Origin: a virus | Lineage: Duplodnaviria; Heunggongvirae; Uroviricota; Caudoviricetes | IMG/VR virus record: IMGVR_UViG_2579779107_000005 | DNA length: 64,000 nt | Direction: 5' to 3' (one strand) | Shown: positions 1-64,000 of the stretch, in pieces | How the letters are laid out: each line of letters begins with the position of its first letter | Position numbering within the stretch: position 1 is the stretch's first letter | Position numbers and translations under genes: made by a program | The notes under the pieces: model-generated | What the model was told of the DNA's origin: nothing | Databases searched by the model: none | Seen by the model: the letters and a program-made list of their open reading frames with translations, nothing else

Positions 1-425
1 AGCGAGCCCCAGCTCTCGATACCGAGGTGCTGGGGGTGGTGGATCGTCGTGGTGCTGACGACCGCGAAGCTGCCAGCCTCCTCGCGACCAGCCCGCGCTT
101 CTGCGACGTCCGCGCGAGCCTGATACCGAGCGGCTGCGTCCAGCAGGTCTCCGCCCTTGCCGAGGGTGTTGATCGAGAAGTCGTCAGCCTTGATCGACTG
201 ACCGGCGACCGTGAGCGCGACGGCGAGCTGTTCCACGAGTACGGCGCACGCGCGCAGGATGTTGCCGTCCTCGAGCACGAGGGCGACGTCGATCGAGTCG
301 TCGGACCAGTAGGCGTAGTCGCCTTTGCCGTCGACGACGCCGGTGGCCTCGGTGTCGCCGAGCACCAGGCGCACGCGGCCGACATCGGTCGCCTTGTCGA
401 GGGGGAAGGTTCCAGAGTTCGCCAC
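1..425 (-). CDS. head-tail connector-like structural protein (partial, 3' end beyond window start)
   Basis: Open minus-strand frame from GTG (about 425-423) running off the left edge. Protein-like translation (VANSGTFPLDKATDVGRVRLVLGDTEATGVVDGKGDYAYWSDDSIDVALVLEDGNIL...). Lies directly downstream of the capsid gene in the late operon. Absent from ORF track because there is no stop in window. Confidence 0.4.
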   Translation of the reverse strand, partial: MANSGTFPLDKATDVGRVRLVLGDTEATGVVDGKGDYAYWSDDSIDVALVLEDGNILRACAVLVEQLAVALTVAGQSIKADDFSINTLGKGGDLLDAAARYQARADVAEARAGREEAGSFAVVSTTTIHHPQHLGIESWGS

Positions 426-443
426 GGCCTCATTCTAGGCCAG

Positions 444-466
444 CTCCCAGCAATCTCCCAGAATGG
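444..466 (-). promoter_or_regulatory. late-gene upstream motif, two copies (plus-strand CTCCCAGCAATCTCCCAGAATGG)
   Basis: Same TCCCAG(N)AA(A/T)C family found upstream of six other minus-strand late genes. Lies 20-45 nt upstream of the GTG at 425. Confidence 0.4.
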
Positions 467-570
467 TCAGTCCCCCGGCGGAGCGGTTGCTCGACGCCGG
501 GGGACCATTGCAAGAGGAGGAGGGGCCTACTTGCTCTCTCAGGATACTCCCAGGTTCGCCGGAATAGCCA

Positions 571-615
571 GCAAAAGGGAGAGGCCCCCGGCGTGTTGCC
601 GAGGGCCTCTCTCTT
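571..615 (-). terminator. rho-independent terminator after major capsid gene
   Basis: Hairpin GAGAGGCCC-N15-GGGCCTCTC. On the minus strand it is followed by TTTTGCTGG. Sits right after the capsid TAA stop. Confidence 0.5.
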
Positions 616-624
616 AGGTGCTGG

Positions 625-1854
625 TTACGGGGCGTCCGTCCCGGCCGCGAGGGTCGGGAACTGGATCGGGCCGCCGGTGCCGTCCGACCAGATGATGAGG
701 TTCTCGTTCCAGAGGACCGCACCGTTGATGTCGCGCAGGCGGTAGGCCAGCGAGTCGTTCTCGAAGGAGCCCTCGAAGGGGCTGATCGAGCCGCCACCGA
801 CGTACGAGCCCTGCAGGTTCTGCACGCGCAGCTCCGGGGTCTCGTAGCCGCGCAGCTTGAGGAACTCGATGACCGGCCGGCGGGTCGAGCCCGGCGTCGG
901 CACGAGGAACCACGTGCCGTCCTCGATGCGCTCGTGCTCGATGAGCGTCACGTTCGAGAGCGAGGAGTGGTTGTAGCGGGCGCCGTCCTCGACGAAGCCG
1001 CCGTCGACGACGCGCAGCACCTTGCGCTGCATCTGGAAGTCCCAGAAGCGCTTGGTGCCGATCGGCACGAACAGGTTGTACGAGGACGCCTCGCCGATCC
1101 GGTTGCCCAGGACCTTGCGGCGCGAACGCTCGTAGATGGCCTGCTCGACGGCCTCCGGGGAGAGCTTCGCCTTCGCCGGGATGACGGTGCCGTCCGGTGC
1201 CGAGCCGCCGGCGAGCTGCGAGGCGTTGGTCACGGACAGGAGCGCGTCGAAGAACTCCGCGATCTTGCCGTCGACCGACACCGACATCAGCTCGCCCGGA
1301 ATCTGCTCGAAGAAGCCCACGGTGTCGTTGATCTGGGCTTCCCAGGTCCAGTCGAACCGCAGACCGCGCTTCGCGAGCTTCTGGTAGAAGCTCTCGAGGC
1401 CGCCCTTGAGCGAGACGAGCGGGTAGAGCCCGCCCTCGGGGATGATCGGGGCCTCACCGTGCTCGCCGAGCGCGGAACCGCGCAGGAGCGACTGGTTGTA
1501 CTCCGACCCCTCGGGGGTCTCGTCACCCTCGCCCCAGTAGAGCGAGTAGAGGTAGACCGGGCGGAAGTCCTTCACCGTGCGGGTGCCGGCCCAGGCGCCC
1601 AGCTCGTGCACCTCGCGGTCGTACTGGGGCACGAACTCCAGGTTGATTGCGTGGGTGAGGTTGACGGAGGCGTCGGTCGAGACGACAGCCTCGCGGAGCT
1701 TGGCGTCCGCGATGAAGTCGCCCTGCATGGCGGAGCGGAAGAGCTTCTGCGCCTCCTTGACCTTGGCCTTGGTGACGCCGGGCTGCGGGTGCAGACGACG
1801 GTCGAGCGTGAACGCGTTCTCGTACGTCCGCTCCTTGAACTGTGCGAGGGTCAC
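625..1854 (-). CDS. major capsid protein
   Basis: 409 aa ORF. Position in portal-protease-capsid order. Size and composition typical of HK97-fold actinophage capsid proteins. Followed by a strong terminator. Confidence 0.7.
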   Translation of the reverse strand: MTLAQFKERTYENAFTLDRRLHPQPGVTKAKVKEAQKLFRSAMQGDFIADAKLREAVVSTDASVNLTHAINLEFVPQYDREVHELGAWAGTRTVKDFRPVYLYSLYWGEGDETPEGSEYNQSLLRGSALGEHGEAPIIPEGGLYPLVSLKGGLESFYQKLAKRGLRFDWTWEAQINDTVGFFEQIPGELMSVSVDGKIAEFFDALLSVTNASQLAGGSAPDGTVIPAKAKLSPEAVEQAIYERSRRKVLGNRIGEASSYNLFVPIGTKRFWDFQMQRKVLRVVDGGFVEDGARYNHSSLSNVTLIEHERIEDGTWFLVPTPGSTRRPVIEFLKLRGYETPELRVQNLQGSYVGGGSISPFEGSFENDSLAYRLRDINGAVLWNENLIIWSDGTGGPIQFPTLAAGTDAP

Positions 1855-2279
1855 TTGACCACGACTCCGATCTTGACGGGGAGGACGCCGCGGTAGCGGA
1901 AGCCCTCGGGGAGGTTGACCACGCCGAAGCCCGGCGTGGTGGCGTCGTCGACCTTGGTCAGCGTCAGCGTCTCGTCGGCGACGACGAAGTAGACCGGGAC
2001 GCCGGTCTTCTCGGTGCCGGTGGCCCCCACGACCGCGAAGTCGAAGGTGCCGGTCGTCTCGACGGTCGATCGCAGCGCGCCCTGGCCGTTGTCCGGCTGG
2101 CGGATGCCCGAGATGGTCAGCCCGCCGACGAGCTGGACGCTCTTGGTCGAGCCGGGGGTGCCGGAGAGCACGACGCCCGCGCGGCCGTGGTTCATGGCGG
2201 CCTCGCCGGGCTTGACGGCCTTGGTGAAGTCCCAGATTTCCTGGGTGCCGGGGATGCTTGCGTAAACCTGTGCGCCCAT
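1851..2279 (-). CDS. head structural/decoration-like protein
   Basis: 142 aa ORF sandwiched between scaffold/protease and capsid genes with 4-nt overlaps. Gly/Thr/Val-rich beta-type composition. Confidence 0.4.
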   Translation of the reverse strand: MGAQVYASIPGTQEIWDFTKAVKPGEAAMNHGRAGVVLSGTPGSTKSVQLVGGLTISGIRQPDNGQGALRSTVETTGTFDFAVVGATGTEKTGVPVYFVVADETLTLTKVDDATTPGFGVVNLPEGFRYRGVLPVKIGVVVK

Positions 2280-2281
2280 GG

Positions 2282-3205
2282 TCAGAACCTCAGTCCCAGC
2301 GAGTAGCTGTCGTTGTCGGCGCCGGCGTCGAACCGGCGCCCGCTCGCGGCCGGCCGGGCCGCCTCGGTGACGTGCGCGATGGCCTCGTCCTTGATCTTCA
2401 CGGCCTCCGCCAGGTCAGCAGTGATGTCCGCGCCCTCTTCGGCGCGCGCGAGCAGCGCGGCCTCCTGGGCGGGGAGCAGCTCGGCGTCCTTGATCGCCTT
2501 GGACGCTGCGGCGAACGCCTGGACAGCCTCCTTGACGGTCGGGGCCTTGGGCTCGTCGCCCGCGGCAGCCGCTGCGGCCTCAGCCGCCTGCTTCTGGTCG
2601 GAGACGAACGCGAGGACCGGGGCGAGAACCTTGGCGACGGCCTTCTCGGCCGCCTCCTCAATCTGCTCGGGGGTCATGTCCTTCTCTCTCTCGTCTGCCG
2701 AGGCGGCAGTACGTCTGTGGTTCTCGAACAGCGCCAGGGCGCGCTCGGAAAGCTTGTCGGCGAGACCGGAGCCTTCGAGGCCCTCTTCGCTCACCAGGTC
2801 GACGGAGTTGGTGCGGTGGTAGACCAGCTCGGTGATGTTGCCCGCCTCGTCCATGCGCCCCATGGCGTAGATCGAGAGGCCCGCGAGCGGGGCCACCTCG
2901 TCGACGAGTTCCTGGTGGCGCGGGAGGACGTGCAGCTCGGCGACGAGTGCGCCGTTGGCGCCCTCCTCGGGGTCCCAGTACGCGCCCTCGGGGTAGTGGC
3001 CGAGGATGTCTCGCGGGTCGCGCTTCCAGTCGTGGTTGATGTACGCCTTGGTGCCGGCGGGGAACGCGAGCGGGCCGTACTGCTTGAGCATCTCGGCGCC
3101 GTAGAAGCCGCTCGAGCCCTGGCCGGGGACGGCGAGGACTGCGCGCCAGCGACCGTCAGCGGTCTTGGCCGCCTGGGCGGTCTCGCAGAGCAGAATGTCC
3201 TTCAC
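2282..3205 (-). CDS. scaffolding / prohead protease-like protein
   Basis: 307 aa, GTG start at 3205. C-terminal half is Ala/Glu-rich coiled-coil (AAEAAAAAAGDEPKAPTVKEAVQAFAAASKAIKDAELLPAQEAALLARAEE), typical of scaffold. Lies between portal and capsid. Confidence 0.5.
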   Translation of the reverse strand: MKDILLCETAQAAKTADGRWRAVLAVPGQGSSGFYGAEMLKQYGPLAFPAGTKAYINHDWKRDPRDILGHYPEGAYWDPEEGANGALVAELHVLPRHQELVDEVAPLAGLSIYAMGRMDEAGNITELVYHRTNSVDLVSEEGLEGSGLADKLSERALALFENHRRTAASADEREKDMTPEQIEEAAEKAVAKVLAPVLAFVSDQKQAAEAAAAAAGDEPKAPTVKEAVQAFAAASKAIKDAELLPAQEAALLARAEEGADITADLAEAVKIKDEAIAHVTEAARPAASGRRFDAGADNDSYSLGLRF

Positions 3206-3224
3206 GCAGCCAACTCTAAGGTAG

Positions 3225-3247
3225 CTCCCAGGAAACTTCCAGAAAAC
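3225..3247 (-). promoter_or_regulatory. late-gene upstream motif, two copies (CTCCCAGGAAACTTCCAGAAAAC)
   Basis: Tandem TCCCAGGAAAC / TCCAGAAAAC. Lies 20-45 nt upstream of the GTG start at 3205. Confidence 0.45.
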
Positions 3248-3256
3248 GCGAATCCG

Positions 3257-4810
3257 CTACTTCGAGACCTTGTCCGATCGCAGGTCGTTGCCCTTCGCGC
3301 CGTTGTCGCCGGTGCCCTTGTTCTTGCCCTGCTCGGGGTTGGCGGCCTGCTTGCCTGCGTCGCCTGAGGCGCCCTGGTCGGCGGGCGCGGCGGAGGCCTT
3401 CGCCTTGGCCTGGAGCTTGAGGCTCTTGAGGTTGTTCGGGCTCATCCAGCCGTCCGGGACTTCGTTGCCGGTGATTTCGAGCAGCTCCGAGATGCGGGCT
3501 TCGATCGGCTCGGGGTTGAACAGCCCGCTATTCAGCGCAAGGATCAGCGCCTGCAGCTCGCGGTACTGGTCCGCGGCGTCGTCGAGAGAGGAGAACGTGA
3601 CCTGCAGCTTCTCCGCGTCGGCACCCATCCAGAGGAGGATGCGACGGTCGAAGTCGATGTGGCGCTGGCGGCGAGCCTCCATGGCGAGTCGCGTGGGCAG
3701 GTCGAGGGTCGAGGCCGAGCCGTAGCTCGAGCCCGCGGAGCCGGGGTCGGACGACAGGGAGACGACGGAGACCTCGAGGGCGGCGGCGACGATCGCAAGG
3801 AGGCTGCGGCCGGAGTCGAAGTCGTAGCCCTTGCCGGCGGTCGGAAGTGGCACCAGCGCGTTCGCGCCGATGAGCGTGGAGCCCGCCTCGGAGGGCTGCG
3901 CGATGCGGGCGGCGACGTTCTCGGTCTCCTTCTTGGTGCCGGCGGCCACCTGGAAGGCGAACTGCGCCATGGCGTCGGACATGACCTTGCCCGACATGAT
4001 GAAGTCGCGGTAGACCTTCGCCCAGGCGAACGCGGTGAGCGCGTCGGGGACGCCGAACGCCCAGCCGACCTGCGAGTTGACGTGCATGTCGAAGATCACT
4101 CGGGCGTCGGGGGCCTTCTCACCCTCCTTGACGATGACCTGGAAGCCGGGCCTGTTCCGGCGGTCGTATGCGAGGTCGGTGTAGTGCCACTCCTTGACGG
4201 CCTTCGGGGCGCCGGTCTGGGCGTCGACGGTCGAGTAGTCGTCGTAGTCGATCCGGTAGGCGATGATTTCGTCGGGGCGTCGCGGGTTCACCTGGATCGC
4301 GCCAACGTACTCGAGCGACCAGGGCTCGAGGGAGTGGTCTGAGGGGTCGCCGAGCACGAGGTAGATGCTGTCGGTGTAGAGGGCGCTCTCACGCTCGTCA
4401 TGCGCCTGGGCGCCGAAGAAGGCGTGCTGGTTCAGGGGATCGCGGACGTACTTCGCCGTCTGCTTCTTGATGCCGGAGCCCTCGGGGAGCGCGTCGTCGT
4501 TGTAGTGGATGCCGCCGCGCCAGATGTTGTTGGTGCGAAGGCGGAGACCGCGCTGCATGTGGACGTTCCCGAGAGCGTTGCGCATCTTGCGCGACCATTC
4601 CTTGAGCTGGTCGAGGTCAGGCCCGGTGGACACCTCGGAGGTGCCGAAGACCTTGGACCAGCCGACGTCCTCCGCCTCGAGCATGGCGTTCCAGCGGAGC
4701 TGCTCGCGGAGGCCCTGCGATACCGCCTGCTCTCGGTCGAGCACCGCCTCGAGGGCGGCAAGGCGGTCTTCCTGGAGCACCAGCTCGGCTACAACGACTT
4801 CTTCACTCAC
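3257..4810 (-). CDS. portal protein
   Basis: Large ORF directly downstream of TerL. ORF track extends to 4984, but the likely start is the GTG (VSEEVVVAELV) at 4810 after the TerL stop at 4852. About 517 aa. Position and size fit a portal. Confidence 0.7.
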   Translation of the reverse strand: MSEEVVVAELVLQEDRLAALEAVLDREQAVSQGLREQLRWNAMLEAEDVGWSKVFGTSEVSTGPDLDQLKEWSRKMRNALGNVHMQRGLRLRTNNIWRGGIHYNDDALPEGSGIKKQTAKYVRDPLNQHAFFGAQAHDERESALYTDSIYLVLGDPSDHSLEPWSLEYVGAIQVNPRRPDEIIAYRIDYDDYSTVDAQTGAPKAVKEWHYTDLAYDRRNRPGFQVIVKEGEKAPDARVIFDMHVNSQVGWAFGVPDALTAFAWAKVYRDFIMSGKVMSDAMAQFAFQVAAGTKKETENVAARIAQPSEAGSTLIGANALVPLPTAGKGYDFDSGRSLLAIVAAALEVSVVSLSSDPGSAGSSYGSASTLDLPTRLAMEARRQRHIDFDRRILLWMGADAEKLQVTFSSLDDAADQYRELQALILALNSGLFNPEPIEARISELLEITGNEVPDGWMSPNNLKSLKLQAKAKASAAPADQGASGDAGKQAANPEQGKNKGTGDNGAKGNDLRSDKVSK

Positions 4811-4839
4811 GCCAGCGATCTTACAGTCAGTTCTCAGGG

Positions 4840-4852
4840 TTTTCCCAGAAAC
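4840..4852 (-). promoter_or_regulatory. late-gene upstream motif (TTTTCCCAGAAAC)
   Basis: Motif abuts the TerL stop and lies about 30 nt upstream of the portal GTG. Confidence 0.4.
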
Positions 4853-6669
4853 TAAAGAGGGGTTCCCACTGCGTTCCGTCGGATGTTGAGCATCTCGAAG
4901 GGGTCGCGCATCACCGTGGTGCCCTTCTTCATCTTGTTCACGGGGTCGTCGAGCCCGGGAAGGAGGGCTGAGGCGTAGATGCACGTGTCTGCCGCGTCGG
5001 GCGACTTGACGCCTCGCTTCTTCATTGACTCCTTGCTCTCGATGAGCATGGCGTTGTAGGGCGGCGCGACCTCGTAGAGGATGTCGCCGAGCTGCTCGAG
5101 GAGTAGCGCATCCTCGGGATCGAGGTCGATGAGCCCCTTCTCCATGCGGTCGCGCATCTTGTCGTACTGGAAGGCGCGATCGTTCTTGTGCACGTTGGGA
5201 TCGGGCGCCGAGCGCGAACCGAGCATCGAGATGATGGTGTACGGCGGATTGGCGCCGGCGACGGAGAACAGGGCGTCGATGAGGCCCTGGCCGATGCCCG
5301 AGCCGTCGATTCGGACCTGCTGGACGCCCAGGTTGACGGCGTGCTGATGGATGAGCGTGGCCTGGCCGACCGTGTGCAGGAGTCCGCCGTTGGGGTCGTT
5401 CTCCACGCGGTCGGTGAAGGGCTTGCCCCGGAAGCTGTCGACGTAGCGAATGCGCGCGCCTTCAACATCGGAGACGTTCCCCAGCTCGCTCGTGACGTGG
5501 CCGTCATCGTGGACGGTCTCGACCCACTCGTACATGAGGCCGGACTCGGAGAGGTAGAGGAAGGTCGAGTCGCCGGACTCTGCGCGGGCGACGTCGACGC
5601 CGAGGAAGCGCCGGCTATCGTCCGGGATGAAGCACTCGGCGTCCCGAGCCTTGCCGAGCGCGTACTCCGAGAAGAGGTTGTTGCCCTCGTCGTAGGCGAA
5701 CATGCCGAGCACCCGGGAGCGGAAGCGCGGGGAGTCGACACCGTACTCGAGGCGCTTCTCCTCGACGTAAGTGGGGCCGGAGAGCGAGCGCAGTGCCTCG
5801 GCGGAGAGCCCGAGGCCGAGCGGCAGGAGGTCGTGTTCGGCCTTGCGCGGGCAGTCGTCGGCGCAGAGCCCGCCTCCGTGGAAGTTGGGGGAGTCGAGCA
5901 CCGAGATAGCGTGCAAATCCCAGGAGACGCCGTAGGGTTCGCCGGTCTTCTCGTTGATCTTGCCGGAGAAGATGGCACCCAGTCGCGACGCTGGGTTCGT
6001 CGGGTTGGCGATCAGCAGACGGCGCGAGGTGTCGTTCGAGGTGATGTTGGAGAGCGAGTCGATCATCGCCTCGTTCAGGCCCACCGCCTCGTCGCCGATG
6101 GCGAGGACGTACTGGGCATGGATGCCCTGGAAGGCGTCCTCCTTATGGTCCGGCGGCTTGCGACCCTGGGCGATGAGCACGCCGAGCGAGGTCTTCCACT
6201 CGTCGTTGCCGGTGATGTAGCCGGGGAGCTGGTGGTCCGGGTAGCCGGCGGTGTCCTTGCCCTCGGCCTGCAGGCGCTTGAACTCCTTGTGGCGGTCGAT
6301 CGACTTCGCCATGAGTCCACGGATTTCGCGCCAGAGGATCGCCTTGACCTGTGCGGCTGATGGAGCGGTGGTCGCCACGAATGCGGAGCCGAGCGGGTGC
6401 ACGTCGATCCACCAGCACACAAGCACGGCGGAGAGGAACGACTTGCCGACACCGTGGCCGGCGCGCACGGCGACGGACTTCTTCTTGCCGATGGCGATGG
6501 CGTAGGCAATCTCCTGCTGCTTCCACCACAGGTCGACGTCGAGGATGTCCTTGGCCCACAGCACCGGGTCGGTGATGTACTTCGCCTTGCGTGCGTCGGC
6601 GCGCAGACCGTCCTCGACGTGGGGGAGGAGGTCTGTGAGCCAGCCGGCGTCGGCGACCGCCATGCTCAC
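4852..6669 (-). CDS. terminase large subunit
   Basis: 605 aa. Walker A (VRAGHGVGKS) and Walker B-like (VLAIGDEA) ATPase motifs, plus a C-terminal nuclease-type acidic region. Classic TerL position upstream of portal. Confidence 0.85.
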   Translation of the reverse strand: MSMAVADAGWLTDLLPHVEDGLRADARKAKYITDPVLWAKDILDVDLWWKQQEIAYAIAIGKKKSVAVRAGHGVGKSFLSAVLVCWWIDVHPLGSAFVATTAPSAAQVKAILWREIRGLMAKSIDRHKEFKRLQAEGKDTAGYPDHQLPGYITGNDEWKTSLGVLIAQGRKPPDHKEDAFQGIHAQYVLAIGDEAVGLNEAMIDSLSNITSNDTSRRLLIANPTNPASRLGAIFSGKINEKTGEPYGVSWDLHAISVLDSPNFHGGGLCADDCPRKAEHDLLPLGLGLSAEALRSLSGPTYVEEKRLEYGVDSPRFRSRVLGMFAYDEGNNLFSEYALGKARDAECFIPDDSRRFLGVDVARAESGDSTFLYLSESGLMYEWVETVHDDGHVTSELGNVSDVEGARIRYVDSFRGKPFTDRVENDPNGGLLHTVGQATLIHQHAVNLGVQQVRIDGSGIGQGLIDALFSVAGANPPYTIISMLGSRSAPDPNVHKNDRAFQYDKMRDRMEKGLIDLDPEDALLLEQLGDILYEVAPPYNAMLIESKESMKKRGVKSPDAADTCIYASALLPGLDDPVNKMKKGTTVMRDPFEMLNIRRNAVGTPL

Positions 6670-7196
6670 TGCTGCTCGATCCTCTTCTCGACCGTCTCGA
6701 CGGCGGCCGGGAGCTTGAGCAGGAAGACCTCCTGGACCTCGGCGGTCGGGACGTCGTGACGACGCGCCAGCTCGTCGGCGGCGGCGAGCATGGCGACCTG
6801 GATCGCCGCGAGCATGATCCGGGCCTGGCCTTCGCGGACCTGGTTGGCGAGCTTCTCCGGGTCGATGCGGTTCTTGTTGATCTGGTCCTGCTTCATCTTG
6901 AGCGCCTTGAGCGCCGTGTTGATGTGCTGGACGCTTCCGGCTTCGATTCCCGTGCGCAGGCTCGAGATGATGTCGTTGATCGACTCGAGGAGGAGCTGTT
7001 CCTGCTCGAAGTACGTGAGCCAGTTGCGATTCTCGAGCAGGTCTCGGACGCGCTGTGCGGCCTGCTCAGGCGACACCACGCCATTGACGGCCTGCGACAT
7101 CTCCTTGGGGCTGAGGCCGTCAGAGGCGGCGCGCAGGAGCTTCCGGTCGAGGGGACCGTTCGCGAGACCGCGCTCGTACTTCTGGACTTCTGCCAC
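6666..7196 (-). CDS. terminase small subunit (putative)
   Basis: 176 aa ORF overlapping the TerL start by 4 nt. First gene of the late operon. Helical composition. No specific motif, so called by position. Confidence 0.45.
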   Translation of the reverse strand: MAEVQKYERGLANGPLDRKLLRAASDGLSPKEMSQAVNGVVSPEQAAQRVRDLLENRNWLTYFEQEQLLLESINDIISSLRTGIEAGSVQHINTALKALKMKQDQINKNRIDPEKLANQVREGQARIMLAAIQVAMLAAADELARRHDVPTAEVQEVFLLKLPAAVETVEKRIEQQ

Positions 7197-7216
7197 GCGA
7201 CTACTCTAGGGTGGCT

Positions 7217-7237
7217 CTCGGGAAACTCCCAGGAAAC
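7217..7237 (-). promoter_or_regulatory. late-gene upstream motif, two copies (CTCGGGAAACTCCCAGGAAAC)
   Basis: Lies 20-40 nt upstream of the TerS start at 7196. Confidence 0.45.
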
Positions 7238-7245
7238 GGGTGGCG

Positions 7246-7290
7246 AGAGCCCCGGTCGACTTGAACTCGGCCGGGGCTCTCGTTTTGGGC
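7246..7290 (+). terminator. hairpin plus T-tract (terminator-like), T-tract used as IS target
   Basis: GAGCCCCGG-N15-CCGGGGCTC followed by TCGTTTTGGG. The T-tract is duplicated at 10152-10166 as the IS target-site duplication. Confidence 0.35.
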
Positions 7291-7293
7291 TTG
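7279..7293. repeat. target-site duplication, left copy (CTCGTTTTGGGCTTG)
   Basis: Identical 15-mer at 10152-10166. Each copy directly abuts a terminal inverted repeat of the IS481-like element. Confidence 0.6.
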
Positions 7294-7487
7294 TGTCATG
7301 TCGCAGGAGATGGGTGACGGTTCTGTATCAGGACATCGGTGACAGTTTGGGTGGTCTTGGTGGTGACACTTCATGGCGGGGGCGCTGGTTGTTCTCGTGA
7401 CTCCGGCATTGCAGCGGCCATGAGGGAGGGGTGCGAGCAAAGGCTCGCACCCCTCCGGAATCGTCTATTCGGTTTTCACCGTCTTGG

Positions 7488-7715
7488 TTAGGTCGGGTGG
7501 TTGATGCGTGCTGGGGCCTGCTTGCGAGAACGCAGCCGCCGGTATCTCTGTCCGAGGAAGTAGAGGCCTGGTGCTCCGAGCGCGGTCGCGAGGATTGCCT
7601 GCATCGTGGCGTTGAGCATCACCAGGACGGCGGCCATGGCCGCGCCGACGAGCAACGACACGAAGAAGTCCTCTACGAGGTAGTAAAGCGACTTCGGTTC
7701 TTTAGCACTTGACAT
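7488..7715 (-). CDS. small membrane protein (IS passenger)
   Basis: 75 aa ORF with one strongly hydrophobic segment (FFVSLLVGAAMAAVLVMLNATMQAILATALGAPGLYFLG). Inside the IS, upstream of the secreted-protein gene. Confidence 0.3.
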   Translation of the reverse strand: MSSAKEPKSLYYLVEDFFVSLLVGAAMAAVLVMLNATMQAILATALGAPGLYFLGQRYRRLRSRKQAPARINHPT

Positions 7716-8634
7716 CGTAGATCAGCCCCGGTCCGACGTATGGAATGTTCAACTGGATGCAACGTCCTGCCTTGAGGGCGTTGGTGGCGGCGTTCTTGAC
7801 GATCTGGAAACCCAGGTTTGCCACAGTAGTACAGGCCGCACCAGCAAGCCCGCCGATGATGCAGAGATAGGAGAACATCTGCCCGGCGCTGGCGAAGTCG
7901 GCGGCCTGTTTCGTCTCTGCCTTAGTGAATTTCGCCGTCCTACCCCACCACAGCCAGGTAACCGACGGATCTGCGACCACCGGGAACGCTGTCGTGGCGG
8001 TGAAGTCTACGACCTGGGTGAGCGTGTTGCCATTCAGCTCGTAGTGCGTGGGGACGGCTACGCCGTTAGCGTCTTTCGCCCACGGTGCAGCGATGTAGGC
8101 GAGGGTAGCGCCGTCACCGTTCACGACGAAGTAGGCCTCGCCCGCCTGAAGTATCTGGCCCCCGTCTGGAACGGTGAGTGCGTAATCATACCGTTTCGGG
8201 GCGATTGCAGCGGTGATGACCGTGTTGATTTGAATCGAGCCGTCGGTTGTGACTACGGGGACCGAGCTGGAGCCGTTGTTGTTGTCGTAGGAGACGACAC
8301 CGTCTTTCTCGACGTTTACGTTGCTGGCGCCGCCGGCGTAAGGCAGCCCCACCGACAGCACGCCCGCCGCGGTGCCGAGCGTGATGCCCGAAACCGGGTC
8401 AATCGGGACAGTGACATCCGCCCCCGACACCTGCGCATCGATCGCGTTCTCACCCGAATCTGTCGTCGCGACTGCCGCAGCGTTGTTTGCAGTCTCCGGC
8501 GTCGCGCTCGTCACCGTGCCGAGGACGTCACCTGCGCCGTTGTCTGCAAGCGCGGGTGCAGCGCCCAACAGTGCTAGCGACATGATCACTGTCGTTACGA
8601 TCGCCGCTTCCCCCAGATATTTCCTGATCCGCAT
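7702..8634 (-). CDS. secreted protein of unknown function (IS passenger)
   Basis: 310 aa. N-terminal signal peptide (MRIRKYLGEAAIVTTVIMSLALLGAAPALA). Gly/Thr/Val-rich beta composition with a C-terminal Cys pair. Locally lower GC. Confidence 0.5.
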   Translation of the reverse strand: MRIRKYLGEAAIVTTVIMSLALLGAAPALADNGAGDVLGTVTSATPETANNAAAVATTDSGENAIDAQVSGADVTVPIDPVSGITLGTAAGVLSVGLPYAGGASNVNVEKDGVVSYDNNNGSSSVPVVTTDGSIQINTVITAAIAPKRYDYALTVPDGGQILQAGEAYFVVNGDGATLAYIAAPWAKDANGVAVPTHYELNGNTLTQVVDFTATTAFPVVADPSVTWLWWGRTAKFTKAETKQAADFASAGQMFSYLCIIGGLAGAACTTVANLGFQIVKNAATNALKAGRCIQLNIPYVGPGLIYDVKC

Positions 8635-8811
8635 TGTGTTTCAACTTTCTTGTCGAGACCAATGGAACTGACAGTGCTCGCCACCCGCCCTGCGGAGCGA
8701 TCGGATCAGCTACCCCCTGGATGGCGAACGTAACAGCCGCCGACCACGGCCCGCAATCCCGCGGCTCCAGCGGACGCAAACGGCCAGGAGCGTTTGGTTG
8801 GGAGGCTCATC

Positions 8812-10091
8812 GAGTGACAGCGAATGAACCTATCGATCCCCGAATCCGTCTCGCGATCGCACAGTGGCCCGACGATGCGCCGCATGGTGCCATCTCGACG
8901 TTCTGCATTGAGCACAGCATCTCACGCAAGTCGTTCTACGAGTTACGAAAACGCGCGCAGACGGAGGGGCCGGCGGCAGTGCTCGAGCCGCGGTCCAGAC
9001 GTCCGAAGTCAAGTCCAGCGCGGATTCAGGACAACATGAAGTCTCAGGCGCTACAGGTGAGAGCCGCCTTGGAATTGTCCGGTCTGGACCACGGGCCCAT
9101 CAGCGTGCACGACAGGATGCGCTCGATGGGAATCGACAGTGTGCCCTCGATCGCATCGCTGGCCCGAATTTTCCGGGAAGCGGGAGTGGCCAAACTTGAG
9201 CCAAAGAAGAAACCTCGATCGGCATGGCGGCGGTTCGTCTATCCAGCACCGAATGCGTGCTGGCAACTCGACGCCACCGAGTACGTCCTCACCGGTGGCC
9301 GTAAGTGCGTCATCTTCCAACTGATTGACGATCACTCCCGCTTCGCAGTCGCTTCTCATGTCGCATGGGGTGAAACTTCCGAGGCCGCCGTGGCGATATT
9401 CGACAAGGGGGTTCGTGCGCATGGAGTGCCCCAACGGCTCCTGTCCGATAACGGGGCAGCGCTGAACCCCTCGCGTCGTGGGATCCTGGGCCAACTAGTG
9501 AAACACGCCTCCGCCCTAGGAACCGAGGCCATCACCGGCAAACCCTACAAGCCGACCACTCAGGGCAAGAACGAACGTTTTCACCAAACCCTGTTCCGCT
9601 ACCTCGACAAGCAACCCCTGGCAACCACCCTGGCAGAGCTCCAGGGTCAGGTTGACACGTTCGACCGCATCTACAACACCCAGCGTCCCCACCAGGGACT
9701 CCCCGGACGCGCGACGCCCCAAACAGCGTGGGATGCCACCCCGAAGGCGGACGCACCCCGACCCAAACCAGAACAGCCCCTCTTCGCCCGAACGGCCAGC
9801 AAACGCTTCCACCGCGCGCCCGCACCGACCGAACTGCCAGACGGCGTCGTCCTCAGAAACCTGAGCAGCGCCGGCACGTTCACACTCGGACGAGTCACCT
9901 ACATCGTCGGCGGCCAGTACCGCTTCCAGCAGGTCCTAGCCATCGTTGACGGCGACACGATCACCGTCTCCAACCTCGACGGCGAGATCCTTATCGAGCA
10001 CACCCGCCCACCCGCCGGGGTGACCTACGTCGGCAACGGCAGACCCAGCGGCCCACGCCCCAAAAACTCCACAACGTCACCGAAGTCCTGA
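8812..10091 (+). CDS. IS481-family DDE transposase
   Basis: N-terminal HTH region then an rve-type DDE core (WQLDATE, LLSDNGAA, KNERFHQTL). ORF track starts at 8634, but GTG 8812 (VTANEPIDPRIRLAIAQW) is the likely start. Confidence 0.8.
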
Positions 10092-10151
10092 GACACCAAC
10101 TGTCGCCGGTCTCCTGATACAGAACTGTCACCGATGTCGCGAGACAAGACA

Positions 10152-10166
10152 CTCGTTTTGGGCTTG
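10152..10166. repeat. target-site duplication, right copy (CTCGTTTTGGGCTTG)
   Basis: See left copy at 7279-7293. Confidence 0.6.
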
Positions 10167-10179
10167 CGCTCGGCCCCAA

Positions 10180-10195
10180 TCGAACATATGTTCGA
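10180..10195. promoter_or_regulatory. perfect 16-bp palindrome TCGAACATATGTTCGA
   Basis: Perfect dyad in an AT-richer stretch between the DGQHR gene 3' end and the original TerS upstream region. Candidate operator/late-promoter element. Confidence 0.35.
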
Positions 10196-10371
10196 TACAT
10201 GGGATGGGGAAGGTCGAACGAAGAAGGTTTCCGGGGTCAGTACCCGGCGCCGCTGGATTGGGATGCGATCGAGCAGGAGTTACTCGCAAAGGCGGCAGGA
10301 GACAGCGAACCGCCCCAGCGCGGTCGGGATACGCCGGGGCGGCCGGTGAGCGACGAGCAGGACTAGGGGGC

Positions 10372-11808
10372 CTACAGGTCGCCCGTCTCGCGAGCTGCTC
10401 GCGCAGCCGCGGTCTCGGGGCGAAGGAGGGCGTCGGCCTCCTCCTCGGTCAGGCTGTCGAAGTCGAACTCCGCCTCTGCCGGCCGCGGGGTGGGCGCAGC
10501 GTTCAGGAAGTCCGGCTTGTCGATAGCCCAACCGACGAATGCGTCAACGACGGCGACCGCATCCTGGCGGCGGCTCGAGGGAGCGCTCATGCCGGGAATG
10601 AAGCTCGGCATGCCGATCTGCTCGAACAGCATCGAGCCCTCCCAGATGGGCACCTCGAGGTGCGGAGCGAGCTTCTTGAAGAACTCCTCGACCATGGCCG
10701 TCGAGAAGGCGTGGTCAGTCACCAGCTCGTAGCGCGTTGCGGCGAGGATGCGCAGGAAGACCGGAGCGCCAAGGAGCGAGTGGGCGCGCAGGTCGTCGGC
10801 CGTGATCTGCCCATGCTGGAGCTGGTAGAGCGGCGGGAAGGCGCGAACGAGCGAATCGAAGAAGTCCTTGGCGTTCTTCTCGATTTCCTTGTCGTTGAGC
10901 TGTGCCTCCACGCGCTTGCCGACTCGGCCTTCGTAGCCGACCGTGAGGGCGCGCACGGTCTCGATGACGTACTTGGCGGTGGTGAAGTACGGGGACTTCT
11001 GCGGTAGCCGGTCGGTCTCGGTCTCGACGCGATTCGCGAGCAGCGGGTGGCTCAGGATGTCCTCGAGCGCACGGTTGACCGCCTTGCGGGAGTCGAAGCG
11101 TGCGCGGACGGACGCCGTGATGCCCTTCGCGTTCTCGGCAATGTCGTAGAACGCCTGACGGTAGTTCTGGGGGTCGGCCTCCACCATGATCTGCACGGGG
11201 ATGCGCTCGCGGGTGAATCGCGCCGCCTGGGTCTCGAGCGCCGCCTTCTGGCGCTCGAACTCGGCGACAGCATTTCCATCCTCAATGCGGCGCGCCTTCT
11301 TGATTAGCTCGCTGATCTTCGCTACGTCGGCGTTTATCCCGTCGAGGGCCTCGTACAGACCGAGGATTCGGTGCTGACCGTCGAGGATGTGGACCTCGCC
11401 AACCGCGGAGCGCTGGAAGGAGACGGCGCCGAAGGCCACGCCGTGTGCCTCATCGGTTGCGGCCTCGAACTCGAAGGGGCGCTCGGTGCGCAGAATGATG
11501 CCGGGCACGACCCACTCGGGGGTGGCGCGCAGGTATGTGGCGAAGTCGCTCGCGTGCTTGGGGTTGATGCGGCGGTTCCCCACAGTGGGGACCTCGGGGT
11601 TCGGCCGCGGGACGAGGGACATGATCTGCAGCAGCGACAGGTCCAAGAGGTAGTTCGTACGACCGCCCTGGACGAACCGAGTGCCGTAGTAGGTCTCCTT
11701 GGTGTTGTAGCCCGTGGCCGCGGGCAGTGTGGACAGATTCAGTGACATATTCATCCCGTCAAGGGTGGTGGGGTGCGCGGGCTGCGCGTTTTGCGGTCTA
11801 TATATCAT
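10372..11808 (-). CDS. DGQHR-domain protein (DndB-like, ParB/Srx-fold)
   Basis: 478 aa with the signature ILDGQHRILG and surrounding DndB-type conserved blocks. No dndACDE or dpdA partners visible in the window. Confidence 0.7.
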   Translation of the reverse strand: MIYRPQNAQPAHPTTLDGMNMSLNLSTLPAATGYNTKETYYGTRFVQGGRTNYLLDLSLLQIMSLVPRPNPEVPTVGNRRINPKHASDFATYLRATPEWVVPGIILRTERPFEFEAATDEAHGVAFGAVSFQRSAVGEVHILDGQHRILGLYEALDGINADVAKISELIKKARRIEDGNAVAEFERQKAALETQAARFTRERIPVQIMVEADPQNYRQAFYDIAENAKGITASVRARFDSRKAVNRALEDILSHPLLANRVETETDRLPQKSPYFTTAKYVIETVRALTVGYEGRVGKRVEAQLNDKEIEKNAKDFFDSLVRAFPPLYQLQHGQITADDLRAHSLLGAPVFLRILAATRYELVTDHAFSTAMVEEFFKKLAPHLEVPIWEGSMLFEQIGMPSFIPGMSAPSSRRQDAVAVVDAFVGWAIDKPDFLNAAPTPRPAEAEFDFDSLTEEEADALLRPETAAARAARETGDL

Positions 11809-11963
11809 CCCGCTGACACCTGAGTGTTCGCGGTGTGACTAATCGAACCACGGTTCTTTAAGTGAGTCAATTCCCTGTCTGAGGATGTGCCTATGCTCAG
11901 ATAGCCGGCTCCTCGGGGGGCCAGGAGCACCCGCAGTCTCACCAAATATTCGGAGCGTCACGC

Positions 11964-12203
11964 ATGCAAACCCGCAACACCCAGATCGTGTCCCTTCACA
12001 CCACCGACGGGCAGGAGGTTCTGCTCTATCCGGGCCGCGATGGCAGTCTCTTCGTGGAGCGGGTCAGGCCGAACGGCCGCCGCGATGCCCAGTCGATCAT
12101 GCAGTTCGACCCATCCGAGCTGCTCAGTGCCGTGAGTACCGTCTCTACGCGGACGCAGCCGATCTTCACCGTCGAAGGGCTCGCGCAGAACCTCTCTGCC
12201 TAA
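11964..12203 (+). CDS. hypothetical protein (isolated plus-strand gene)
   Basis: 79 aa ORF with ATG start and protein-like composition. Followed by a perfect hairpin terminator. Divergent from the DGQHR gene. Confidence 0.35.
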   Translation: MQTRNTQIVSLHTTDGQEVLLYPGRDGSLFVERVRPNGRRDAQSIMQFDPSELLSAVSTVSTRTQPIFTVEGLAQNLSA

Positions 12204-12224
12204 CCGAACCGTTCTACGTAGACA

Positions 12225-12263
12225 CGAAACGGCCCCCCAGTTTTGGGGGGCCGTTCGTTTTGT
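12225..12263 (+). terminator. rho-independent terminator
   Basis: AACGGCCCCCC-AGTTTT-GGGGGGCCGTT hairpin followed by CGTTTTG. Confidence 0.6.
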
Positions 12264-12361
12264 CATTAGTGAGCAGATCGGCGTGTCTACGGCCGCACGG
12301 GATGGGTCTCGGCCGACGTCGTGTTCCGCCGGCTACCGCAGCCCTGGCGTCAATTAGCCAC

Positions 12362-13006
12362 CTATCCGATCAGGTACGGCGGTGCGGGGTCGGTGTGCGC
12401 GAAGGCGTTGTGCTGGGGCTCTCTCAAGGTGAAGGAGACGAGGCGACGCAAGTCGTCAAGGCTGCCGTCGTTGCGGATCAGTCGGTGGAAGTGTGCTGCG
12501 CTGATCGACTCGGAGGAGTGCCCCTTCCCTCCGCCGGACCCGTCATGGCCCGGGCGATTGACGTACCAGGTCTCGCCGATGCTGTTCGCCATGTCGACTT
12601 CGTTCGGGAAGCGGACGCCGGTGAGCACGACGTTCTGGCCGTCGTCGAGCAGTGCCCTGATGTCCTTGGCGATCAGGTCGACCCAGACGTTCTCGCCGTG
12701 GACGTCGCGGCCCGCCTCGGTGCCGAACTTCTGCATGAAGTGCCGGAAGTCCTTGACGGTCTTCGCGTCGACGTAGCCGACCGCGCTCACGAGGGTGCGC
12801 GCCCGCGCGAACCCGGGCCAGACGTAGAAGCGCAGGCGAAGCGCTTCACGCAGGGTCACCCGGATGTACGGGTTGGCGGCGAGAGTTGCGACGAGAAGCC
12901 TGTCGCTCATGCCGATCTTGGTGAAGTCGTGGTACTGGACGAGGTAGTCCGCCACGGCGTCCTTGCCGGCGCCGAGGTGGCCGCCGAGTCCAATGAATCG
13001 AGTCAC
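12362..13006 (-). CDS. deoxynucleoside monophosphate kinase-like P-loop kinase
   Basis: GTG start at 13006 with a 4-nt overlap onto the upstream stop. P-loop GLGGHLGAGKDAVADYL resembles T4 gp1-type dNMP kinase (SGKDTTADFI). The upstream PR-rich part of the 462-aa ORF in the track is an artefact frame. Confidence 0.55.
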   Translation of the reverse strand: MTRFIGLGGHLGAGKDAVADYLVQYHDFTKIGMSDRLLVATLAANPYIRVTLREALRLRFYVWPGFARARTLVSAVGYVDAKTVKDFRHFMQKFGTEAGRDVHGENVWVDLIAKDIRALLDDGQNVVLTGVRFPNEVDMANSIGETWYVNRPGHDGSGGGKGHSSESISAAHFHRLIRNDGSLDDLRRLVSFTLREPQHNAFAHTDPAPPYLIG

Positions 13007-13560
13007 AGTCCGAAGACCTCCAGGATCGCGAGGCGCCAGTCGCGCCAGTTCGTGAGCCGCACCAGGTCGGTGCGGTGCTGGTTGTGGGGCTGGTCGAAGA
13101 TGACTTGCTGCCACGAGGGGGTGGCGTAGCCGGTGATCTTCGGCTTGTCGTCGATGAGGATGTCCCCGGCGACGATGGTCTTGTCGTGGGTGATGACGGT
13201 GCGCGCCGCCCAGTCGTCGCCGAGGAAGTTGCGCACCCAGTGCAGCTTGTCGCTGGCGCAGGTCGGGTTGGAGAGCCAAGGAGAGGTGACGAGGAAGACC
13301 TCGAGGCCGGTGTCGTGCATCTCCCAGAGTGCGTCGTAGGCGCCGTCGACGGGCTCGAGGTCGCGGTAGAAGCCGGGCTCGTTCATCACTGCGGAGATGA
13401 TGAGCTGCTCGGTCTCGCTGCGGCCCTCGTAGAGGTTGAACTGCTTCATGTCGCCGGCGCGGGGGATGGCGCCTGCGCGGTCGTACTTCTCGAGGCCCTG
13501 GTCGTAGCGGAGGTTCCAGTGGGCGATGGTGTCGTCGAGGTCGACGAGGACGCGGGTCAC
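13003..13560 (-). CDS. HAD-family 5'(3')-deoxyribonucleotidase-like phosphatase
   Basis: 185 aa. HAD motif I VLVDLDDTIA. NT5C-like length and architecture. Confidence 0.65.
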   Translation of the reverse strand: MTRVLVDLDDTIAHWNLRYDQGLEKYDRAGAIPRAGDMKQFNLYEGRSETEQLIISAVMNEPGFYRDLEPVDGAYDALWEMHDTGLEVFLVTSPWLSNPTCASDKLHWVRNFLGDDWAARTVITHDKTIVAGDILIDDKPKITGYATPSWQQVIFDQPHNQHRTDLVRLTNWRDWRLAILEVFGL

Positions 13561-13790
13561 AGCTCGGCTCCTGTCCTGCTCTTGAGCACGTACAGGACGG
13601 TGTTGCGCACGGTCGCCCCGACGTTCTCGGCGAACGCTTCGTACCCTGCGGGGTCATTCGGGAGCTTGGTGGTGATGCTGCGACGGTCCATCGGCAGTCC
13701 GAGGTCGTCGAGCGCGCAGAGAGAGACGCGAAGGCCCTCCGGCGTGCCATCCCAGGAGGGCGGCATGACCTCCGGCATCTCGGCGCTCAC
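13557..13790 (-). CDS. hypothetical protein
   Basis: About 77 aa ORF filling the gap with 4-nt overlaps at both ends. GTG start. Confidence 0.3.
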   Translation of the reverse strand: MSAEMPEVMPPSWDGTPEGLRVSLCALDDLGLPMDRRSITTKLPNDPAGYEAFAENVGATVRNTVLYVLKSRTGAEL

Positions 13791-14281
13791 GCGATCACCC
13801 ACTCGAGGGTCTCGCGCAGCCATGCCTCGTTGGCGCCGTTGAAGGTGCCCTGCTCGCGCGCCCGGTCGATGATGTCTCGTTGCGCCTGCGCGAGGGCGGC
13901 GTAGATCGCGCGGTCGTCGATGCGGTGGATGACCTTGGCCCCGGTGAGCGTGTCCGGGTGGGTCGGGTCGAGGGGAGTCGTCTCGAACACGGGAACCGTG
14001 AAGTCGACGAGGTGGTTCGGCACTCCGTCGCGGACCTGCACGAGGATGCGCGCCGGCAGGGTGGTGACCGGCTCCTCCATCGCGACATCGGCGACGAGGC
14101 GGAAGCCCGTGCTGGTCGGCCGCATTCTGTCGAGGCGGACCTTGGTGCGGTGGCCGGCGCTCCACTCCATGATGGCGTGCGTCTCGGTGATGTCGACGAC
14201 CTTGCCTCGGCGGCCCTTCTGGCGCTTGTCGCAGTCCTCCCAGGTCTGGCCGACGACGGCACGGGGCTCGGCGGCGGTCAC
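13787..14281 (-). CDS. hypothetical protein
   Basis: 164 aa ORF. Operon-packed. Protein-like composition. Confidence 0.45.
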   Translation of the reverse strand: MTAAEPRAVVGQTWEDCDKRQKGRRGKVVDITETHAIMEWSAGHRTKVRLDRMRPTSTGFRLVADVAMEEPVTTLPARILVQVRDGVPNHLVDFTVPVFETTPLDPTHPDTLTGAKVIHRIDDRAIYAALAQAQRDIIDRAREQGTFNGANEAWLRETLEWVIA

Positions 14282-14979
14282 GCGGCGCGCTCCTCGTCCT
14301 TGGCGTGGCCGGCGGGACCCTTCGGTGCTTCGTCGCCCTTGAGGGTCACCTTGTACGACTCGCGCGATGCGGTGTGGAAGACGACGATGCCCTCGGGCCG
14401 GTCAAATCGGGCGGCCAGGGAGCCGTGCGTGCGCAGGTTCTCGAGCGCCTCCTGGATCGCGGCCTCGCTGAACGGGCCTTCGTAGAGTACGGGCACGACG
14501 CCGAGGCCGGGCACGTCGTCGTTCCAGAGGTCGGTGCCGTCCCACGGGTGGTCGAAGTCAGCCCAGCGACCAGTGTTGAACAGCGAGAAGTGCCTCTCGC
14601 CGCCCTTGAGGCCGTAGCCCGACTGGATGCCGGAGCCCCACCACTCGCCGTAGTGGGCGCCCTCGCCGAGCAGCTCGACGAGCGCCTGCGCGTTCTTCTC
14701 GACCCAGGCGGCGAACCCATAGTTGTCGGTCTGCTTGCCGGGGGTGATGAAGCGAGTGCGGGACTGGGCGTAGACGTGGTACTCGGTGTTGGGGAAGCCG
14801 TCTTCGGCGAAGTCGGTGCCGAGGATGACGGCGACGCAGTTCGGGTCTTCCTTGACGGATGTGCCGAAGGTCTCCGCGACGATGACGACGGCCGCATTGG
14901 TGCCGTCGATCTTCTCGGTGACGATGATGTTGCGGTTGAGTCTGGCGATCTTGGGCCAGGGCTTGAACTCGATGGTCAC
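14278..14979 (-). CDS. RNA ligase-family nucleotidyltransferase
   Basis: 233 aa. Motif I KIDGTN (KxDG) near the N-terminus plus downstream EG/IVVFH and K-rich motifs typical of small ATP-dependent RNA/DNA ligase-type enzymes. Confidence 0.6.
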   Translation of the reverse strand: MTIEFKPWPKIARLNRNIIVTEKIDGTNAAVVIVAETFGTSVKEDPNCVAVILGTDFAEDGFPNTEYHVYAQSRTRFITPGKQTDNYGFAAWVEKNAQALVELLGEGAHYGEWWGSGIQSGYGLKGGERHFSLFNTGRWADFDHPWDGTDLWNDDVPGLGVVPVLYEGPFSEAAIQEALENLRTHGSLAARFDRPEGIVVFHTASRESYKVTLKGDEAPKGPAGHAKDEERAA

Positions 14980-15176
14980 GATGTCACTCTCCGGTAGGGG
15001 CTGATCTGGTCTTCGGTGGCGTAGCGGCGGCGGCCGGACTGGCCGGAGCGCAGGGTGTAGAGCGGCCCGTAGGCGCTCCCGTCTGGGTTGATGTCGATGA
15101 CCTCCCAGGTGAGCGGGTGGGCATCGTCGGCGATCGTCACGACGTCGCCGAGCTGGATGTCAGAGGTCTCGGCCAT
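14976..15176 (-). CDS. hypothetical protein
   Basis: 66 aa ORF. 4-nt overlap with the downstream gene. Confidence 0.35.
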   Translation of the reverse strand: MAETSDIQLGDVVTIADDAHPLTWEVIDINPDGSAYGPLYTLRSGQSGRRRYATEDQISPYRRVTS

Positions 15177-15272
15177 CGCGCCACTCCTTGAAGACCCAGC
15201 CGCCGAGGAAGCCGGAGCCGAGGCCGATGAGGCAGAAGACGAAGGCGATGCCGGCGGCGGCGGATTCGGCGA

Positions 15273-15503
15273 TCATGCGGCATCTCCCGCCCGCTCGGCG
15301 AGGATCGCCTTGCGCTCTCCCATGGGGAGAGTGATGTCGTGGGTGCGCGTCTGGCGGGTGCCGTCTTCGAGTCGCTGGTGCACGACGACCTCGGACGTAC
15401 GGAAGTCGATGCGCGTGACGCTCCCGATGTTCTCGACGCCGAGAGCGGCGGCGAGGTCAACAGCGGCCGAGAAGGCGGCGAGACGGACTGTGTGGAGGGT
15501 CAT
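15273..15503 (-). CDS. hypothetical protein
   Basis: 76 aa ORF. Protein-like composition. Confidence 0.35.
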   Translation of the reverse strand: MTLHTVRLAAFSAAVDLAAALGVENIGSVTRIDFRTSEVVVHQRLEDGTRQTRTHDITLPMGERKAILAERAGDAA

Positions 15504-15770
15504 GCGGCTTCGGTTCCTTCCTACTGCGTGGGGTGCAGCTCGATGACGCCGGACTCGGGGTTGCGGTACACGAGGTACAAGCCGGGCGCCGGCGGGAGGT
15601 ACTTCGTGAGCGAGACGCGCCCGCGGCTGTCGGGGAGGACGGAGCCGAGGGGCTGGCGGCCGGCCATCAGCGTGCCGTCCCGTGGGCTGTGGTCTGGATG
15701 CCGGAGGTGACGCGGGCGTCTCCGAGGCGGTTGGCTTCGGCGATCAGCTCGTCGAAGGTGGGCTGGGGGG

Positions 15771-16553
15771 TCATGCGGCGTTCCTTTCGAGGCTGGCGAG
15801 GTAGTGGGTGGGCCATTCGGGCTCGCAGACGGCGGTGGGCTCGTTACCCTTCGTGCGGAGCCAGTTCTGGAGGCTGGCCTGATCCTCGGCGCGCCAGCCG
15901 ATCTGCTGGCCGTGGAGGGCGCTGAGGCTGGTGCGGAGGTCGGGCGCTCCGGCGAGGTGAGGGAGGTGCTTGCGGATGATGGCCTGGGTGATCCGGCCGG
16001 AGGCGATCGCGTCGAAGTTGGCGGCGTGAGCCTCCTCCTCCGAGAGCTGGATGCCGTAGCGCGCCGCGGTGGCGACGAGCTTGCGCTGGCCGGAGCCCTT
16101 GATGTACTTGGCGAAGTGCCTGTCGAGGACGATGGAGTCGAGGACGTTGATGCCGCTGCCGCCGAAATGGGGGCCATAGGGGAGCGGCGAGGAGCCCGCG
16201 CGGACGAGGTGGGCGTCGAGCATCGTGCAGTCGTAGGCGAGGTTGTGGCCGGCGAGCGGGGTGGTGACGAGGGCGCCGCCGCAGATGGCGTAGATCAGGT
16301 GCCCGATTTCGGTCACTACCGCGTCGATGTCGCGGCGGGTGCGCGGGTCGGCATCGAGGCGCTCCTTGGTCCAGCCGTGCACCTCGGCGGCGCCGTCCGG
16401 GATCGGGATGCCGGGGTCGACGATCCACTCCTGCTCGCGGATGATGTTGCCGTCGGGGCCGAGGAGACCGAAGTAGGCGGTGACGATGCGGTCGTTGAGC
16501 GGGTCAGTGCCGGTGGTTTCGAGGTCGAATACGCCGAGGTCGAAGTCGATCAT
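15771..16553 (-). CDS. DnaQ-like 3'-5' exonuclease (DEDDh)
   Basis: Exo I FDLETTG, Exo II HNLAYD and Exo III HAANFDAIASG motifs. Confidence 0.8.
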   Translation of the reverse strand: MIDFDLGVFDLETTGTDPLNDRIVTAYFGLLGPDGNIIREQEWIVDPGIPIPDGAAEVHGWTKERLDADPRTRRDIDAVVTEIGHLIYAICGGALVTTPLAGHNLAYDCTMLDAHLVRAGSSPLPYGPHFGGSGINVLDSIVLDRHFAKYIKGSGQRKLVATAARYGIQLSEEEAHAANFDAIASGRITQAIIRKHLPHLAGAPDLRTSLSALHGQQIGWRAEDQASLQNWLRTKGNEPTAVCEPEWPTHYLASLERNAA

Positions 16554-17023
16554 CGGCGGGCCTCCGTGTCCTTCTCGATCTGGGCGGTGGCCTGGGCGCC
16601 GAGAGCGCGGGCGATCGACGGCGGGATCGGGTAGCTCGTCGGCTCGGCGAAGCTTCGGTCGGCCACCAGGTCGACGTCGTGCACATCGCCGGGGCGCTGG
16701 GTGCTCAGCTTGTCGAGGAGCGGTCCGCCGATGGCTGCGACTTCCTCCTTGGTGAGGACTCGCTCGGGGCGCTTCGTGGGCTGCGGCGTGAGAACGTACC
16801 GGTTGCTCTGGGGGCGAAGCAGCGCGACCGCCACCATGACCAGGTATGCGACCAGGAAGACGACGCTGAGGTTGAGGCGGAAGTTGAAGAAGAGGTCGAG
16901 GACGAGCACGACGACGAAGAAGGCGGCGTAGGCGACCAGGAGGGCGTACTCGGCGACCCAGGCGGGGTTGTTCCTGGCCGTATAGCCGGGGAGCGGGCGG
17001 TTGGAGGTGAGCTTGGTGGTCAC
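16550..17023 (-). CDS. membrane protein
   Basis: 157 aa. Two strongly hydrophobic helices (WVAEYALLVAYAAFFVVVLVLDLFF, LSVVFLVAYLVMVAVALL). Confidence 0.5.
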   Translation of the reverse strand: MTTKLTSNRPLPGYTARNNPAWVAEYALLVAYAAFFVVVLVLDLFFNFRLNLSVVFLVAYLVMVAVALLRPQSNRYVLTPQPTKRPERVLTKEEVAAIGGPLLDKLSTQRPGDVHDVDLVADRSFAEPTSYPIPPSIARALGAQATAQIEKDTEARR

Positions 17024-17034
17024 GGTGTCTCCTA

Positions 17035-17169
17035 GACGATGGGTGAGTCGAGCGGGGGAACGAAGTCGCAGTGCGTGCAGGCCACGACGTCGGTGCCGGG
17101 GCGGAAGGGGAGCATGACGCGCCCGCAGTACCGGCAGCCGACGGGGAGCCTGGCGCCGGCGGGGATCAC
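17035..17169 (-). CDS. small zinc-ribbon protein (not in ORF track)
   Basis: About 44 aa. GTG start overlaps the upstream stop (GTGA). Two CxxC pairs (VGCRYCG ... CTHCDF). Confidence 0.3.
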
Positions 17170-17501
17170 TCGTCGACGTGGCCGGCGGCGGCCTGGTTCA
17201 GCTCGTCGTGGATGGGCTGGTTCAGGAGCTGGCGGATGTGCTCGCTCTTGACGAGCTGCACGGTGCGGAAGTAGGTGCGGGCGTCGGCCTTGAGGCCGCG
17301 CTCCTGTGCGTACTTGTCGGCGAGGGCCTTGCGGGCCTGCTCGCGGGTCGAGGCGCCGGAGGCATAGACGGTGCGGCGGTCTGCGCGGTGGGCGGCGGCC
17401 TGGGCTTCGTTGTTCACGGGTTCTCCTTGCTGCGGGTTGTCGAGTTGGGGGTGGTGTCCCAGTCGCCGGGTCCGAATAGCTGGCAGATTCGCCAGACCCA
17501 C
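17166..17501 (-). CDS. hypothetical protein
   Basis: 111 aa ORF. The start may lie internally. Confidence 0.35.
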   Translation of the reverse strand: MGLANLPAIRTRRLGHHPQLDNPQQGEPVNNEAQAAAHRADRRTVYASGASTREQARKALADKYAQERGLKADARTYFRTVQLVKSEHIRQLLNQPIHDELNQAAAGHVDE

Positions 17502-17556
17502 CAGGCCGTGGCGAATGCGACGCCGGCGATGACGAAGCCGATGGCGAGGACTGCGG

Positions 17557-17769
17557 CTACCACCGGACCAGCTCCCAGACCCAGCCGCAGAGGGCGCAGG
17601 CTCCCCAGGCGATCACGGCGAGGAACCACGAGAGGAGGAGGTGGCGGCCGATGGTGAGCATGTTCTGGAACCACGTGAGCCACCCGAGCCACGAGAGGAC
17701 GCCGCTGATCGATCCGACGAAGGTGGCGACGATGAGGAAGGTGATGAGGAGCGCGAGCGGCCAGTCCAT
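17557..17769 (-). CDS. small membrane protein
   Basis: 70 aa. Two hydrophobic helices. Trp-rich. Confidence 0.4.
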   Translation of the reverse strand: MDWPLALLITFLIVATFVGSISGVLSWLGWLTWFQNMLTIGRHLLLSWFLAVIAWGACALCGWVWELVRW

Positions 17770-18029
17770 CAGGCTGCCACCTCCTCGGTGCCGCTGAGGC
17801 GAGCGCGCACGGCGGCGATGAACGCCTCCTGGGTGACCCCGGCGCGATGGAGGGCGTCGTCGATAGGGTGGCCCCAGCGCGGGCTGCCGAGCGGGCGCTT
17901 GACGTCGAAGTCTTCGCCGAACTTGAGGTACTGGGCGAGGATCGCGCCGGCGTAGTCGCCGAGGGTGGCCTCGTCGTCGACCCTGTGCAGGGCGGGGTCG
18001 ATCGGGAGGGCGAGGATGTCGGCGGTCAC
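17769..18029 (-). CDS. hypothetical protein
   Basis: 86 aa ORF. Overlaps its neighbours. Confidence 0.4.
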   Translation of the reverse strand: MTADILALPIDPALHRVDDEATLGDYAGAILAQYLKFGEDFDVKRPLGSPRWGHPIDDALHRAGVTQEAFIAAVRARLSGTEEVAA

Positions 18030-18451
18030 GCGGTCAGCTCCTTGGGGGCTGCGGCCGGGGTGGCCTCGGTGTCGGGGATTCGGGTGGCCTCGAAGATGAC
18101 GATGGCCTCCTGGTAGTCGCGGATGGCGGCGAGGGCTCGAGCGCGCTCCTCAACCGTGAAGTCGGCATAGCGGCCGTCGACGCGGAGGTAGCCCTCGGCG
18201 GCGCGGAGCATGTCGGCGCGGGAGCCGTTGGAGAAGTCCTCGATACTGCTGGCGCTGTCGCCGAAGCCGTTGCAGGAGCAGCCGGAGTCCTCGAGCCAGA
18301 AGTAGCGGTCGCGGCTCGGGGAGTACCAGCCGGCGATGCCGGACCACTCGTAGCCACCGGTCTCCTCGTGGAAGACCTCCTGCCAGTCCTCGAAGCCGGA
18401 GCGGGCGACGTACGTGCCGGCCTCGTAGTCGTAGCGGTCGATGGCGCTCAT
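18026..18451 (-). CDS. hypothetical protein
   Basis: 141 aa ORF. Protein-like, acidic. Confidence 0.45.
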   Translation of the reverse strand: MSAIDRYDYEAGTYVARSGFEDWQEVFHEETGGYEWSGIAGWYSPSRDRYFWLEDSGCSCNGFGDSASSIEDFSNGSRADMLRAAEGYLRVDGRYADFTVEERARALAAIRDYQEAIVIFEATRIPDTEATPAAAPKELTA

Positions 18452-18951
18452 GCGGTGGCCCCGAGGGTCTTGGCGGCCTCGAGGAGGTCGGTGAAGGTGT
18501 AGCCGTGCTCCTCGAGCACGTCTTCCAGCTCGCCGGTCCAGCCGGAGTTGCCGAAGGGGCGCTTGCCGGAGAAGCCCTCGTCCTCGTAGAGGACGGTCCA
18601 GAGCAGCTTGCCGAGGTACTCGCGGATCGACGAGGCGTTGGCGTCGTTCTCGTCCGGGTTCATGGGGAGGTCGAGGATCGGGTGCTTGTCGGCCACGGGG
18701 GACTCCTTCGTGTTCGGGGCGCCGTCGGGGACGGTCTGCCAGGCGGGGACGCAGCGCTGGACGGCGCTGGTGTAGAGGACGCCCTTGCGGCCGTATCGGC
18801 GGGCGCTGTTGAGGCGGTCGGTGCGCATGCCGCGGGCAGCGCCGAGCGTTCCGTAAGGGCCGTAGATGTCGGTCTCGACGGTGCCGTCCGGCAGGGTCTT
18901 GTAGATGACGGCGCGGAAGCTCTCGCCGTCGGCGGCTTGGCGGCGGGCCAT
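18448..18951 (-). CDS. hypothetical protein
   Basis: 167 aa starting at MARRQAADGESFRAV. The upstream S/T/P/R-rich part of the 308-aa ORF in the track is an artefact frame. Confidence 0.45.
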   Translation of the reverse strand: MARRQAADGESFRAVIYKTLPDGTVETDIYGPYGTLGAARGMRTDRLNSARRYGRKGVLYTSAVQRCVPAWQTVPDGAPNTKESPVADKHPILDLPMNPDENDANASSIREYLGKLLWTVLYEDEGFSGKRPFGNSGWTGELEDVLEEHGYTFTDLLEAAKTLGATA

Positions 18952-19130
18952 CAGGCGTTCGCCTCTCGGACGAGCTGGTCGAGCCAGAGCTGGGCCTCGT
19001 CGAGCTTGGTGAAGACGAGCGCCTTCTCGCGCGAGACGGGGAGCTGGGCGACCTGGGCGCGCGCGGTGTTGAGGCCGCTGTGTGCGCGTTCGACGGCGGC
19101 CAGTTCGCGGCCGTTGAGAGCCACGGTCAC
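18951..19130 (-). CDS. small hypothetical protein
   Basis: 59 aa. GTG start overlapping the upstream stop. Confidence 0.3.
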   Translation of the reverse strand: MTVALNGRELAAVERAHSGLNTARAQVAQLPVSREKALVFTKLDEAQLWLDQLVREANA

Positions 19131-19486
19131 TCGCCCGTCTGGGTGACGTCGATGGCCTCGGTGATGTTCGGGAACGTCGAGAGGAAGCCGTTGCGGTGGC
19201 CGTACGTCGTGAAGAGGTAGGCGTGGTGGGGCTGGATGCTGGCGTAGATGTCGGCGGAGTTGTAGCGGCCGAGGAAGGGCGCGTCCTCGACGTTGAGGAT
19301 GCCGCAGTCGGAGGTGTAGACGCGGTAGACGCCGTTGCCGTCCTTGTCGATCGTGTGATCCTTGGAGTCGACATGGCACGCCTGGCCGTGGGTCACCTCG
19401 TCGGTGGTCGGGGCGCAACCGGCGAGAGTTGCGACGAGCGCGGCGCCGGCGAGGGCGACGGCTGCGATGCGGGTCCTGAGCTTCAC
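19127..19486 (-). CDS. lipoprotein
   Basis: 119 aa. Signal peptide ending in lipobox LAGC (MKLRTRIAAVALAGAALVATLAGC). Confidence 0.55.
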   Translation of the reverse strand: MKLRTRIAAVALAGAALVATLAGCAPTTDEVTHGQACHVDSKDHTIDKDGNGVYRVYTSDCGILNVEDAPFLGRYNSADIYASIQPHHAYLFTTYGHRNGFLSTFPNITEAIDVTQTGE

Positions 19487-19494
19487 GGGGTCTC

Positions 19495-19599
19495 CTAGTT
19501 GACGAGCAGGTACAGGGTGATGAGGTCGGCCAGGGCGAGTGCCCCGGCCACAGCCAGGAGGATCGAGTTGACCCTCCTGGCGCGGCGGGGGGTGGTCAC
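19495..19599 (-). CDS. small membrane peptide
   Basis: About 34 aa (VTTPRRARRVNSILLAVAGALALADLITLYLLVN). GTG start overlapping the SPFH gene stop. Confidence 0.25.
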   Translation of the reverse strand: MTTPRRARRVNSILLAVAGALALADLITLYLLVN

Positions 19600-20591
19600 T
19601 ACTTGGCCGGCGTCTGGATCAGCGGGTTCGAGCCCTGGGGGACGACGAACACGGTGCCGGCCTTGAGGGCGTCGATGTAGTGCTGCTGCAGCACCTCGGG
19701 GGTCAGCGACTGCGTGAGGAGCTGGTTGGCCTTGGCGTCGGCCTCGGCCTTGGTGACGGCCTGCTGCGAGGAGACCTTGGCGGCGTCGAGCTTGGCCTGC
19801 TCCTTGGTGACGTCGATCTGAGCCTGCTGGGCGGCGGCGTAGCTGTCGGTGACCGCCTGGGGAGCGCGAATCTCCTGCAGCGAGATGCTGTCGACCGTGA
19901 CGCCGGCCTTGGCCCAGCGGGTCTCGAGCGCGTTCTTGATCTTGGCCTCGACGTCGGCACGCTTGGTGAGCAGGTCGATCGTGGAGAAGGCGTTCGGCAC
20001 CTCGCGGACGACGGCGCGGATGTCCTGCTCGATGAACGACTTCTTGAAGTTGTCCTCGGTCTTGAACTGCTTGTAGATGTCCGTGACGGCGGAGGCGACG
20101 ACCGAGTAGCGGACGGCCACGTCGATGTTGGAGGTCACGCCGTCCTGGTCCTGGACGGTGATCTGGGGGCCGGCCGCCTGGCCGCCGTTGTTGTCGTTCT
20201 GGTTGCCGCTGGCGCCGGCGAAGACGATCTGCTGGGTGCCGGTGCTGAACGAGATGGTGTCGACCCACGGCGCCTTGGTGTGGAGGCCGGATTCGGTGGT
20301 GGAGCCGACGAGGTTGCCGGTCCAGTCCTTGAGCTGCACCGACTCGCGCGTCTCCTGCGTGTAGAAGAGCTGCGGGACGCTGGCGCCGAGCCCGCCGATG
20401 ATGGCTGCGACGGTCAGGCCGAGGGCGACCCACTTGGCGACGGCGCTGGGGCCGTACTGGATGTAGTAGCGCTCCTCCGCCTTCTTCTGCCTGTGGATCG
20501 CCAGGGCCTTCTTGTAGGCGCGGGTGAGGGCGATGGTGACGACGATGCCGACCAGGCCCAGGATGAGCAAGATGAGTCCGAAAACGAACAC
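19599..20591 (-). CDS. SPFH/band-7 (prohibitin/HflK-like) domain membrane protein
   Basis: 330 aa. N-terminal TM helix, then an SPFH-type core (IDVAVRYSVVASAVTDIYKQF...), then a C-terminal coiled-coil (QQAQIDVTKEQAKLDAAKVSSQQAVTKAEADAKANQLL). Confidence 0.65.
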   Translation of the reverse strand: MFVFGLILLILGLVGIVVTIALTRAYKKALAIHRQKKAEERYYIQYGPSAVAKWVALGLTVAAIIGGLGASVPQLFYTQETRESVQLKDWTGNLVGSTTESGLHTKAPWVDTISFSTGTQQIVFAGASGNQNDNNGGQAAGPQITVQDQDGVTSNIDVAVRYSVVASAVTDIYKQFKTEDNFKKSFIEQDIRAVVREVPNAFSTIDLLTKRADVEAKIKNALETRWAKAGVTVDSISLQEIRAPQAVTDSYAAAQQAQIDVTKEQAKLDAAKVSSQQAVTKAEADAKANQLLTQSLTPEVLQQHYIDALKAGTVFVVPQGSNPLIQTPAK

Positions 20592-22049
20592 GTATCCTCC
20601 AGGTGATTTAGCGGGCTATTTGCCCTCTGGAATCCCACTATGGGGCAAGTGCGGCACTAGTTCAAGAAATTTAGCGGGCAATTTTCGGCGGTCCCCGCGG
20701 GGAGCTGGAAGGAGTGGCCGGCGAGGGGTTTCGTCGAAGCGGTGCAACTGGGGCAATCGCACCGCTCGGGCGCCGGCGAGGCGCACACCCGCCCCCGGCC
20801 TTTCGCGCGCGTCCCCCTGTCTTAAAATCTGAGGGCTTTCAGGTGGTTCCCAGGTTCGCGTTCGCGGAAAAAAAGATTCGCTGTTTCTGGAGCGTGATCT
20901 ATACCCCCCTCTGTGCGCGCGCGTGTGTGTTCTCTTTTCGATCATGGGGTGCATCAATCGTAAGTTGTTTCTTGATTCGGCTAGTGGTGTGTTAGTGTCT
21001 CTCTTGTCAGCGCGAAAGGCCCCCGGGCCGGAGGTGCTAGCGATCGAATCTTGAGAATTGAATATCGACCTAGCGGGGGAGCGATCCCCATACGCAATAG
21101 CTACAGGCGCTAACCAGAATCCGGCATGCGGGGATATGAAAGGGCAATGCGAGCAATCGCAGAGCTGCAAAGAATGCGCTTGAGAATCAGCAGACTGGAC
21201 AGAGCACGCCCCCGGGCCGCTACTCACGTACTTGCATACTTAGTCGCCACGCTGAATCACTAGCTAAAGTGCAAAACAGATAGCGACCTGCTAGAGTCGG
21301 TATCACGCCGAACGGGGCAAACCGGGAAACCGGTCACACCCCGCGAGACGCATCAAGATACGCAAACGCGAAACCAGCAACGTGCGGGCTGCAACCCAAT
21401 CCGACCTGGTTGAGCACCCGTCCTGGGCCACGGGCCTAGCCGAGACAGGGATTCACGTAGAGCGCCATGCGCACGGTTGTCCGTGCTCAGTCCGGTGGGC
21501 TTGACCCACACGGCCATGCTGCTCCACGCCCGAAATAGGCAGGGATGCGGAATCGCAACTTGGGAATTCAATAGTGGACTCTTAGCGCGCTAATGCCATA
21601 GCGCTCGCCCCTCGACACTGGGCGGCCTAGGCGCGTAGAGCATCATCCGATCGGCCATAGTGCCGCGCATCGGATCGCGCTTGGTAAGCGCGTGTCGTAC
21701 TAGCTCGACCTGTGCGAGCAAGTAGCCGAACAACCTCTCAGCTACAGAGGCACCAGTACGAGTGTGCCTAGGCGGAATTGCAGCCCGTCACCCCACAGTG
21801 GAACCGACCGAACGCCCTCTCCTGGGCGTGCACACCAGCGGGTCGGGAACCGTGACAGGACCACGGAACGAATTGAGTACCAAGATTTGCACCACCCCTA
21901 GCGCTGTCAGCCCGGGTATCCATCCCCGGCATGCGAACCACGCCGCAGGGTCACGCGGCAGCCCCGTGCTCCCACTACAGGTGGGCGCGGTCAGACCGGG
22001 CACGGGGCACGCATCATCCACCATCCGCACACACCAGACAGGGGACCAC
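20592..22049. other. long non-coding, lower-GC divergent switch region
   Basis: About 1.46 kb with no convincing ORF (the listed ORFs are low-complexity artefacts). Two TTAGCGGGC(T/A)A motif copies at 20607-20618 and 20671-20682. A duplicated module, CTTGAGAATTGAATATCGACCTAGCG at about 21047 and CTTGGGAATTCAATAGTGGACTCTTAGCG at about 21566. GC-rich hairpins (GGCCCCCGGGCC). Confidence 0.5.
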
Positions 22050-22329
22050 CATGTCCAAATCCGCCACCCTCGACCGGCCCACCATCACCCACGCGATCGA
22101 CACGGCGGGGCGCGACCTGGGTCCCGTGTCCAAGCGCACGGCCGAGTACCTGTACCTCGCCGACGGATCGCGCATCGCCCTCCACCGTGTGCAGAAGCTC
22201 GCGGCCACCCCCATGCCCACCCAGCAGAAGACCGTCCAGCCGGGCGTCACCCTGCACCAGTTCCCGGACGGCCAGTACCACGTGTCCACCACGGACCAGT
22301 GGCTCGCCGCCTGGGGTGAGGAGCTGTAG
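22050..22329 (+). CDS. hypothetical protein
   Basis: 93 aa from ATG 22050 (MSKSATLDRPTITHAI...). The longer upstream frames are artefacts. Confidence 0.45.
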
Positions 22330-22470
22330 AACCATGCCCAACCGCGACCACAAGCGCACCCCCGAATCCAAGGCCCGCACCCGCCAGCGTCAGCAGGCCC
22401 GCGCCCTCAAGTACGGCAAGACCCGCAAGCTGCGCTAGATTAGCCAGCAATTCATCAACCGGAGGCATTC

Positions 22471-22839
22471 GTGACCGCACCCATCCTCAGCACCAAAGGC
22501 ACGCCCATCACGTCCCGCGACGCTCTCGCCCAGTCGGCAGAGCGCGCCCGCCGCAGGCTCGCGGCCCACTCCCACGCCCCCGCCGGCGTCCTGTGGGACA
22601 GGCTCGCCGACCGCACCGACCTCGACCGAAAGCACGCCAAGAGCGTCGTGCTCTCGCCCGCGTACCACCTCGGCATCGCCCGTGCCTTCAACCGGGTCTC
22701 CCGCCACGCAGCGCTGCGCGGCACTCCCGGCGCGACCATCGGCAAGATCCTGCGCCCCTACGGCGAAGACGCCCGCGCCATCAGCCAGCTAATCCCGCAG
22801 GCGTACCGCGCCCCGCGCCCTCTGGAGGCCCGCGCATGA
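22471..22839 (+). CDS. hypothetical protein
   Basis: 122 aa ORF. GTG start after a TTAGC-motif gap. Confidence 0.45.
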   Translation: MTAPILSTKGTPITSRDALAQSAERARRRLAAHSHAPAGVLWDRLADRTDLDRKHAKSVVLSPAYHLGIARAFNRVSRHAALRGTPGATIGKILRPYGEDARAISQLIPQAYRAPRPLEARA

Positions 22840-22942
22840 GCTGGCTCGACATCATCCGCGCCCTGCTCAACCGCGGCGCCTGCTGGTACGGCCAGCACAC
22901 CACCCACTCGACGCGCTGCACCCTCAACTGAGAGGCACACCC

Positions 22943-23320
22943 ATGCGCTACTTCGGAGTCCTCAACGGCTCGGCCCTCGCCCCGTCGGGCATCCATGACC
23001 GTGAGGCCGTGGTCGTGCTCGATTCGATCCGCCACGCAGAGGACCACCTCTCGTTCGCCCATGTTGGCGCGAACCTCGCCCTGCGCAGCCACGGCGGCAA
23101 GACGCTCGACGGCGAGTACCCCGGCGACATTCCCGGCGGAGTGGGAGACGGGTCTCGCATCACGCTCTTTCAGGTGCCCCGCAGCTCTGTCTACGAGACG
23201 GACGACATGGACGCGGGGGAGCTGTATGACCTGCTGCTCCGCTGCTACGGCCCGGACCTCCACCCGGACTACGAACTGACCGTCGGCCCCCGTGGGGGCG
23301 TCAAGATCGAGAGGCTCTGA
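22943..23320 (+). CDS. hypothetical protein
   Basis: 125 aa ORF. Confidence 0.45.
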   Translation: MRYFGVLNGSALAPSGIHDREAVVVLDSIRHAEDHLSFAHVGANLALRSHGGKTLDGEYPGDIPGGVGDGSRITLFQVPRSSVYETDDMDAGELYDLLLRCYGPDLHPDYELTVGPRGGVKIERL

Positions 23321-23322
23321 CC

Positions 23323-23814
23323 ATGAGCACCCACGACAAGAACTGCGCCATGAGCGGGGCCGAACTCCGCCATGCCACCGACTCTGCACTGGAGACCCTC
23401 GCCTGGTCCGAGCACACAGGCTGCGACGCCCGCTCCACCTCGCTCGGCGGCGGCTTCATCTGCTACCAGTGTGGCTACCACTGCGAGTGCATCGTCTGCC
23501 GCGGTGGCAGCGACGACCGCGAACCCCTGCCCGAGTTCCTCGACGGCCTGGACTTCGACCAGTGGGCACCCGACGCGATCGAGAAGATGAGCGCCGAACT
23601 GTCGGACTTCATCGAGTCCAACTCCGCCGACCTCGACGGGCTCGACTACGGGCAGATCGCCCACGACTTCATCCTCACCCGCAACGCCTCCGGCATCGGC
23701 TTCTGGGACCGCGGCTTGGGGGAGCGTGGCACCCGCCTCACTGCCGCCACCAAGCCCTACGGCGAGATTCACGCCTGGGCCAACCACGAGACCCGCACCC
23801 TCGACTTCGAGTAG
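23323..23814 (+). CDS. hypothetical Cys-rich protein
   Basis: 163 aa with a Cys cluster (CYQCGYHCECIVC). Confidence 0.45.
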   Translation: MSTHDKNCAMSGAELRHATDSALETLAWSEHTGCDARSTSLGGGFICYQCGYHCECIVCRGGSDDREPLPEFLDGLDFDQWAPDAIEKMSAELSDFIESNSADLDGLDYGQIAHDFILTRNASGIGFWDRGLGERGTRLTAATKPYGEIHAWANHETRTLDFE

Positions 23815-23823
23815 GAGACCACC

Positions 23824-24600
23824 GTGACCACCGAAGACACCACCCCCGACGACGGCCGCAGCGTCGTCGCCTACGACAACCTCGACCGTGCGCTCACCAT
23901 CTGGGGAGCCACGTTCTACGACCAGACCTGGACCGCCCAGGAGAAGCGTTACCTGCTCGATGAGGCCGAGGCTGGCTTCGACGCCACGAACGAAGACCCC
24001 GACGGCTTCCGAGTCTGGGTCTCCACCTTCGGCCTCTACAACGCCGGGAGTCTCGCGGGCTACTGGGTCGCCGCCGAGCACGCCCCGACCACCGTGCCCG
24101 AGTTCATCGCTGGCATGGTCATCCGCAACCACAGCGTCGGCAAGAGCTTCCTGCAGAACGTGGGGGAGGAGCTGAACTGCTTCGACATCGAGAACAGCCC
24201 CGTCGACGCCGAGATGCACCCGAGCGCCGCGAAGGCATGGGCAGAGGCCATCAACGCGACCATCGCTGACCAGGGCGATCAGGTCACCACCTCGCTCATT
24301 GTCACCTTCATCCGCGACCACACCGGGGGCATCTGGCCCGACGACCTCACCAGCACCTTCGACGACCGCTTCCACGGCTTCTGGGAAGACGGCATCGCCT
24401 CCTGGTGGGTTGAGAACGTCTGGGAGACCTGGGTCGCCGAGTACAAGCAGCTCGCCGAGCACTCCTACCCGCGAGTCACGCTCCCCGACTGGCTGGAGTA
24501 CGCCGCATGGGGGATCGCCAAGAGCCAGGCCGAGGACTACCGCCTCTCCGGGTGGGCCGAGATTCACACCAACGACGGTGTGGCGGTGTTCAGCGAGTGA
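23824..24600 (+). CDS. hypothetical protein
   Basis: 258 aa ORF. Trp-rich, acidic. Confidence 0.5.
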   Translation: MTTEDTTPDDGRSVVAYDNLDRALTIWGATFYDQTWTAQEKRYLLDEAEAGFDATNEDPDGFRVWVSTFGLYNAGSLAGYWVAAEHAPTTVPEFIAGMVIRNHSVGKSFLQNVGEELNCFDIENSPVDAEMHPSAAKAWAEAINATIADQGDQVTTSLIVTFIRDHTGGIWPDDLTSTFDDRFHGFWEDGIASWWVENVWETWVAEYKQLAEHSYPRVTLPDWLEYAAWGIAKSQAEDYRLSGWAEIHTNDGVAVFSE

Positions 24601-24866
24601 CCATCCCCATCACCGCCGATCACCTCCGCCAAGCCGCACTCCGCTCGATCAAGTCCCCGCCCAACCCGCAGAGCGGCAAGCGAGAGGGCGACCCGCTGCC
24701 CATCCTCGTCAACGCCAACAACGCGCCGAGCCTCTACGGCATGGTCGAGAGCATCACGGGGGAGCTTCCCCCCGACGCCCCGAGCTACCAGCCCGAACCT
24801 CTCGCCGCCTACCTGCGCTCGATGCTGCGCCGGTGGGCCATGAAGCACGAACAGGAGAACCCGTGA
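24597..24866 (+). CDS. hypothetical protein
   Basis: 89 aa. GTG start with a GTGA overlap. Confidence 0.35.
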   Translation: MTIPITADHLRQAALRSIKSPPNPQSGKREGDPLPILVNANNAPSLYGMVESITGELPPDAPSYQPEPLAAYLRSMLRRWAMKHEQENP

Positions 24867-25174
24867 CCACCATCCCCACCTTCCCCGAGCACGCCATGAC
24901 CGCGGGGGAGCGCAGGGCTCTGCGCACCCAGGCCGACCTCGAGCGCCAGGCCAACCTCGTCACCCGCATCAGCGCCGCCACGCTCGGCATCACCACCGAG
25001 CCCACCCGCAAGCGCAAGCCCGCCGGCGAGTACCGCAAGCGCATCCGCCGGCGCCGCGTGCACGCCGCCCTCTACCTCACCAAGCAGCTCGTCATCGGCT
25101 GCATCCAGGGCTTCATCGCCGCCATGTTCGCCATCGGCCTCGCCACCACCGTCGTCGCCATCCTCACCCACTAG
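24863..25174 (+). CDS. hypothetical protein with C-terminal TM helix
   Basis: 103 aa. Hydrophobic C-terminus (LVIGCIQGFIAAMFAIGLATTVVAIL). Confidence 0.4.
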   Translation: MTTIPTFPEHAMTAGERRALRTQADLERQANLVTRISAATLGITTEPTRKRKPAGEYRKRIRRRRVHAALYLTKQLVIGCIQGFIAAMFAIGLATTVVAILTH

Positions 25175-25182
25175 GAGACCCC

Positions 25183-25650
25183 ATGACCAACCGCATCGAT
25201 GACACGGCCACCGCCGAATACACCGTCACCGTCCCCACCACCGTCAGCCGAGCCACCCTGGAGGAAATCCTCGACGGCCTCGGCTTCGACTGGTACTGGG
25301 CCTACGAGGTCACCCACCACGACGACCTGACCGACGTCGAGCGCACCGAGGGCCTCGCCTTCAAGGTCGGCTACTGGGACGACGGCGAGCAGTGGCAGCC
25401 CAGCAACGCACCCCGCGACGGCGCGATCTTCACCCACAAGTACGGCATCGTCGAGTACCACGAGGTCAAGGTCACCTGGCAGCAGCTCGCAGACGGCCTC
25501 GCCCTCATCGCCTCTGGCAAGCTCGCCAACGTCGAGCTGACCAAGGCCGCGTCCACCTACCTCCACGCCCCCAACGAGGCCGACGGCGACTTCTGGCTCG
25601 CCGACGTCGTGGTGCAGGCCGCCGCCTTCGGAAAGCTGGTGTTCGGATGA
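25183..25650 (+). CDS. hypothetical protein
   Basis: 155 aa ORF. Confidence 0.45.
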   Translation: MTNRIDDTATAEYTVTVPTTVSRATLEEILDGLGFDWYWAYEVTHHDDLTDVERTEGLAFKVGYWDDGEQWQPSNAPRDGAIFTHKYGIVEYHEVKVTWQQLADGLALIASGKLANVELTKAASTYLHAPNEADGDFWLADVVVQAAAFGKLVFG

Positions 25651-25937
25651 CCCTCACCGCACCCGCCGCCACGGCACACCACCCGTCGACCCTCCACAAG
25701 GTCCACGCGGCAGGCGACGCCAGCCGCAACCGCGTCGTCATCCGCGACGACGAGACCCACGAGGAGAAGCTCCAGCTCACCCCCTCGGCAGCCGAGAAGC
25801 TCATCCGCGACCTGCAAGGCGCGCTCGCCCTGCTCGACGTCTTCGCCCGCGCTCGATCGCAGCACGCCGGAGACCTCTACGAGGCCATGCGCGACGCCAA
25901 CGAGCACGACCCGGAGCACGACCCGAACGTCCCCTGA
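25647..25937 (+). CDS. hypothetical protein
   Basis: 96 aa. ATGA overlap. Confidence 0.4.
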   Translation: MTLTAPAATAHHPSTLHKVHAAGDASRNRVVIRDDETHEEKLQLTPSAAEKLIRDLQGALALLDVFARARSQHAGDLYEAMRDANEHDPEHDPNVP

Positions 25938-25945
25938 CTCGAATC

Positions 25946-25990
25946 TGGGAGGGGTTCGCAGACACCCGTCGCGGACCCCTCCCCGCATTT
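25946..25990 (+). terminator. terminator-like hairpin
   Basis: GGGAGGGGTTCGC-N10-GCGGACCCCTCCC followed by GCATTTACC. Confidence 0.45.
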
Positions 25991-26290
25991 ACCAGCTATC
26001 TCACTATGTAGCTAATATATTCATATAGTTAGTTGTATTAAGAGCATAGAGATAGTGTCACTACAACTCCCTGGTCAGGCCCCATTTCGCCCGCCCCGGA
26101 AAATCAACAACAACGGTCACATAGCGGGCTAATTCGCACTACATCGTGGACATACGCTATAAAGAAGCTGCACGCATCTTCATCAGGGTGCATAGCGGAT
26201 CGATATAGCGCATGTCGGCGATATAGCGGGAAATCCGCAGCAATGTGACCGGTATAGCCGATCCTGAACTTAGCTGGCTATTCGAACATC
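25990..26290. repeat. AT-rich segment plus iteron-like (T)ATAGCGG repeats (putative origin/regulatory region)
   Basis: AT-rich 25990-26060 (CTAATATATTCATATAGTTAGTTGTATTAAGAGCATAGAGATAG). Six (T)ATAGC(G/C)(G) repeats at about 26121, 26192, 26205, 26222, 26253 and 26270. Largest gap in the early plus block. Confidence 0.45.
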
Positions 26291-26332
26291 AACCCCTCAC
26301 GAACACTCGAACATTCATTCGATTGGAGCATC

Positions 26333-26719
26333 ATGACGAACACCGCGGAGAGAGAGACGCACGCCGATGCGAGCGCACCTGTGACCCTTCCGGCGCGGAA
26401 GTTCTTCGCGCTCGGCACCGAGGACCTGCTGGGCGGCGAGCACATCGGCCGGGTCATCTACCTCGAGCACTTCATGCGGATCGACCGGTTCGGCAGCCGC
26501 AACAGCAAGGAGCTGCGCGTCCGCAGCAAGACCCACATCGGGACCGTCGCGGCGGTCGTCGAGCACCGCGGCACCCGTGAGTACGGCGACATCGAGAGCC
26601 TGCGCCAGGCCGACAACTCGGACTTCCCCGACTACCACGTCGAGGTCATCTTCGCCGACGGCACCCACATCTTCATCCACGAGCGGGACACCGCGAACGT
26701 CACGGTGGTCGAGGCGTGA
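26333..26719 (+). CDS. hypothetical protein
   Basis: 128 aa ORF. Confidence 0.45.
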   Translation: MTNTAERETHADASAPVTLPARKFFALGTEDLLGGEHIGRVIYLEHFMRIDRFGSRNSKELRVRSKTHIGTVAAVVEHRGTREYGDIESLRQADNSDFPDYHVEVIFADGTHIFIHERDTANVTVVEA

Positions 26720-27003
26720 GCGTCCTCGAAGTCGGCGACGGCAACCGCGCCGACACCGTGCGCATCGCCGACACCCGATGGGACAGCAACGGCACGCAGT
26801 TCGTGACGGTCAGGGAGATGATCGGCGGCTACAACTCCTGGACGGGTGGCCGCAAGGTCGCCCTCCGAGCGATGCGAGCCACCGCCCGTCGCGCCATCCA
26901 CTACCCGGAGAAGACCCGCAGCGCACGCCTGGTGCGCGAGCACCACGACGGCGCTCAGGTCTACGCCACCTTCGCCGTCAGCCGCCTGGAGCCGACCCGA
27001 TGA
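26716..27003 (+). CDS. hypothetical protein
   Basis: 95 aa ORF. Confidence 0.4.
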   Translation: MSVLEVGDGNRADTVRIADTRWDSNGTQFVTVREMIGGYNSWTGGRKVALRAMRATARRAIHYPEKTRSARLVREHHDGAQVYATFAVSRLEPTR

Positions 27004-27449
27004 GCGCCGAACCGAAGAGCGCCGACCAGATCGCGAAGGAGCTGGGCGACCAGCGATTCGTCAGCGACGGCACGACGATGTACGGCGGCCTCACCGACAA
27101 CACCCGCCGCATCGTGCGGGTCGCCGCCCGGTCGGCAGCACGCCGGGCGCTTGAGTCCGCCGCGCTCCTCGCCGAGCAGCGGGGCATGACCGAGTACGGC
27201 CTCCCCGAGGCGATCCGTGCGCTCAAGCAGCCCACCGAGGGCGCGGTCGTCGAGGTCTGGTCCGCCCACACGTACGGCGGCTACTCGTGCGCCGTCGTCA
27301 GCGGGGACTGGGATACGGCAGAGAAGGCAGCGCGGTCATTCGCGGAGGCTCGCCTCGGCGCACCTGTGACCGTTGAGCGAAGCCACATCGGCCTTTCCGA
27401 GGGAATCGCCATCCACTACTTCACGATCAAGGAGACCGCCGGAGCATGA
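27000..27449 (+). CDS. hypothetical protein
   Basis: 149 aa from ATG 27000 (ATGA overlap). Confidence 0.45.
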   Translation: MSAEPKSADQIAKELGDQRFVSDGTTMYGGLTDNTRRIVRVAARSAARRALESAALLAEQRGMTEYGLPEAIRALKQPTEGAVVEVWSAHTYGGYSCAVVSGDWDTAEKAARSFAEARLGAPVTVERSHIGLSEGIAIHYFTIKETAGA

Positions 27450-27835
27450 CCCAGCACACCATCACCATCGACCGAGACCGAGCCATCGAGCTGATGGAGA
27501 GGGCCGTCGCCGAGAAGGGCGCGGACTACGTCTACGACCTCTCCGACGAGTACGGCACCGGCATCGCATGCTTCTACGTCCGCGGCGGCAAGCCCTCGTG
27601 CATCGTCGGCCACGCTCTGCACTACGCCGGTGTGGACATCGAGACCCTCGTCGAGCTGGACAGCCCTGCCGGCTACTCGTCCACCAGCATCGAGTCGATC
27701 ATCGAGAACGACCGAGTGCCCGGCCTCTCCTTCACGGCCGAAGCGCGCGCCGCCCTCCGCACGGCCCAGTCAGCTCAGGATCTCCGAGAGACCTGGGGCC
27801 ACTCGCTCGACCTGGCGAAGGAGGCGTCGCAGTGA
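27446..27835 (+). CDS. hypothetical protein
   Basis: 129 aa ORF. Confidence 0.45.
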   Translation: MTQHTITIDRDRAIELMERAVAEKGADYVYDLSDEYGTGIACFYVRGGKPSCIVGHALHYAGVDIETLVELDSPAGYSSTSIESIIENDRVPGLSFTAEARAALRTAQSAQDLRETWGHSLDLAKEASQ

Positions 27836-27978
27836 ACCCCGACCCGATCGCCATGGACATCTGGGAGTCCATCCACCGCAAGGAGCGGGAGCGCAAGGAG
27901 CGCCACCGCCGCGAGCTGCACCAGCGCGCCGTCGCCCGACGCCGCATCGAGAAGAAGAACAGGAGGCACCACCGATGA
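27832..27978 (+). CDS. small basic protein
   Basis: 48 aa. GTG start preceded by GAAGGAGG. Arg/Lys/Glu-rich. Confidence 0.35.
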   Translation: MNPDPIAMDIWESIHRKERERKERHRRELHQRAVARRRIEKKNRRHHR

Positions 27979-28484
27979 CCACCACTGCAACCGAGCTGCT
28001 CGACCACATCCGCTCCGCCGCCAACGGCCTGCTGGAGAACGACAACGACGAGACCTGGGGCGGCTTCACCTGTGGCGAGCTGGACCCGCTGCTCGACCTG
28101 CTCCGCTTCGCCGGGATGGAGGGCGAGGCTGCCGCCATCGAGCAGATGCACGCCGCTGGAGACGACGACCCGTGCGACCGGCACCACGGTCTCTACCTGG
28201 CGATCACGCAGCAGGGCTGGGGCTGGTACGGCGTCGGCGACTTCGAGGAGCGCCCCGAGCTGCTCGCCGAGATGCGCAAGATCATCGACGACTGGGACCC
28301 GGACGCCGACCAGACGACCGACCCCGAGCCGTGGCTCTACACCGCGCCGAACTACCCCGAGGGGCACCGCCTCCACGGCCGCCGCGTCCCCACCCCCACC
28401 ACCCACGTCGGCCCGCGCTATCACGCCCCGGAGTGGAAGCCCCGCACCGAGGACGAGCTGCGCGCCGAGGGGGTGCTTGCCTGA
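27975..28484 (+). CDS. hypothetical protein
   Basis: 169 aa. ATG preceded by AGGAGG. Confidence 0.5.
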   Translation: MTTTATELLDHIRSAANGLLENDNDETWGGFTCGELDPLLDLLRFAGMEGEAAAIEQMHAAGDDDPCDRHHGLYLAITQQGWGWYGVGDFEERPELLAEMRKIIDDWDPDADQTTDPEPWLYTAPNYPEGHRLHGRRVPTPTTHVGPRYHAPEWKPRTEDELRAEGVLA

Positions 28485-28849
28485 TGGCTACGACTGACGA
28501 CGCCTACTTCGACCTCCGCCTCCAGGTGCAGGTCACGCTCGACGAGGGCGAGCCCGCCGACCGCGAGAAGCTCTACGAAGCAGTCAAGGAGCTGGTCGTG
28601 GACGCGAACCCGCTCAGCCTGGAGACGTACGACCCCGAGGGCGAGGGCTGCGAGTACAGCATCGACGTCTGGGAACTCGAAGAGCGGAAGGTCCCCGAGG
28701 AGCAGCTCCGTGAGCTGGCCGATCTGGCCGAGGCCCACGCGAACGCTCTCGACGAGAACTGGGAGCACGGCGACCTCGCCGGGGCCGTCCGCGACGCCAT
28801 CGGGGACCTCCGGGTGATCGCCGCCACGCTGCGCGGGGAGGACGCATGA
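28484..28849 (+). CDS. hypothetical acidic protein
   Basis: 121 aa ORF. Confidence 0.45.
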   Translation: MATTDDAYFDLRLQVQVTLDEGEPADREKLYEAVKELVVDANPLSLETYDPEGEGCEYSIDVWELEERKVPEEQLRELADLAEAHANALDENWEHGDLAGAVRDAIGDLRVIAATLRGEDA

Positions 28850-29529
28850 CCGGCTACACCAGCGGCAAGACGACGCACGACCCGTTCCCCTGGGTCGGAG
28901 AGCCGGGCCACGCGAACACCCCCAACCGCTACGGATTCCGCGAGACGGGCGAGGGCGCACCGTTCTGGGATGACGTGCGTTTCGACCCTCGCCCCGAGTA
29001 CGACAACCACAACCCGATCCTCGTCGCCTTCCGCGAGTACGCCGCGCTCGACAACTTCGGCCACGTCAGCCACCTCATCGTTCATCAGGTGCGCGAGCAC
29101 CTCATCGTCGGCGTGGCGCGGGCCGGCTTCTACGAGGGATTCCTCGCCGTCGAGCGCGCTCGCCAGAACAGTAGCGCAGAGCAGCTCGAACACGCCCGCC
29201 GCGTCATCGACCCGCTCTGGCGGTTCACCTACCCGGACGACGGCTACGAGGAGCCCGCCCCCGAGGAGAACTTCTGGGACGACCGCACCACGCCGCTCGC
29301 CTACAGCGAGGGCGACAGCAAGCGGGACACCCTGGCGCGCCGCAAGGACATCGCCGGGCAGCTCCTTCCAGAGCGCTACCGCTTCCACTGGGACACCTGG
29401 AACGACGAGCTTGATCTGGTCTGCATCGAGCACGGCAACGTGCGCCACCTCAACACCGGCGGCGAGGAGGACTCCCTGCGGGCGGTCGTCGAGAGCGCGC
29501 TCGAGCACGAAGTGCAGGCCCACTGGTGA
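28846..29529 (+). CDS. hypothetical protein (paralogue A)
   Basis: 227 aa. N-terminal 60 aa paralogous to the next gene (MTGYTSGKTTHDPFPWVGEPG ... FDPRPEYDNHNPILVAF). Confidence 0.5.
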   Translation: MTGYTSGKTTHDPFPWVGEPGHANTPNRYGFRETGEGAPFWDDVRFDPRPEYDNHNPILVAFREYAALDNFGHVSHLIVHQVREHLIVGVARAGFYEGFLAVERARQNSSAEQLEHARRVIDPLWRFTYPDDGYEEPAPEENFWDDRTTPLAYSEGDSKRDTLARRKDIAGQLLPERYRFHWDTWNDELDLVCIEHGNVRHLNTGGEEDSLRAVVESALEHEVQAHW

Positions 29530-29876
29530 CCGGCTTCACGAGCGGGAAGGGCTCCAAGGACCCCGAGCCGTACGTCGGAATCCCCACCCCCGGCGGCGAG
29601 GGCATCCGGCTCGAACGGCCGCCGGTCACCGAGGGCTGGGAGGTCTTCCTGGACCCTCGCCCCGAGTACGACAACCACAACCCGGTGCTCGTCGAGCTGC
29701 GCTGGGACATCAGCGTGATCGGCGACCCGCGCTGGGCCGTCAAGAACCAGCTCGACGCACTGGCCTGGGGTGAGTGGAACACGCAGGCCACCTGGGAGCA
29801 ACGCCAGCACGCCCGCCGCGTGCTGGAGAAGCTCGAAGCCTTCTACGCCGAGACCAAGGAGCAGACGACATGGTGA
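29526..29876 (+). CDS. hypothetical protein (paralogue B)
   Basis: 116 aa (MTGFTSGKGSKDPEPYVGIPTPG ... LDPRPEYDNHNPVLVEL). Confidence 0.5.
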   Translation: MTGFTSGKGSKDPEPYVGIPTPGGEGIRLERPPVTEGWEVFLDPRPEYDNHNPVLVELRWDISVIGDPRWAVKNQLDALAWGEWNTQATWEQRQHARRVLEKLEAFYAETKEQTTW

Positions 29877-30289
29877 ACGACACCGACACCGACACCGAGC
29901 CCGAGACCCCGCTCGACGAGCTGTGGGCGGACATCGAAGACCTCCGCAACATGATCGGCGACAACGAGCACCCTGACGACTACGTGTCGGAGCGCGAGGA
30001 CCTCGCCGAGCTGGAGAAGGAGTGGGAGCGCCGCACGACTCCCTCCCAGCGCGCCGCCATGGAGGGGGAGGGCGGCATGTTCGTGCCACGCATCGAGGAC
30101 GGCCACGTTCTCTTCCGCGACGAGGACGGCAACGAAATCGCCATCGAAATCAGCGCCGGATGGTCGAGCCTCACGCCCGGCCTGCCCATCGTCCAGATCG
30201 ACACCACGACCGACCTCGGGCCGAACGAGCCGGAGGTTCGCATCTTCCTCAACGACAGCACCATCCACCAGCCCAAGGAGAACGCATGA
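29870..30289 (+). CDS. hypothetical acidic protein
   Basis: About 139 aa. ATG 29870 overlapping the upstream stop. Confidence 0.45.
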   Translation: MVNDTDTDTEPETPLDELWADIEDLRNMIGDNEHPDDYVSEREDLAELEKEWERRTTPSQRAAMEGEGGMFVPRIEDGHVLFRDEDGNEIAIEISAGWSSLTPGLPIVQIDTTTDLGPNEPEVRIFLNDSTIHQPKENA

Positions 30290-30843
30290 GCGACATGTGG
30301 ACCAGCATCAACCTCGACGACTTTGAGGTCCGCCCGATCGCCGAGTGGCCCGCGCAGGACGCCCTCAGCATCTTCGACCGCGGGGCGGCGCAGGAGTTCC
30401 TCGACGACGGGGACGAGCTGCGCGACTACATCGTGCGGGCCATGTCCGACACGCTGGAGGCCGACGTCGTGTTCTTCGAGTTCAACGACAACGGCGACAA
30501 TCTGTACGCGGCCGGCGGCAGCAACTACGAGACCGACAGCGGGAAGACGCTCGCCTGCGAGCTGACCGAGGTCACCACTGGGACTGCCCGCATCCGTGAG
30601 GAGTGGACGGGCATGGACCCGAACACCACCGAAACCGTCTACCGCGACGGCAAGGAGGTCGAGGAGGAGGGGGTCACGAGCGTCGAAGTGCCGAAGAACC
30701 TCCCGGAGCTGGTCGCCGCCGGACGCAAGGCCCTGGCCGACAAGGTGCTCGTGGTCAACGAGACCGGCAAGCCCCACGTCTACCCCGTCAGCGACGCGCT
30801 CCAGGCCCTCGTCGACGCGCTCGACCCGCAGGGAGCCCAGTGA
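30286..30843 (+). CDS. hypothetical protein
   Basis: 185 aa from ATG 30286. Confidence 0.45.
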   Translation: MSDMWTSINLDDFEVRPIAEWPAQDALSIFDRGAAQEFLDDGDELRDYIVRAMSDTLEADVVFFEFNDNGDNLYAAGGSNYETDSGKTLACELTEVTTGTARIREEWTGMDPNTTETVYRDGKEVEEEGVTSVEVPKNLPELVAAGRKALADKVLVVNETGKPHVYPVSDALQALVDALDPQGAQ

Positions 30844-30902
30844 AGCTCACCTGCCACCACATCACTCACCGCACCACCCCGCAGGACTAGGAGGTCTGCA
30901 CC

Positions 30903-31196
30903 ATGACGAACGACAGCCCGACCGTGAAGGCGGTCATCCACCTCGAGCACAACGACCCGCACGACCGCGCGCCGTGGCCCATCGGCATCGACGAGAACAA
31001 GCGCGTCACCAGCGGGCTCGGCCCCGACGACGGCGCGAGCCTGATCGGCTTCGGGCCGGCCGGGTCGTACGACGTCACGGTGTTCGCCGAGGCGGCTCTC
31101 GCCAACCCCGAGTCCGTCGTCGGCCTCGTCGCGACCTTCGGCAACGGCGGCATGTTCTCCTGGAACGTGCCCGTCGCCCGGCTGGAGGTCCGTTGA
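30903..31196 (+). CDS. hypothetical protein
   Basis: 97 aa. GGAGG RBS. Confidence 0.45.
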   Translation: MTNDSPTVKAVIHLEHNDPHDRAPWPIGIDENKRVTSGLGPDDGASLIGFGPAGSYDVTVFAEAALANPESVVGLVATFGNGGMFSWNVPVARLEVR

Positions 31197-31197
31197 C

Positions 31198-31497
31198 ATG
31201 GCCGGGGAGTCGGTCATGCTGATGGGCCGCGCAGACGTGACCCCCGAGTTCATGCCCCAGTGGGGCGTGCGCTTCGAAGACCCGATCGCCGAGCAGCTCC
31301 TGGAGCGCGGAGATGCGACGCCCGTCGCTCCGGTCTGCGTCCACGTCTACCGTCAGACGGACGGCGCCATCGTCGTCCAGATCGACCACGAGCCGCTCGA
31401 CAACGCCGACGCCCGCATCCGCGTCAACGTCAACGACGGCACCATCTTCGACCAGAACATCGAGACGGGTGAGTACTACGGCACCGACCCTGAATAG
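31198..31497 (+). CDS. hypothetical protein
   Basis: 99 aa ORF. Confidence 0.45.
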   Translation: MAGESVMLMGRADVTPEFMPQWGVRFEDPIAEQLLERGDATPVAPVCVHVYRQTDGAIVVQIDHEPLDNADARIRVNVNDGTIFDQNIETGEYYGTDPE

Positions 31498-31837
31498 CCC
31501 GCAGACCGAGCGCATCACCGTCTACTCGTACCGGCCGATCCCCGGCCTCGCCACCATCGGGGGGTTCGAGTTTGCCCGGGAGGGCACGCTTGAAGAGGCC
31601 GGGGTCATCACCCAGTACGGGCTTGACACCGACGTCTGGCATCACGACTGGGTGCAGACGCACGACCGCCGACTCCTCAGCATCGACGCACCCGCCGGCA
31701 TGACCGACGACGCCGTGCGCAGCTACATCCACCACCGCCACCTCGACGACATCGAGGCCGGTGTCCACGACGACACCGACGACTGCATCGGCCACCAGCT
31801 CCACACGGCCGCCATCACGGAAGGACACCGCCCATGA
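31497..31837 (+). CDS. hypothetical protein (start uncertain)
   Basis: Protein-like frame (LNSPQTERITVYSYRPIPGLATIGGFEFAREG...). No ATG or GTG near its 5' end. Overlaps the previous gene in another frame. Confidence 0.3.
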
Positions 31838-32136
31838 GCCTCGACGGCTACTGGAAGAAGTACGACGAGACCCTCGCCCGCGTCAAGGACGAGAAGCCCG
31901 ACACGTTCGACAAGCTCAAGGTCATCCTGGACGACTTCGAGCCGCCGTCGAGCGGCGAGGCGTTCTTCCCGGGCGGCGCCGACGAGAACCTCGGCGAGGC
32001 CCTCGGGGAGTCCGGCTGGGACGTGCGGTGGATCGAGGGCGACTACCTCTGGACCGCGCTGCACCCCGAGACCAAGGAGGAGCTGCACTACGTCGAGGGT
32101 GACCTCTATCGCGGGCGCTGGCTGCCCGTCCGATGA
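31834..32136 (+). CDS. hypothetical protein
   Basis: 100 aa ORF. Confidence 0.45.
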   Translation: MSLDGYWKKYDETLARVKDEKPDTFDKLKVILDDFEPPSSGEAFFPGGADENLGEALGESGWDVRWIEGDYLWTALHPETKEELHYVEGDLYRGRWLPVR

Positions 32137-32384
32137 GCTACGCCACCAAGGCCCACCCCAAGCTGGTCACACTCGACGAGGAGGTGCGTCGCCGCCACCG
32201 CGAGATGGATGGCGACCACTTCCCCGACCGCCCCGCCTACGGCCGCCCCGGCGGCACGAGCGTCGCCAAGTGGGCGTGCGGCAACGAGGAGTGCGACTAC
32301 TGGACCGGGTACGCGACCCGTGCCAAGGCGAACCGCATGATCCTGCAGCACTGCGACGCCAAGAACACCTCACCGCGAATTTAG
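32133..32384 (+). CDS. hypothetical protein
   Basis: 83 aa ORF with Cys residues. Confidence 0.4.
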   Translation: MSYATKAHPKLVTLDEEVRRRHREMDGDHFPDRPAYGRPGGTSVAKWACGNEECDYWTGYATRAKANRMILQHCDAKNTSPRI

Positions 32385-32433
32385 CCAGCAAAATCGTGTA
32401 CGCTGTTCCCATTCCAACACTCAAGGAGACCCC

Positions 32434-33006
32434 GTGAGGAAGCTCACACCCGAAGCCGAGGCCGCCGTCGAGCTGGCCGGCAAGAAGTGGCTCAAGCACA
32501 AGACCGCCCGCGAGACGCTCGAGGCGACGATCGCCAAGCGCGTCAAGACGGAGCTGGAGAGCGAAATGCTGGCTATCCGGCTGGAGTTCGCGACCGCCGC
32601 CCAGGCGGCGCTCGACGCCGGCGCGACCAAGATGGCTCTGCGCCGCGTCAGCAGCAAGAACCCCGGCACGCTCGAGGACTACCTCCTGCTGCTCGCCCCA
32701 GCCGAGACGCCCGAGACCGAAGCCGAAGCACAGGCCGCCGCGGTCGACGTCCAGATCGAGTGGATCGCTGGTGACCTGCTCATCAAGCTCGACCCGCAGC
32801 AGATCGCCGAGACCGACATCGACCGGCTCGATCCCGAGCTGTGGAGCGGCCTCTACGAGACGTTCCACCGAGTCGAAGACGACTCCTGGTTCATCGACCC
32901 GACGCCGATGGTCCCCGCCATCCACGGAGTCACCCAGTGGCTCTTCGCGGACACCGCCAACCACGACCGCGTGGTCGCCTGGGTGAAGGCGAACCCGAAG
33001 CCGTGA
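32434..33006 (+). CDS. hypothetical protein
   Basis: 190 aa. Shares a segment (ALDAGATKMALRRVSSK) with the 33647 gene. Confidence 0.45.
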   Translation: MRKLTPEAEAAVELAGKKWLKHKTARETLEATIAKRVKTELESEMLAIRLEFATAAQAALDAGATKMALRRVSSKNPGTLEDYLLLLAPAETPETEAEAQAAAVDVQIEWIAGDLLIKLDPQQIAETDIDRLDPELWSGLYETFHRVEDDSWFIDPTPMVPAIHGVTQWLFADTANHDRVVAWVKANPKP

Positions 33007-33218
33007 GCATCTTCGAGAGCGAGCACGCCTACAAGAAGCCCGGCCTGACCCTCGCCGAGTCGCTCGGGCTGGACATCCCCGACAACGCACCCGGCGGGCA
33101 GCCCCTCCGATCGCCGAATGGCACGGGGCTCAACCGGCTCTCGGAGCGCGCCCGCCGCGCCTCCGCGATCATGGAGAGCGGCTTCTACGACCTGGACGCC
33201 TACCAGAGGAGCGCGTAG
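33003..33218 (+). CDS. hypothetical protein
   Basis: 71 aa. GTG start. Confidence 0.35.
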   Translation: MSIFESEHAYKKPGLTLAESLGLDIPDNAPGGQPLRSPNGTGLNRLSERARRASAIMESGFYDLDAYQRSA

Positions 33219-33499
33219 TGACGGCCGCTCAAGACCGCTGGAGGCTCAAACCCTGGTACTGCGGAATCTGCTGCGTGAAGAGCACGCAGGGCCACCGCAA
33301 GCGCCACGAGGCTTCCGCCTCCCACCGCCGACTCGCCGCTCTCGACTACGGCGCGCCGGTGCCCCCGGCGGTGAAGCAGTCGGATCAGGACTTCGCCGAC
33401 TTCATCGCCCTCTTCCGCCCGCAGCGGCTCACCGGCTACGAGCTGGAGCTGTACCTGCGAGCCAAGACCCCTGACCACTTCGAGATGGAGGCCGCGTAG
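33218..33499 (+). CDS. hypothetical protein
   Basis: 93 aa ORF. Confidence 0.4.
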   Translation: MTAAQDRWRLKPWYCGICCVKSTQGHRKRHEASASHRRLAALDYGAPVPPAVKQSDQDFADFIALFRPQRLTGYELELYLRAKTPDHFEMEAA

Positions 33500-33622
33500 A
33501 TGGACTTCGATGACATCGACGACAGCGCGTACGACGCCTGGCTGGACGAGCAGGCTGACAAGTACGGACTCGACCCCGAGCCCGAATACGACCGCAGCGC
33601 CGAGATGGCCTGGCGCGAATAG
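33500..33622 (+). CDS. small acidic protein
   Basis: 40 aa (MDFDDIDDSAYDAWLDEQ...). Not in ORF track. Confidence 0.25.
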   Translation: MDFDDIDDSAYDAWLDEQADKYGLDPEPEYDRSAEMAWRE

Positions 33623-33646
33623 CCCGCAAACGAGAGGGGGATCGCC

Positions 33647-33958
33647 GTGACGATGGCGACAGTAGAATCTGTCCTCATGGACAAGGAACAGGCGATCGAC
33701 GAGGCCGGCCGAGTGTGGCGCAACAGCGTGGCGGAGCTGCCGGCCCTCAAGAAGCGCATCCGCGCCGAAGCCGAGGCGCGCATCGCCGAGGAGACCGAGG
33801 CCCGCCGCAAGGAGGCCGCCATCGCCATCCAGTTCGCTCTCGACGCTGGGGCCTCCAAGGCCGCACTGCGCCGGGTCACCACCAAGGACTACCGCGACTT
33901 CGAGGGCTACGTCGAGCTGGCCCAGCAGGTCACCGCTGAGGGGGCCGTCAGTGAGTGA
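33647..33958 (+). CDS. hypothetical protein
   Basis: 103 aa. Coiled-coil-like. Confidence 0.45.
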   Translation: MTMATVESVLMDKEQAIDEAGRVWRNSVAELPALKKRIRAEAEARIAEETEARRKEAAIAIQFALDAGASKAALRRVTTKDYRDFEGYVELAQQVTAEGAVSE

Positions 33959-33968
33959 CCCGAAGGGC

Positions 33969-34079
33969 ATGTCCCAGCAGGAGCTGGACGACTACCTCGA
34001 TGAGCTGGTGAAGCACGGCAAGGAAGACACGCCTGAGTTCGCTCGGGCCTACAACGAATGGGAGAGGCGAGATGCCTGA
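33969..34079 (+). CDS. small hypothetical protein
   Basis: 36 aa (MSQQELDDYLDELVKHGKEDTPEFARAYNEWERRDA). Not in ORF track. Confidence 0.25.
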   Translation: MSQQELDDYLDELVKHGKEDTPEFARAYNEWERRDA

Positions 34080-34317
34080 CCTCCTGGAGCGCGCCGACGA
34101 GGACACGCGCACCATCGACACCGAGGGCGGCGACCACGACCGCTTCGCGCACTACTACCGCAAGACCGACATCGAGCGGGCCTTCTTCGAGGGCGCGACG
34201 ATCCAGGCGGCGTGCGGCAAGTGGGACTGCCCGACACGCGACTTCCAGAAGTACCCGGTCTGCCCGGAGTGCAAGGAGCTGTTCGACGCCGCGCCGGACG
34301 AGAACCCGGAGGCGTAG
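34072..34317 (+). CDS. hypothetical Cys-containing protein
   Basis: 81 aa with CGKWDCP ... CPEC. Confidence 0.4.
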   Translation: MPDLLERADEDTRTIDTEGGDHDRFAHYYRKTDIERAFFEGATIQAACGKWDCPTRDFQKYPVCPECKELFDAAPDENPEA

Positions 34318-35886
34318 GTGGCGAGAGCGAAGAAGCCCACCCCGGTCCCGCGTCGCCTCGAGCCGCGCGAGGACCAGGCGTGGAAGATCGAGCGAGTTCT
34401 CAACGAGCCCACACAGGCCGCCCTCATCGCCGACGACATGGGCAAGGGCAAGACGCTCATGGGCACGGAAATCGTGCTGCGCTCGGACTGGAAGCGCACC
34501 CTCATCGTCGGCATCCGCGACACCGGCAAGCAGTGGGCCGAGTCCTTCTTCAACCAGTCCGGCGGCGCCGTCGAGGTCAAGCTGATGAACTCGAAGACCG
34601 TCGACGGCGAGAAGAACTGGGACGACTTCATGGCCGGGAAGCCGGGCGTGTACTTCGCGGGCATCCAGTGGCTCGTCAGCAAGGACTGGGAGGTCGTCAC
34701 CGAGCTGGACGAACACGACCAGCCGATCAAGGTGCAGGACAAGAAGACGGGGGAGTGGAAGGACAAGACGTTCTCCCAGCACACCGAGTTCATCGGCCGC
34801 CGCCTCAACACGAAGGGCCGCCACATCGACGCGGTGATCTTCGACGAGGTGCACAAGATGCAGAACCGGAAGTCGCAGACCTCACGCACCATCTACTCGA
34901 TCAAGTCCGACTGGCGCATCGGCCTGTCCGGCACGTTCGCCGGCAACAGCTTCACCGGCGCGTGGCGCGTCTGCAAGTGGCTGTGGCCCAAGCTGATCGA
35001 CGGCTCCTTCGTGCGCTGGAAGGGCGTGTGGTGCAAGACCGAGCCGATCACTCGCAAGGATGGCTCGATCATCAAGAGCGACAACCCCTACGCCGACAAC
35101 GAGAAGGTCGTGGGGGAGAAGCAGGAGGGCGCGTTCGTGAAGACGCTGCCCTGCTACATCCGCGACGAGCCGGACCCCGTGCCGGCTCCGCGCATCCTCA
35201 CGGTCCAGCTCACCGAGCGGCAGCGCGAGCAGTACGAATCGCTGCAGGAGACGTCAATGGCGTGGCTGGACGCCCACACGCCGTTCGGGAAGGAGCCGCT
35301 GATCGCGGACCTGCCGATCACTCAGCGGCAGCGCCTCCGCACGGCGACGCTCGGCGAGATGCGCTTCCTCGAGGACGGGCGGATCGGCTTCGATCCGATG
35401 TGCGAGAGCGCCAAGCTCAACGTCACCAAGCACATCGTCGACAACATCTGGGCCAACATGCCCATCGTCATCGGCGCGGTCTCGATCGAGTTCGTGATGA
35501 TGGCCGCCGAGCGCTTCCGCAAGTTCGGGTACGGCGCGGTCGAGTGGCACGGCAAGAAGTCGTCGAACGAGCGCGCGAAGGTCAAGGAGGCGTTCATCGC
35601 CCGCGATCCCGCCGCCCGCTACCTCTTCTGCACGATCCCCTCGATCGGCACTGGAACCGACGGCCTGCAGCGGGCCTGCTCCAAGATGATCTGGCTCGAG
35701 GAGAGCGAGAACAACCTCGAGAATGCGCAGTTCGTGAAGCGCTGCGCCCGGCCCGGGATGACGCTCGACTATGGGCCGTTCGAACACGTCAAGCTCCTCG
35801 CCGACGGCACCATCGACTTCGGCATCATGTACCGCCACGACGCCAACCAGGCGTCGATCAACGCCTCAATGCGCCGGGCTGCTTAG
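34318..35886 (+). CDS. SNF2-family helicase/ATPase
   Basis: Motif I DDMGKGKT (SNF2-type DEMGLGKT) and motif II IFDEVH, with a C-terminal helicase domain. Confidence 0.8.
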   Translation: MARAKKPTPVPRRLEPREDQAWKIERVLNEPTQAALIADDMGKGKTLMGTEIVLRSDWKRTLIVGIRDTGKQWAESFFNQSGGAVEVKLMNSKTVDGEKNWDDFMAGKPGVYFAGIQWLVSKDWEVVTELDEHDQPIKVQDKKTGEWKDKTFSQHTEFIGRRLNTKGRHIDAVIFDEVHKMQNRKSQTSRTIYSIKSDWRIGLSGTFAGNSFTGAWRVCKWLWPKLIDGSFVRWKGVWCKTEPITRKDGSIIKSDNPYADNEKVVGEKQEGAFVKTLPCYIRDEPDPVPAPRILTVQLTERQREQYESLQETSMAWLDAHTPFGKEPLIADLPITQRQRLRTATLGEMRFLEDGRIGFDPMCESAKLNVTKHIVDNIWANMPIVIGAVSIEFVMMAAERFRKFGYGAVEWHGKKSSNERAKVKEAFIARDPAARYLFCTIPSIGTGTDGLQRACSKMIWLEESENNLENAQFVKRCARPGMTLDYGPFEHVKLLADGTIDFGIMYRHDANQASINASMRRAA

Positions 35887-35909
35887 CCCGCTATCTGGAA
35901 GGAGAACCA

Positions 35910-36565
35910 TGAGCAGCGCCACCGCAACGCTCACCCCGGTCGTCGCGCCGTCGACCGCCACTGCGTCCCCGACGCCGATCACCCTGGCCCCTGAGCCGAC
36001 CACGCCGCCGGCGACCCGCCGCGCGGCCAAGAAGAAGCCCGCCCCCGGCCGGACGGCACTCGAGCGAGCCGAGCGCGCCGTGCGCCTCGAGCAGCTCCGA
36101 CGCGAGCAGGTCGACGAGTCCAAGAAGTTCCGCCGCTTCTCGGCCCAGCACATCTTCGTGCTCGTCACGCTCCTCGTGCTCGCCGCGTTCATGGCGGCCG
36201 CGTCGTTCCTCACCAGCTTCACCGGTCTCTACGGTGCCGCCTCGTGGGCGATCGGCGACGAGAACCCTTGGCTCAAGGCCGCCGCGCCGCTGATGTACGA
36301 CGGCGCGATCATCGCCTTCACCGTGAAGCTCTTCATGGACAAGGAGGAGGGTGAGAAGGTGCTCTGGACCTGGGTCTGGATCGCCGTGCTCGCCTCGATC
36401 AGCTCGGTCGTGAACATCTTCCACACGGTCGGCGTCTCGACGGCCACCAACTTCCCTCAGCTCATCGTCGGATGCGTCATCTCGGGCTCCGCGCCGTTCC
36501 TGCTCGCGCTCGTCGTCGACGTCGCCGCCAGCAAGGTGTTTCGGAAGCCCGAGGCGAGAACGTGA
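35910..36565 (+). CDS. integral membrane protein
   Basis: 218 aa. Ala/Pro-rich N-terminus then four hydrophobic helices. GGAGAA RBS. Confidence 0.5.
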
Positions 36566-36795
36566 GCGCCACCGCGCGCCGCGCCCGCCGCCTCGACAAG
36601 CGCCTCCTGCGCAGCATCGACCATCGCCTCGCGACGGCGCGAACCAACAAGCTTCGCCACATCGACATGGGGCACTCGCGGTTGAGCGAGAAGGAGCAGA
36701 CGCGAATCGCCCAGCTCGAGGCCGAGCGTCGAGCCGTGCTGGAGCGACTAAATCCACCGAGAGTGCCGGATTCCACGGCCGACTGGGCGGGGTGA
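36562..36795 (+). CDS. hypothetical basic protein
   Basis: 77 aa. GTG start. Confidence 0.35.
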   Translation: MSATARRARRLDKRLLRSIDHRLATARTNKLRHIDMGHSRLSEKEQTRIAQLEAERRAVLERLNPPRVPDSTADWAG

Positions 36796-36932
36796 AGTCA
36801 TCCGCCTGAGACTGTCCTTCGAGCTGCGCATCGAGCGCAGCCCGACCGCAACACCGGAGGAGGCCCCCGACCCACAGGGGGCCGAGTCTGTGACTGAGCG
36901 GGCACCGAGCCCGCGATACGTCGGTTTCCAGA

Positions 36933-37214
36933 TTGAAGAGGAAGGCTACCCACTTGACCGACGATGAAGCCATCGACCTGATCGAGGGCTACGAGGACTG
37001 GCGGAAGAAGCGCGCCAGCTCCGAGCCTGACCTGTCCGCCCGCGCCTACCTCGAGGAGCGGCAGGCAGGCAGGCGGCTCGAGCGCATCGAGTCGCTCGAG
37101 ACCACCGTACGATCCGCCGCCGGCTACACCTCGAAGATCGTCGAGGGGTACGCCGACGTGGTTCCGCTGCACCTGGTGCAGACGGTCCACGACGTCCTGA
37201 CCCGGGAGCCCTGA
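36933..37214 (+). CDS. hypothetical protein
   Basis: TTG start at 36933 or 36954 (GAGGAAGG RBS upstream). Confidence 0.35.
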   Translation: MKRKATHLTDDEAIDLIEGYEDWRKKRASSEPDLSARAYLEERQAGRRLERIESLETTVRSAAGYTSKIVEGYADVVPLHLVQTVHDVLTREP

Positions 37215-37540
37215 TGGGTGCCGGTACGGGGGTCGCGAGGCGAAAGGCCCGCGACTACGTGAGGAACGAGGCAGACCGGGAGTTCCAGCAGGCACACGAG
37301 GAGAGCGTCGACTTGAAGTGCCGGAAGCCCGGAGCTTGGAGGTACTACATCGGCTTCAAGCCGAGCCAGCGGCCCACCGCGGAGGGCGCGAAGCGCCTCT
37401 GCGCTGGTGTGGCCGGCGTCTCCGAGTCCTGCCCGCTGCTCGAAGCGTGTCGGGCCTTCGCCCACAATCTGCCGCCCGGAGTGGCGGACGGAGTGTGGGG
37501 CGGCCAGGTCTGGATCGACGGCGTTCTGCAGGCTGAATGA
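37214..37540 (+). CDS. WhiB-like (Wbl) transcription factor
   Basis: 108 aa. Four Cys including C-X9-C-X5-C (CAGVAGVSESCPLLEAC) followed by the Wbl-type G[VI]WGG turn (GVWGG). Confidence 0.6.
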   Translation: MGAGTGVARRKARDYVRNEADREFQQAHEESVDLKCRKPGAWRYYIGFKPSQRPTAEGAKRLCAGVAGVSESCPLLEACRAFAHNLPPGVADGVWGGQVWIDGVLQAE

Positions 37541-37804
37541 AATTAGTGGGCAATTGCCCCTTGCGTTAGCCCGCTAAACGGCATACCTTGATAGTCACAG
37601 GCAGTCACACAATGACCGCCCCGACCGGAGAGGAGGACCCGTGTTCTGGCAAAACTCGCGTAGGAGGTGAGTTGCTCCCCAGTGAACCCAATCGAACTGA
37701 GGAGCGACCACCATCAGAAGGCGCAGAAGGAATCGGCCGGGCGAGGCAGCTCTCCCTACGAGCTGCCTCCCCGGCCCCACCCATTAGAACAGGAGTTTCA
37801 CCGC

Positions 37805-38833
37805 GTGTCACACGACGACATGACCGAAGACGAGATGAGGGACCTGATGGTCCTGGCGCTCAACCCGACCACCGAGCGCGACCTCCAGATCGAGGTCGGC
37901 GCATCCAACCTGTCCAACCCGTGCGAGCGGTGCCAGGCATTCGAGCTGGTCGGCGTCGACCGCAGCGACCCGATCCTCGACAACGCCTGGGGCGGCCGAG
38001 TGATCGGCACCGCCATCCACAAGCACGCCCAGGGCAACCTCGACAAGGCGGCCGAGACCGCCAACCAGTTCGGCGACGACCTGGCGAAGCTCGGCTGGAT
38101 GTACCCGGGCATGGCACCCGAGAAGCCGGTGTGCCTCGGTGAGCTTCTGCCCGGCCGCACCATCACCTCGACTACCGACCTCTGGCTCCCCAGCCGTCGC
38201 ACCGTCGCCGACATCAAGAACACCGACCTGCGCCACCTCGCCTACTTCCGCGACGCGCTCTCGATCATGCGCGGCGATGGCCCCATCTTCGGGCGCGACC
38301 ACGAGTTCGTCGTGGTCTACGAGCTGACCACCGTCAAGTCCGGCCCGAGCAAGGGTCAGGAGGTCTACCGCAAGGCCAGCAAGGGCGTCTCCGAGCGCGC
38401 CTACGCCGAAGGCATCGCCATGGCGCAGTACAAGATCACCCAGTACCTCCGCCAGCTCCACCTCTACGGGTACGCCCTCGAGCTGGGCGGCGAGACGGTC
38501 AAGCTGCTCTTCATCAACTTCGTGGCCCGCGACTCCGCCATGACCGTCGACAACATCGGAACAGCCCGCTATTTCGAGGTCAACGCGCCCCGCGGCATCT
38601 CCGCCCACCGCTTCGTCTACAGCCGCGACTACGCCGCAGGCATCTGGAAGGAGGCGCAGGCCAAGGCCAAGGCGCTCGACGACGGCAGCAAGGAGCCGCT
38701 CGACTACATGGCACACCCGCTGTGCCTCGTCTGCTCCAGCGAGGAGACCCGCCTCTCCCGCGCGTCGGTCACGGTCGAGGCCCCGACCATCACCGCGGTC
38801 GATGAGTGGGCTGTCCCGGCGGTGGCCGCGTGA
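37805..38833 (+). CDS. RecB/Cas4-like nuclease (PD-(D/E)XK fold with Cys cluster)
   Basis: N-terminal CERC and C-terminal CLVC Cys pairs flank a core with nuclease-like acidic/lys motifs. Start GTG 37805 (AGGAG 9 nt upstream) or ATG 37820. Confidence 0.45.
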   Translation: MSHDDMTEDEMRDLMVLALNPTTERDLQIEVGASNLSNPCERCQAFELVGVDRSDPILDNAWGGRVIGTAIHKHAQGNLDKAAETANQFGDDLAKLGWMYPGMAPEKPVCLGELLPGRTITSTTDLWLPSRRTVADIKNTDLRHLAYFRDALSIMRGDGPIFGRDHEFVVVYELTTVKSGPSKGQEVYRKASKGVSERAYAEGIAMAQYKITQYLRQLHLYGYALELGGETVKLLFINFVARDSAMTVDNIGTARYFEVNAPRGISAHRFVYSRDYAAGIWKEAQAKAKALDDGSKEPLDYMAHPLCLVCSSEETRLSRASVTVEAPTITAVDEWAVPAVAA

Positions 38834-39705
38834 TCGAACTCAGGACAATCATCGGGACGGGCTTCGTCACGACTCCGACGTTCGAGGCGATGCGCTTCCC
38901 GGCAGGGGAGTCGCACGTCAAGATCGCTAACGAGAACGCCGGCAAGGGGTCGCTCACCGAGGTGGCGCGGCTCTACGGTCACGACCCGGCCGACCTGTTC
39001 ACCTTGGCGATGTGGGCGGACGCCGTGCACCAGCGTGGTTCTCGCGCCGTCGCCCAGATTCCCTACCTGCCGGGCGCCCGCGCCGACCGCGGGCTCCCGT
39101 TCGGAGCCAAGGTCTACGCGAAGTTCCTCAACGAGCTGCAGCTCGACAAGGTGGTCGCCGTCGACGTGCATTCGCCCGTCATGGAGAACCTCGTCGAGCG
39201 GCTCGCCGTCGTCGACTCTGCCCCCATCATCCGCCGGCAGGTCGTCGGACGCCCCGACCGCGACGAGCACGCCCAGCGCCACACCGGCATCATCGCCCCC
39301 GACAAGGGAGCGCGCCGCCGTGCCGAAGCGGTCGCCGCCATCTGTGGGCTCCCGGTCTATCAAGCCGAGAAGCACCGCGACGAGGCCACCGGCAAGCTCT
39401 CCGGCTTCTCATGCGAGCCTCTTCCCGAGGACGGCAAGTTCCTCGTCGTCGACGACATTTGCGACGGCGGCGGGACCTTCATGGGGCTCGCTGCCGCCAC
39501 CGGGGTGCCCAGAGAGCGACTCGACCTCTGGGTGACGCATGGCGTCTTCACCGGCGCCGCACCCGCCCTGCGCCACCGCTTCGGCCACCTCTGGACCACC
39601 GACTCGTTCTCGAGCCCGCTGCTCAAGGAGGACTGGCTGCCGGTCCCCGCCAACTTCCTCACCCGCATCTCCCTCGCCCCCTACATGAACGGAGCCCTTC
39701 TGTGA
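38830..39705 (+). CDS. Prs-like phosphoribosyltransferase (ribose-phosphate pyrophosphokinase / possible ADPR-PP synthetase)
   Basis: PRPP-binding loop FLVVDDICDGGGT. Prs-like length (about 291 aa). GTGA-overlapped with the upstream gene and overlaps the NAMPT-like gene. Confidence 0.65.
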   Translation: MIELRTIIGTGFVTTPTFEAMRFPAGESHVKIANENAGKGSLTEVARLYGHDPADLFTLAMWADAVHQRGSRAVAQIPYLPGARADRGLPFGAKVYAKFLNELQLDKVVAVDVHSPVMENLVERLAVVDSAPIIRRQVVGRPDRDEHAQRHTGIIAPDKGARRRAEAVAAICGLPVYQAEKHRDEATGKLSGFSCEPLPEDGKFLVVDDICDGGGTFMGLAAATGVPRERLDLWVTHGVFTGAAPALRHRFGHLWTTDSFSSPLLKEDWLPVPANFLTRISLAPYMNGALL

Positions 39706-41222
39706 GCGCCATTGCGCCCCTCCTCGAGACCGACGCCTACAAGCTCGACCACCGGCGGCAGTACCCCGCCGGGACCAGCAGGGTGTACTCGAACTTCACC
39801 AACCGCGGCAGCCGCATCCCCGGTGTGACGCACGTCGTCCACTTCGGCCTGCAGGCGTTCCTGCAGCGCTACCTCATGGACGGCTTCAAGGCGTTCTTCG
39901 CCGCCGACGAGGACGCTGTGGCCCTGGCCTACGAGCGCGCCGTCGCGTCGATCCTCGGCCCGAACGACGTCGGCTCCGACCATATCCGCGCACTCCACCA
40001 GCTCGGTCACATCCCGCTCCGCTTCGCCGCGGTGCCCGAGGGCACGCCTGTCCCGCTGCGCGTCCCGTCGTTCACCGTCGAGAACACCCACCCGGACTTC
40101 TTCTGGCTCACCAACTACATCGAGACCGTGCTCAGCGCGTCCGTGTGGGGGCCGTCGACGAGCGCCACGATCGCCCGCGAGTACCGCAAGGTGCTCGACG
40201 ACGCGGCCGAGCGCACGGGTGGCAGCAAGGAGGCGGTGGACTTCCAGCTCCACGACTTCTCCTACCGCGGGATGCCCGGCACCGAGGCGGCAGCCGCATC
40301 CGGCGCCGGCCACCTCCTGAGCTTCAAGGGCAGCGACTCCCTCGCCTCCCTCGAGTGGATCGACACCTACTACGGCGACAACCCGTGGCGCACGGACCTC
40401 TACCCGTCGCACACCGGCCTGCCGAACGGCCTCATCCTCGGCAGCGTGCCGGCCACTGAGCACAGCGTGATGTGCGCTGGCGGACAGGACGACGAGGAAG
40501 AGACGTACGAGCGCCTGCTCGAGCTGTACCCCAGCGGCATCGTCTCGATCGTCTCCGACACCTGGGACCTCTGGCACGTCGTCATGAGTATCCTCCCGCG
40601 GCTCCGCCACGACATCATGCAGCGCGACGGCAAGGTTGTGATCCGCCCCGACTCCGGCGATCCCGCGGACATCATCTGCGGCACGCGGCGCACGAAGCGC
40701 GGCTACAACGACGCGGCGGGCACCCCAGAAGAGGCCGGCCTGATCGAGCTGCTGTGGGAGATTTTCGGCGGTACGACGGTCAAGGGCCTCAAGGTGCTGG
40801 ACCCGCACATCGGTGCGATCTACGGCGACAGCATCACCATCGACCGGGCGCGCGACATCATCGAGCGTCTCGAGGCGAAGGGATTCGCGCCGAGCAACAT
40901 TGTCTTCGGTGTCGGCTCGTACACCTACCAGTACGTCACCCGCGACACCTTCGGGTCCGCGATCAAGGCGACGTACGTCGTGGTGGATGGCGAGGGTCGC
41001 AACATCCAGAAGGCGCCCAAGACCGACAACGGCCTCAAGAAGAGCGCCACGGGCCGCCTGGCGGTGGTGCGCTCCAACGGCGAGCTGACGCTTATCCAGG
41101 AGGCTTCGCCGGCCCTGGAGGCCGTCTCGGAGCTGCAGCCGGTCTGGGAGGACGGGCAGTTCATCACCTACCAGTCCTTCGCCGACGTGCGGCGCCAGCT
41201 CGCGCTCTCGACGGATGGCTAG
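39701..41222 (+). CDS. nadV: nicotinamide phosphoribosyltransferase-like (NAMPT/NadV family, possible Namat)
   Basis: About 506 aa. N-terminal TDAYKLDHRRQYP signature of NAMPT and conserved downstream blocks. Confidence 0.8.
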
Positions 41223-41340
41223 GAAGCACTACACCGGCGACTGCCCCCGCTGCGGCCAGTCGACCAAGGACCGGACGTGCCCTGTGTGCACAGATTGCCG
41301 GCAAACCATGAGCGCACTCGAGTTGGACGCCTGGCGATGA
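41215..41340 (+). CDS. small zinc-ribbon protein (not in ORF track)
   Basis: 41 aa (MARKHYTGDCPRCGQSTKDRTCPVCTDCRQTMSALELDAWR). Overlaps the NadV stop. Confidence 0.3.
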   Translation: MARKHYTGDCPRCGQSTKDRTCPVCTDCRQTMSALELDAWR

Positions 41341-41578
41341 CCACTCGAGACGCCCTGCCCCAGCCGGGGGACCCGGAGTACGGATTCCGGTGCCCCCGGG
41401 TGTCGGGCAGCCTGCACCATGCCCAACACGCAAGTCATCGAGTGCATCAGTCCCTACTGCGACTGGATCGGCGGCTCGCCCTGAGCTTGACCACAACATC
41501 TTGTGGTGCTGTATGGTCGCCAGCAGACCAACTTGAAATTGCTGGCTAAATCGCTATCGTCAAAGACCTGGAGGAAAT

Positions 41579-42568
41579 GTGACTGACACCATGACGACCA
41601 CCGCCCCCGCCCCGGCTCCCGAGGCTCCCGCCCCGGCCGCCCCGGAGCCCACGCCCGCCGCCGAGGCGCCCGCCGCAGTCATGCAGCGCTCGCTCGGAGA
41701 CCTGGCCGACCTGATCGGTCTCGAGGTCGAGGACTCGGTGGAGCTGGGCCTGCCCTCCTGCATCGCCATCATCGCCGACGCCGGCGCGGGCAAGACCACG
41801 CTCGCCGGCGGCATCATCAAGGTCCCGCTCTTCCGCAACGCGAAGATCGCCTACATCGACGTCGAGAAGGGCACGAGCGTCTGGGCTCAGGACCCGCAGA
41901 TCATGCACGCCGTGCAGAGCGGACAGATCACGCGGTTCTCGATCGACAAGACAGACCCGATCAAGGCGAAGGGGCAGCTCGACAAGCTCCTCGGCTACAA
42001 GGACGACAACGGCCAGAAGCACGTCGGCGCGCTCTTCTCCCCGGCCTTCGGCGTCGACGTCATCATCATCGACACGTTCGACACCCTGCAGGAAATCGGC
42101 AAGGACTTCTTCATGGCGACGACCCGCACCCAGGACGGCCGCCAGGACACCCAGGGCGCCTACGGCAAGCTCGCGCCGTGGACCACGGACATCCTGTGGG
42201 AGCTGCAGCACGGCAAGCCGTTCGGCCTCGTCCTCTCGCACGGCATGGAGAAGAAGGACAAGAAGACCGGCATCGACAAGCTCTCGATGAAGCTCGCGGG
42301 CTCGGCCAAGGAGTCGGTCGCCTCGATCCCGGACCTCGTGGCGTACATGACCTGGCAGGAGAAGGAGGACGAGGAGCCGCGCCAGACCCACCTCGTCGCT
42401 CACATGAGCCAGTCGGCCGAGGTCACGGTGAAGAACCGGTACGGCTTCGACGGCCCGATGTGGGACTTCTCGCTCCCCGTGCTCTTCGCCGCGATCGACC
42501 AGAAGATCGCCGCCAGCCAGGGCGTCATCGACGCCTTCACCCAGGCCAACACCCCGGCCGTCGCCTAA
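41579..42568 (+). CDS. RecA-like AAA ATPase (Sak4-like recombination/replication ATPase)
   Basis: Walker A IIADAGAGKT and Walker B VIIIDTFD. Ala/Pro-rich N-terminal linker. GGAGGA RBS. Confidence 0.65.
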   Translation: MTDTMTTTAPAPAPEAPAPAAPEPTPAAEAPAAVMQRSLGDLADLIGLEVEDSVELGLPSCIAIIADAGAGKTTLAGGIIKVPLFRNAKIAYIDVEKGTSVWAQDPQIMHAVQSGQITRFSIDKTDPIKAKGQLDKLLGYKDDNGQKHVGALFSPAFGVDVIIIDTFDTLQEIGKDFFMATTRTQDGRQDTQGAYGKLAPWTTDILWELQHGKPFGLVLSHGMEKKDKKTGIDKLSMKLAGSAKESVASIPDLVAYMTWQEKEDEEPRQTHLVAHMSQSAEVTVKNRYGFDGPMWDFSLPVLFAAIDQKIAASQGVIDAFTQANTPAVA

Positions 42569-42597
42569 CCACCAACAGCGAAAGAGAGAACACCACC

Positions 42598-43305
42598 ATG
42601 GCACTGTCCCAGGCAGTTATGGACGCCTTCAACAAGGGCGGCAACGGAGGAGGGCGTCAGCCGGCGCTCCCCGACAACAGCAGGGTCAACGTCACCATCG
42701 TCCCGAGCAAGAAGGACATCGGCTACATCGAGCGCGAGCCGATGACCGAGAAGGACTCCCCGAACGCCCGCATCCGCGTCCTCCGCATGCGCTTCGTGAT
42801 CCCGGAAGGCGAGCAGCACGCCAACCGGAACTTCTTCGCGAACATCCCCGAGGAGTTCGAGGTCTGGTCGGACAAGAACGGCGGCCTCGTCCCGTCGTAC
42901 CTGACCATCGGCCTGATGAAGGCCCTCGGCTACTCCCTCGAGCAGCTCGACGACGACACCGTGAAGAAGATCACCGACCGGGAGCTGCTGAACAAGCGCC
43001 TGCAGCTCGTGCTCGGCGTCGAGGCGGACACCCGCTTCGACGCGGCGGACGCCGACGAGGCCGCGAAGGCCGCCCAGAACCCGCTCTACGCGATGCGCAA
43101 CACGGTGAAGTTCATCAACGCGCCGTCCGCGTCGTCGAGCGCGCCGCGGGCGAGCGCTCCGGCCGCCGGTGGCATCCAGGGCGGCGTGCCGCGCGCCACC
43201 GCCCCCGCCGCTGGCGCCCCGCAGGCCGCGGTCGACCCGTGGGCCGCCGCCGGCGCGCCGGGTGCCGCCACCGACCCCTGGGCCGCCGCCACCCAGACGG
43301 TCTAG
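42598..43305 (+). CDS. hypothetical protein (ATPase partner)
   Basis: 235 aa. C-terminal Ala/Pro-rich tail with repeated DPWAAA. Confidence 0.45.
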   Translation: MALSQAVMDAFNKGGNGGGRQPALPDNSRVNVTIVPSKKDIGYIEREPMTEKDSPNARIRVLRMRFVIPEGEQHANRNFFANIPEEFEVWSDKNGGLVPSYLTIGLMKALGYSLEQLDDDTVKKITDRELLNKRLQLVLGVEADTRFDAADADEAAKAAQNPLYAMRNTVKFINAPSASSSAPRASAPAAGGIQGGVPRATAPAAGAPQAAVDPWAAAGAPGAATDPWAAATQTV

Positions 43306-43396
43306 CAGTAGCCAGCTAAATCGGGCCGCTGCGCACCGATCATCACTCCCCATGTGGGTAAAGACGATCCGGTCGAGATGCGCAGCGGTCCCATCG

Positions 43397-43484
43397 TCCT
43401 CGTAGCTCAGCAGGCAGAGCACTGAGTCGCCGGCGCCGGCGCGAACGAGACAGAGGCCGCGGGTTCGAACCCCGCCGAGGACGC
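43397..43484 (+). tRNA. tRNA-like element (atypical or degenerate; anticodon arm not canonical)
   Basis: Canonical acceptor pair GTCCTCG/CGAGGAC, D-arm TAGCTCAGCAGGCAGAGC and T-arm GCGGG-TTCGAAC-CCCGC. The 37-nt middle is a GC palindrome (GCCGGCGCCGGC) with no 5-7-5 anticodon stem-loop that I could find. Confidence 0.35.
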
Positions 43485-43556
43485 TCACCAAGCCGCCACA
43501 CCCCTGCCTGACCCGAACGGGTGGGGGTGTGGCCTCATCGAGAGGAACCCCCAGTA

Positions 43557-46052
43557 GTGCAGAGGAAGAGCCTCGCGATCGTCGACTATGCAGCCCTGGC
43601 AGCAGAGTCGGGGCTCAAGGTCGTACCGCTCACCCCGGTCGGCAAGATTCCCTGGGTCCAGAACTGGACCGAGGCCGCATCCACCGACGTCGACCAGGTG
43701 TACGCCTGGTTCCAGCAGAAGCCCCAGTCCAACTACGGCATCTGCACGGGCTACGACGGCCTCTTCGTCATCGACCTCGACGGACCAGAGGCGATCGCCT
43801 GGTGGCGCGAGCAAGGCTTCCAGCCCGGCGTCGAAGTGATGACGCCCAACGGCGGCATGCACGTCTACTACCGCGCCCCCGAGGGCTTCGAGGTGCAGAC
43901 GAACCAGAAGAAGCTCCACCACAAGGTCGACGTGCGCGGCGTCGGCGGACAGGCCGCCGGCCCGGGCTCCGTGCTCGGCACCGGGACGTACCGCGGCGAC
44001 GTCGAGGCGATCGCCGAGGCCCCCGAGGCTCCGCCAGAACTCATGGCGATCATCCCGGAAAAGCAGAGCTACACGCAGGTCGCCCCGACCCGTGAGGAGA
44101 AGGTCGAGGAGGCGCACGAGCGAGAGCGCGCAGGCGTCGCCTACATCATCCAGAAGCTCCAGAGCCTCCCCTCCGTCTGGGCCAGCGGCGCCGGATGGCA
44201 CGACACCGTGCGCGACCAGGCGATGTGGCTCTCCCGCATGGTCAACTCCAACGACTACGCCATGACCGAGGACGCCGCCCTCACGATCCTGCTCACCCAC
44301 ACGCCGACCTACCCGAGCTGGGGCGAGGACAAGGTCATCCTCTACTGGGAGGACGCCAAGAAGCGCACCATCGGCCAGTTCGCGCCGCCGCCCGGCGAGG
44401 AAGACGACATCCCCGGCCTGCTGCCGCTCTTCAAGGCGCAGGAAGGAGTGCCGACGACCGATTCCCGTGGGCGCGACTTCATGGACCTCGTGTGGACGCC
44501 GCCGGCAAGCGACACGGACGGCGCCTTCTGGGATCGACGCAGACAGATCATGCTCGAGTCGCTGCGCGCCGGCCTCGACATCCAGCAGGCGTTCTCCCTG
44601 ACCGCAGGCTCGGTCGCCGCCGAGATGCTGATGCGCGAGCACGATGGTCGCCTCACGCTGTGGAAGGAAGCCAAGAAGCACATCCGCGACTTCCAGAACG
44701 AGCAGGTCACGGGGCTCCCGACTCAGGAGCCCGACACGCTCGACGTGCCCGTCGAGCTGGGAGATGTCGACCGCCTCGAACTGCTCACCCGACTCGAGCG
44801 CGAGGCGATGTTCGCCGACCCCGACAAGTACCGGTGGATCGGCACCCGCTACCTCGAGTGGGTACGCGACTCCGTGAAGCTCGCCAACATGCCCTACCAC
44901 CGCCTGCACGTCTGGATGAACCTGTCCGTCGTCTTCGGCATGCTCGCGTACATCCCACGCGAGGGCAAGAAGCTCGGCGTCAACCTCTGGGGCTTCATCA
45001 TCGGCGACTCGTCGACCGGAAAGACCGAGGCTCTCGAGAAGGCCGAGAGCGTGATCGACGCCTACTTCAAAGACGACGACGTGAACCTCGGCGCAGACGC
45101 CACCACAGAGGCCCTGCACGACGCCCTGATCGGCCGCGACGGCAAGCCGAGCTACCAGGTCATCGACGAGGCTCACGGCCTCCTGGGCGACCTCAGCGGC
45201 TCCAAGGGATTCCGCGGCGACCTCATCACCCGATGGACCGAGTTCTACGAGGGCAAGGTCCGCGCCTCGCTGCGCAGCACGAAGAAGGAAATCAGCGGCA
45301 AGGCCGCCACCACCTCCTTCTCGCTCCTCATGCAGGGCACCTCGGAGAAGATGCGGAAGGCCATGAACACCTCGCTGTGGGAGTCCGGCTTCCTGGTGCG
45401 CGCGCTCTTCGTCATCGGCGAGAACATCGAGCCCTCCGAAGAGGACCTCGACGTCCGCCTGATCGAGGGCGACGCCGACGCGGCGTACAACGCCATGCCG
45501 CGTCAGTTCGCCGCCGAATGGCAGAACACCCGCAGAAGGCTCCAGGGCCGCTATGGCGACGACCCGATCAAGATGGAGTTCGAGGCGGACGCCCTCGCCC
45601 GGCTCAACGCCGCGATGAGGCGCATGCGCGCGGACCTCAAGACCAGGCCGAACCAGGTGGCCCTCAAGCCGTACGCGGCCCGATTCCCGAACCAGGTACT
45701 CAAGATGGCGGCGCTCGTAGCGCTCTCCGAAGCCCGTGTCACCGTGAGCGAGAGAGACGTTCTCATCGCCCTGCACGCGAGCGAGGAGTTCCTCACCGCC
45801 GCGATCATCATGGCGAAGCTCACCACCGACACCGACTTCGCGCAGAAGGTCGACGCCGTGGAGAAGCTCGTCGCCGAGCGCGGCGGAAAGCTCGAGCTGA
45901 ACAAGGTCTACAGGCACTTCTCGGAGCCCGTCTTCGAGGTCAACAAGTGGATCGACCAGCTCGTCGCCGAGAGGCGCGTCACCAAGACCAGGCCGATCAC
46001 CGGCGACTTCACCATCAACCTCATCAGAGACACGGAAAGGATGGCGGCATGA
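43557..46052 (+). CDS. bifunctional primase-polymerase (PrimPol) with C-terminal D5-like helicase/ATPase
   Basis: N-terminal Prim-Pol motifs (LFVIDLDG, GGMHVYY). C-terminal Walker A GDSSTGKT. About 830 aa. GTG start with GAGAGGAA RBS. Confidence 0.7.
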   Translation: MQRKSLAIVDYAALAAESGLKVVPLTPVGKIPWVQNWTEAASTDVDQVYAWFQQKPQSNYGICTGYDGLFVIDLDGPEAIAWWREQGFQPGVEVMTPNGGMHVYYRAPEGFEVQTNQKKLHHKVDVRGVGGQAAGPGSVLGTGTYRGDVEAIAEAPEAPPELMAIIPEKQSYTQVAPTREEKVEEAHERERAGVAYIIQKLQSLPSVWASGAGWHDTVRDQAMWLSRMVNSNDYAMTEDAALTILLTHTPTYPSWGEDKVILYWEDAKKRTIGQFAPPPGEEDDIPGLLPLFKAQEGVPTTDSRGRDFMDLVWTPPASDTDGAFWDRRRQIMLESLRAGLDIQQAFSLTAGSVAAEMLMREHDGRLTLWKEAKKHIRDFQNEQVTGLPTQEPDTLDVPVELGDVDRLELLTRLEREAMFADPDKYRWIGTRYLEWVRDSVKLANMPYHRLHVWMNLSVVFGMLAYIPREGKKLGVNLWGFIIGDSSTGKTEALEKAESVIDAYFKDDDVNLGADATTEALHDALIGRDGKPSYQVIDEAHGLLGDLSGSKGFRGDLITRWTEFYEGKVRASLRSTKKEISGKAATTSFSLLMQGTSEKMRKAMNTSLWESGFLVRALFVIGENIEPSEEDLDVRLIEGDADAAYNAMPRQFAAEWQNTRRRLQGRYGDDPIKMEFEADALARLNAAMRRMRADLKTRPNQVALKPYAARFPNQVLKMAALVALSEARVTVSERDVLIALHASEEFLTAAIIMAKLTTDTDFAQKVDAVEKLVAERGGKLELNKVYRHFSEPVFEVNKWIDQLVAERRVTKTRPITGDFTINLIRDTERMAA

Positions 46053-46498
46053 CCGCGAAGTACAAGGTCGACGAGGCGGTGCGCCGCACGAGGCTCCGCG
46101 CGCTGGAGACCGCGCTGCAGCACGTCCGCGCCGACTACACGGAGCGGGGCGACAAGATCACGGCCGCCGAGGAGCTGCTCGGCTATCGGGTGTTCACCAC
46201 CGCGCAGGTCGCAGGCTGGCTGGGACTCACAACCTACGCGCTCGAGGGGCGTGCGCAGGAGTTCGAGGACGCCGGCCGCGCCGAAGGCTGGGGATGCCGC
46301 CAGCTCGAGGTCGACCAGCTCCCGACGGCAATCCAGCTCGCCAAGGCCGGACTCTCCGAGTCCAAGCCGAAGACGCTGATCTTCGACGCCCACACCAAGC
46401 ACGGGATGACGTTCGACATGATCGGCGGCCTGCTCTGCCAGCACAAGAACACCGTCCGCCGCATCGTCAGAAGGATCGAAGGCGAGCCCTGGACGTGA
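46049..46498 (+). CDS. HTH DNA-binding protein
   Basis: 150 aa. Probable helix-turn-helix (FTTAQVAGWLGLTTYALEGRAQ). Basic C-terminus. Confidence 0.45.
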   Translation: MTAKYKVDEAVRRTRLRALETALQHVRADYTERGDKITAAEELLGYRVFTTAQVAGWLGLTTYALEGRAQEFEDAGRAEGWGCRQLEVDQLPTAIQLAKAGLSESKPKTLIFDAHTKHGMTFDMIGGLLCQHKNTVRRIVRRIEGEPWT

Positions 46499-46628
46499 GC
46501 GCGATGGGCGCCCACCCCGCCGGCGCCGACCTCGTGACCAGGCTCAGCCGAAGATGCCGCGAATACGAAGAGACGATCGCCGATTTGCGAGAGCGGATCG
46601 ACGAACTCGAGAACAGATAGGAGGCCCC

Positions 46629-47066
46629 ATGTCGAATGCCGTACCCGTCCTCCCGCTCGCCTGCCACCCGTACCCAGTGCCGCCCATCGTCGTCCAGGCG
46701 ATCAAGGAGGCGAAGGAGTACCTCTGCGCGCGAGACGGGCTCCAGTTCAAGGTCCAGATCAGCGAAGGAGTGCAGGCCAACCCCACGCGAGTCCTCGCAC
46801 TCAACGGGCCGCCGCCGTTCCTCTGCGACGCGGCGAAGGTGCGCAACTGGCGCGACAAGGAGGAGCTGGCGTTCTGGATCGAGTGGGTGCTCGACGAGGC
46901 CCGACCGGTCGAGGAGGGCTTCACACAAGTCGAGTGGCTCGGCCAGTACCTCCCCGGCATCCGGGACATCACCGACGAGGTAAACGGATGGGACCTCATG
47001 GTCCAGACCGAGACGTTCCTCGAGAAGGAGAGGGAGAGGGAGCGCCGTGGCGTGGGATTCCGCTGA
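46629..47066 (+). CDS. hypothetical protein
   Basis: 145 aa. GGAGG RBS. Confidence 0.45.
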   Translation: MSNAVPVLPLACHPYPVPPIVVQAIKEAKEYLCARDGLQFKVQISEGVQANPTRVLALNGPPPFLCDAAKVRNWRDKEELAFWIEWVLDEARPVEEGFTQVEWLGQYLPGIRDITDEVNGWDLMVQTETFLEKERERERRGVGFR

Positions 47067-47721
47067 TGAGGTCAATGACCTCGAGCCCATCTTCGACGTT
47101 GCCGTCCTCGAAGAGGAAGACGACGAGGAGCCGATCGCCAGGACCGAGCCCGCCGAGGTCCCCGAGAAGCTCCCGCAGTCCCCGAACTGGATGGTCAACG
47201 CCGCCCGCTCAATGAGCTGGGACGTGCGGATCGACGCCTACATGCTCTACATCCCGGCCGTCCTGTTCAAGCACGCCAACGACAACCACGCGGCCGGCGA
47301 CGTCCGCTACGCAGCGAAGGAGCACCTCGTCCTCGAAATCGGGGCTCGCCTGCCTGACCGGCGCGCGCGGCTCGGCTTCAAGGCCGTCTACTACGACGGA
47401 AAGTACCAGTGGAGCGAGGTCGCCGATCCCGTCGGCATCTTCCGCGAGCTGCGGTACGACTACACCCCGAGCGCGAACGAGTTGAAGCGCGTGAAGGACG
47501 AGCCCGAGTGGGCATGGAAGGCGCGCGTGAAGCGCATGGAAATCATCGCGGGCCAGCAGGAATACGACTACAACGACGGCGCAGAGCAGAGGCTCCATCG
47601 AGCAGAGATGAAGAACGCCACCGAACTCAAGACGTGGATGAACCAATGGGTTGCGCAGCTCGCGAAGCCCGTGGAGAAGCCCAAGCGCACCACCAAGAAG
47701 AAGGAGAACGAAGCAGCATGA
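47047..47721 (+). CDS. hypothetical protein
   Basis: 224 aa. Acidic N-terminus, basic C-terminus. Confidence 0.45.
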   Translation: MAWDSADEVNDLEPIFDVAVLEEEDDEEPIARTEPAEVPEKLPQSPNWMVNAARSMSWDVRIDAYMLYIPAVLFKHANDNHAAGDVRYAAKEHLVLEIGARLPDRRARLGFKAVYYDGKYQWSEVADPVGIFRELRYDYTPSANELKRVKDEPEWAWKARVKRMEIIAGQQEYDYNDGAEQRLHRAEMKNATELKTWMNQWVAQLAKPVEKPKRTTKKKENEAA

Positions 47722-48197
47722 TCCAGGCCATCAACATCGAGGCCGCCGACCTCGACGGCGCCGACGACAGAAGGTATCAGGACATCCTCACGAAGGTCGC
47801 CTTGCACGACGGCCGCGTGTGGACCCTGATGCTCGAACCCGAGCGCATCGACCGGACCAACGAGCAGCTCCGCGCCCTCAAGTCGTCGCTCGAGCGGCAG
47901 CTCGGATACGCGAAGCGATTCCAGAAGGGCGGCGTCCCCGAGTGGCGTAAGAAGGTCACCAACCTGCTCGCGCACGTCGAGACCTACCTGGCCGACATCT
48001 CCGGCGAGATGAAGCGGCTGGACCGTGAGGAGCTGCAGGAGTCCGCGGTCGGCGAGCTGGAGGAGTGGAAGGGAATCGCCGAGAAGCTCGCTGAGCTCCT
48101 GGTCGACGACCCGATGCTCGAGACCATCCGCCTGCCCCGCGGCCGCATGACCGTGGCCGAGTGGGTCGAGCTGCGCGCAGAGCGGCGGGCGGCATGA
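47718..48197 (+). CDS. hypothetical coiled-coil protein
   Basis: 159 aa ORF. Confidence 0.45.
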   Translation: MIQAINIEAADLDGADDRRYQDILTKVALHDGRVWTLMLEPERIDRTNEQLRALKSSLERQLGYAKRFQKGGVPEWRKKVTNLLAHVETYLADISGEMKRLDREELQESAVGELEEWKGIAEKLAELLVDDPMLETIRLPRGRMTVAEWVELRAERRAA

Positions 48198-48427
48198 GCG
48201 AGCGGATGACCACCGTGCGTCTGCGCACCGACCACCCCGCGTCCGGCGCGGGGCTGATGGACTACGGCCGCAAGACACGCGCCGAAATGATCGCCGCCCT
48301 TCGCAAGGGCGCTGAGCGCGACAAGGCGCGAGCGGACGCGATCCTCGCCGCCTCGGACGAGGAGTTCGTCGTCGAGACCCACACGGGCGTCCTCGTCCGC
48401 CGCAACGTGCAGGAGGTGGTCGACTGA
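48194..48427 (+). CDS. hypothetical protein
   Basis: 77 aa ORF. Confidence 0.35.
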   Translation: MSERMTTVRLRTDHPASGAGLMDYGRKTRAEMIAALRKGAERDKARADAILAASDEEFVVETHTGVLVRRNVQEVVD

Positions 48428-48675
48428 TGGCCTGGTGGAGAAGGCGCGCGCTGAACCGCGCCGAGATGGACCTGTACGCCAAGCTGCAGCGCGTGGCGGC
48501 CACCGATAGCCCGCTGATCGAGACGGGCGGCCGAGGCGACAAGACCCTGCGCGTCGGCCGCTCCCTCGCCAAGCGACGGCTCGCCCTCGTCGACGGCCAC
48601 GTGATCCGGCCGACGCCGGCAGCAATCGAGTTCCGCCGCCTTATCGCGGCCCGACAGAAGATGGGAGTGGCCTGA
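48427..48675 (+). CDS. hypothetical basic protein
   Basis: 82 aa ORF. Confidence 0.35.
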   Translation: MAWWRRRALNRAEMDLYAKLQRVAATDSPLIETGGRGDKTLRVGRSLAKRRLALVDGHVIRPTPAAIEFRRLIAARQKMGVA

Positions 48676-49601
48676 TGCCCTACATCGCCTACCAGGACTA
48701 CAACCCGAAGCCCGAGACGGCAGCGCTGATCCGATGGGCCGACGCGGTGGCGCGCGACTACAAGAGTCGCGGGCTCGACCTCACGCTGCGACAGCTCTAC
48801 TACCAGGGCGTGTCGCAGAACCTCTTCCCGAACAGCGAACGGTCCTACAAGAACCTCGGCAATGCGATCACCATGGGGCGACTCGGGGGCCGATTCGACT
48901 GGGACCTGCTGGAGGACCGTACCCGCAACGCGGGCAACACAGCCTGGTTCGGTCGCGAGATTCCGACGATCCAGTCCCTCATCGAGAAGACCCGCTGGCA
49001 GCGGACCCTCGACCCGTGGGCCGGACAGGAACGCCGCATCGAGGTCTGGGTCGAGAAGCAGGCGCTCGAGCAGGTCGCTCAACGCGCCGCGCAGGAGTGG
49101 CGCGTCCCCTACCTCGCATGCAAGGGGTATATGAGCGCGTCCGAGATGTGGGACGCGGGCTACAACCGTCTCGGCGACTACATCGCCGAGGGGCACAGCC
49201 CGCTCATTCTCCACATCGGCGACCACGACCCGTCCGGCATCGACATGACCCGAGATATCGAGGAGCGCCTCAGCCTCTTCGCGGGCGGCAGCGTCGAGGT
49301 GCGTCGCCTCGCGCTGAACTGGGACCAGATCGAGGCTTACAACCCGCCGCCGAACCCCGCGAAGCTCAGCGACTCGCGCGCCAAGGGCTACATCCAGGAG
49401 TACGGCAGCAGTTCTTGGGAGCTGGACGCTCTCCGGCCGGAGCTGCTCATTCAGATCCTCCAGGACGAGATTCGGGGCGAGGTCGATCAGGAGATGTGGG
49501 ACGCGAGGATGGCCGAGGAGGACGCTGCAATCGCCGAGATGAAGCACGTCGCCGATCGCTGGGATGACATCGCCGAGTTCCTCGCCGGAGGTGCCGAATG
49601 A
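48675..49601 (+). CDS. Toprim-domain protein (putative primase/nuclease-type)
   Basis: Conserved Glu in IEVWVEKQA and a DxD motif LILHIGDHDPSGIDM about 75 aa later. Spacing fits a Toprim fold. Confidence 0.4.
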   Translation: MPYIAYQDYNPKPETAALIRWADAVARDYKSRGLDLTLRQLYYQGVSQNLFPNSERSYKNLGNAITMGRLGGRFDWDLLEDRTRNAGNTAWFGREIPTIQSLIEKTRWQRTLDPWAGQERRIEVWVEKQALEQVAQRAAQEWRVPYLACKGYMSASEMWDAGYNRLGDYIAEGHSPLILHIGDHDPSGIDMTRDIEERLSLFAGGSVEVRRLALNWDQIEAYNPPPNPAKLSDSRAKGYIQEYGSSSWELDALRPELLIQILQDEIRGEVDQEMWDARMAEEDAAIAEMKHVADRWDDIAEFLAGGAE

Positions 49602-49852
49602 AGGACATGAGAGGTGCGGACGTGGAGGTCGGCGACAAGCTCGTCGTTGCGATGCGCGAGGGCAACCTCGCACACCTCCGCATTGCGCGGGTGACGGGCT
49701 TCGGTTCGCGCGGATCGTACGGCACGCCGGACCCGACGGTGCTCGTCGACTGGCTGGAGGTCGACGGCTGGCGGCCGGCCGGTGGCAGCGGCTACATTTT
49801 CGCGAAGCGCATGGGCTCCGTGCTCATCCTCGAGAAGGGAGGGGCGGTATGA
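49598..49852 (+). CDS. hypothetical protein
   Basis: 84 aa ORF. Confidence 0.35.
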   Translation: MKDMRGADVEVGDKLVVAMREGNLAHLRIARVTGFGSRGSYGTPDPTVLVDWLEVDGWRPAGGSGYIFAKRMGSVLILEKGGAV

Positions 49853-50115
49853 GCCTCGTCGACCGCACCAATGAGACCATCGCGCTCAGCTTGCATCGGC
49901 CGATGCTCGATGACTTCCCGCCCTACGCTCCCGTACATCCGGCGTCCCTCGACGTGGACGCCGACAGCGACTCCAGCTTCGACCCGAGTCACTGGGTGCA
50001 TGTCGCATTGACGGACGAGGATCACGACAGCGACCGGATCAAGCTCACCTACGAGGAGGCCGGCCTGCTTCACGACCGCCTCGGGCTGATCCTTGGGCGG
50101 GAGGCCGTATCGTGA
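49849..50115 (+). CDS. hypothetical acidic protein
   Basis: 88 aa ORF. Confidence 0.35.
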   Translation: MSLVDRTNETIALSLHRPMLDDFPPYAPVHPASLDVDADSDSSFDPSHWVHVALTDEDHDSDRIKLTYEEAGLLHDRLGLILGREAVS

Positions 50116-50534
50116 GCGCTTGGCACTACGGCCGCTCCTTCGAGGGTCACTGGATGGAGGACGACTGCCCGTGCCCGCAAGAGCCGTGTGGACTCGTCTC
50201 GAAGCCCGTGGAGGAGTGCGACCAGCACCCGCTCGGTCGATTCAAGACGATCCGCCAGTCTCACCCCGCGGAGCGCTGCCCCGCGCGCTTCGACGGCGCG
50301 ATCGAGTCCTTCGTCAGGTCCGTGCTCGAGAACGAGTACGCGCAGATCGAAGCAGACTTGCTCGCGATCCCCGGCGTGCACCGTGAGATGACCCAGGCCG
50401 AGGCGCTCGAGTTGGGGCTCGAGGTCTGCTTCCAGCGCTCCAGGGAGCCGTTCCGCTCCGAGTACCGAGGCATCCGCCGGCGCGGCGAGTGGGTCGTCGA
50501 CCATCACCCCGAGTGGGGGCCGGTGCGCGGATGA
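50112..50534 (+). CDS. hypothetical Cys-rich protein
   Basis: 140 aa with DDCPCPQEPCG ... ECDQHP ... ERCP. Confidence 0.4.
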   Translation: MSAWHYGRSFEGHWMEDDCPCPQEPCGLVSKPVEECDQHPLGRFKTIRQSHPAERCPARFDGAIESFVRSVLENEYAQIEADLLAIPGVHREMTQAEALELGLEVCFQRSREPFRSEYRGIRRRGEWVVDHHPEWGPVRG

Positions 50535-51001
50535 GCGGCAGGCTTGAGACCTTCCTCGTGCTCGACCCTGGCGGGACGACGGGCTGGTCCACCTGGCTCC
50601 TGCCGGCGGACGGCCCGCTCGAGCCGATCGACCACGGAATGATCCCCGGCGGCCTGCACGGGTTCATCCGGTGGTGGCGAGACATCCACGACTCGGACCC
50701 CGGGTTCGACTTCGTGGTGTCGGAGTCGTTCATCCTCGACGGCCGCACAGCGAAGCCGGACATCACCCCGCTGCACATCGAAGGAGCGCTGGCCGTGTTC
50801 TGCTCGGAGCTGGGGCTGCCGCTCTACTACCAGCGTAACGTCTACAAGGCCCACGCGCCGGACGAGCTGCTCCGACGGCTCGGTTACTACTGGCCGGGCG
50901 CCGGTCATGACCGCGACAGCGCCCGCCACGCCATCGCGTACGCCCTGACCCAGCGGCACATGCCGACCCTCATGGCGATCCACCCGCCGCCTGCGCGATA
51001 G
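50531..51001 (+). CDS. RuvC-like Holliday junction resolvase
   Basis: 156 aa. N-terminal LVLDPGGTTGWS (RuvC-type first Asp motif) and C-terminal DSARHAIAYAL. Confidence 0.5.
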   Translation: MSGRLETFLVLDPGGTTGWSTWLLPADGPLEPIDHGMIPGGLHGFIRWWRDIHDSDPGFDFVVSESFILDGRTAKPDITPLHIEGALAVFCSELGLPLYYQRNVYKAHAPDELLRRLGYYWPGAGHDRDSARHAIAYALTQRHMPTLMAIHPPPAR

Positions 51002-51010
51002 CTGGCAAAC

Positions 51011-51048
51011 GAGAAGCCCCCGGCATTGTGCCGGGGGCTTCTTCGTGT
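51011..51048. terminator. bidirectional rho-independent terminator at convergent junction
   Basis: GAAGCCCCCGG-CATTGTG-CCGGGGGCTTC with T-rich flanks on both strands. Lies between the plus early block and the minus late/lysis block. Confidence 0.6.
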
Positions 51049-51059
51049 TGGTCGGGCGG

Positions 51060-51380
51060 TCAGGCGGACAGGTGCCTCTTGGCGATGAAGCTGCTGATCG
51101 CCAGCAGCAGGGACGCGACGGACGCGACGTACAGCGCCGGCTGGCCGTCGAGGAAGCCGGCGGCGGTCGCGCCGACCGTGCCCACGGCGCCGAGCCACTT
51201 GCCGGTCTCGTAGATCGCGGCGCGGGCCTTCGCGGGGAGCTTCGACTCCACGACGTCGGCCACCGCATCGACGGTGCCGTTCTCGCTGGCGCCCTCCACG
51301 ATGTCCTTGAGCTTGTCGATGCCGTCAGGGGTGATTTCGTGCTTGCCCACGCGCTCTCTTTCTACTGGCAGGAATCGCAC
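51060..51380 (-). CDS. small membrane protein (holin-like)
   Basis: 106 aa. C-terminal TM segment (LYVASVASLLLAISSFIA). Last gene of the minus late block. Confidence 0.4.
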   Translation of the reverse strand: MRFLPVERERVGKHEITPDGIDKLKDIVEGASENGTVDAVADVVESKLPAKARAAIYETGKWLGAVGTVGATAAGFLDGQPALYVASVASLLLAISSFIAKRHLSA

Positions 51381-51478
51381 TGCAGTGCGTCCATCGGGTC
51401 GGTCGGGACGAAGTAACCGCCCGCGGTCTCGTTGCTGTTCTCGTTCATGGCCTCGTAATTCTCTCGCGGTTCTGCCCG

Positions 51479-52846
51479 CTAATCCAGAAATTCAGCGCTC
51501 GCGCGGAACTGCTGGCCCTGGTGGATCGTGAAGCCGTCGATGATCTGCGGCAGCTCGAAGTGGAACTCGCCCGACTCCTTGAAGCGGATCACGGCGACGC
51601 CCTGCTGCCAGTTCTCGAAGACCTCGGCCGAGCGCCCGTCGGCACCGATCGCACCGTTGACGCTGGGGACCGCGCCGTCGACACGGCAGAGGCAGCCGGG
51701 GTTGATCGCCACCGAGCGAATCGGGCCGAGACGGTCGTAGGTCGTCTTGGACTGCGCCTCGAGGCGGTGAGTGTGGCCGAACGCACGCGAGAAGTGCGGC
51801 GTCTCGTTCGTGTACTTCTCGGCCGTCGACCCGGAACTGCGGACCTTCGTGCCGTGCTCACAGCGGAGCTGGTCGTTGACCCACCAGTGCGACGTCGGGT
51901 AGGCGTCCTTGTAGATGACGTCGAACTCATCCAGGCGCAGCAGGTTCGGCAGACTCATCACCGGCCAGGACTCCGGCATGTTGCCCTTGCGGAGGCCGAA
52001 CGCGGAGACGGCGTTGGTTTCGACGAAGTTCTGCATCCGCTTGTCGTGGTTGCCCTCGATCCAGACGACCTTGCCGGGGGTGGCGGAGCGCAGTTCGGCG
52101 GCAAGGAGGGTGGTGCGGTCGATGGCCGGCTGCGTGGTGAGAGCGAATCCGGCCTCCTGTGCCCAGCGTGACTGCGAGGCAAGGTCGATGATGTCGCCCA
52201 TGACGACAGTCTGTGCCGGCCGCTCGGCAGCGACGATCTGCAGGAAGATGTCGATGGCCGCCTCGTCGTGGAACGGCTCCAGGGAGCCGTCGTCGAGCCG
52301 ACGGAAGCCGATCTGCGTGTCGGCCGCGAGCACCGCGGTCTTCCACTGTCCCCCGAGCGCCGTCGACCGCGGCTTGGGTGCCTTCACCTTGAGCGCAGGA
52401 CCGCGGTCGATCGGCTGCCAGGCAGGGCCTGCCGTGGCCTCCGGCTTGCGGGTGGCCGAGAAGCGATTGGCGTACAGCGTCTTGGTCACCTGGTTCTTGG
52501 TGTGCTGATTCCACACCGAGTGCCCGAACGAGTAGGTGAACTGCTCCGGGTCGTGGCCGTCCTTGCGGAGCTTGTCGAGCCACCAGCTCAGCGGCAGGAT
52601 GCGGTTGTAGACGACCTCGTAGGTGAGGTTGCCCTTCTCGTCCTGCCCGAACACGTCGCGCACCGGCTGGTCGTCGGCAGCTTCGGCGGCCTCCGCTTCC
52701 TGCGCCCGGAGCCGGTTGCGGTACTTCGAGATGGTGGCCTGGGCCACGTCCCACTTGAGTGCGAGGGCGGCCTGGGGGGCGTCTCCGCGCAGGTCGTCCA
52801 GGAACTCCTGGTTGTTGAGCAGGTCGATGGCCCTGGGGTCGTGCAA
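51479..52846 (-). CDS. calcineurin-like metallophosphoesterase with N-terminal HTH
   Basis: GDIIDL and GNHD metallophosphatase motifs. N-terminal helix-turn-helix-like segment. Confidence 0.65.
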   Translation of the reverse strand: MHDPRAIDLLNNQEFLDDLRGDAPQAALALKWDVAQATISKYRNRLRAQEAEAAEAADDQPVRDVFGQDEKGNLTYEVVYNRILPLSWWLDKLRKDGHDPEQFTYSFGHSVWNQHTKNQVTKTLYANRFSATRKPEATAGPAWQPIDRGPALKVKAPKPRSTALGGQWKTAVLAADTQIGFRRLDDGSLEPFHDEAAIDIFLQIVAAERPAQTVVMGDIIDLASQSRWAQEAGFALTTQPAIDRTTLLAAELRSATPGKVVWIEGNHDKRMQNFVETNAVSAFGLRKGNMPESWPVMSLPNLLRLDEFDVIYKDAYPTSHWWVNDQLRCEHGTKVRSSGSTAEKYTNETPHFSRAFGHTHRLEAQSKTTYDRLGPIRSVAINPGCLCRVDGAVPSVNGAIGADGRSAEVFENWQQGVAVIRFKESGEFHFELPQIIDGFTIHQGQQFRASAEFLD

Positions 52847-52869
52847 GCTGGTCCTCCTGAGTTAGCCGG

Positions 52870-53196
52870 CTACTTGGCGATCGCGGATGCGAGCTGCGAC
52901 AGCGTGACGAACAGGCCGACGCCGGTTCCGCACGCGGCGAGGATCGCGGCGATGCCGCCTACGACGACGTACCAGGGAGCGCGTGGGCGCTCCCTGGACT
53001 CGATGACGGTGAGGCGCGTCTTCACGCCCTCGATTTCGGTGCGGTTGGTGACGTTCTCGGCGCGCACGTCGTCGACGGCCTTGACCTGCTCGGCCTTGAA
53101 GTCGGTGAACGCCTGCAAGATGTTGCGCTGCCCTTCCTGAACCACGCCGATTGCGACGGCGAGGCCGGTGAAGTCCTTGGGAGTCTCGTCGCCCAC
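52870..53196 (-). CDS. holin-like membrane protein
   Basis: About 108 aa. C-terminal TM helix (WYVVVGGIAAILAACGTGVGLFVTL). Immediately downstream of the endolysin. The PRS-rich upstream part of the ORF-track frame is an artefact. Confidence 0.45.
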   Translation of the reverse strand: MGDETPKDFTGLAVAIGVVQEGQRNILQAFTDFKAEQVKAVDDVRAENVTNRTEIEGVKTRLTVIESRERPRAPWYVVVGGIAAILAACGTGVGLFVTLSQLASAIAK

Positions 53197-53197
53197 G

Positions 53198-54037
53198 TCA
53201 GAGACCGAGGGCCTTCCAGGTCTTGTCGCCCACGATCCCGTCGACGTAGAGGCCGGCGCGACGCTGGAACTCCCGCACCGCGGCGTCCGTGTTCGAGCCG
53301 AAGTCACCGTCGAGCACGAGGTTGCCAGCGTAGAGCGGGTAGACGGTCTTGAGTCGGGTCTGCAGGTCCTTGACGTCCTGACCCTTCGAGCCCTTCTTGA
53401 TCTGCGGGCGACCAGAGGCGGTGGGCGCGGGGTTCGCGACCGCCGGTGCACCGCCGAGGGCGGCCTCGGACTTCGGGCCAAAGAGGCCGTCGACCGTGAG
53501 GCCGTTCTTGCTCTGGAAGTCGCGTAGGGCGGCAACCGTGGTGGCGCCGATCTTGTCGTCGACGGCGAGCTTGTAGCCCTTGGCGTTGAGCTTGGTCTGC
53601 ACCCCGGCGCCGTAGCCGGGCGTGATGGTGGAGCCAACGATGACCGTGCGGACCCAGTGCCAGCTCTCGCCGGACGACTTGCCCTGCACGTTGTCGAAGC
53701 CGAAGCGGGCGGCGTTCTTGTCGAGCCACGCTTTGACGCCGGCGCCCATGTAGACGTCGACGGCGCAGCCGAGGCCGTGGTTGGAGAAGCCGGGGGTCGC
53801 GGCGACGGGGCCGCCCGCCTTCGCGCGACGGTCGGCCTCCCGCTGTCCGGCGAGGTCGCGGTAGCAGGACGGTACGCCGTCGTCTGCCGCGGGGCGGAGC
53901 GTGATGCCGTCCGAGGCTGCAGCCGCCACCATCGCGGCCCACTGGGCAGCCGTCTGCCGCTCGAGCACCTGCCCGGGTGCGCCGTTAGCCGCCTGCACCA
54001 GTTCGGATGCGGGAATCTGTCCGTTCGCGTACGTCAC
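53198..54037 (-). CDS. endolysin: M15 (VanY-like) peptidase with two peptidoglycan-binding domains
   Basis: SNHGLGCAVDV zinc-binding motif plus downstream His. Two PG_binding_1-like repeats (TVAALRDFQSKNGLTVDGLFGPKSEAAL; DAAVREFQRRAGLYVDGIVGDKTWKAL). GTG start at 54037 with GGAAGGA RBS. The N-terminal half of the 438-aa track ORF is an artefact. Confidence 0.75.
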   Translation of the reverse strand: MTYANGQIPASELVQAANGAPGQVLERQTAAQWAAMVAAAASDGITLRPAADDGVPSCYRDLAGQREADRRAKAGGPVAATPGFSNHGLGCAVDVYMGAGVKAWLDKNAARFGFDNVQGKSSGESWHWVRTVIVGSTITPGYGAGVQTKLNAKGYKLAVDDKIGATTVAALRDFQSKNGLTVDGLFGPKSEAALGGAPAVANPAPTASGRPQIKKGSKGQDVKDLQTRLKTVYPLYAGNLVLDGDFGSNTDAAVREFQRRAGLYVDGIVGDKTWKALGL

Positions 54038-54072
54038 GAGTATCCTTCCGTCACCAGGGAGTCTACAGCGCA

Positions 54073-54096
54073 CTCCCAGGAAACGCCCAGAATCAG
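54073..54096 (-). promoter_or_regulatory. late-gene upstream motif (CTCCCAGGAAACGCCCAGAATCAG)
   Basis: Lies 35-55 nt upstream of the endolysin GTG and abuts the upstream gene's stop. Confidence 0.4.
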
Positions 54097-54641
54097 AGCT
54101 TGACGATGTACGAGACGGTCGCGTAGGGCGGCATGTTGTTGTGTGCCTTGCCGCCGCCGGCCGCATCCGTGGAGATGCCCTGTGGGTAGGCACTGGAGCC
54201 GCCGTCGCTCGAGTAGTCCCGCCGGATGCCGGGGGAGCCGTTGTTGGCGGACACGTTCTGCTTGTGTGCGTGGGAGGGCATCTCGTCGACAGTGAGGACG
54301 TGACTCTCCTCGCCGCCCGTGAGCCCGGGCTTGTTGTAGGTGAGGTTGTTGACGTCGATGCCGAGCGGGAAGCGCTTGACGAGGTTCGGTACCCGGAAGG
54401 AGGCGCCGGAGCCGCCGTGCGCGTATCCGATCGCGGCGAAAAGCTTCGGGTAGTCGGCGGTGGCGTACTGCTTCCCGTCGCAGAGGAGGTAGCCGACAGG
54501 CGCGGTCGCGCCACCGTACGCCAGGACGGAGCCGGAGGGGACGGCGGCCGAATCGATGGCGGCCTGGACAGACTGCGCGAAGACCGAGAAGAGGTCCTTG
54601 AGCTTGCCGATGCGACCGGAGGTGGGTACTGCGATGCCCAT
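54093..54641 (-). CDS. phage tail collar domain protein (tail fibre-associated)
   Basis: Tail-collar signature GYLLCDGKQYATADYPKLFAAIG ... FRVPNLVKRFPLG. Confidence 0.65.
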   Translation of the reverse strand: MGIAVPTSGRIGKLKDLFSVFAQSVQAAIDSAAVPSGSVLAYGGATAPVGYLLCDGKQYATADYPKLFAAIGYAHGGSGASFRVPNLVKRFPLGIDVNNLTYNKPGLTGGEESHVLTVDEMPSHAHKQNVSANNGSPGIRRDYSSDGGSSAYPQGISTDAAGGGKAHNNMPPYATVSYIVKL

Positions 54642-54667
54642 TTAGCGGGCTCCTTTCGTGGCGTTGA

Positions 54668-57358
54668 TTACTGTTCGGCTGCGTACACGCCGCCGTCGAG
54701 GGAGAACCACACGCCTGCTGCGGCGTTGCGGCTAATGACATTGCCGTCAGGGCCGACATCGACGCGCGCGATCGTCCCATTCGAGAATCGCGGGAGAATG
54801 GGGCCGCCGGCGCCTCCAGACAGGGCACCCTTGGGCCGATTGCCGACCTTCGCGGTGTAGAGCGCCGTGGCGGCTGTGCCGACCTTGAGCAGGCCGCGCG
54901 TGTGCACTCGGCCGTTGACGTTGACGTACGCGCCCTGAGTGAAGAGCGTGCCGTAGTTGGATGCGCCATTGAGGAATGCCACCGTGTTCCACGGGAGCGA
55001 GTCAGTCGCGGCCGTCGCGACGACGAGCCCGCCCAGTGAGTAGACGATTCCAGCGGCGCGGCCACCGATCGACGTGATCTTCCAGTTGAGCTGGTTGTTC
55101 GACGCCGGCGCGATGCCCCACCCCGCGATACCGCCACCAGAGCTGGTAGCGAGGTGGTGGATTTGCAAGCTCGGCTTCAATGGGGCGGAGCCAAGGTCGA
55201 TTACTGGAGTGTTGTCGGCGGAGACGGCAGGACCCACGACGGCGCCGCGCCACCAGGCGAAGCCGTACGGGTCGATCCAGTACGCGGCGGTGGCATCCTG
55301 TCCCTCGGTGCCCGCATTCGACGGGTTACTCCACCCGGTCATGAACTTGGCGCCAGTGCCGGTCGATCCCGCGGGGAGAATTTCTGTCCAGGTGGCGACA
55401 CCGGCGGCGGGAAACGCGATTCCGCTGAGGCTGACGTATTGACCAGCGGTGATACTTCCCGAGCTGATCCACCACACCTCGCCGTTCGGGTAGACCTTGA
55501 TCCGACCTAGCGCGTCGTTCCATGCAATAGGAGCGGTAAGGGTGAAGTCCGGCCGGAAGCCGTCTGGCAGCGTGAAAATGCGGTAGTCGCCGGCGGTGCT
55601 CGTGGCAAAACCAACCAACCCCTCGAGGATTACGATGCCGTCGGGGGTCTTGGTGAAGCACGCCTCCTTCCATGTGTTGCCGTAAGAGCCGAACTGGCTG
55701 CTGAGAAGACCCATCGCAGACAGCGTGATCTGCGTGGAGGTTGACTGGATGAGCATGCCTTGAATGAGAAGGTCACCGCCGCTGGTGCGTGCAACGACCA
55801 CGCGGTCGCCGGGCTGTGGCGAGTAGGGGAACATCCAGGGGATGCCGTAGCTGGTGAAGGTACTGGTGCCATCGAACTTCACGCGCGGCAGTCCGGCAGT
55901 GTAAAAGGGGTCGATGGTGGCGAACCGGAGGTCGGCGAAGTCGTGCACGCTCACCTCGTCGAGCACCTTCTTGCCGTCGTTCTGGAACATCTGTCCCTTG
56001 ACGTCGACCATGCCCTGCTCGCGGTACTTGCCGATGCCGAGGCCGAGGGAGGCGTCCCAGTGCATGAAGATGGCCCCGGTGGCGACGGTCGACGAGAGCG
56101 CCGTCGTGGCGAAGATGTCGATGACCTCGATCAGCACGTCCCACGAGTGGGTGATGTCGTACGTGCCGACGATCTTCGTGACGGCGAGGGCGATACCCGT
56201 GCCGGAGCCGGATGCGACCTGAGTCCAGACGCTCGTCCCGTGCTGCCGGGTCGAGAGTCGGTAGGTGACGGAGTTCTTCTCCGTGCTCGAAGGCTTGAGC
56301 GATGTGGCGCTCGCCTTGAGGATGGCCTTGATGTACGTGCCGTCATCGTTTGGGGTGCCGTCGACCAAGACCCGGGTGAGGCTGAGCGCGGTTGTGTCGA
56401 TGGAGGGAGGGGCGTATGGCAGCACCGTGACGGTCGTCGAGGTGCTGCCGGTGCGACCGCGGGAGTCGGTGACGGTTGCGATGACGGTGACGGTGCCTGA
56501 GCTGTTGATGATGCCGGTGGTGCCGGTGGCGGCGTTGATGGTCTGTCCATCGACGGTGATCTTGTAGGCGGTGATCGTCGATCCGTATGCGCCGGCCGCC
56601 CCCTGGATGCCCAGGTTGAGCCTGGAGGCGCCCTGAACGTATCCGCCGACCGCGTTTGCTACGGCCGCGACCGCTTCTGAGGCGCTCACTGACCCGATCG
56701 TGGGTGCGACAGTGGCGGGAGCAGTGAGGGTGAAGTTGATCGCCGTGGTGCCGATCAAGGTGCCGCCGTTGTAGGTGTAGGTGGTGATGGTGCCGACACC
56801 GCTGGTGGCGTTGGGGATGGCGGTCAAGAGGTCGAGCGGGGGAGTCCAGGACACCGACGCACCCACCCCACCGGCGATGGTGCCCGACTTGCTGCCGAAG
56901 GCGTAGTTGATCGTGTGGGTGAAGGAGGCGCTGGCCCGGTTGGTGTTGATCGTGACCGCGGAGCCCGCCGCGATCGGATTCGCCGAGAGCGTTGAGTTCG
57001 AGGCGCGCGGGATCGTGGGGATGCCGAGCCCCTGTGAGATATCGACCGGGCCGCCGTAGGTGCTGGTGCCGGTCGCATTGGTGTGCGCGCTCACGTTCAG
57101 GGTCCCGTAGGACCCGTCCGCGTTGTGGTAGACGTTGAGCGTCTGGTTCAGGATGTCGATGCTCGTCCCGTTGAACGAGAACGAGCCGGAGCCGTAGGTG
57201 CTGACAGAGAAGCCGATGCCGGAGGCGTTGCCGCTCCAGCCGCTGTCCGAGTAGGCGTACAGGTGCACGTTGACGGTCGAGAAGTTGCCCGAGACGTTCT
57301 GCGAGATGAGCGAGACGTCGAGCTGGTATGTCGCGTGCGCGGTCTTGATGATCGCCAT
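54668..57358 (-). CDS. minor tail / tail fibre protein
   Basis: 896 aa. Gly/Thr/Ser/Ala-rich beta-repeat protein in the tail module. Confidence 0.55.
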   Translation of the reverse strand: MAIIKTAHATYQLDVSLISQNVSGNFSTVNVHLYAYSDSGWSGNASGIGFSVSTYGSGSFSFNGTSIDILNQTLNVYHNADGSYGTLNVSAHTNATGTSTYGGPVDISQGLGIPTIPRASNSTLSANPIAAGSAVTINTNRASASFTHTINYAFGSKSGTIAGGVGASVSWTPPLDLLTAIPNATSGVGTITTYTYNGGTLIGTTAINFTLTAPATVAPTIGSVSASEAVAAVANAVGGYVQGASRLNLGIQGAAGAYGSTITAYKITVDGQTINAATGTTGIINSSGTVTVIATVTDSRGRTGSTSTTVTVLPYAPPSIDTTALSLTRVLVDGTPNDDGTYIKAILKASATSLKPSSTEKNSVTYRLSTRQHGTSVWTQVASGSGTGIALAVTKIVGTYDITHSWDVLIEVIDIFATTALSSTVATGAIFMHWDASLGLGIGKYREQGMVDVKGQMFQNDGKKVLDEVSVHDFADLRFATIDPFYTAGLPRVKFDGTSTFTSYGIPWMFPYSPQPGDRVVVARTSGGDLLIQGMLIQSTSTQITLSAMGLLSSQFGSYGNTWKEACFTKTPDGIVILEGLVGFATSTAGDYRIFTLPDGFRPDFTLTAPIAWNDALGRIKVYPNGEVWWISSGSITAGQYVSLSGIAFPAAGVATWTEILPAGSTGTGAKFMTGWSNPSNAGTEGQDATAAYWIDPYGFAWWRGAVVGPAVSADNTPVIDLGSAPLKPSLQIHHLATSSGGGIAGWGIAPASNNQLNWKITSIGGRAAGIVYSLGGLVVATAATDSLPWNTVAFLNGASNYGTLFTQGAYVNVNGRVHTRGLLKVGTAATALYTAKVGNRPKGALSGGAGGPILPRFSNGTIARVDVGPDGNVISRNAAAGVWFSLDGGVYAAEQ

Positions 57359-58914
57359 TAGAGGGCCTTCACCACCGTTCCAGTGCCGTATCGCTCAAGC
57401 TTGTGGTTGCCCAGGATGACCTCCTCGCCGACGAACGACCGCACGAACATCTGCCCGGAGTTCCAGTACGAGACGGCGGAGCCGTTCTCGAGCATCTCGA
57501 TGCGGTCGTTGCGGAGCGCGAGCTGGAAGCGGGAGTTGGGATTGCTGATGACGGCGCCCTGGGGGCCGAAGGCGTAGACCGTCTGCATGTCTGCGAGCGT
57601 GCCGGCGGTGGCGTTCGCGTCGTCGGCGACGTCCTGCACGCGGCCGGCGATGATGGTCACGGTGTCGTTTGCGGAGATGTCGAGGTCGTTGCCGATGGTC
57701 GGCGACAGCTCGTTGACGGTGATAGTGCCCGCGATGAGCTGGTCGGCTCCGAGAGTGTGGGCCGTGATGAGGCCGCCGTCGAGAGTTCCGACCGTCGCCT
57801 TGCCGAGGTCGATCGACGCGATGACCTCATGGGAGACGGTCTGCGGAACCCATGTGGCGCCGTCCCACTGCCACTGTCCGATGATCGCCAGGGTCGAGTC
57901 GCGCTGGAACCAGAGGTCGCCCTCGTTCGTGCCATCTCGGTCGGGGGAGGTGATGGCGGTGGTCAGATGGTTCCCGCCCAGCGTGATGACGTCGGGCGCC
58001 AGGTCGGCGGCGGTGACGCCCATGACCGTGACGATGCCCGGCGCGCTCGGTGCCGTCTCGGTTCCGAGGCTGTCGACGGCGATGAAGCGGACCTCATAGT
58101 CCTCGCCGACGGTGAGGCCGCCGATCTGGATGCTGCCGCCCCCGCGCATGAGCACGCCGCCCATGCGCGTCCAGTCGTCGGCGCCGCGGGGCGAGACCTC
58201 GGCGTAGATGTAGCGGAACTGCGAGGGGGGCAGCACACCGTTGAATGAGCCGTACCATCCTGCGACCACGACGCCGGCCGCCGAACTCAGCACGGGGCCG
58301 GGCGGAGTCGCCATGTCCTCGAGGGTGGCCGGAATTGTGACGCGCCAGTCCGTGCTCAGCGCGCTCGAGACGCCGTAGGCCGAGATGGAGGCGACCTTGA
58401 CCTGGTAGTCGACACCCGGCTGCAGGCCGTTGACCTGAATCTGTCCGTTCGGAGAGTTCCCCAGCATGAGGTACGACGGGCCGGGGTCGACCGTGGTGCC
58501 GTCGCCGGGGTCCACGACGTCCTGGTGGTACACGCGCACCCACGCCTGGTAGTTCGTCGGGATGAGCGGGTTGCCGTCGACGTCGAGGTCGTTCGGCATG
58601 ATCGAGACGTCGAGGCGACCGTGGGGCGCGCCCTGCTGGTCGAAGTACGTCGACGGGGCGGCGACGAAGCTGTCATGGTCGATCGCCAGCGGGATGCGGT
58701 TCTTCTCGTACTCCGCGGCGAGCTGCGCTGCCGCCGAGTTGGCGGCGGCGGTGATGGCGTTTCCCGACGAGCGGAGCGCGGTCTGCGAGTTGTTCGCGAG
58801 CTGCTGCCGGTACGTGTCCTCGTCGCGCATGAAGCGCTCGACCCTGCGCACCCACGGCTGCGCGGAAACCGGCAGGCCGTTGTCTGTGAGCACCTCGGAG
58901 GACATGCTCAACAT
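57358..58914 (-). CDS. minor tail protein with FN3-like repeats
   Basis: About 518 aa from ATG 58914 (MLSMSSEVLT). The ORF track extends to 59028, through the upstream motif. Repeats of the type VDYQVKVASISAYGVSS / EDYEVRFIAVDSLGTE. Confidence 0.5.
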   Translation of the reverse strand: MLSMSSEVLTDNGLPVSAQPWVRRVERFMRDEDTYRQQLANNSQTALRSSGNAITAAANSAAAQLAAEYEKNRIPLAIDHDSFVAAPSTYFDQQGAPHGRLDVSIMPNDLDVDGNPLIPTNYQAWVRVYHQDVVDPGDGTTVDPGPSYLMLGNSPNGQIQVNGLQPGVDYQVKVASISAYGVSSALSTDWRVTIPATLEDMATPPGPVLSSAAGVVVAGWYGSFNGVLPPSQFRYIYAEVSPRGADDWTRMGGVLMRGGGSIQIGGLTVGEDYEVRFIAVDSLGTETAPSAPGIVTVMGVTAADLAPDVITLGGNHLTTAITSPDRDGTNEGDLWFQRDSTLAIIGQWQWDGATWVPQTVSHEVIASIDLGKATVGTLDGGLITAHTLGADQLIAGTITVNELSPTIGNDLDISANDTVTIIAGRVQDVADDANATAGTLADMQTVYAFGPQGAVISNPNSRFQLALRNDRIEMLENGSAVSYWNSGQMFVRSFVGEEVILGNHKLERYGTGTVVKAL

Positions 58915-58921
58915 TCTGTCA

Positions 58922-58937
58922 GGGAATTCCCAGAAAC
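58922..58937 (-). promoter_or_regulatory. late-gene upstream motif (GGGAATTCCCAGAAAC)
   Basis: Lies 10-25 nt upstream of ATG 58914. Contains the GGGAATTCCC palindrome. Confidence 0.4.
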
Positions 58938-61037
58938 CTAATGGGTACGCAGCGGCGAGGAGGCGAACTGCACGTCGGTGCGCGCCTCCCACACAGCATC
59001 GAAGGCTTCGAATGTGAGGTCTTGCCACACGGCGTCGAAGTCGTCCATGGTCGTGTCGCCGGTTGCCGTGACCTGGACGCCACCCTGCGAGCTGGCTGCG
59101 CTGGTGATCCGGTAGAAGGCGTCGCCGTGTCGGAATCGGGCACCGGCGAGTTCGCCGATGGGCAGGCCGGGGTCGGCGAAGTTCCCGCTGAGGGTGACGA
59201 CCGGCTCGGCGATGGTGGGGATCGTCTCGCTGGCGACACGATCGGCAGTTGCGCGACTCTGGACGTGCTTCGAGTCGATCGAGACCGTCTCATTGGGGGC
59301 GTCACCCTCCGCGAGCCCGGTGTCGTAGGTCAGCTTCGACGGGTGATCGATGATGCCGCTCGCGCGGATGCGCAGGCTTGAGTAGAAGGTGTTGTCGCCA
59401 GACTGCATCGAGATGGCGAACGGGGCGAGGCTCTTCTCGTTCTGGCCGGAGGTGATGGTGATGATGAGTGTGTCGGCGTTCTCGCCGATCGCCACCGTCA
59501 CCGAGCCGCCGAGGCGTTCCCAGGCTGCGGGGTCAAGGGTCTCGACGCTGCCCGTGTTCTGCGTGGTGGTGGTGTCGTTCGTCCCCTGCCCGACGACGGT
59601 GTAGACCGAGCCGTTCGCGCCGTCGCGCGGGCCAACCTCCTTCATGCACTTGGGCTGCTCGACAGACGTGAGGGAGCCGAGGATGGGGACCTCGATCTTG
59701 GTGATGGCGTTGGCGTCGACCGTCAGAATCGGAGCATCCTCGTTCCATCCGGCAGGGGTGAGAATGTCGAGCGTGTCGTCGTACGAGGCGGGAGGGTAGA
59801 CGAGCGCGTTGGTCTCGTGAGTGGAGCCGTAGTTGCGGACCTCGAGGGTCTCGGCGAGCTGAGACTCGTCGCTGGTGATGCTGGGGCGCTCCAGGTTGTC
59901 GCTGTCGATGAAGCGCTCGCGCGGCGGCCGAAGGAACACTGCGTCGCCTCGATCGCTCATCTCGACGCCCTGGACGGCGAGGAACTCCTTGAGCACGGTG
60001 AGCAGGTTGTCCTTGAAGCCGTGGACGAGGACGGGTCGCTCGGCGATCGAGAGGTCGACATTCAGTGGCCGGGACACTCCAACGGCGGCGAAGAGCATGG
60101 CGACGAAGCCGTCGAGGCTTCCGGTGAAGGGGTCGACGCGGCGCACTACGTTCAGTCGGGCAGCGACCGAGTAGCTCGTGATCGAGACGGTGGTGCCGTC
60201 GCTCGAGGGGCTGTCGATGCGTCCCTGGACAACCGGAGCACCCGCGTCGAACACGGTCAGCTCTCCGCCGCCGAGCAGCATGGATTCGTCGAATTCGGCC
60301 ACGCCGACCTGGACCGTGGTCGCGCCACCCGAGGTGTCGTTGGGGGTGAGTGGGGTCACGTTCTCCGTGATGGCGTAGGTGGTGAGGTTCTCCACCGTGT
60401 AGTACGGGCCGGGCTCGTTCGTGAGCGTGCGATTGGTGCGGATGGAGCGGGAGGCGTTCGTGGCACCCTCCCAGTAGTAGAACGCGCCCTCGGTCGCGGC
60501 TGAGGGGCTGTCTCCGTAGAACGGTGGCATCCCTGCGCCCATGATCGAGCCGAGCTTGACGTCGATCTTGTCGTCGACGGCACCTCCGTCAACGCGGAGC
60601 AGGAGGCCGTAGTTCGGCGCCGCGCCGATCGTCAGGGTGGAGACGCGCTCGACCCAGCCGCCGCTCGCCGTCGCGAACGAGGCGCCGGTGGGATTGTCGG
60701 CCGCGAGTTGGCTGGTGCCCTTGCGGAGGCCAAGCGTGCAGCCGGCCTGCGGGGCACTGGTACGCACCCAGAGGCGGATGTCGAAGGTCCCAGCGGGGAG
60801 GTCAACTCCCGTGAGGTTCACACCGATGAGGGCGGGGCCGGCGGCTGCCCGGATGAAGCGCAGGTAACGCTCTTCTTCGTCTTGCGCGAGCGACGGCGCG
60901 CCGAGTGTGGAGCTGAGTGTCACCCAGAGTCCTGCTCGGTCGGTGGCGTGAGGTGTGGGGAGGTAGTTGAGGGCAAGGGGCGCGCTAAGTGCGTAGAGCG
61001 GCAGGGGCGGCTGCTGAATGCCGAGAGTGACGGTCAT
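58938..61037 (-). CDS. minor tail protein (Tal-like position)
   Basis: 699 aa ORF directly downstream of the Dit-like gene. Confidence 0.5.
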   Translation of the reverse strand: MTVTLGIQQPPLPLYALSAPLALNYLPTPHATDRAGLWVTLSSTLGAPSLAQDEEERYLRFIRAAAGPALIGVNLTGVDLPAGTFDIRLWVRTSAPQAGCTLGLRKGTSQLAADNPTGASFATASGGWVERVSTLTIGAAPNYGLLLRVDGGAVDDKIDVKLGSIMGAGMPPFYGDSPSAATEGAFYYWEGATNASRSIRTNRTLTNEPGPYYTVENLTTYAITENVTPLTPNDTSGGATTVQVGVAEFDESMLLGGGELTVFDAGAPVVQGRIDSPSSDGTTVSITSYSVAARLNVVRRVDPFTGSLDGFVAMLFAAVGVSRPLNVDLSIAERPVLVHGFKDNLLTVLKEFLAVQGVEMSDRGDAVFLRPPRERFIDSDNLERPSITSDESQLAETLEVRNYGSTHETNALVYPPASYDDTLDILTPAGWNEDAPILTVDANAITKIEVPILGSLTSVEQPKCMKEVGPRDGANGSVYTVVGQGTNDTTTTQNTGSVETLDPAAWERLGGSVTVAIGENADTLIITITSGQNEKSLAPFAISMQSGDNTFYSSLRIRASGIIDHPSKLTYDTGLAEGDAPNETVSIDSKHVQSRATADRVASETIPTIAEPVVTLSGNFADPGLPIGELAGARFRHGDAFYRITSAASSQGGVQVTATGDTTMDDFDAVWQDLTFEAFDAVWEARTDVQFASSPLRTH

Positions 61038-61038
61038 G

Positions 61039-61059
61039 TCCAGAATTCTCCCATGAAAC
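61039..61059 (-). promoter_or_regulatory. late-gene upstream motif variant (TCCAGAATTCTCCCATGAAAC)
   Basis: Directly upstream of ATG 61037. Reverse-strand GGGAGAA lies 9 nt from the start. Confidence 0.35.
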
Positions 61060-61953
61060 TCACAGCTTCAACCAGGCGCCGACCTCGACCAGCTTGGCGG
61101 CGACGGACACCTCGGCGCGCTCGTTCACGCTGGAGAGCGCGGTGACCGTGGGTTCGTCTGCGAACGCGCAGCCAGAGTGTCCGCGCCCAGAGATGTACTC
61201 GCCGCCCTGGGGGGCGCGGTCGCTCCGGACGATCTGGAGGATCAGGGCCGACAGGGTGAGAGTGTCGCCCGGGGAGCCGTCGAGCTGGATGTCGACGCCG
61301 GTGGCGCCCTGGAACGACTCCTTGACGCGCTGCCCCGTGAGCCCGAGGGGCGTGAGGTATCGACCGGCGCTGCCGACGGGGGAGACCTTCACTCCGGCGT
61401 CGCCCGTAGCGCTCCCGTGGAATCCGGCCCAGAGGGTGTGCCCGGGCGGGATCGGCAGGTAGAAGGAGCGGGGGACCGACGTGTCCGTCAGCGTGTAGCG
61501 AGCCGAGAACGTGGGGTAACGCATGGTGTTCGCCGACGTTCGCACGGCTTCGGGCCGCGGTGCTGCGACCCCTGAGCGGACGTCGTTCAGGAGGGAGGGG
61601 GCGTCGCTGCAGGCGAGCACCGGGTTGCCCCAGTTGATCGGAGCGAGGTTGAGGTCCATCTCCATCGGGTCGATGAAGTAGACGAGGTTCTCGGGGACGA
61701 CGAACTTCGCCAGGGGGTCGTTGTCGTAGATGCCGGCGGCGAAGTCCAGCACCGGTCGCATCTCGAGTCGGCCGGCGACGGGCCAGCTCATGTTGTACTC
61801 GGCGTGCGACGTGCGCGATCCGAGCACGGCGGAGCCGCCGTTCACGAAGCTGAGCTGGGTGGGCAGCTTCTTCCGAGAGAAGTCGGCGCTGCTCGCCGGT
61901 GCCTTCACCCACGTCTCATTGCCGCGGGTGCCCATCCACATCACCTGTGCCAC
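61060..61953 (-). CDS. distal tail protein (Dit)-like
   Basis: About 297 aa. GTG start overlapping the TMP stop. Position directly after the tape measure gene. Confidence 0.45.
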   Translation of the reverse strand: MAQVMWMGTRGNETWVKAPASSADFSRKKLPTQLSFVNGGSAVLGSRTSHAEYNMSWPVAGRLEMRPVLDFAAGIYDNDPLAKFVVPENLVYFIDPMEMDLNLAPINWGNPVLACSDAPSLLNDVRSGVAAPRPEAVRTSANTMRYPTFSARYTLTDTSVPRSFYLPIPPGHTLWAGFHGSATGDAGVKVSPVGSAGRYLTPLGLTGQRVKESFQGATGVDIQLDGSPGDTLTLSALILQIVRSDRAPQGGEYISGRGHSGCAFADEPTVTALSSVNERAEVSVAAKLVEVGAWLKL

Positions 61954-64000
61954 TACCTGACTCCTGCCTTGACGAGACGGGCGTTCGCGCCGGACGCTGC
62001 GGTCGCGAGCACGCCGTCGTTGATGGTGAGCGAGTCCGCGAATTCCTGGAAGAGTCCGCGGAGGAACATGCGGTCGGCGGCCGACCACTGCGAGACGGTC
62101 GCCTGGGCACCGAGGTTCGGCATGGATCGGCCGACGGGACCGCCCGAGGCGTAGCCGCGGAGCGCGCGCTGGTGCATGTACGCGAGGTTCTCGACGCCGT
62201 AGTAGCGCACCGCTTCCTTCGGGAAGACGTACTCGTCGCGGTGGACGTATCCCGCGATGTCGTACTTCGCGCCGGACCCGGTGTAGCCACCGACGTCGTA
62301 GAAGTTCATGCCGCCCGAGGAATAGGTGATGCCGCCGGGGCCGGAGACCTTCGCAGTGATCGGGTGGCCGTTGAAGTAGCCCACGATGCCTGAGCGCATG
62401 CCGGCGGCCATCATGGCACCGATGCTCGTCACCTGGCCGTAGCTGTAGGTGGCGTTGACGTTCACTGCGGCGCTCGAGGCGTTGATCGTCTGCAGCACGC
62501 TGGTGAGGGTCGATCGCGCCGGATAGTCCTGGCCGCCGATGGTGACGTTCTGCTTGCCCTGGGCGATGGCCGCCAGGGTGGCGCTGAGCACCTGCTGGGC
62601 GGGGATGTTCTGGCCGCCGATGGTCACCGTCGCGTTCGACGTGTTGACGTCCTCGAGGATGGTGCGCAGCGCGTTGCCCGCGGGGACGTTGTTGCCGTTG
62701 ACTTCGACGTAGCCGACCGACTTGTTGATCGAGTTCACGATCTGGTCGAGGGCGGTCTGCGCCTTGACCTGGTGGCCGTTGATTTCGACGTAGGCGGCGC
62801 CCTTGTTGATGTCGTCGAGGACGTTCTGCAGCGCCGTGTACGCCGGCATGTCTTCGCCGTAGATGTTCACGGTCGGAGTCGAGTTGTCGATGAGCTGGAA
62901 GAGGCTCTCGAGCGCGTCGCCGACGGGCTTCGTGTCGCCCTGGAAGTGGATGGTCTTGGTGGTGCTGTCGGAGCCTGCGTCGTCGCCGAGCAGCCCGTCG
63001 AGCAGGCTGTCCCAGTCGAGGCCGCCGCCACCTCCGCCGCCGCCGCCGCCACCTCCGCCGCCCGAGGAGTTCGCGGCATCGAGCTTCGCCTGGAACTCGG
63101 CCAGGGCGATGTTGGCGGCGTCGAGGCCGTCGACCGAGATGGTGATGTTGCGGGGGATGCGACTGATCGCAAGGCCCATGTCGTCGAAGGAGCTGGCGTA
63201 GCCCATGATGGCGTCGCTGGAGTAGCCGGCCTGGGTTGCCTGCTGGATGAACTCGGCCTTGAGCTGCGCAGTCTTGGCGCGAAGCTGGTCGGCGGGCATG
63301 CCGCTCGAGGCGAGGGCCGTGATGTAGTCCTGGTACTTCGACACGAGGTCGGTGAGCGCCTTGCGGTTCTCGATCGCCGCCGAGCTGTTCCCGACGAGGG
63401 TCTTCGAGGCGGAATCCTGCGCGTCGTTGAGGTCCTTCTGCGCGTCGGCGGCGTCCTTGTTGGCCTCGTTGAGGTCACCCTGGGCGTCGGCGGTGTCGGC
63501 CGCGTTCTTGGCGAGTTCCGCCTGAATCTTCTTGACGCGCTCGGCATCGCCGTACATCTGAGCGACGCGGAGCCAATACTCCAGGTTGCTCTTGTCGGCC
63601 GCCAGCTCCATCAGGGTCGCGTTGGCGTCCTTCGCCTTCTGATTGGCGTCGTCGATCGCCTTGGCGGCGTCCTCGATCTTGCCCTGAGCATCGTCGGCCT
63701 TCTGGGCGATGTCGTTCCACGCCGAGGAGATGTTGTCGAGCGCGGTCTGTGGGCCGAACTTGATGTCGGCGATCCGCTTGAAAACGCCGGAGAGGTCGTT
63801 GCCGTAGTCCACGAGAGTGCGAACCTGCTTGGCTGCGCCGCCGGCAGCGCCGCCGAGTCCGCCTCCGCCGCCACCGACGCTCTTGGCGGCGCTGGCCGCA
63901 CCGTTCTTGAGCTTGGCGAGCATGGTCGTGACGGCGTTGCCGGTCTTGTTCGTGGTGACTGCGGCGCCGGTGAGCGAGCTGAGCACGCCAAGGAGCGGGG
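61953..64000 (-). CDS. tape measure protein (partial; 5' end beyond window end)
   Basis: At least 680 aa in the window. Ala/Gln/Lys-rich coiled-coil, poly-Gly tracts and a C-terminal Gly-rich region. Runs off the right edge. Upstream of Dit. Confidence 0.7.
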   Translation of the reverse strand, partial: PLLGVLSSLTGAAVTTNKTGNAVTTMLAKLKNGAASAAKSVGGGGGGLGGAAGGAAKQVRTLVDYGNDLSGVFKRIADIKFGPQTALDNISSAWNDIAQKADDAQGKIEDAAKAIDDANQKAKDANATLMELAADKSNLEYWLRVAQMYGDAERVKKIQAELAKNAADTADAQGDLNEANKDAADAQKDLNDAQDSASKTLVGNSSAAIENRKALTDLVSKYQDYITALASSGMPADQLRAKTAQLKAEFIQQATQAGYSSDAIMGYASSFDDMGLAISRIPRNITISVDGLDAANIALAEFQAKLDAANSSGGGGGGGGGGGGGGLDWDSLLDGLLGDDAGSDSTTKTIHFQGDTKPVGDALESLFQLIDNSTPTVNIYGEDMPAYTALQNVLDDINKGAAYVEINGHQVKAQTALDQIVNSINKSVGYVEVNGNNVPAGNALRTILEDVNTSNATVTIGGQNIPAQQVLSATLAAIAQGKQNVTIGGQDYPARSTLTSVLQTINASSAAVNVNATYSYGQVTSIGAMMAAGMRSGIVGYFNGHPITAKVSGPGGITYSSGGMNFYDVGGYTGSGAKYDIAGYVHRDEYVFPKEAVRYYGVENLAYMHQRALRGYASGGPVGRSMPNLGAQATVSQWSAADRMFLRGLFQEFADSLTINDGVLATAASGANARLVKAGVR

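Follow-up and report, generated by a model that had tools for sequence, protein, structure and literature searches.

A dispersed palindromic motif in a Leifsonia aquatica prophage and its relatives, on balance probably an operator

The repressor of the Streptomyces phage phiC31 reportedly binds conserved inverted repeats (CIRs). Cluster A stoperators, represented by the sites of L5 gp71 and of the TipsytheTRex repressor (PDB 7TZ1), are asymmetric, keep one orientation relative to transcription and are recognized by a monomeric repressor whose two DNA-binding domains, an HTH and a stoperator domain, differ from each other (PMC9283540). Cluster O mycobacteriophages carry more than 30 copies of a 17-bp palindromic repeat, TGTTCGGNNNCCGAACA, which is conserved across the cluster (PMC4351075). 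In RK2 (IncP-1) a dozen OB copies are dispersed near and far from promoters and serve a global repression network (PMC11790492). The start-associated sequences of cluster K (SAS/ESAS) are asymmetric, contain a Shine-Dalgarno core and, always in the same orientation, precede the start by 3-7 bp; they occur only in the non-structural arm (PMC3203893).

The window, i.e., the whole stretch of 64,000 nucleotides analyzed here, is a Leifsonia aquatica prophage adjoining a host tRNA; it ends at position 64000 and the remainder of the prophage lies beyond. Its GC content (0.62-0.69) agrees with the original prediction, which had also proposed a dispersed inverted repeat of the form TTAGC-N2-GCTAA. This repeat proved to be real. 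With TTAGCNNGCTAA as query, 2, 11 and 24 matches were obtained in the 64-kb window at 0, 1 and 2 mismatches, respectively, while shuffles gave an expectation of 0.00 exact matches and of 0.25 with at most one mismatch (largest value 2). Based on the gene calls made in the present analysis (96 proteins called), intergenic DNA (7.26 kb) contains 2, 9 and 18 sites at 0, 1 and 2 mismatches vs. 0.00, 0.10 and 1.26 in dinucleotide shuffles of the same gaps, an enrichment of more than 10-fold at the 18 sites. The about eightfold larger coding DNA (56.7 kb) contains 0, 2 and 6 sites, and the motif density is about 23-fold higher in intergenic than in coding DNA; the comparisons with coding sequence and with shuffled controls, by which the original prediction could have been refuted, both turned out in its favor.

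A profile established from 53 sites is a 14-bp palindrome, a-W-T-A-G-C-Y-R-G-C-T-A-A-w (in its short form of 12-14 bp aTTAGC-NN-GCTAAa), which confirms the predicted dyad. The centre measures 2 bp in all 53 sites and is symmetric as well, with A never at position 6 and T never at position 7. Outside the 14 bp the 53-site profile holds zero information, and no fixed partner element accompanies the motif. The half-sites differ in their conservation, with 20 mismatches in the downstream half vs. 42 in the upstream half over the 53 sites. This mild asymmetry relative to transcription is not expected from a pure dimer model; it can be accounted for by sites overlapping coding sequence and stop codons. 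Neighboring sites are spaced by 21, 22 and 63 bp, corresponding to two and six helical turns.

About 16 of the 20 locations predicted originally have at most two mismatches. Three others (11899-11912, 31493-31507 and 37541-37558) have three mismatches, and the first two of them are unconvincing, yet 37541-37558 holds a conserved companion site 21 bp from the copy at 37566. The prediction was also incomplete, having missed the perfect copy at 21582-21593. Apart from this one, all copies in the following list (coordinates, strand where assigned, description) are confirmed sites of the original prediction:

564-575, ATAGCCAGCAAA, 2 mismatches, in the gap separating the capsid gene from the next late gene, by a terminator-like hairpin
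12354-12365, TTAGCCACCTAT, borderline copy with 2 mismatches, overlapping the stop of a dNMP-kinase-like gene
20608-20619, TTAGCGGGCTAT, 16 nt ahead of the SPFH start codon (gene 19599-20591, minus strand) and downstream of a candidate leftward promoter
20671-20682, TTAGCGGGCAAT, 5 nt ahead of the -35 box of the same candidate promoter
21582-21593, TTAGCGCGCTAA, perfect copy in a 1.46-kb ORF-free region between divergent gene blocks
22440-22451, TTAGCCAGCAAT, 1 nt past a stop codon and 19 nt from the next start
25994-26281, AT-rich gap containing two complete copies, 26121-26132 (ATAGCGGGCTAA) and 26270-26281 (TTAGCTGGCTAT)
32381-32392, TTAGCCAGCAAA, its TAG being the stop of gene 32133-32384
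33619-33630, ATAGCCCGCAAA, its TAG being the stop codon of the upstream gene
35883-35894, TTAGCCCGCTAT, its TAG being the stop of the SNF2 helicase gene, 14 nt from the next start
37566-37577, TTAGCCCGCTAA, perfect copy
41538-41549, ATTGCTGGCTAA
43308-43319, GTAGCCAGCTAA, 2 nt past a stop codon, with a conserved structured element and a tRNA just after
50998-51009, ATAGCTGGCAAA, its TAG being the stop of the last early gene, directly before a bidirectional terminator hairpin
51471-51482, minus-strand copy, TTAGCGGGCAGA, 2 mismatches, overlapping the stop of the HTH-metallophosphoesterase gene
52862-52873, TTAGCCGGCTAC, overlapping an upstream stop, with the HTH-metallophosphoesterase gene (51479-52846, minus strand) starting 15 nt further on
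54642-54653, minus-strand copy, GGAGCCCGCTAA, abutting the ATG of the tail-collar gene

Copies occur in early and late blocks alike, those at 564, 51471, 52862 and 54642 being late. The gap 25994-26281 contains a total of 11 WTAGCB half-sites, together with an imperfect inverted repeat of 59 nt (26103-26161/26204-26262). That most copies lie 15-40 nt upstream of a start codon turned out to be half right: ten of the 18 intergenic sites are found 0-51 nt ahead of a start, the distance to the next start varying from 0 to 457 nt, and nine of 18 overlap an upstream stop codon or fall within 2 nt of one, the TAG of the motif being itself the stop codon in seven of the 18. Outside promoters the motif typically follows a stop codon and precedes the next ribosome-binding site; the motif itself is devoid of AGGAG or any Shine-Dalgarno core.

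Six relatives (L001-L006, primase identity 41-71%) carry the motif, and its conservation in related phages, one of the checks proposed originally, is evident at six gene junctions, where copies are shared among the relatives covering each junction and the flanks have diverged. The junction at 35883 has a copy also in L001, L002, L004 and L005, the junction at 43308 in L001-L005, the junction at 41538 in all relatives and the junction at 50998 in all five relatives aligned there (L001, L003-L006). The motif is nearly identical across phages of Leifsonia, Frigoribacterium and Pseudolysinimonas and from metagenomes, the proteins of which have diverged by 30-60%. It is absent from two more distant relatives, L010 (primase identity 35%) and Microbacterium phage Platte (27%), which come from the same bacterial family and have a similar genome layout.

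Like the sites of cluster A and of the cluster CA Rhodococcus phages, the motif is represented by about 20 copies of 12-14 bp across the genome of a temperate actinophage, some of them in promoters and most in very short intergenic spaces or overlapping gene termini, in early and late blocks and conserved across related phages (PMC9283540; PMC13313380). Strictly speaking it is no cluster A stoperator, because it is palindromic including its centre and reads the same on both strands, whereas those 13-14 bp sites are asymmetric and depend on their orientation. With the CIRs of phiC31, which are said to be 17 bp long and different in sequence, it shares the arrangement of a dyad site repeated in many early-gene intergenic regions of a temperate actinophage. 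The cluster O repeat is likewise a dyad, found mainly in intergenic DNA or at the ends of genes, its centre varying and its orientation carrying no meaning (PMC4351075); it differs in sequence, is longer (7-3-7 vs. 5-2-5) and has invariant copies where those described here are degenerate, and promoter-spacer embedding, present here, is not reported for it. With the cluster K sequences the motif has in common that a short repeat precedes many genes of a temperate actinophage and sometimes contains the upstream stop codon (PMC3203893). The suggestion of a start-associated sequence of this type was nevertheless rejected, because the distance to the start varies and the motif contains no ribosome-binding site; moreover, it is palindromic and has copies in late blocks too.

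Comparison of the motif positions with promoter sequences revealed seven sites, in two orthologous groups, which are located inside the spacers of sigma-A-like promoters (TTGnnn, 16-19 nt, TAnnnT) conserved across the relatives. All seven are co-directional with the genes and none has the opposite direction, and one embedded promoter, at which L004 has the consensus TTGACA, was recovered independently by a promoter scan. The corresponding features of the window are:

37561-37589, plus strand, sigma-A-type promoter (TTGCGT, 17 nt, TACCTT)
37545-37556, companion of the copy at 37566, TTAGTGGGCAAT, 3 mismatches, the two centres being 21 bp apart
41533-41560, plus strand, sigma-A-type promoter (TTGAAA, 16 nt, TATCGT) upstream of the AAA_24 gene
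20637-20665, minus strand, candidate leftward promoter (TTGAAC at 20665-20660, 17 nt, CATAGT at 20642-20637)

The perfect copy at 37566-37577 fills the spacer of the first promoter from the last base of the -35, an arrangement kept in L001, L002, L004 and L005; the companion site is kept in L002 and is more degenerate in L001. The copy at 41538-41549 lies within the spacer of the second one. At this junction a strict in-register promoter is found among the relatives only in L004; L002 and L005 have only the -10, and the promoter of L001 was read by eye. A -10-like TACGCT (32399-32404) follows 6 nt after the copy at 32381. The leftward promoter, read by eye and matching eight of 12 consensus positions, which is below the scan threshold, is bracketed by the sites 20671 and 20608. 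Three of the 18 intergenic copies are located in or beside promoters.

These findings argue, on balance, for the motif serving as the operator of a single DNA-binding protein with sequence specificity, which is most likely encoded by the phage and would bind as a symmetric dimer and regulate the whole prophage; a regulon of operator type, as proposed originally, is the best reading. The seven spacer sites are dyads overlapping core promoter elements, as in lambda CI/Cro-type operators, and the regulator is probably a repressor. At the spacer-filling sites (37561-37589, 41533-41560 and probably 32381) the bound protein would block RNA polymerase; the two sites that bracket the leftward promoter are 63 bp apart. 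Copies in very short gaps may provide extra binding points, silencing read-through or raising local occupancy in a stoperator-like manner; such a roadblock or occupancy effect at the other 15 of the 18 sites is proposed by analogy only. Dispersed operators are a known mode of control in temperate actinobacterial phages, of which the present motif most likely represents a new example.

Since the prophage adjoins a host tRNA, a repressor is to be expected; within the window no classical repressor or integrase was recognized. The best candidate for the binder is the HTH protein named in the original prediction:

46049-46498, plus strand, orphan protein of 149 aa, all-alpha, containing two HTH-like units; its gene is translationally coupled to that of the primase-polymerase

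It has an HTH fold; the C-terminal HTH hardly varies among L001-L005, and L006 has a diverged two-HTH homologue. The proteins at this position in the motif-less L010 and Platte have no C-terminal HTH. The family comprises only nine clusters among 1.84 billion representatives, and Foldseek matches are weak and mostly ECF-sigma or PhyR-like (E above 0.4). The assignment as binder is a correlation, and this co-occurrence is confounded by phylogeny. The WhiB-like protein (37214-37540), which had been named as well, matches Wbl proteins weakly and is an unlikely sequence-specific binder.

An alternative that deserves weighing, but which we regard as unlikely, is a positive promoter element, i.e., the site of a phage activator or sigma-like factor marking the starts of early and middle transcription units. 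Motif copies do head the gene groups delimited by gaps, the embedded motif ends 5-7 nt before the -10, the late-block tandem repeat TTTCYTGGGAG, which looks like an activator-dependent promoter, has the same geometry, and the weak fold matches of the candidate binder are mostly ECF-sigma or PhyR-like. However, neither a -10 nor a -35 recurs at a constant distance in the 53-site profile, which speaks against the motif itself being a promoter element, an in-register -10 is present at only three of the 18 window sites, and several copies (54642, 35883, 52862 and 22440) abut the ribosome-binding site or the start codon, 0-19 nt from the start, too close for a promoter to fit in between. Where promoters are embedded, their -35 boxes are good and their spacers of 16-19 nt normal, so that an activator is not needed; sites in spacers normally block RNA polymerase, activation of the MerR type requires spacers of 19-20 nt, and perfect dyad symmetry is unusual in core promoter elements.

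We give a somewhat smaller chance to a conserved host protein of the Microbacteriaceae, a global regulator or nucleoid protein exploited by the phages. The motif is almost unchanged among phages with strongly diverged proteins and the window yielded no protein annotated as a repressor, but the motif is lacking in L010 and Platte in spite of the shared bacterial family, and the C-terminal HTH of the protein at 46049-46498 is as invariant as the motif. To our knowledge, none of the regulators described in actinobacteria recognizes such a site.

It is improbable that the copies are loading or centromere-like sites of a spreading or sliding KorB/ParB-like partition-and-silencing protein, as on RK2. 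The half-site TTTAGC is identical to that of the RK2 inverted repeats OB, the 13-bp TTTAGC(G/C)GCTAAA, and OA, GTTTAGCTAAAC, and OB sites are likewise scattered near promoters and far from them (PMC11790492). Unlike in these, where 1 bp (OB) or 0 bp (OA) separates the arms, the centre here measures 2 bp, and the motif belongs to an integrated phage of an actinobacterial host. Among about 70 of the 96 called window proteins no Pfam match to a ParB N-terminal (CTPase) domain of the PF02195 type or to ParA was obtained, no KorA-family protein was detected, and the weak fold matches cover just the generic HTH. As the element is integrated beside a tRNA, a partition system is not needed, and the resemblance of the half-sites may be a coincidence.

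Least probable is an action on RNA, as a translational repressor or RNA-processing site in a short untranslated stretch before the gene: many copies lie 0-50 nt before starts and would be transcribed in polycistronic RNA, and the downstream half is the better conserved one along the direction of transcription, but the promoter-embedded copies are upstream of the transcription start and would therefore act on DNA, a 5-bp RNA hairpin cannot form because the arms are just 2 nt apart, the ribosome-binding site does not follow at a constant distance, and palindromic symmetry would have no purpose in a single-stranded site.

Within the late block, a GGAG ribosome-binding site replaces the upstream half of the copy at 54642, and L001 and L002 likewise have a late-block motif abutting an ATG at a similar position.

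The dispersed palindrome aTTAGC-NN-GCTAAa (e.g., TTAGCCCGCTAA) is a real, conserved, operator-like site. In the window, TTAGCNNGCTAA occurs twice without mismatch and 11 times with at most one mismatch, vs. 0.00 and 0.25 occurrences in whole-window shuffles. Within the intergenic DNA (7.26 kb) 2, 9 and 18 sites were found at 0, 1 and 2 mismatches, respectively, compared with 0.00, 0.10 and 1.26 in dinucleotide shuffles of the same gaps, and the coding DNA (56.7 kb) contains 0, 2 and 6 sites. For the half-site WTAGCB alone, the density between genes is increased about 15-fold (38 in 6.96 kb vs. 21 in 57 kb). The original prediction had listed 20 copies, 16 of which are good sites; the one at 37541-37558 is a degenerate but conserved companion, those at 11899 and 31493 are unconvincing and that at 12353 is borderline. 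The list had lacked a perfect copy, 21582-21593. Coding and shuffled sequence as well as the relatives described below all favor a real, clade-specific element. The search for exact k-mers enriched in the gaps, a method too insensitive for the purpose, yielded no further motifs.

The window has a G+C content of 62-69%, and 96 genes predicted by a codon-usage gene caller cover 89% of it. By gene strand and content it divides into four parts:
1-20591, minus strand: capsid, protease, portal and terminase genes (625-6669), followed by an insertion sequence and a DndB-like island and then by nucleotide-metabolism genes
20592-22050: stretch of 1.46 kb without a convincing ORF
22051-51001, plus strand: early block with SNF2 helicase, WhiB-like protein, exonuclease-like protein, NAD-salvage enzymes, AAA_24 protein and primase-polymerase
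51060-64000, minus strand: late block encoding lysis and tail functions, with the tape measure protein represented by its C-terminal end

The primase-polymerase is 100% identical to a protein of Leifsonia aquatica (638-kb contig). About 250 bp past window position 1, an identical Logan contig (L007) reaches an apparent host tRNA gene, which was identified by eye, and then a host ABC-transporter gene. Since the identical contig runs on into these host genes, the element is an integrated prophage. Its boundary is unusual (window 1-430; L007 11855-13021): the head genes, from terminase to capsid plus one more gene, abut the host, and the tape measure and tail genes are located at the opposite end of the window. 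Apparently, the attachment site is thus within the structural operon, between the homolog of gene 39 of Microbacterium phage Platte and the head-to-tail genes. The stretch 20592-22050 between the divergent gene blocks has a lower GC content (0.62) and three motif copies, and neither an Rfam nor a tRNA match was obtained for it. The main switch region, a non-coding RNA or the genome ends may be located here.

The prophage family, with members in Leifsonia, Frigoribacterium, Pseudolysinimonas and metagenomes, has only distant relatives among deposited phage genomes (27% primase identity to Microbacterium phages), and a primase query of the IMG/VR and GTDB genomes found no close ones. Relatives were obtained instead by protein search and contig look-ups. 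Six loci were found through primase homologs: the Frigoribacterium-associated L001, the Pseudolysinimonas MAG L003 as well as L002, L004, and L005 (all with 68-71% primase identity), and L006 (41%). The motif is present in all six, with 2 to 7 copies each at no more than one mismatch; in L006 a changed half-site, TTAGT, occurs. Junction positions were taken from a synteny map and single-gap alignments, a comparison which leaves out the sites 20608, 20671, 21582, 22440, 26121, and 26270. The conserved junctions are:
after the SNF2 helicase gene
between the WhiB-like and exonuclease-like genes, in all loci that cover it, L006 among them
before the AAA_24 gene, in every covering locus including L006
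between the homolog of 42619-43305 and the primase region
at the stop codon of the last early gene, immediately before a bidirectional terminator, in all loci
around the gene for the HTH-metallophosphoesterase

In the gap alignments the motif columns are kept, and the flanks are diverged or replaced. The motif is wholly absent from L010 (35% primase identity) and Platte (27%), two distant relatives with a similar gene order. Homologs of the SPFH gene proved unsuitable as a route to the control region of relatives, as they led to L011 and L012, phages which share only this gene, are otherwise unrelated and lack the motif. In L004 (3264-4026), the junction after the SNF2 helicase contains an inserted HNH endonuclease gene (3390-3944), which is flanked by motif copies at 3264 and, across the gene, at 3948 and 4015. 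Beside the site that precedes the primase, differing extra genes are carried by other relatives. The sites may mark, or even promote, cassette exchange.

A profile was established from 53 intergenic sites of the window and the six relatives, each oriented along local transcription. It comprises 14 bp, a-W-T-A-G-C-Y-R-G-C-T-A-A-w, and is symmetric in its center, too, where position 6 is never A and position 7 never T. No information content was detected at -19 to -1 or +14 to +32, which means that no -35 box, -10 box or ribosome-binding site occurs at a fixed distance. The motif is therefore a free-standing dyad. That it is itself a -35 or -10 element is ruled out by this lack of a fixed-offset partner from -19 to +32 in the 53-site profile. 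A hairpin or terminator is ruled out as well: terminators adjoin only two copies (564 and 50998), where a GCAAA variant merges with the A-tract of a bidirectional terminator, and arms 2 nt apart make a stable hairpin impossible. Mismatches are more frequent in the upstream half (42) than in the downstream half (20), likely because the upstream half often lies within the end of the preceding gene. Seven of the 18 window sites supply the upstream gene with its stop codon, the TAG at motif positions 2-4, and two further sites begin 1-2 nt past a stop codon. The next start codon follows 0-51 nt downstream for 10 sites; the others are further off or in non-coding DNA. According to these distances, the motif is equally stop-associated and start-associated.

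The clearest indication of function is derived from copies associated with promoters:
37561-37589: TTGCGT, 17 nt, TACCTT
41533-41560: TTGAAA, 16 nt, TATCGT, independently reported by a promoter scan tool
20665-20660 and 20642-20637, minus strand: leftward promoter read by eye, TTGAAC, 17 nt, CATAGT

In the first, the perfect copy 37566-37577 fills the spacer, starting from the last base of the -35 hexamer. At the orthologous gaps the -35 and -10 hexamers are TTGTGT and TACCTT (L001), TTGCGA and TAACGT (L002), TTGACA and TACCGT (L004), and TTGCGA and TAGCGT (L005), and the motif register relative to both hexamers is kept in all four. Copy 41538-41549 has the same register within the second promoter. 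This junction carries a motif copy in all relatives; besides the window, only L004 contains the full promoter under strict in-register criteria, L002 and L005 have the -10 box only and the promoter of L001 was read by eye. In a systematic test, all seven promoter-embedded sites were oriented along the gene direction and none opposite to it. Site 32381 is followed by a -10 box (TACGCT) six nt downstream. Of the two sites at the leftward promoter, 63 bp apart, 20671 is located 5 nt upstream of the -35 box and 20608 at about +11 to +22. Spacer length is normal in the embedded promoters and the -35 box is decent, so that RNA polymerase would be blocked by a protein bound to the spacer, as in the classical operator geometry. 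Because the site is upstream of the transcription start in these cases, it must act on DNA. On balance, we favor the view that the site is bound by a dimeric regulator, probably a repressor and most likely phage-encoded.

Sites such as 22440, 33619, 35883, 52862, and 54642 are situated between a stop codon and the ribosome-binding site or start, with no room for a promoter. The conservation of such stop-to-start sites argues that they matter (22440 is outside the comparison). For copies outside promoters we infer a stoperator-like action: like the stoperators of cluster A phages, they could halt read-through transcription or increase the local occupancy of the repressor. The distances between neighboring sites, 21 bp (37545/37566), 22 bp (L006), and 63 bp (20608/20671), correspond to whole helical turns and suggest cooperative binding. 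Two full sites and a total of 11 half-sites are found in the AT-rich gap 25938-26332, together with an imperfect inverted repeat of 59 nt, and this gap is a possible main control region.

With Pfam, PHROGs, and NCBIfam, none of the about 80 window proteins examined was recognized as a repressor, integrase or ParB. The following DNA-binding candidates were considered:
46049-46498: protein of 149 aa with two HTH-like units
51479-52846, minus strand: protein of 455 aa with N-terminal HTH and metallophosphoesterase domain
37214-37540: WhiB-like protein

The best candidate binder is the product of 46049-46498, for which a confident, all-alpha model was obtained (pLDDT 86, pTM 0.82). Its C-terminal HTH (FxxIGGLLxxHKNxVRRIxRRxEGEPWT) is near-invariant across L001-L005, L006 encodes a diverged two-HTH homolog at the same position, and the proteins at this position in L010 and Platte are devoid of the C-terminal HTH. 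The family comprises only nine clusters among 1.84 billion representative proteins, a small size that matches the narrow distribution of the motif. This correlation is confounded by phylogeny and is not proof. A sequence search of the PDB with the family gave no match, and Foldseek returned nothing significant. For the metallophosphoesterase, the N-terminal HTH is poorly correlated with the motif, as it is conserved in the motif-less L010, too. This protein is the most conserved of the clade (52% identity in L006), and L001 and L010 combine the same N-terminal HTH with another C-terminal domain. The WhiB-like protein shows a weak Wbl match and lacks a basic tail following GVWGG; a role as sigma-A partner is more likely for it than site-specific binding. 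A small HTH protein of L002-L004 with faint HTH_38/HTH_23 matches has no homolog in the window.

In form, the conserved inverted repeats of phiC31 are among the closest known elements. The same applies to the unexplained 17-bp palindromes of cluster O phages (PMC4351075). In logic, the operator/stoperator network of cluster A comes closest, whose stoperators are intergenic or overlap gene termini as found here (PMC9283540; PMC13313380); however, its asymmetry and orientation dependence are not shared by the present motif, and no repressor homologous to that of cluster A was found. The start-associated sequences of cluster K, with which the copies had been compared, differ from the motif in all defining features (PMC3203893). 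The operators of plasmid RK2, which are dispersed over the replicon, read TTTAGC(G/C)GCTAAA for KorB and GTTTAGCTAAAC for KorA (PMC11790492); their half-site is identical to the present one, whereas the center measures 1 bp or 0 bp instead of 2 bp. As no ParB-type domain was found, this resemblance is a lead only. It would be taken furthest by a temperate actinophage family running a KorB/KorA-like global network, in which the clade-restricted two-HTH protein 46049-46498, with a distantly ParB-like DNA-binding fold and no CTPase domain, reads TTTAGC half-sites with a 2-bp center at sites that double as stop codons and transcription-unit boundaries, and perhaps as recombination points for gene cassettes such as the HNH gene of L004. 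We regard this as quite improbable.

Operator-like sites, probably bound by a dimeric regulator, define a genome-wide regulon in a previously undescribed Microbacteriaceae prophage family; the kind of system is already known. The motif maps likely regulatory points, with two conserved promoter-operator pairs and one concrete candidate binder. To the model of genome-wide silencing in actinophages, which is based on asymmetric stoperators, it contributes a palindromic example, and it may help to account for similar palindromes, e.g., in cluster O phages. Moreover, it is a simple marker for finding prophages of the same family, and site and binder could become a repressible promoter system for Microbacteriaceae.

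Further elements were detected in the window and its relatives:
426-470, 3206-3256, 4820-4851, 7197-7240, 54038-54092, 58906-58937, and 61038-61059, minus strand: TTTCYTGGGAG repeats
L002 21510-21531, L003 12197, L004 19245, and L005 18604: TTTCYTGGGAG repeats of relatives
43320-43392 (L001 9733-9815, L002 8889-8975, L003 131-215, L004 8817-8905): structured element
43396-43484: tRNA-Ala (anticodon GGC), 89 nt, Rfam tRNA score 49.7
7279-10166: insertion sequence of about 2.86 kb with rve-family transposase

TTTCYTGGGAG is a second dispersed motif, conserved in the relatives and consisting of tandem direct repeats of about 11 bp which occur in the late (minus-strand) blocks only, just past the upstream stop. 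Most copies are followed by a TAnnnT box after about 6 nt and by GTG or ATG 6-7 nt later, with no Shine-Dalgarno sequence. Judged from this arrangement, the repeats would fit activator-dependent late promoters with leaderless mRNAs.

Motif copy 43308 immediately precedes the conserved structured element, which is followed by the tRNA and the primase region. The long outer stem of the element shows six compensatory pairs over five phages; the inner pairing CCGAC...GGTCGAG is invariant, and there is a small CCCATGTGGG hairpin. The element gave no Rfam match; it could be a small RNA or a priming-linked single-stranded DNA structure. At the gathering threshold, the tRNA is the sole Rfam match of the window. 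An insertion in the variable region makes it unusually long for a tRNA-Ala, and alignments revealed a tRNA-like sequence at this position in L001, L003, and L006, not in L002 and L004.

The insertion sequence is located between the terminase region and the DndB-like gene (10372-11748). It has 60-nt terminal inverted repeats (7293-7352 / 10093-10152, 80% complementary) and is flanked by the 15-nt direct repeat CTCGTTTTGGGCTTG (7279-7293 / 10152-10166). The main motif is absent from this island. Within the early block, 38830-41222 encodes a phosphoribosyltransferase-domain protein and an enzyme of the NAMPT/NAPRTase family, which look like a phage NAD+ salvage pair and are perhaps a counter-defense module. 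Nucleotide similarity to deposited phages is confined to this part of the window (77%, with Gordonia phage Bantam).

Follow-up and report, generated by a model that had tools for sequence, protein, structure and literature searches.

The window analyzed here, a 64,000-nucleotide (nt) stretch of DNA, represents a phage-like element, a phage or prophage, of Leifsonia aquatica: its Band-7 protein is 100% identical to an L. aquatica protein encoded on a 638-kb contig. Leftward genes occupy positions 1 to 20591 and rightward genes positions 22051 to 51001, and the region 20592-22050 parts the two operons. The first gene of the leftward operon encodes a Band-7/SPFH protein and starts with GTG at 20591; the end of its 5' untranslated region (UTR), with the ribosome-binding site GGAGG (20596-20600), lies on the minus strand at 20592-20605, without change in L003 and also retained in L006, the two relatives described below. 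The rightward operon opens with an orphan gene for a protein of 92 amino acids (also 92 amino acids in the public record), whose ribosome-binding site AGGGGA and ATG (22051) lie at 22037-22053 on the plus strand, where the third-position GC signal begins. Homologue searches left the two nearest rightward genes as orphans, and the right-hand neighbor proteins had no match in Pfam or PHROGs. At the start of each operon lies a weak, below-threshold match to an anti-defense family (ArdA-like at 23824-24600 in the rightward operon and Acb2/Tad1-like at 18951-19130 in the leftward operon), which fits the presence of two early promoters. No helix-turn-helix domain or repressor able to bind the repeats of the region was found among ∼30 proteins encoded near it.

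A search for homologues of the Band-7 protein identified L003 (84% identity) and L006 (76%); other matches (≤67% identity) were not syntenic and belonged to other phages (L004, L007, L010, and L011) or were chromosomal (L005). L003, a metagenome contig of 2.1 kb, is the sole relative found to cover the region and aligns up to ∼21530, and the right half (21530-22050) had no relative in the collections searched. No match to the region was obtained by blastn against phages (50,697 records, "distant" mode) and plasmids, and megablast with 24 kb around it returned three short matches (53 to 168 nt, ≤1% of the query) to unrelated Gordonia and Microbacterium phages. In IMG/VR, searches anchored on the Band-7, 92-amino-acid, and ArdA-like proteins gave no match, and pattern scans with a 21-mer and an island-2b pattern gave 0 matches. 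An 18-mer had only two chance matches in GTDB genomes (Alphaproteobacteria and Bacteriovoracaceae), and a two-block pattern had 0 matches in metagenomes, where the 59 matches to an island-1 pattern were all attributed to chance by nhmmer.

The first-pass annotation had described the region as lacking any credible open reading frame (ORF) and as lower in GC, and our analyses bear out both statements. Third-position GC reaches 0.92 to 1.00 in the flanking genes, while the three frames are alike between 20600 and 22000 (0.46 to 0.72); a single blip, at 20650-20850, reflects an ORF of 43 codons, which a 140-nt insertion interrupts in L003. None of the 18 ORFs of ≥20 codons lying wholly inside 20592-21530 is kept in L003, and 15 of them contain stops or frame-shifting length changes there. 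The ORF at 21070-21156 shows a one-base difference from L003, those at 21334-21417 and 21353-21517 lie in non-aligning DNA (36 to 39% identity, with L003 35 to 38 nt shorter), and neither the start nor the stop codon of that at 20742-20825 is present in L003. Small conserved ORFs were rejected on the basis of this comparison. The ten longest stop-to-stop frames of the region had no Pfam or PHROGs match at an E value of ≤0.1, and pseudogene remnants were likewise rejected, as no frame shows such similarity. GC content is 0.59, 0.59, and 0.63 in three 500-nt bins, versus 0.67 to 0.72 in the flanks; its range across the region is 0.50 to 0.63, compared to ∼0.68, with the minimum of 0.50 at 20850-21074. 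AT skew switches at ∼21000-21040 from −0.28/−0.38 to +0.2/+0.48, and from 21000 to 22050 the composition (A>T, C≥G) resembles that of the strand encoding the rightward genes.

No conserved gene was thus found, and the region is conserved in the single relative that covers it, in a patchy manner. Alignment with L003 revealed islands of 82 to 97% identity, separated by DNA of 32 to 60% identity, and the differences include the 140-nt insertion, a 39-nt deletion, non-triplet indels, and unalignable DNA between the islands. The adjacent coding gene is ∼87% identical overall and 78% identical at four-fold third positions. The identity of the islands is therefore as high as, or higher than, that of the adjacent gene while the DNA between them cannot be aligned, a bimodal pattern that selection on the islands would produce, suggesting that they are under purifying selection. 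The gap might instead be mostly decayed or recombinational filler, made up of lost-gene remnants or mosaic junction DNA in which only the two promoters matter and the patchy similarity to L003 reflects recombination history, not function. The large indels, the orphan status of the adjoining rightward genes, and the right half without a homologue in the collections searched are compatible with this explanation, as is an insertion sequence in the element (rve transposase, 8634-10091), which implies that the element may be degenerating. Since the islands match or beat the coding gene next to them and no frame resembles a Pfam or PHROGs family, we consider it quite improbable.

A predicted promoter of the leftward operon, termed P_L (20637-20665, minus strand), has a −35 hexamer TTGAAC (20660-20665), a 17-nt spacer, a −10 hexamer CATAGT (20637-20642), and a predicted start site at ∼20630. 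It is the sole combination of a TTG-type −35 with a NANNNT −10 on either strand of 20560-22080; it is identical in L003 and takes the form TTGCAT-17-CAGAGT, with a different spacer sequence, in L006. A scan with the canonical sigma-70 consensus found nothing because its threshold (9/12) exceeds the score of P_L (8/12). The two motif copies noticed earlier at the left edge are indeed there (TTAGCGGGC at 20608 and 20671) and flank P_L as part of a 16-mer, ATTTAGCGGGCWATTT, whose two copies agree at 15/16 positions and lie 63 bp apart; L006 retains the two copies, and L003 retains one. The first operator-like site, O1 (ATTTAGCGGGCAATTT; 20669-20684, plus strand), is located 63 bp from O2 and, relative to the P_L −35, 5 bp upstream; its core is found in L006 at a spacing of 61 bp and is degenerate in L003 (TTAGCCAGC). 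The second, O2 (ATTTAGCGGGCTATTT; 20606-20621, plus strand), lies between the predicted P_L start and the ribosome-binding site, and its TTAGCGGGC core is kept in both L003 and L006. In the window, TTAGCGGGC occurs in 5 exact copies and in 27 copies with ≤1 mismatch (12.3 ± 3.6 expected), and several of the other copies are intergenic, including an inverted pair at 37543-37577. We know of no described operator that the motif resembles. The two ATTTAGCGGGCWATTT sites are read here as predicted operators of P_L.

A candidate rightward promoter, P_R (20990-20998, plus strand), consists of an extended −10 element, TGT-TAGTGT (TGC-TAGTGT in L003), with a predicted start at ∼21005. This TGnTAGTGT sequence is one of just two extended −10 matches on either strand and is conserved in L003 between divergent flanks. 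P_R is without a good −35, and no TTAGCGGGC-type sites are found at it; its function as a promoter and the transcription of a leader from it are predictions. Together, the unique and conserved P_L between the TTAGCGGGC repeats and the conserved extended −10 at the AT-skew flip support the earlier suggestion of divergent early promoters with operators.

The spacer of ∼350 bp between P_L and P_R contains three conserved islands. The first (20738-20767) is 83% identical to L003; the stem that it can form (20738-20766) is missing in L003 although the sequence is kept, indicating that sequence, not structure, is conserved. The second (20798-20846; GCGCGCGTCCCCCTGTC..AAAATCTGAGGGCTTTC) is 82% identical and shares the motif CCCCC-N6-7-GCGCGCGT (repeat family D3) with the next island. 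The third (20903-20940), identical at 37 of 38 positions, is the most conserved. In this island, purines and pyrimidines alternate over a 19-nt tract (20912-20930, TGTGCGCGCGCGTGTGTGT), after which comes TCTCTTTTCG; the sole position at which L003 differs shows a C/T transition, and the alternation stays intact.

Downstream of P_R, we predict an untranslated leader or noncoding RNA (ncRNA) precursor of the rightward operon (21005-22050, plus strand), which is ∼1,045 nt long, A-rich, free of ORFs, and free of intrinsic terminators on the plus strand. Leader island 1 (21033-21091, plus strand; 87% identity to L003) includes the hairpin GGGGA-GCGA-TCCCC (21076-21089); L003 has a GCAA loop here, so that the loop is GNRA in both. 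It also includes the first copy of a duplicated module proposed in the first-pass annotation. The module is present at 21043-21075 and 21552-21587, but the similarity of its copies does not go beyond chance, because their local alignment score of 26 (2.6 standard deviations above shuffles) is exceeded by some shuffles (maximum, 33). Its second copy overlaps a perfect 12-nt palindrome, TTAGCGCGCTAA (21582-21593), composed of two inverted TTAGCG half-sites (feature 21552-21593, plus strand). The GC hairpin motif recurs as an exact 12-mer, GCCCCCGGGCCG, at 21019 and 21208; CTTGAGAAT was found at 21050 and 21179 but is not enriched. Tandem or internal duplication was rejected, with the module at chance level and no period found, as were repeats common to the region and the rest of the window.

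Leader island 2 (21191-21347, plus strand) is 157 nt long and 83% identical to L003, with three 1-nt indels, and holds an exactly conserved 21-mer, CGTACTTGCATACTTAGTCGC. In the consensus fold, ACUGG/CCGGU closes a domain of five stems, among them a hairpin at 21205-21228 that shows three compensatory pairs and a second, at 21313-21343, built around CCGG-GAAA-CCGG. Each of the 35 consensus pairs can form in the two sequences, 3 through compensatory change, and the four G-U pairs would become A-C mismatches on the opposite strand; in a covariation test on these two sequences, which has no statistical power, 63 of 500 shuffles reached the observed value. Folding energies of the conserved islands gave z-scores of −0.3 to −1.5 overall and −0.3 to −1.0 on the plus strand, whereas 150-nt windows on the plus strand ranged from ∼+1.7 to −2.0.

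These properties might be taken to mean that island 2, by itself or together with island 1, constitutes a discrete gene for a small or medium-sized ncRNA of a new family, with its own promoter or processing, that acts in trans, for instance, on host or phage mRNAs, as an element of RNA-based immunity, or against a host defense. The sharp boundaries of island 2 and its five-stem fold, with each pair kept in both sequences, would agree with such a gene, and so would a second extended −10-like element at 21289-21297 (TGC-TAGAGT, conserved as TGC-TAG[A/G]GT). The family would have to be new, as island 2 has no Rfam match: Rfam 15, which includes GOLLD, ROOL, HEARO, riboswitches, 6S, and tmRNA, gave no match at an E value of ≤1 (19500-23000) or ≤10 (20560-22080), and a scan of the whole window at gathering thresholds matched tRNA alone. 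The Rfam comparison proposed in the first-pass annotation thus links the region to no known RNA family, and a known family was ruled out. A discrete gene is disfavored by z-scores of just −0.3 to −0.8 for island 2 on the plus strand, by the lack of a terminator bounding it, and by complementarity to the rest of the window that is at chance level (perfect matches of 12 to 13 nt, E > 1). Moreover, no distant relative appeared in the collections searched, and a covariance model found no second copy in the window or in eight loci (L001, L002, L004, L005, L007, and L010 to L012). We judge an ncRNA gene of this kind to be very doubtful.

A further explanation is that the islands act as DNA, namely as sites at which phage or host proteins bind (operators, nucleoid protein sites, or an origin, packaging, or partition site), so that the long gap would be a protein-DNA hub rather than a transcribed leader with an RNA function. 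That the islands fold no better than shuffled sequence would be expected of such sites, and the stem lost at 20738-20766 despite the kept sequence, the drop in GC to 0.50, the AT-skew switch at ∼21000, and the alternating tract in the island conserved at 37/38 positions point the same way. In addition, TAGCG occurs 8 times on the plus strand, versus 1.6 ± 1.2 times in shuffles; the enrichment holds for one orientation along the region, and sites of this type are also present in a different gene-free region. On the other hand, an island of 157 nt would be long for a site of protein binding, the GNRA loops and the compensatory pairs have been retained, and the composition from 21000 to 22050 is that of the transcribed strand of the rightward genes. 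Iterons, tandem repeats, and DnaA boxes are all absent from the region, and the primase/helicase gene is 22 kb away. We regard action at the DNA level as unlikely.

Of the candidates listed in the first-pass annotation, divergent promoters with operators are supported, a structured RNA may be present, and neither an origin nor an attP-like site is supported. An iteron-type or DnaA-dependent origin would carry at least three direct iterons of ∼17 to 22 bp, an AT-rich unwinding element, and DnaA boxes; the region has only short two-copy repeats and the GC minimum given above, with no DnaA-box match, and a better iteron-like candidate lies at 25938-26332. An attP site would share a core with the host attB and have arm-type sites and an integrase gene beside it; it lacks support in that no integrase was detected among ∼75 proteins scanned and the island family is single-copy. 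Inverted repeats in the region (10 to 26 nt, 74 to 100% complementarity) are at chance level, and the one with a CTTGA motif (21045/21353) is deleted in L003. A repressor/Cro-type switch would have a repressor gene and an antirepressor or cro gene beside the operators, where only Band-7/SPFH (left) and orphans (right) are encoded, and an RNA immunity system of the P4/P1/N15 type would have a small RNA complementary to repeated leader targets, of which none was found.

We therefore favor, at roughly even probability, the explanation that the region is a gene-free divergent early control region together with a long untranslated leader or ncRNA precursor. Established directly are the absence of genes, the conservation pattern of the islands, the P_L hexamers with their flanking repeats, and the composition switch; P_R, leader transcription, operator function, and any RNA role enter as predictions. 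In this model, P_L, a promoter of the host sigma-A type on the minus strand, would drive the Band-7/SPFH operon, and a putative DNA-binding protein would shut or tune it by cooperative binding or looping between the two direct ATTTAGCGGGCWATTT sites, which lie about six helical turns apart, one abutting the −35 and the other in the 5' UTR. P_R would start rightward transcription near 21005, and the first ∼1,045 nt would remain untranslated; this long leader, which may be processed into ncRNAs, would precede the orphan early genes beginning at 22051. The islands at 21033-21091 and 21191-21347 would be the functional parts of this leader and would probably act at the RNA level, in elongation, antitermination, processing, or stability. 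More tentatively, and with rather low confidence, the two islands may belong to an undescribed leader RNA of a Microbacteriaceae phage, which would regulate the early transcript or be released from it by processing; it might serve, for instance, as an RNA polymerase-modifying antiterminator that carries transcription across the untranslated kilobase, or act in trans against functions of the host. Unremarkable folding energies, the poor −35 region of P_R, the covariation result, the lack of a regulator among the nearby proteins scanned, the right half without a relative, and the possibility that the islands are DNA-binding sites were counted against the favored explanation.

By analogy, the closest precedent would be the P_left leader RNAs of the cluster A mycobacteriophages (L5, D29, and StarStuff), in which ∼500 bp of noncoding DNA between P_left and the first gene gives rise to abundant, stable ncRNAs (PMC5712189). 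Both are found in actinobacterial phages, and in both a gene-free stretch directly follows an early promoter (predicted here) and precedes the first early gene; neither has a conserved ORF longer than ∼30 codons, and relatives show many small indels and single-nucleotide polymorphisms. The leader described here differs in its length (∼1,045 nt versus ∼500 bp), in its location within a divergent intergenic region and not at the genome end, and in having no sequence similarity to the right end of L5/D29 (blastn, 50,697 phage records). Whereas the P_left RNAs are very abundant, stable, host-toxic early lytic transcripts, this leader is predicted from the sequence.

Divergent switches of temperate phages include lambda PRM/PR-OR, TP901-1 PR/PL, and the L5 repressor with its operator and stoperators. 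The region resembles them in its back-to-back promoters, one of which is flanked by short repeated sites, and in the motif copies in other intergenic regions, which are reminiscent of stoperators. However, neither flanking gene is repressor- or Cro-like, no helix-turn-helix gene was found nearby, and the promoters are ∼370 bp apart and do not overlap. Antitermination and immunity RNAs in leaders, such as lambda nut, HK022 put, the P4 CI RNA with seqA/seqC, and the P1/P7 c4 RNA, are comparable in that RNA-sized conserved elements lie within a long untranslated early leader, and an untranslated kilobase would require protection against Rho. The elements described here differ in that no similarity to these RNAs was seen in sequence or in Rfam, neither significant internal complementarity nor repeated targets were found, and no N, Q, or Nus-type factor was identified.

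Apart from its unusual length, the region is probably an ordinary phage control region, one whose sequence family is an orphan, and we present the locus as a lead, not a discovery, based on one partial relative. P_L and the two TTAGCGGGC sites form a compact promoter-operator module that could lead to the regulator of the phage. Gene-free stretches of this length are rare in phage genomes, and the P_left leader of L5/D29 yields the most abundant phage transcripts. If borne out, the locus would provide a second, unrelated example of such a leader, in another actinobacterial family and with bounded islands to mutate.

The control region, the gene-free interval at window positions 20592 to 22050, lies in sequence with an overall GC content of 67% and a phage-like gene content. 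Leftward genes run from 20591 to 1 and rightward genes from 22051 to about 51000, which places the control region exactly at the point of divergence. The first leftward gene (19599-20591, minus strand) encodes a Band-7/SPFH protein that matches a Leifsonia aquatica protein from a 638-kb contig at 100% identity, and the first two rightward genes (22051-22329 and 22471-22839) are orphans found in L. aquatica only. The phage-like genes include those for a capsid protein (625-1854, minus strand; large unmatched genes lie alongside, in the usual place of terminase and portal), DUF859 tail genes (DUF859 protein at 54668-57358, minus strand), a putative tape-measure protein (61953-63986, minus strand), a primase-polymerase/D5-type helicase and an SNF2 helicase, and a dNMP kinase, NT5C, RNA ligase, DndB-like protein, NAMPT, and PRPP synthetase. 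The rightward operon carries NAD-salvage genes (PRPP synthetase-like, 38806-39705; NAMPT/NAPRTase, 39012-41222), and a tRNA-Ala(GGC) gene (43396-43484) directly precedes the primase-polymerase gene.

The leftward operon is split, between the DndB-like gene and a putative small terminase gene, by an insertion at ∼7200-10372 of lower GC content (about 0.62) with an rve-family transposase (8634-10091, plus strand) and a 310-amino-acid ORF (7702-8634, minus strand). It resembles an IS element because of the transposase, the lower GC, and the interrupted operon, and it is also present in a second assembly of the same element (L012). Head genes (1-7200) lie at one end of the window and tail genes (51060-64000) at the other, both sets on the minus strand, and L012 (11855-13020) has, just past the left end, an ABC-type ATPase gene in the opposite orientation. 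This arrangement could arise because the integration point falls inside the late operon or because a moron or defense gene occupies that place. No integrase turned up among the roughly 75 proteins scanned; with no sign of a core site either, the attP-like site that the first-pass annotation had considered for the control region was not borne out.

The control region is truly noncoding, as had been proposed from the lack of a credible ORF. Third-position GC is 0.85 to 1.0 in the genes of the window and, in 150-nt windows, 0.92 to 1.00 in the flanking genes, whereas the three frames do not differ from each other across 20600-22000. The 10 longest stop-to-stop frames had no Pfam or PHROG match at an E value of ≤0.1, and no conserved coding gene emerged among the ORFs compared with L003, a short metagenome contig: it keeps none of the 18 ORFs with 20 or more codons located inside 20592-21530, owing to stops, frameshifting indels, unalignable sequence, or missing start and stop codons. 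The region's GC content is indeed lower than that of its surroundings (0.59 to 0.63, falling to 0.50 at its lowest, across 20850-21074).

Searches with the control region against 50,697 phage records and 72,556 plasmids returned no match, and scanning IMG/VR, GTDB genomes, and JGI metagenomes for sequence patterns yielded zero or chance matches only. The Band-7 gene has two close relatives, both on short metagenome contigs: L003 (84% protein identity), with 1,056 bp upstream of the gene, spanning 20592 to about 21530, and L006 (76%), with 91 bp upstream. Remoter Band-7 genes (≤67% identity) lie in unrelated contexts. Identity along the L003 alignment is sharply bimodal, with islands at 20592-20697 (85% identity), 20738-20767 (83%), 20798-20846 (82%), 20903-20940 (97%, 37/38), 20985-20999 (87%), 21033-21091 (87%; island 1), and 21191-21347 (83%; island 2) amid DNA of 32 to 60% identity that is effectively unalignable. 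As a yardstick, identity in the adjacent gene is 88, 91, and 83% at the first, second, and third codon positions and 78% at 4-fold third positions. Since the islands combine gene-level conservation with 1-nt indels amid DNA diverged beyond alignment, they point to selected noncoding elements. L003 lacks a 39-nt segment of the window and carries a 140-nt insertion (780-920, minus-strand reading) opposite 20735/20736, between the leftward promoter module and the next island; the spacer thus tolerates large length changes.

Divergent promoters with operators had been suggested here, and the leftward half of that proposal is well supported. The predicted leftward promoter, P_L (20637-20665, minus strand), lies within the minus-strand sequence GCCCGCTAA-atttc-TTGAAC-(17 nt)-CATAGT-...-GCCCGCTAA-atcacct-GGAGG-atac-GTG and is the single match to a TTG-type −35 with a NANNNT −10 on either strand of 20560-22080. 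The promoter is identical in L003; L006 carries TTGCAT-17-CAGAGT, its spacer differing in sequence, and retains both TTAGCGGGC cores at a 61-bp spacing. The two TTAGCGGGC copies noticed at the left edge belong to two copies of a 16-mer, ATTTAGCGGGCWATTT, with a 63-bp separation. The −35 directly adjoins one copy, and the predicted start site and the ribosome-binding site enclose the other. This is the layout expected for a regulator that binds cooperatively around a promoter, and the repeats are predicted operators. The window is enriched for the core, with 5 exact copies and 27 copies at ≤1 mismatch versus 12.3 ± 3.6 expected. TAGCG occurs 8 times on the plus strand of the control region versus 1.6 ± 1.2 in shuffles, which is suggestive only, as the motif was picked post hoc. 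The neighboring proteins, about 30 of which were scanned, yielded no helix-turn-helix regulator. An inverted pair, TTAGTGGGC ... GCCCGCTAA (37543-37577, with GGGCAATTGCCC inside), in the gap upstream of an exonuclease-like gene at 37667, may be another binding site for the protein that would recognize these repeats.

The rightward promoter is only probable. The region has just two matches to an extended −10 (TGnTANNNT), at 20990-20998 and 21289-21297, both kept in L003. At the first, the candidate P_R, AT skew flips from −0.28/−0.38 to +0.2/+0.48, and from there to 22050 the plus strand has A>T and C≥G, like the rightward coding strand; no intrinsic terminator was predicted on the plus strand of 21000-22050. 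The simplest interpretation would be a transcript beginning near 21005 and extending about 1,045 nt before it reaches the first start codon. A rightward promoter with an untranslated leader of roughly 1 kb behind it, containing islands 1 and 2, is probable. The spacer between P_L and P_R holds three conserved islands, the strongest of which (20903-20940) includes a 19-nt strictly alternating purine-pyrimidine tract (20912-20930); L003 differs by one transition, which preserves the alternation.

Evidence that the leader acts as a structured RNA is weak and points both ways. A hairpin at 21076-21089 has a GNRA loop in both sequences (GCGA versus GCAA in L003), one at 21313-21343 has an inner CCGG-GAAA-CCGG, and the consensus fold of island 2 keeps 35 of 35 pairs in both, with three compensatory pairs, all in hairpin 21205-21228, and four G-U pairs that would be mismatches on the opposite strand. 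With two sequences this pairing carries little weight, as 63 of 500 shuffles equaled it. On the other side, folding z-scores ranged from about +1.7 to −2.0 (150-nt windows, plus strand) and, for islands 1 and 2 alone, from −0.3 to −1.0 (plus strand) and +0.5 to −1.5 (minus strand). No Rfam family matched the region even at an E value of ≤10. An island 2 covariance model found no further copy in the window or in L001, L002, L004, L005, L007, and L010 to L012. A novel leader RNA is possible, though less likely than not. The motifs noted at first are all present. The GC hairpin is an exact 12-mer in two copies (21019 and 21208). The "duplicated module" of about 30 bp exists (21043-21075 and 21552-21587), but its similarity is within chance, as its alignment score of 26 (19.1 ± 2.6 for shuffles) falls below the shuffle maximum of 33; CTTGAGAAT is likewise present but not enriched. 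Immunity by a P4/P1-type RNA found no support: internal complementarity is at chance, and L003 lacks the one pairing in which the CTTGA motif takes part.

The suggested replication origin did not hold up for the control region, which has no iterons, tandem repeats, or DnaA boxes. A better candidate by sequence would be 25938-26332, a further low-GC (0.54) interval that separates rightward genes and has none of its own. This interval contains a terminator-like hairpin (25947-25983), an AT-rich stretch, at least six (A/T)TAGCG-type sites (26121, 26192, 26205, 26223, 26254, and 26270; cluster 26121-26278), CGATATAGCG twice, and a 59-nt imperfect inverted repeat (26103-26161/26204-26262). Its repeats share a common core with the TTAGCGGGC sites, and it is a candidate iteron-type origin or second operator cluster.

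Two subthreshold Pfam matches (cutoff, 27 bits), ArdA-like near the rightward operon start (23824-24600, plus strand; 24.1 bits) and an Acb2/Tad1 hairpin domain near the leftward one (18951-19130, minus strand; 22.1 bits), fit with two early promoters. The closest functional precedent would be cluster A mycobacteriophages, in which a noncoding stretch of about 500 bp separates the early lytic promoter P_left from the first gene and gives rise to the most abundant transcripts of the phage, which are host toxic (PMC5712189). The likeness lies in position and the absence of conserved ORFs; sequence, length (about 500 bp versus ∼1,045 nt for the putative leader), and genomic setting differ. The control region is a real, unusually long, gene-free interval and a new orphan instance of an already known type of phage feature.

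Follow-up and report, generated by a model that had tools for sequence, protein, structure and literature searches.

A conserved non-coding module with an A+T-rich block, a 160-bp palindrome and a dispersed dyad motif between two early operons of actinobacterial phages

The CIRs of the Streptomyces phage phiC31 and the stoperators of mycobacteriophage L5 are dispersed repressor-binding sites of temperate actinophages, the L5 sites being asymmetric and oriented. The spacer of a promoter is the usual position of an operator, and in phage lambda the iterons are themselves dyads. To our knowledge, neither the phiC31 nor the L5 system has a 160-bp palindromic array of half-sites beside an extreme A+T block. 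Three other described systems share elements with the locus studied here. In the IncP-1 plasmids RK2/RP4, the KorA operator OA is TTTAGCTAAA, and the operator OB of KorB, a ParB-family protein, is the 13-bp palindrome TTTAGC(C/G)GCTAAA (PMC2680271). SaPI origins lie immediately downstream of rep and have an A+T region between two opposed sets of penta- or hexanucleotide iterons, 6-12 in number with two or more on each side (PMC9371898). CgpS, an Lsr2-like protein of a Corynebacterium prophage, reads a distinct G+C drop together with a short A/T-step motif near the transcription start, and the regions that it binds extend over 500-850 bp or wider (PMC7002338).

In this study we analysed a 395-base intergenic gap (25938-26332) in a window of 67% G+C, the window being the whole 64-kb stretch of phage DNA under analysis. 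The gap holds short repeats whose core recurs in a dyad scattered over the window. Like the phiC31 CIRs and the L5 stoperators, this dyad is one short motif present at many early intergenic sites, some copies lying at promoters, predicted ones here, and others between genes, in an apparently temperate phage of an actinobacterial host; its sequence, however, is unrelated to theirs and, in contrast to the L5 sites, it shows no clear orientation bias. The sequence-only reading of the gap had listed a hairpin, an A+T stretch and six repeats, each of which is present where it had been placed. It had overlooked the 160-bp palindrome, the dispersed dyad, the presence of the module in relatives and the variability of the flanking genes. 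We propose, tentatively and at a probability of about 40%, that the gap is a conserved protein-binding control module, acting as an operator hub to gate access to the second early operon.

A non-coding module at an operon boundary

The gap has no called open reading frame and no codon-position bias and is therefore non-coding: a small protein-coding gene was rejected on these grounds, and a tRNA or tmRNA was rejected as its content as well. It is flanked by small ORFans, the proteins encoded at 25183-25650 and 26333-26719 matching only themselves among 5.8 billion proteins and IMG/VR. On its left lies a first rightward early operon (~22.0-25.9 kb) with an ArdA-like gene. On its right a long rightward operon, in which the downstream genes overlap tightly, runs from 26.3 to ~51 kb and leads into the replication genes, the helicase gene starting at 34318 and the PrimPol-DUF3987 gene occupying 43521-46052, with a Toprim protein likewise encoded within 34.3-50 kb. 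In all five phages described below, the coding-strand GC skew passes from about -0.17 to -0.28 left of the gap to -0.06 to -0.09 right of it, a step that lies mostly in third codon positions; GC3 skew is -0.42 in both the leftward operon F and operon A, compared to -0.20 to -0.29 in the other blocks. The gap is a boundary of transcription units and of codon-usage/expression classes.

The features of the gap are collected in Table 1. A G+C-rich hairpin, with 92% complementarity between its two 13-nt arms, starts 10 nt past the stop codon of the upstream gene (25935-25937) and is a terminator-type structure that would end the first rightward operon; the tail that follows it (CGCATTTACC) fails the U-tract rule of the terminator scan. 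Equivalent hairpins were seen in the four relatives, in one of which (L143) the hairpin is placed after the A+T block. In the window, the hairpin precedes the module, and the ribosome-binding site and start codon of the second operon come after it.

Table 1. Features of the gap and of the adjoining gene start (window coordinates).
Feature	Position	Strand	Remarks
G+C hairpin	25947..25983	+	arms 25947-25959 / 25971-25983; 13-bp stem, 11-nt loop
A+T-rich element	25995..26057	.	27% G+C over 25997-26056
C-rich motif CCCGCCCCGGAAAA	26090..26103	+	corresponds to CCCCCGAAAC in relatives
Imperfect palindrome P2	26103..26262	.	160 bp; arms 26103-26161 and 26204-26262
Closing stem, left foot CGGTCACAT	26114..26122	+	compensatory changes in relatives
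Complete dyad operator 1 ATAGCGGGCTAATT	26121..26134	.	adjoins the left foot of the stem
Inverted half-site CGCTAT	26155..26160	- (ATAGCG on minus strand)	missed in the sequence-only reading
Three direct ATAGCG half-sites	26192..26228	+	at 26192, 26205 and 26223
Closing stem, right foot ATGTGACCG	26243..26251	+	129 bp from the left foot
Half-site ATAGCC	26254..26259	+	-
Complete dyad operator 2 TTAGCTGGCTATT	26270..26282	.	19 nt past the right foot, 52 nt before the start codon
Leader	26282..26335	+	TCGAACAT twice, at 26282 and 26307
Shine-Dalgarno GGAG	26325-26328	+	before ATG 26333, first gene of the long rightward operon

Four relatives, L002, L003, L005 and L143, were found through homologues of the helicase, which is 56-63% identical across the five module-bearing phages. 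Hosts of these phages are Microbacteriaceae (Leifsonia, Frigoribacterium, Pseudolysinimonas). The whole module is kept at the same position in all five phages, the flanking genes vary, and the genes immediately downstream are unrelated from phage to phage; in L005 the product of the first downstream gene is an XRE-type helix-turn-helix protein. These data establish the gap as a genuine non-coding module, common to five related, undescribed actinobacterial phages. A DNA search of GenBank phages in near and distant modes gave no match, and a genome scan returned the Frigoribacterium prophage (L005/L145) as its sole match. Pattern and single-protein searches of IMG/VR yielded one distant relative only, L144, in which just a 76-bp spacer follows the conserved upstream gene, so that the module is absent at that position. 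The patterns GGTCACATAG-N(100-130)-ATGTGACC (IMG/VR and metagenomes) and GTCACAGGNNGTCACAC (IMG/VR) gave chance matches only, none of them resembling the gap or the phage proteins. Five additional contigs with a helicase gene (L006, L007, L142, L155 and L157) begin too near that gene to reach the gap.

L005/L145 sits inside a 998,696-bp Frigoribacterium contig, and this phage type therefore appears to be temperate, with an integrating prophage. An attP site was rejected as an identity for the gap, the homologous L005 gap being 100% identical and uninterrupted in that contig. Three further candidates were rejected: (i) a MITE or insertion sequence, the gap having no second copy in the window and being syntenic in five phages; (ii) a packaging site, the terminase genes lying 19 kb away; and (iii) an invertible promoter, the interior being itself palindromic and a recombinase being absent nearby.

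The A+T stretch singled out by the sequence-only reading proved to be the lowest-G+C 60 nt of the whole window (25997-26056), the next lowest having 42% G+C. The same holds in all five phages: the block is the lowest-G+C 60 nt of each, with 17-38% G+C in the four relatives, and forms a sharp, isolated dip in genomes that otherwise have 63-70% G+C. Its sequence is partly kept (TATAG...AAGA.TAGA.AGAG), with alignment scores above those of shuffles, and folding analysis gave no significant structure in it (z -1.6 to +1.0). In L002 the block is inverted, and its function appears, from these arrangements, to be independent of orientation. Such tolerance of inversion, and of a place before or after the hairpin, is less typical of a promoter than of an unwinding element or a silencer site. 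On both strands of the gap, a consensus search for a sigma-70-type promoter shared by the five phages was negative. Between the A+T block and the palindrome, a C-rich motif precedes the left foot of the palindrome by 7-12 nt in all of the five phages but L005, where a copy of CCCCCGAAAC is found upstream of the A+T block instead.

We asked whether a xenogeneic silencer of the host, of the Lsr2 type, might nucleate on the A+T block and so hold the lytic operon of the prophage off, a reading compatible with an operator hub. The sharp dip in five high-G+C genomes, the independence of orientation and the apparently temperate nature of the phage type, judged from the L005/L145 prophage, would all suit such a site. 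So would the likeness to the CgpS/Lsr2 targets in prophage CGP3, which also combine a G+C drop, a high-G+C actinobacterial prophage and a position at the head of a lytic transcription unit. However, the dip spans ~60 bp, compared to the 500-850 bp or more of CgpS regions, and the partial conservation of its sequence, another difference from CgpS targets, suggests a more specific partner. We regard a silencer site as quite unlikely to be the explanation of the gap.

A palindrome built of half-sites

The repeats of the sequence-only reading were all recovered: exact ATAGCG at 26121, 26192, 26205 and 26223, ATAGCC at 26254 and TTAGCTGGCTA at 26270. Besides the inverted copy listed in Table 1, two cores in the A+T block had been missed (GCTAT at 25995 and TAGCTAA at 26009-26015). 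The (A/T)TAGC cores in 25995-26281 number 11. Six of the 15 ATAGCG copies of the window (both strands) fall within 108 bp; in dinucleotide shuffles of 26100-26290, a hexamer reached five copies in 4 of 2000 trials. The densest 200 bp holds nine WTAGC/GCTAW cores against a window mean of 0.19. The p-values for these repeats are optimistic, the test region having been picked after the repeats had been seen; half-site enrichment was found independently in three of the four homologous gaps of the other phages. The start-to-start spacings are irregular (71, 13, 18, 31 and 16 bp) and the orientations mixed.

Much of this repeat pattern is accounted for by the imperfect palindrome P2, the longest inverted repeat of the window, whose 59-nt arms are 71% complementary. 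P2 is built largely of (A/T)TAGC half-sites, with mostly GCTA-type cores in its left arm and mostly TAGC-type ones in its right arm, an arrangement also found in L003 and L143. The array region (26100-26290) has 49% G+C and the centre of the palindrome ~50%. Palindromes comparable to P2 are present in L003, L143 and L002, with a foot-to-foot spacing of 117-135 bp in the relatives. The closing stem shows compensatory changes in L003 (GGACACGT/ACGTGTCC) and in L005, and stays paired despite two-sided changes at four pairs among four sequences; covariation was counted for the closing stem only, the MAFFT alignment of the palindrome interior being unreliable and L143 misaligned. Compared to shuffles, P2 folds with z scores of -6.3 on the plus strand and -6.8 on the minus strand; the corresponding values are -6.6/-7.0 in L003, -5.3/-7.4 in L143 and -2.3/-3.4 in L002, and the minus strand is the better folder in all four phages that have the long hairpin. 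In L005, no significant hairpin fold was obtained at the palindrome (z -1.6 and -0.6).

Such folding raises the alternative that the 140-160-nt palindrome is transcribed as a long hairpin and acts as a structured RNA, either within the 5' leader of the second operon, where it might serve RNase III processing or transcript stability, or as a small antisense RNA from the minus strand. Folding far above shuffles in the window, L003 and L143, and more weakly in L002, is consistent with this, as are the maintained pairing of the closing stem and the better folding of the minus strand in four phages. The mismatches also point this way: 27 are A.C on the plus strand, which would be G.U on the minus strand, against 6 G.T (p ~0.01 versus composition). 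In L002 and L003, moreover, the start codon follows the right foot after only ~40-50 nt, a short distance that would place a rightward promoter inside or upstream of the palindrome. However, inverted protein-binding sites co-change in the same manner, so that compensatory changes do not separate RNA from DNA, and the A.C excess tracks a plus-strand C>G and A>T bias of the block and could be mutational. L005 lacks a significant hairpin, and no conserved promoter or terminator was found for such an RNA. Rfam gave no match at gathering score or at E values up to 1, and a known RNA family was rejected on this basis. The comparison, besides, comprises four or five sequences only, with an alignment that is unreliable inside the palindrome. 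A structured RNA is, in our judgement, an unlikely account of the gap.

It might also be argued that the module has no function, a decaying spacer that owes its repeats and palindrome to chance or to local duplication, the repeat units being short and the test region chosen after looking. Yet the architecture is kept in five phages whose helicases have diverged to 56-63% identity and whose flanks differ, the half-site enrichment and the palindrome recur, and the A+T block aligns above shuffles. We consider this explanation highly improbable.

The dispersed dyad and the operator hub

The sequence-only reading had noted a dyad motif family, and the family stood up to counting: TWGCNNGCWA has 17 sites in the window against 1.3 expected, and none of 100 shuffles reached 17. 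The gap repeats share their core with this 14-bp dispersed dyad, TTAGC-NN-GCTAA (TTAGCCAGCTAA), and, judged by sequence, they are half-sites of it. Most dyad sites stand a short way ahead of a ribosome-binding site or gene start, and about 15 gene starts other than that of the second operon carry a motif with the same core as the gap repeats. The same dyad is found at syntenic intergenic sites in L002, L003, L005, L006 and L007. In the gap itself, two complete dyads bracket the right arm of the palindrome. The first has counterparts in L005 (3012) and in L003 (4556), where it is more central; counterparts of the second are found in L005 (3152), L003 (4612) and L143 (about 1341). The flavour of the repeats changes from phage to phage (ATAGCG, GTAGCG, CAATAG), whereas the dispersed dyad is constant.

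At the exonuclease gene, in the window and in five related loci, the dyad occupies the 17-18-bp spacer of a promoter-like sequence, TTGCGA...TAnnnT, from which we infer a promoter at this gene; by G+C content, the site ranks second or third from the bottom in L002, L003 and L005. Three dyads and 23 TAGC/GCTA cores are also present in a divergent control region at 20.6-21.9 kb, which apart from the gap is the large non-coding stretch of the window, and the motif therefore marks control regions generally rather than one site.

The plasmid operators offer a parallel. As in the KorA/KorB system of RK2, the half-site is TTTAGC/GCTAAA and the palindrome is scattered over control regions, with some copies at promoters, predicted ones here, and others distant. 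However, the half-sites are 2 bp apart here, compared to 0 for KorA and 1 for KorB, and the hosts are unrelated; moreover, none of the window proteins scanned with Pfam gave a match to a KorA or KorB/ParB domain. Identity with the KorB operator OB was rejected in view of the two central bases instead of one and of the missing KorB/ParB domain among the scanned proteins, in which the only ParB-related Pfam match is a DndB-like protein (10372-11808). The RK2 likeness, being one between motifs, may serve as a lead. A dyad-binding protein was sought among the window proteins scanned, using Pfam, PHROGs, PDB profiles and one AlphaFold model, and none was identified; likewise, Pfam and PHROGs revealed no helix-turn-helix protein among them. 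As a mere candidate for the regulator we note a conserved pair of proteins that carry the motif GATKxALRxVTTKD.

Of the two functions offered by the sequence-only reading, the one given as an alternative, operator half-sites controlling the operon from 26333, best fits the evidence, although neither the regulator nor the promoter was found. It does so because the gap repeats share the core of the dyad, because elsewhere the dyad sits in a promoter-like spacer, and because the gap is a transcription-unit and codon-usage boundary. In the mechanism that we propose for the operator hub, a dimeric regulator reading the TTAGC half-site would bind the two complete dyads and then fill the half-site array cooperatively, yielding a large nucleoprotein complex; an Lsr2-type nucleoid protein may also occupy the A+T dip. 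This complex would block or gate transcription into the second operon, which would be silent in the lysogen and released once the first operon is expressed. Several observations count against the hub. A simple operator cluster needs no 130-170-bp palindrome with a closing stem kept by compensatory changes. The consensus search gave no conserved promoter, and the protein scans no binding partner of the dyad. In the L002 gap the A+T block and the closing inverted repeat persist, but the TAGC array is gone together with the two dyads; the operator array is thus not the universal core of the module. The inversion and relocation of the A+T block, too, fit a promoter less well.

The origin question and the significance of the module

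The sequence-only reading had put first a replication origin, seeing in the A+T segment and the repeats the classic origin architecture. The A+T-rich element is indeed adjacent to the repeats, as in lambda and theta-plasmid origins, where such an element lies beside repeated protein-binding sites (here predicted ones). The remainder of the classical iteron-type theta plan, tandem iterons, an adjacent initiator gene, DnaA boxes and a replication skew, was not found in the gap: the repeat unit is a 5-7-bp core with irregular spacing rather than a tandem iteron of 17-22 bp in three or more direct copies at a regular distance of about 11 or 22 bp, and there is no nearby replication gene. No DnaA box is conserved, a single 7-of-9 match being present in each of the window and L143 at non-equivalent positions. 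Two checks that had been suggested turned out against an origin as well. Across the related phages, repeat spacing and copy number are not conserved, and the cumulative GC skew of the window turns at ~20.5 kb and at ~46-51 kb, where the gene strand switches, and not at 26 kb. Operons A and F, although on opposite strands, share an equal skew step, which hence follows the coding strand and not a replication fork.

A non-classical origin with short inverted iterons, the A+T element serving as unwinding site, is somewhat less probable than the operator hub. Opposed (A/T)TAGC repeats would serve to load an initiator-helicase in two copies, the PrimPol-DUF3987 protein being the most plausible candidate, and the flanking dyad operators would couple origin firing to the transcription regulator of the phage. 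The closest model is that of the SaPI origins, which likewise have few short opposed iterons, read by a primase-helicase (PMC9371898). The phage resembles them in its short opposed repeats (11 WTAGC/GCTAW cores in two directions), in its A+T segment and in a primase fused or linked to a helicase-initiator. It departs from them in that the A+T block ends ~60 bp before the array instead of lying between its halves, in that the PrimPol gene is 17 kb away rather than adjacent, and in that the core is shared with about 15 other sites.

Several properties of the module would suit such an origin: (i) the A+T block is the deepest G+C dip of the window (27% versus 67%) and of the four relatives, and behaves as an orientation-free DNA element, inverted in L002 and relocated relative to the hairpin in L143; (ii) in the window, L003 and L143 alike, the half-sites are GCTA-type on the left and TAGC-type on the right; (iii) a repeat flavour that varies while the dyad stays constant fits co-evolution of initiator and origin; (iv) the module is kept amid variable genes; and (v) there is no better candidate beside the PrimPol gene, the region after it containing no such repeats and nothing origin-like, and the next gene overlapping it in the relatives. 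On the other hand, the short, irregularly spaced core with its unconserved copy number, the lack of a conserved DnaA box and the skew that follows gene strands tell against a non-classical origin as they do against a classical one; even the nearer replication gene, that of the helicase, is 8 kb off, and a core found at so many other gene starts is not specific to this site.

The two functions might be combined. In this dual-purpose element, the origin of a temperate PrimPol-helicase actinophage would use as iterons the half-sites of the phage's own genome-wide operator, which combines a half-site like that of KorA/KorB with a novel spacing; a single regulator would silence ~17 early-transcription sites and also license or block origin firing, and the orientation-free A+T element would be the unwinding or silencer site. 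We hold this combination to be improbable, and retain the operator hub as the preferred reading.

Whatever its function, the gap defines a 395-bp cis-acting module that has been kept while the surrounding genes were swapped, together with a genome-wide dyad linked to it. The module is a candidate fragment for origin or silencer activity that could seed vectors for poorly tractable bacteria, and the dyad a bait for the regulator. If the origin or the dual-purpose reading were true, PrimPol-helicase actinophages of this class would have their first described origin; if the operator hub is true, the module would be one more case of dispersed-operator control, useful rather than surprising.

Elements of the gap and their conservation

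The rightward gene block has one large gap, the 395-base non-coding segment at 25938-26332, which divides the tightly packed operon A (the first rightward early operon, ~22.0-25.9 kb) from the remaining rightward genes. All the elements that a sequence-only reading had listed were found in this segment. The hairpin lies at 25947-25983 with 13-nt arms that are 92% complementary, and the A+T block at 25997-26056 has 27% G+C, the lowest of any 60 nt in the window (the runner-up has 42%). ATAGCG is no more frequent than by chance window-wide (15 copies, both strands), but six copies are clustered in 26121-26228, and any hexamer occurred five times in just 4 of 2000 dinucleotide shuffles of 26100-26290. 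The broader core WTAGC/GCTAW has 11 copies in 25995-26281; an inverted copy of the repeat at 26155-26160 and two cores within the A+T block had been overlooked. A palindrome at 26103-26262, longer than any other inverted repeat of the window, had also gone unseen. Its arms (26103-26161 and 26204-26262) are 59 nt each and 71% complementary, and, for either strand taken singly, its folding is far above that of shuffled sequences (z -6.3 and -6.8); folding of the A+T block gave no significant structure against shuffles. Several of the proposed iterons are merely the two arms of this palindrome, for example TATAGCG at 26204, the pairing partner of CGCTATA at 26155.

No homologues of the gap-flanking genes were found, and relatives were obtained by fetching contigs encoding homologues of the helicase (56-63% identity). 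Four phages carry an equivalent region (L002, L003, L005 and L143; L004 is nearly identical to L003), each with a 382-397-bp gap 5-9 kb 5' of the helicase and directly after a conserved 155-181-aa protein. The five gaps are alignable and share (i) the G+C hairpin; (ii) the A+T block, which holds the 60-nt G+C minimum of each locus (17-38%); (iii) the motif CCCCCGAAAC, which in L005 is upstream of the A+T block and in the other four phages stands 7-12 nt 5' of the palindrome; (iv) an imperfect palindrome of 130-170 bp; (v) TAGC/GCTA cores, 6- to 9-fold above local composition within the palindrome in four of five, GCTA-type on the left and TAGC-type on the right; and (vi) a complete dyad ~20 nt beyond the right foot. 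The palindrome reaches significance in L003, L143 and the window and is weaker in L002, and L005 retains only the feet, which are spaced by 117-135 bp across the five phages. Feet pairs GGTCACAT/ATGTGACC are common to the window and L002, GGACACGT/ACGTGTCC is found in L003 and AGC(T)CATAT/ATATGGCT in L005; they differ by compensatory changes, two-sided at four pairs in four sequences.

We considered whether the palindrome acts as RNA, a reading that ranks third and appears improbable. In each of the four phages with the hairpin, folding is better for the minus strand, and plus-strand mismatches are A.C 27 times and G.T six times. The A.C excess parallels the overall plus-strand bias (C>G and A>T), protein sites in inverted arrangement co-vary too, and no Rfam family matched. 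We regard these observations as a weak lead.

The genes directly 3' of the gap are unrelated among the phages, the first encoding an XRE-type HTH protein in L005 and ORFans in the others, and the conserved core genes start only ~5.5 kb beyond it. As the gap is conserved while these genes are not, the module is a conserved cis element among exchangeable genes. Since the region is single-copy and syntenic, a mobile element was rejected; readings of the gap as packaging site, invertible switch or coding sequence were rejected too. An attP site was rejected because a 998,696-bp Frigoribacterium contig contains the L005 gap without interruption and at 100% identity, which also points to phages of this type being temperate prophages.

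Features of the window and of related loci
Feature	Position	Remark
Leftward genes	1-20591	capsid/protease, portal, large terminase, inserted transposase, leftward early block F
Non-coding region	20592-21930	1.3 kb
Rightward genes	21931-51001	
ArdA-like gene	23824	rightward block
SNF2 helicase	34318	rightward block
Exonuclease	37667	rightward block
Sak4-like gene	41579	rightward block
tRNA-Ala (anticodon GGC)	43396-43484	rightward block; between dyad 43309 and PrimPol-DUF3987 gene
PrimPol-DUF3987 gene	43521	rightward block
Toprim/topoisomerase-like gene	48675	rightward block
Lysis and tail genes	51060-64000	leftward
Palindrome feet	26114; 26243	CGGTCACAT; ATGTGACCG
Complete dyad 1 in gap	26121-26134	abuts left foot
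Complete dyad 2 in gap	26270-26282	19 nt beyond right foot, 52 nt 5' of ATG
Dyad sites	565, 20609, 20672, 21583, 22441, 26122, 26271, 32382, 33620, 35884, 37567, 41295, 41539, 43309, 50999, 52863	
Exonuclease promoter-like block	37530-37612	window
Exonuclease promoter-like block, relatives	13360-13445; 13310-13390; 13070-13145; 6945-7025; 8430-8512	L002; L003; L005; L006; L007

A dispersed dyad and proposed control of the second early operon

The gap repeats are half-sites of a dispersed dyad. The suspected dyad family is real: TWGCNNGCWA (core TTAGC-NN-GCTAA) has 17 sites in the window versus 1.3 expected, the one at 5907, inside a gene, being probably due to chance. Nearly all are intergenic, typically 5-10 nt 5' of a ribosome-binding site, and in at least five cases (32382, 33620, 35884, 50999 and, on the minus strand, 52863) the gene before the dyad has the dyad's TAG as its stop codon. 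The family is present at syntenic sites in all relatives (five related phages). The non-coding region between the two divergent early operons, with three dyads, 23 TAGC/GCTA cores, lower G+C and no convincing genes, is a second control hub.

Before the exonuclease gene, TTGCGA (also TTGCGT) and TAnnnT occur in the window and in five related loci, separated by a 17-18-bp spacer that contains a dyad. This strongly conserved promoter-like block runs from a degenerate dyad through TTGCGT, the spacer dyad and TACCTT to tandem GTCACAGGCAGTCACAC, with GTCACAGGnnGTCACAC following TAnnnT; judged from its sequence, this placement would be the operator position in a SigA-type promoter. In L002, L003 and L005 only one or two G+C dips are deeper than that of this region, and its GTCACA unit makes up the feet of the gap palindrome as well. 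No promoter of comparable conservation was found on either strand of the gap.

Pfam, PHROGs and PDB profile searches and one AlphaFold model identified no dyad-reading protein. Two conserved neighbouring proteins (33647-33958 and 32434-33006) share the motif GATKxALRxVTTKD, have no Pfam or PDB relative and are candidate dyad-binding proteins; the single-sequence AlphaFold model of the former predicts a long helical hairpin and two short helices (pLDDT 78). Among the small proteins of these phages, a WhiB-like one (37214-37540; weak Pfam match, E = 0.0012) is the best conserved (66-74% identity, seven relatives); it is without a match in GenBank phages and is encoded directly 5' of the conserved promoter-like block of the exonuclease gene. 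Separately, the decamer GAATCTGTCC occurs four times versus ~0.03 expected (11731 on the minus strand, 33665, 54013 and 58437), with a GTTCG-like sequence after three of the four copies.

The sequence-only reading had offered either an iteron-bearing origin or an operator cluster, an interpretation that is borne out in part. The operator cluster now ranks first: we tentatively propose, with a probability of about 0.4, that the gap is an operator hub gating the second early operon.

The replication origin reading

A non-classical replication origin ranks second and we regard it as rather doubtful; it and the operator hub are not mutually exclusive. Classical iterons are absent, the units being short and irregular in spacing and number, and neither spacing nor copy number is conserved in the related phages. 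No DnaA box is conserved, and the regions adjoining the PrimPol-helicase gene contain nothing origin-like; the only other non-coding origin candidate is 20592-21930. Cumulative GC skew, suggested as a means of locating the origin, has its extremes at ~20.5 kb and ~46-51 kb, not at the gap, and these coincide with gene-strand switches. At the gap the skew steps from ~-0.18 on the left to -0.065 on the right, in all five phages and with the polarity expected at an origin. This step lies mainly in third codon positions. When gene blocks were compared, coding-strand GC3 skew was -0.42 both in leftward operon F (13003-20591, minus) and in rightward operon A (22051-25937, plus), versus -0.20 to -0.29 in all others; the two divergent early operons thus share a distinct codon-usage class. 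A replication effect would split A from F, one being head-on and the other co-directional, whereas a coding-strand (expression-class) effect equalises them. The step is therefore a gene-class boundary and not a fork origin.

The strongest point for an origin comes from the A+T block. Sequence conservation in the block exceeds that of shuffles (a score of 48 for both L003-L143 and L005-L143, versus a shuffle maximum of 27-31). The block is inverted in L002 (the L002-L005 pair scores 36 in reverse versus 16 in direct orientation) and precedes the hairpin in L143 instead of following it. Neither change would be tolerated by a promoter of the downstream operon, but both would be by an unwinding element or by a site that a nucleoid or silencer protein binds. 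The point may instead favour an Lsr2-type silencer site (PMC7002338). A silencer site is an add-on compatible with the other readings.

Genome context and known systems

The genome is of siphophage type with 67% G+C. Identical copies of its proteins are on deposit for Leifsonia aquatica as 'hypothetical' and SNF2-related proteins, and part of the window is 100% identical to a Logan assembly contig that reaches 1166 bp past the window start. The window ends (1-1854 and 61953-64000) carry the capsid gene on the left and the tape-measure gene on the right, both leftward, hence the structural operon would run from the left end into the right, as though a ~70 kb genome had been recorded in circularly permuted form. 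A lower-G+C stretch of the leftward block (7200-13130) contains a DDE-type transposase (8634-10091, opposite strand), a DndB-like protein with ParB fold (10372-11808) and a 414-aa ORF without family match (11885-13129). This stretch could represent an insertion or a lysogeny/defence cassette; no part of the window yielded a recognisable integrase. The start of the nicotinamide phosphoribosyltransferase ORF (39012-41222) is uncertain, since its ~230 N-terminal residues have no domain match and overlap another high-GC3 ORF (38806-39705).

In its presumed mode of action the module comes closest to the dispersed repressor sites of temperate actinophages (the phiC31 CIRs and the L5 stoperators) and to the global operators of plasmid RK2. 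The RK2 operators, KorA OA (TTTAGCTAAA) and KorB OB (TTTAGCSGCTAAA), have the same half-site (PMC2680271). As the half-sites are 2 bp apart in the dyad versus 0 or 1 in RK2, and no Kor- or ParB-type protein was detected, we do not claim membership in the RK2 Kor family. SaPI origins, which have short iterons, opposed orientations and a primase-helicase initiator, resemble the module in these respects; unlike the module, they have their A+T region between iteron sets and abut the rep gene (PMC9371898). The module belongs to an undescribed phage group.
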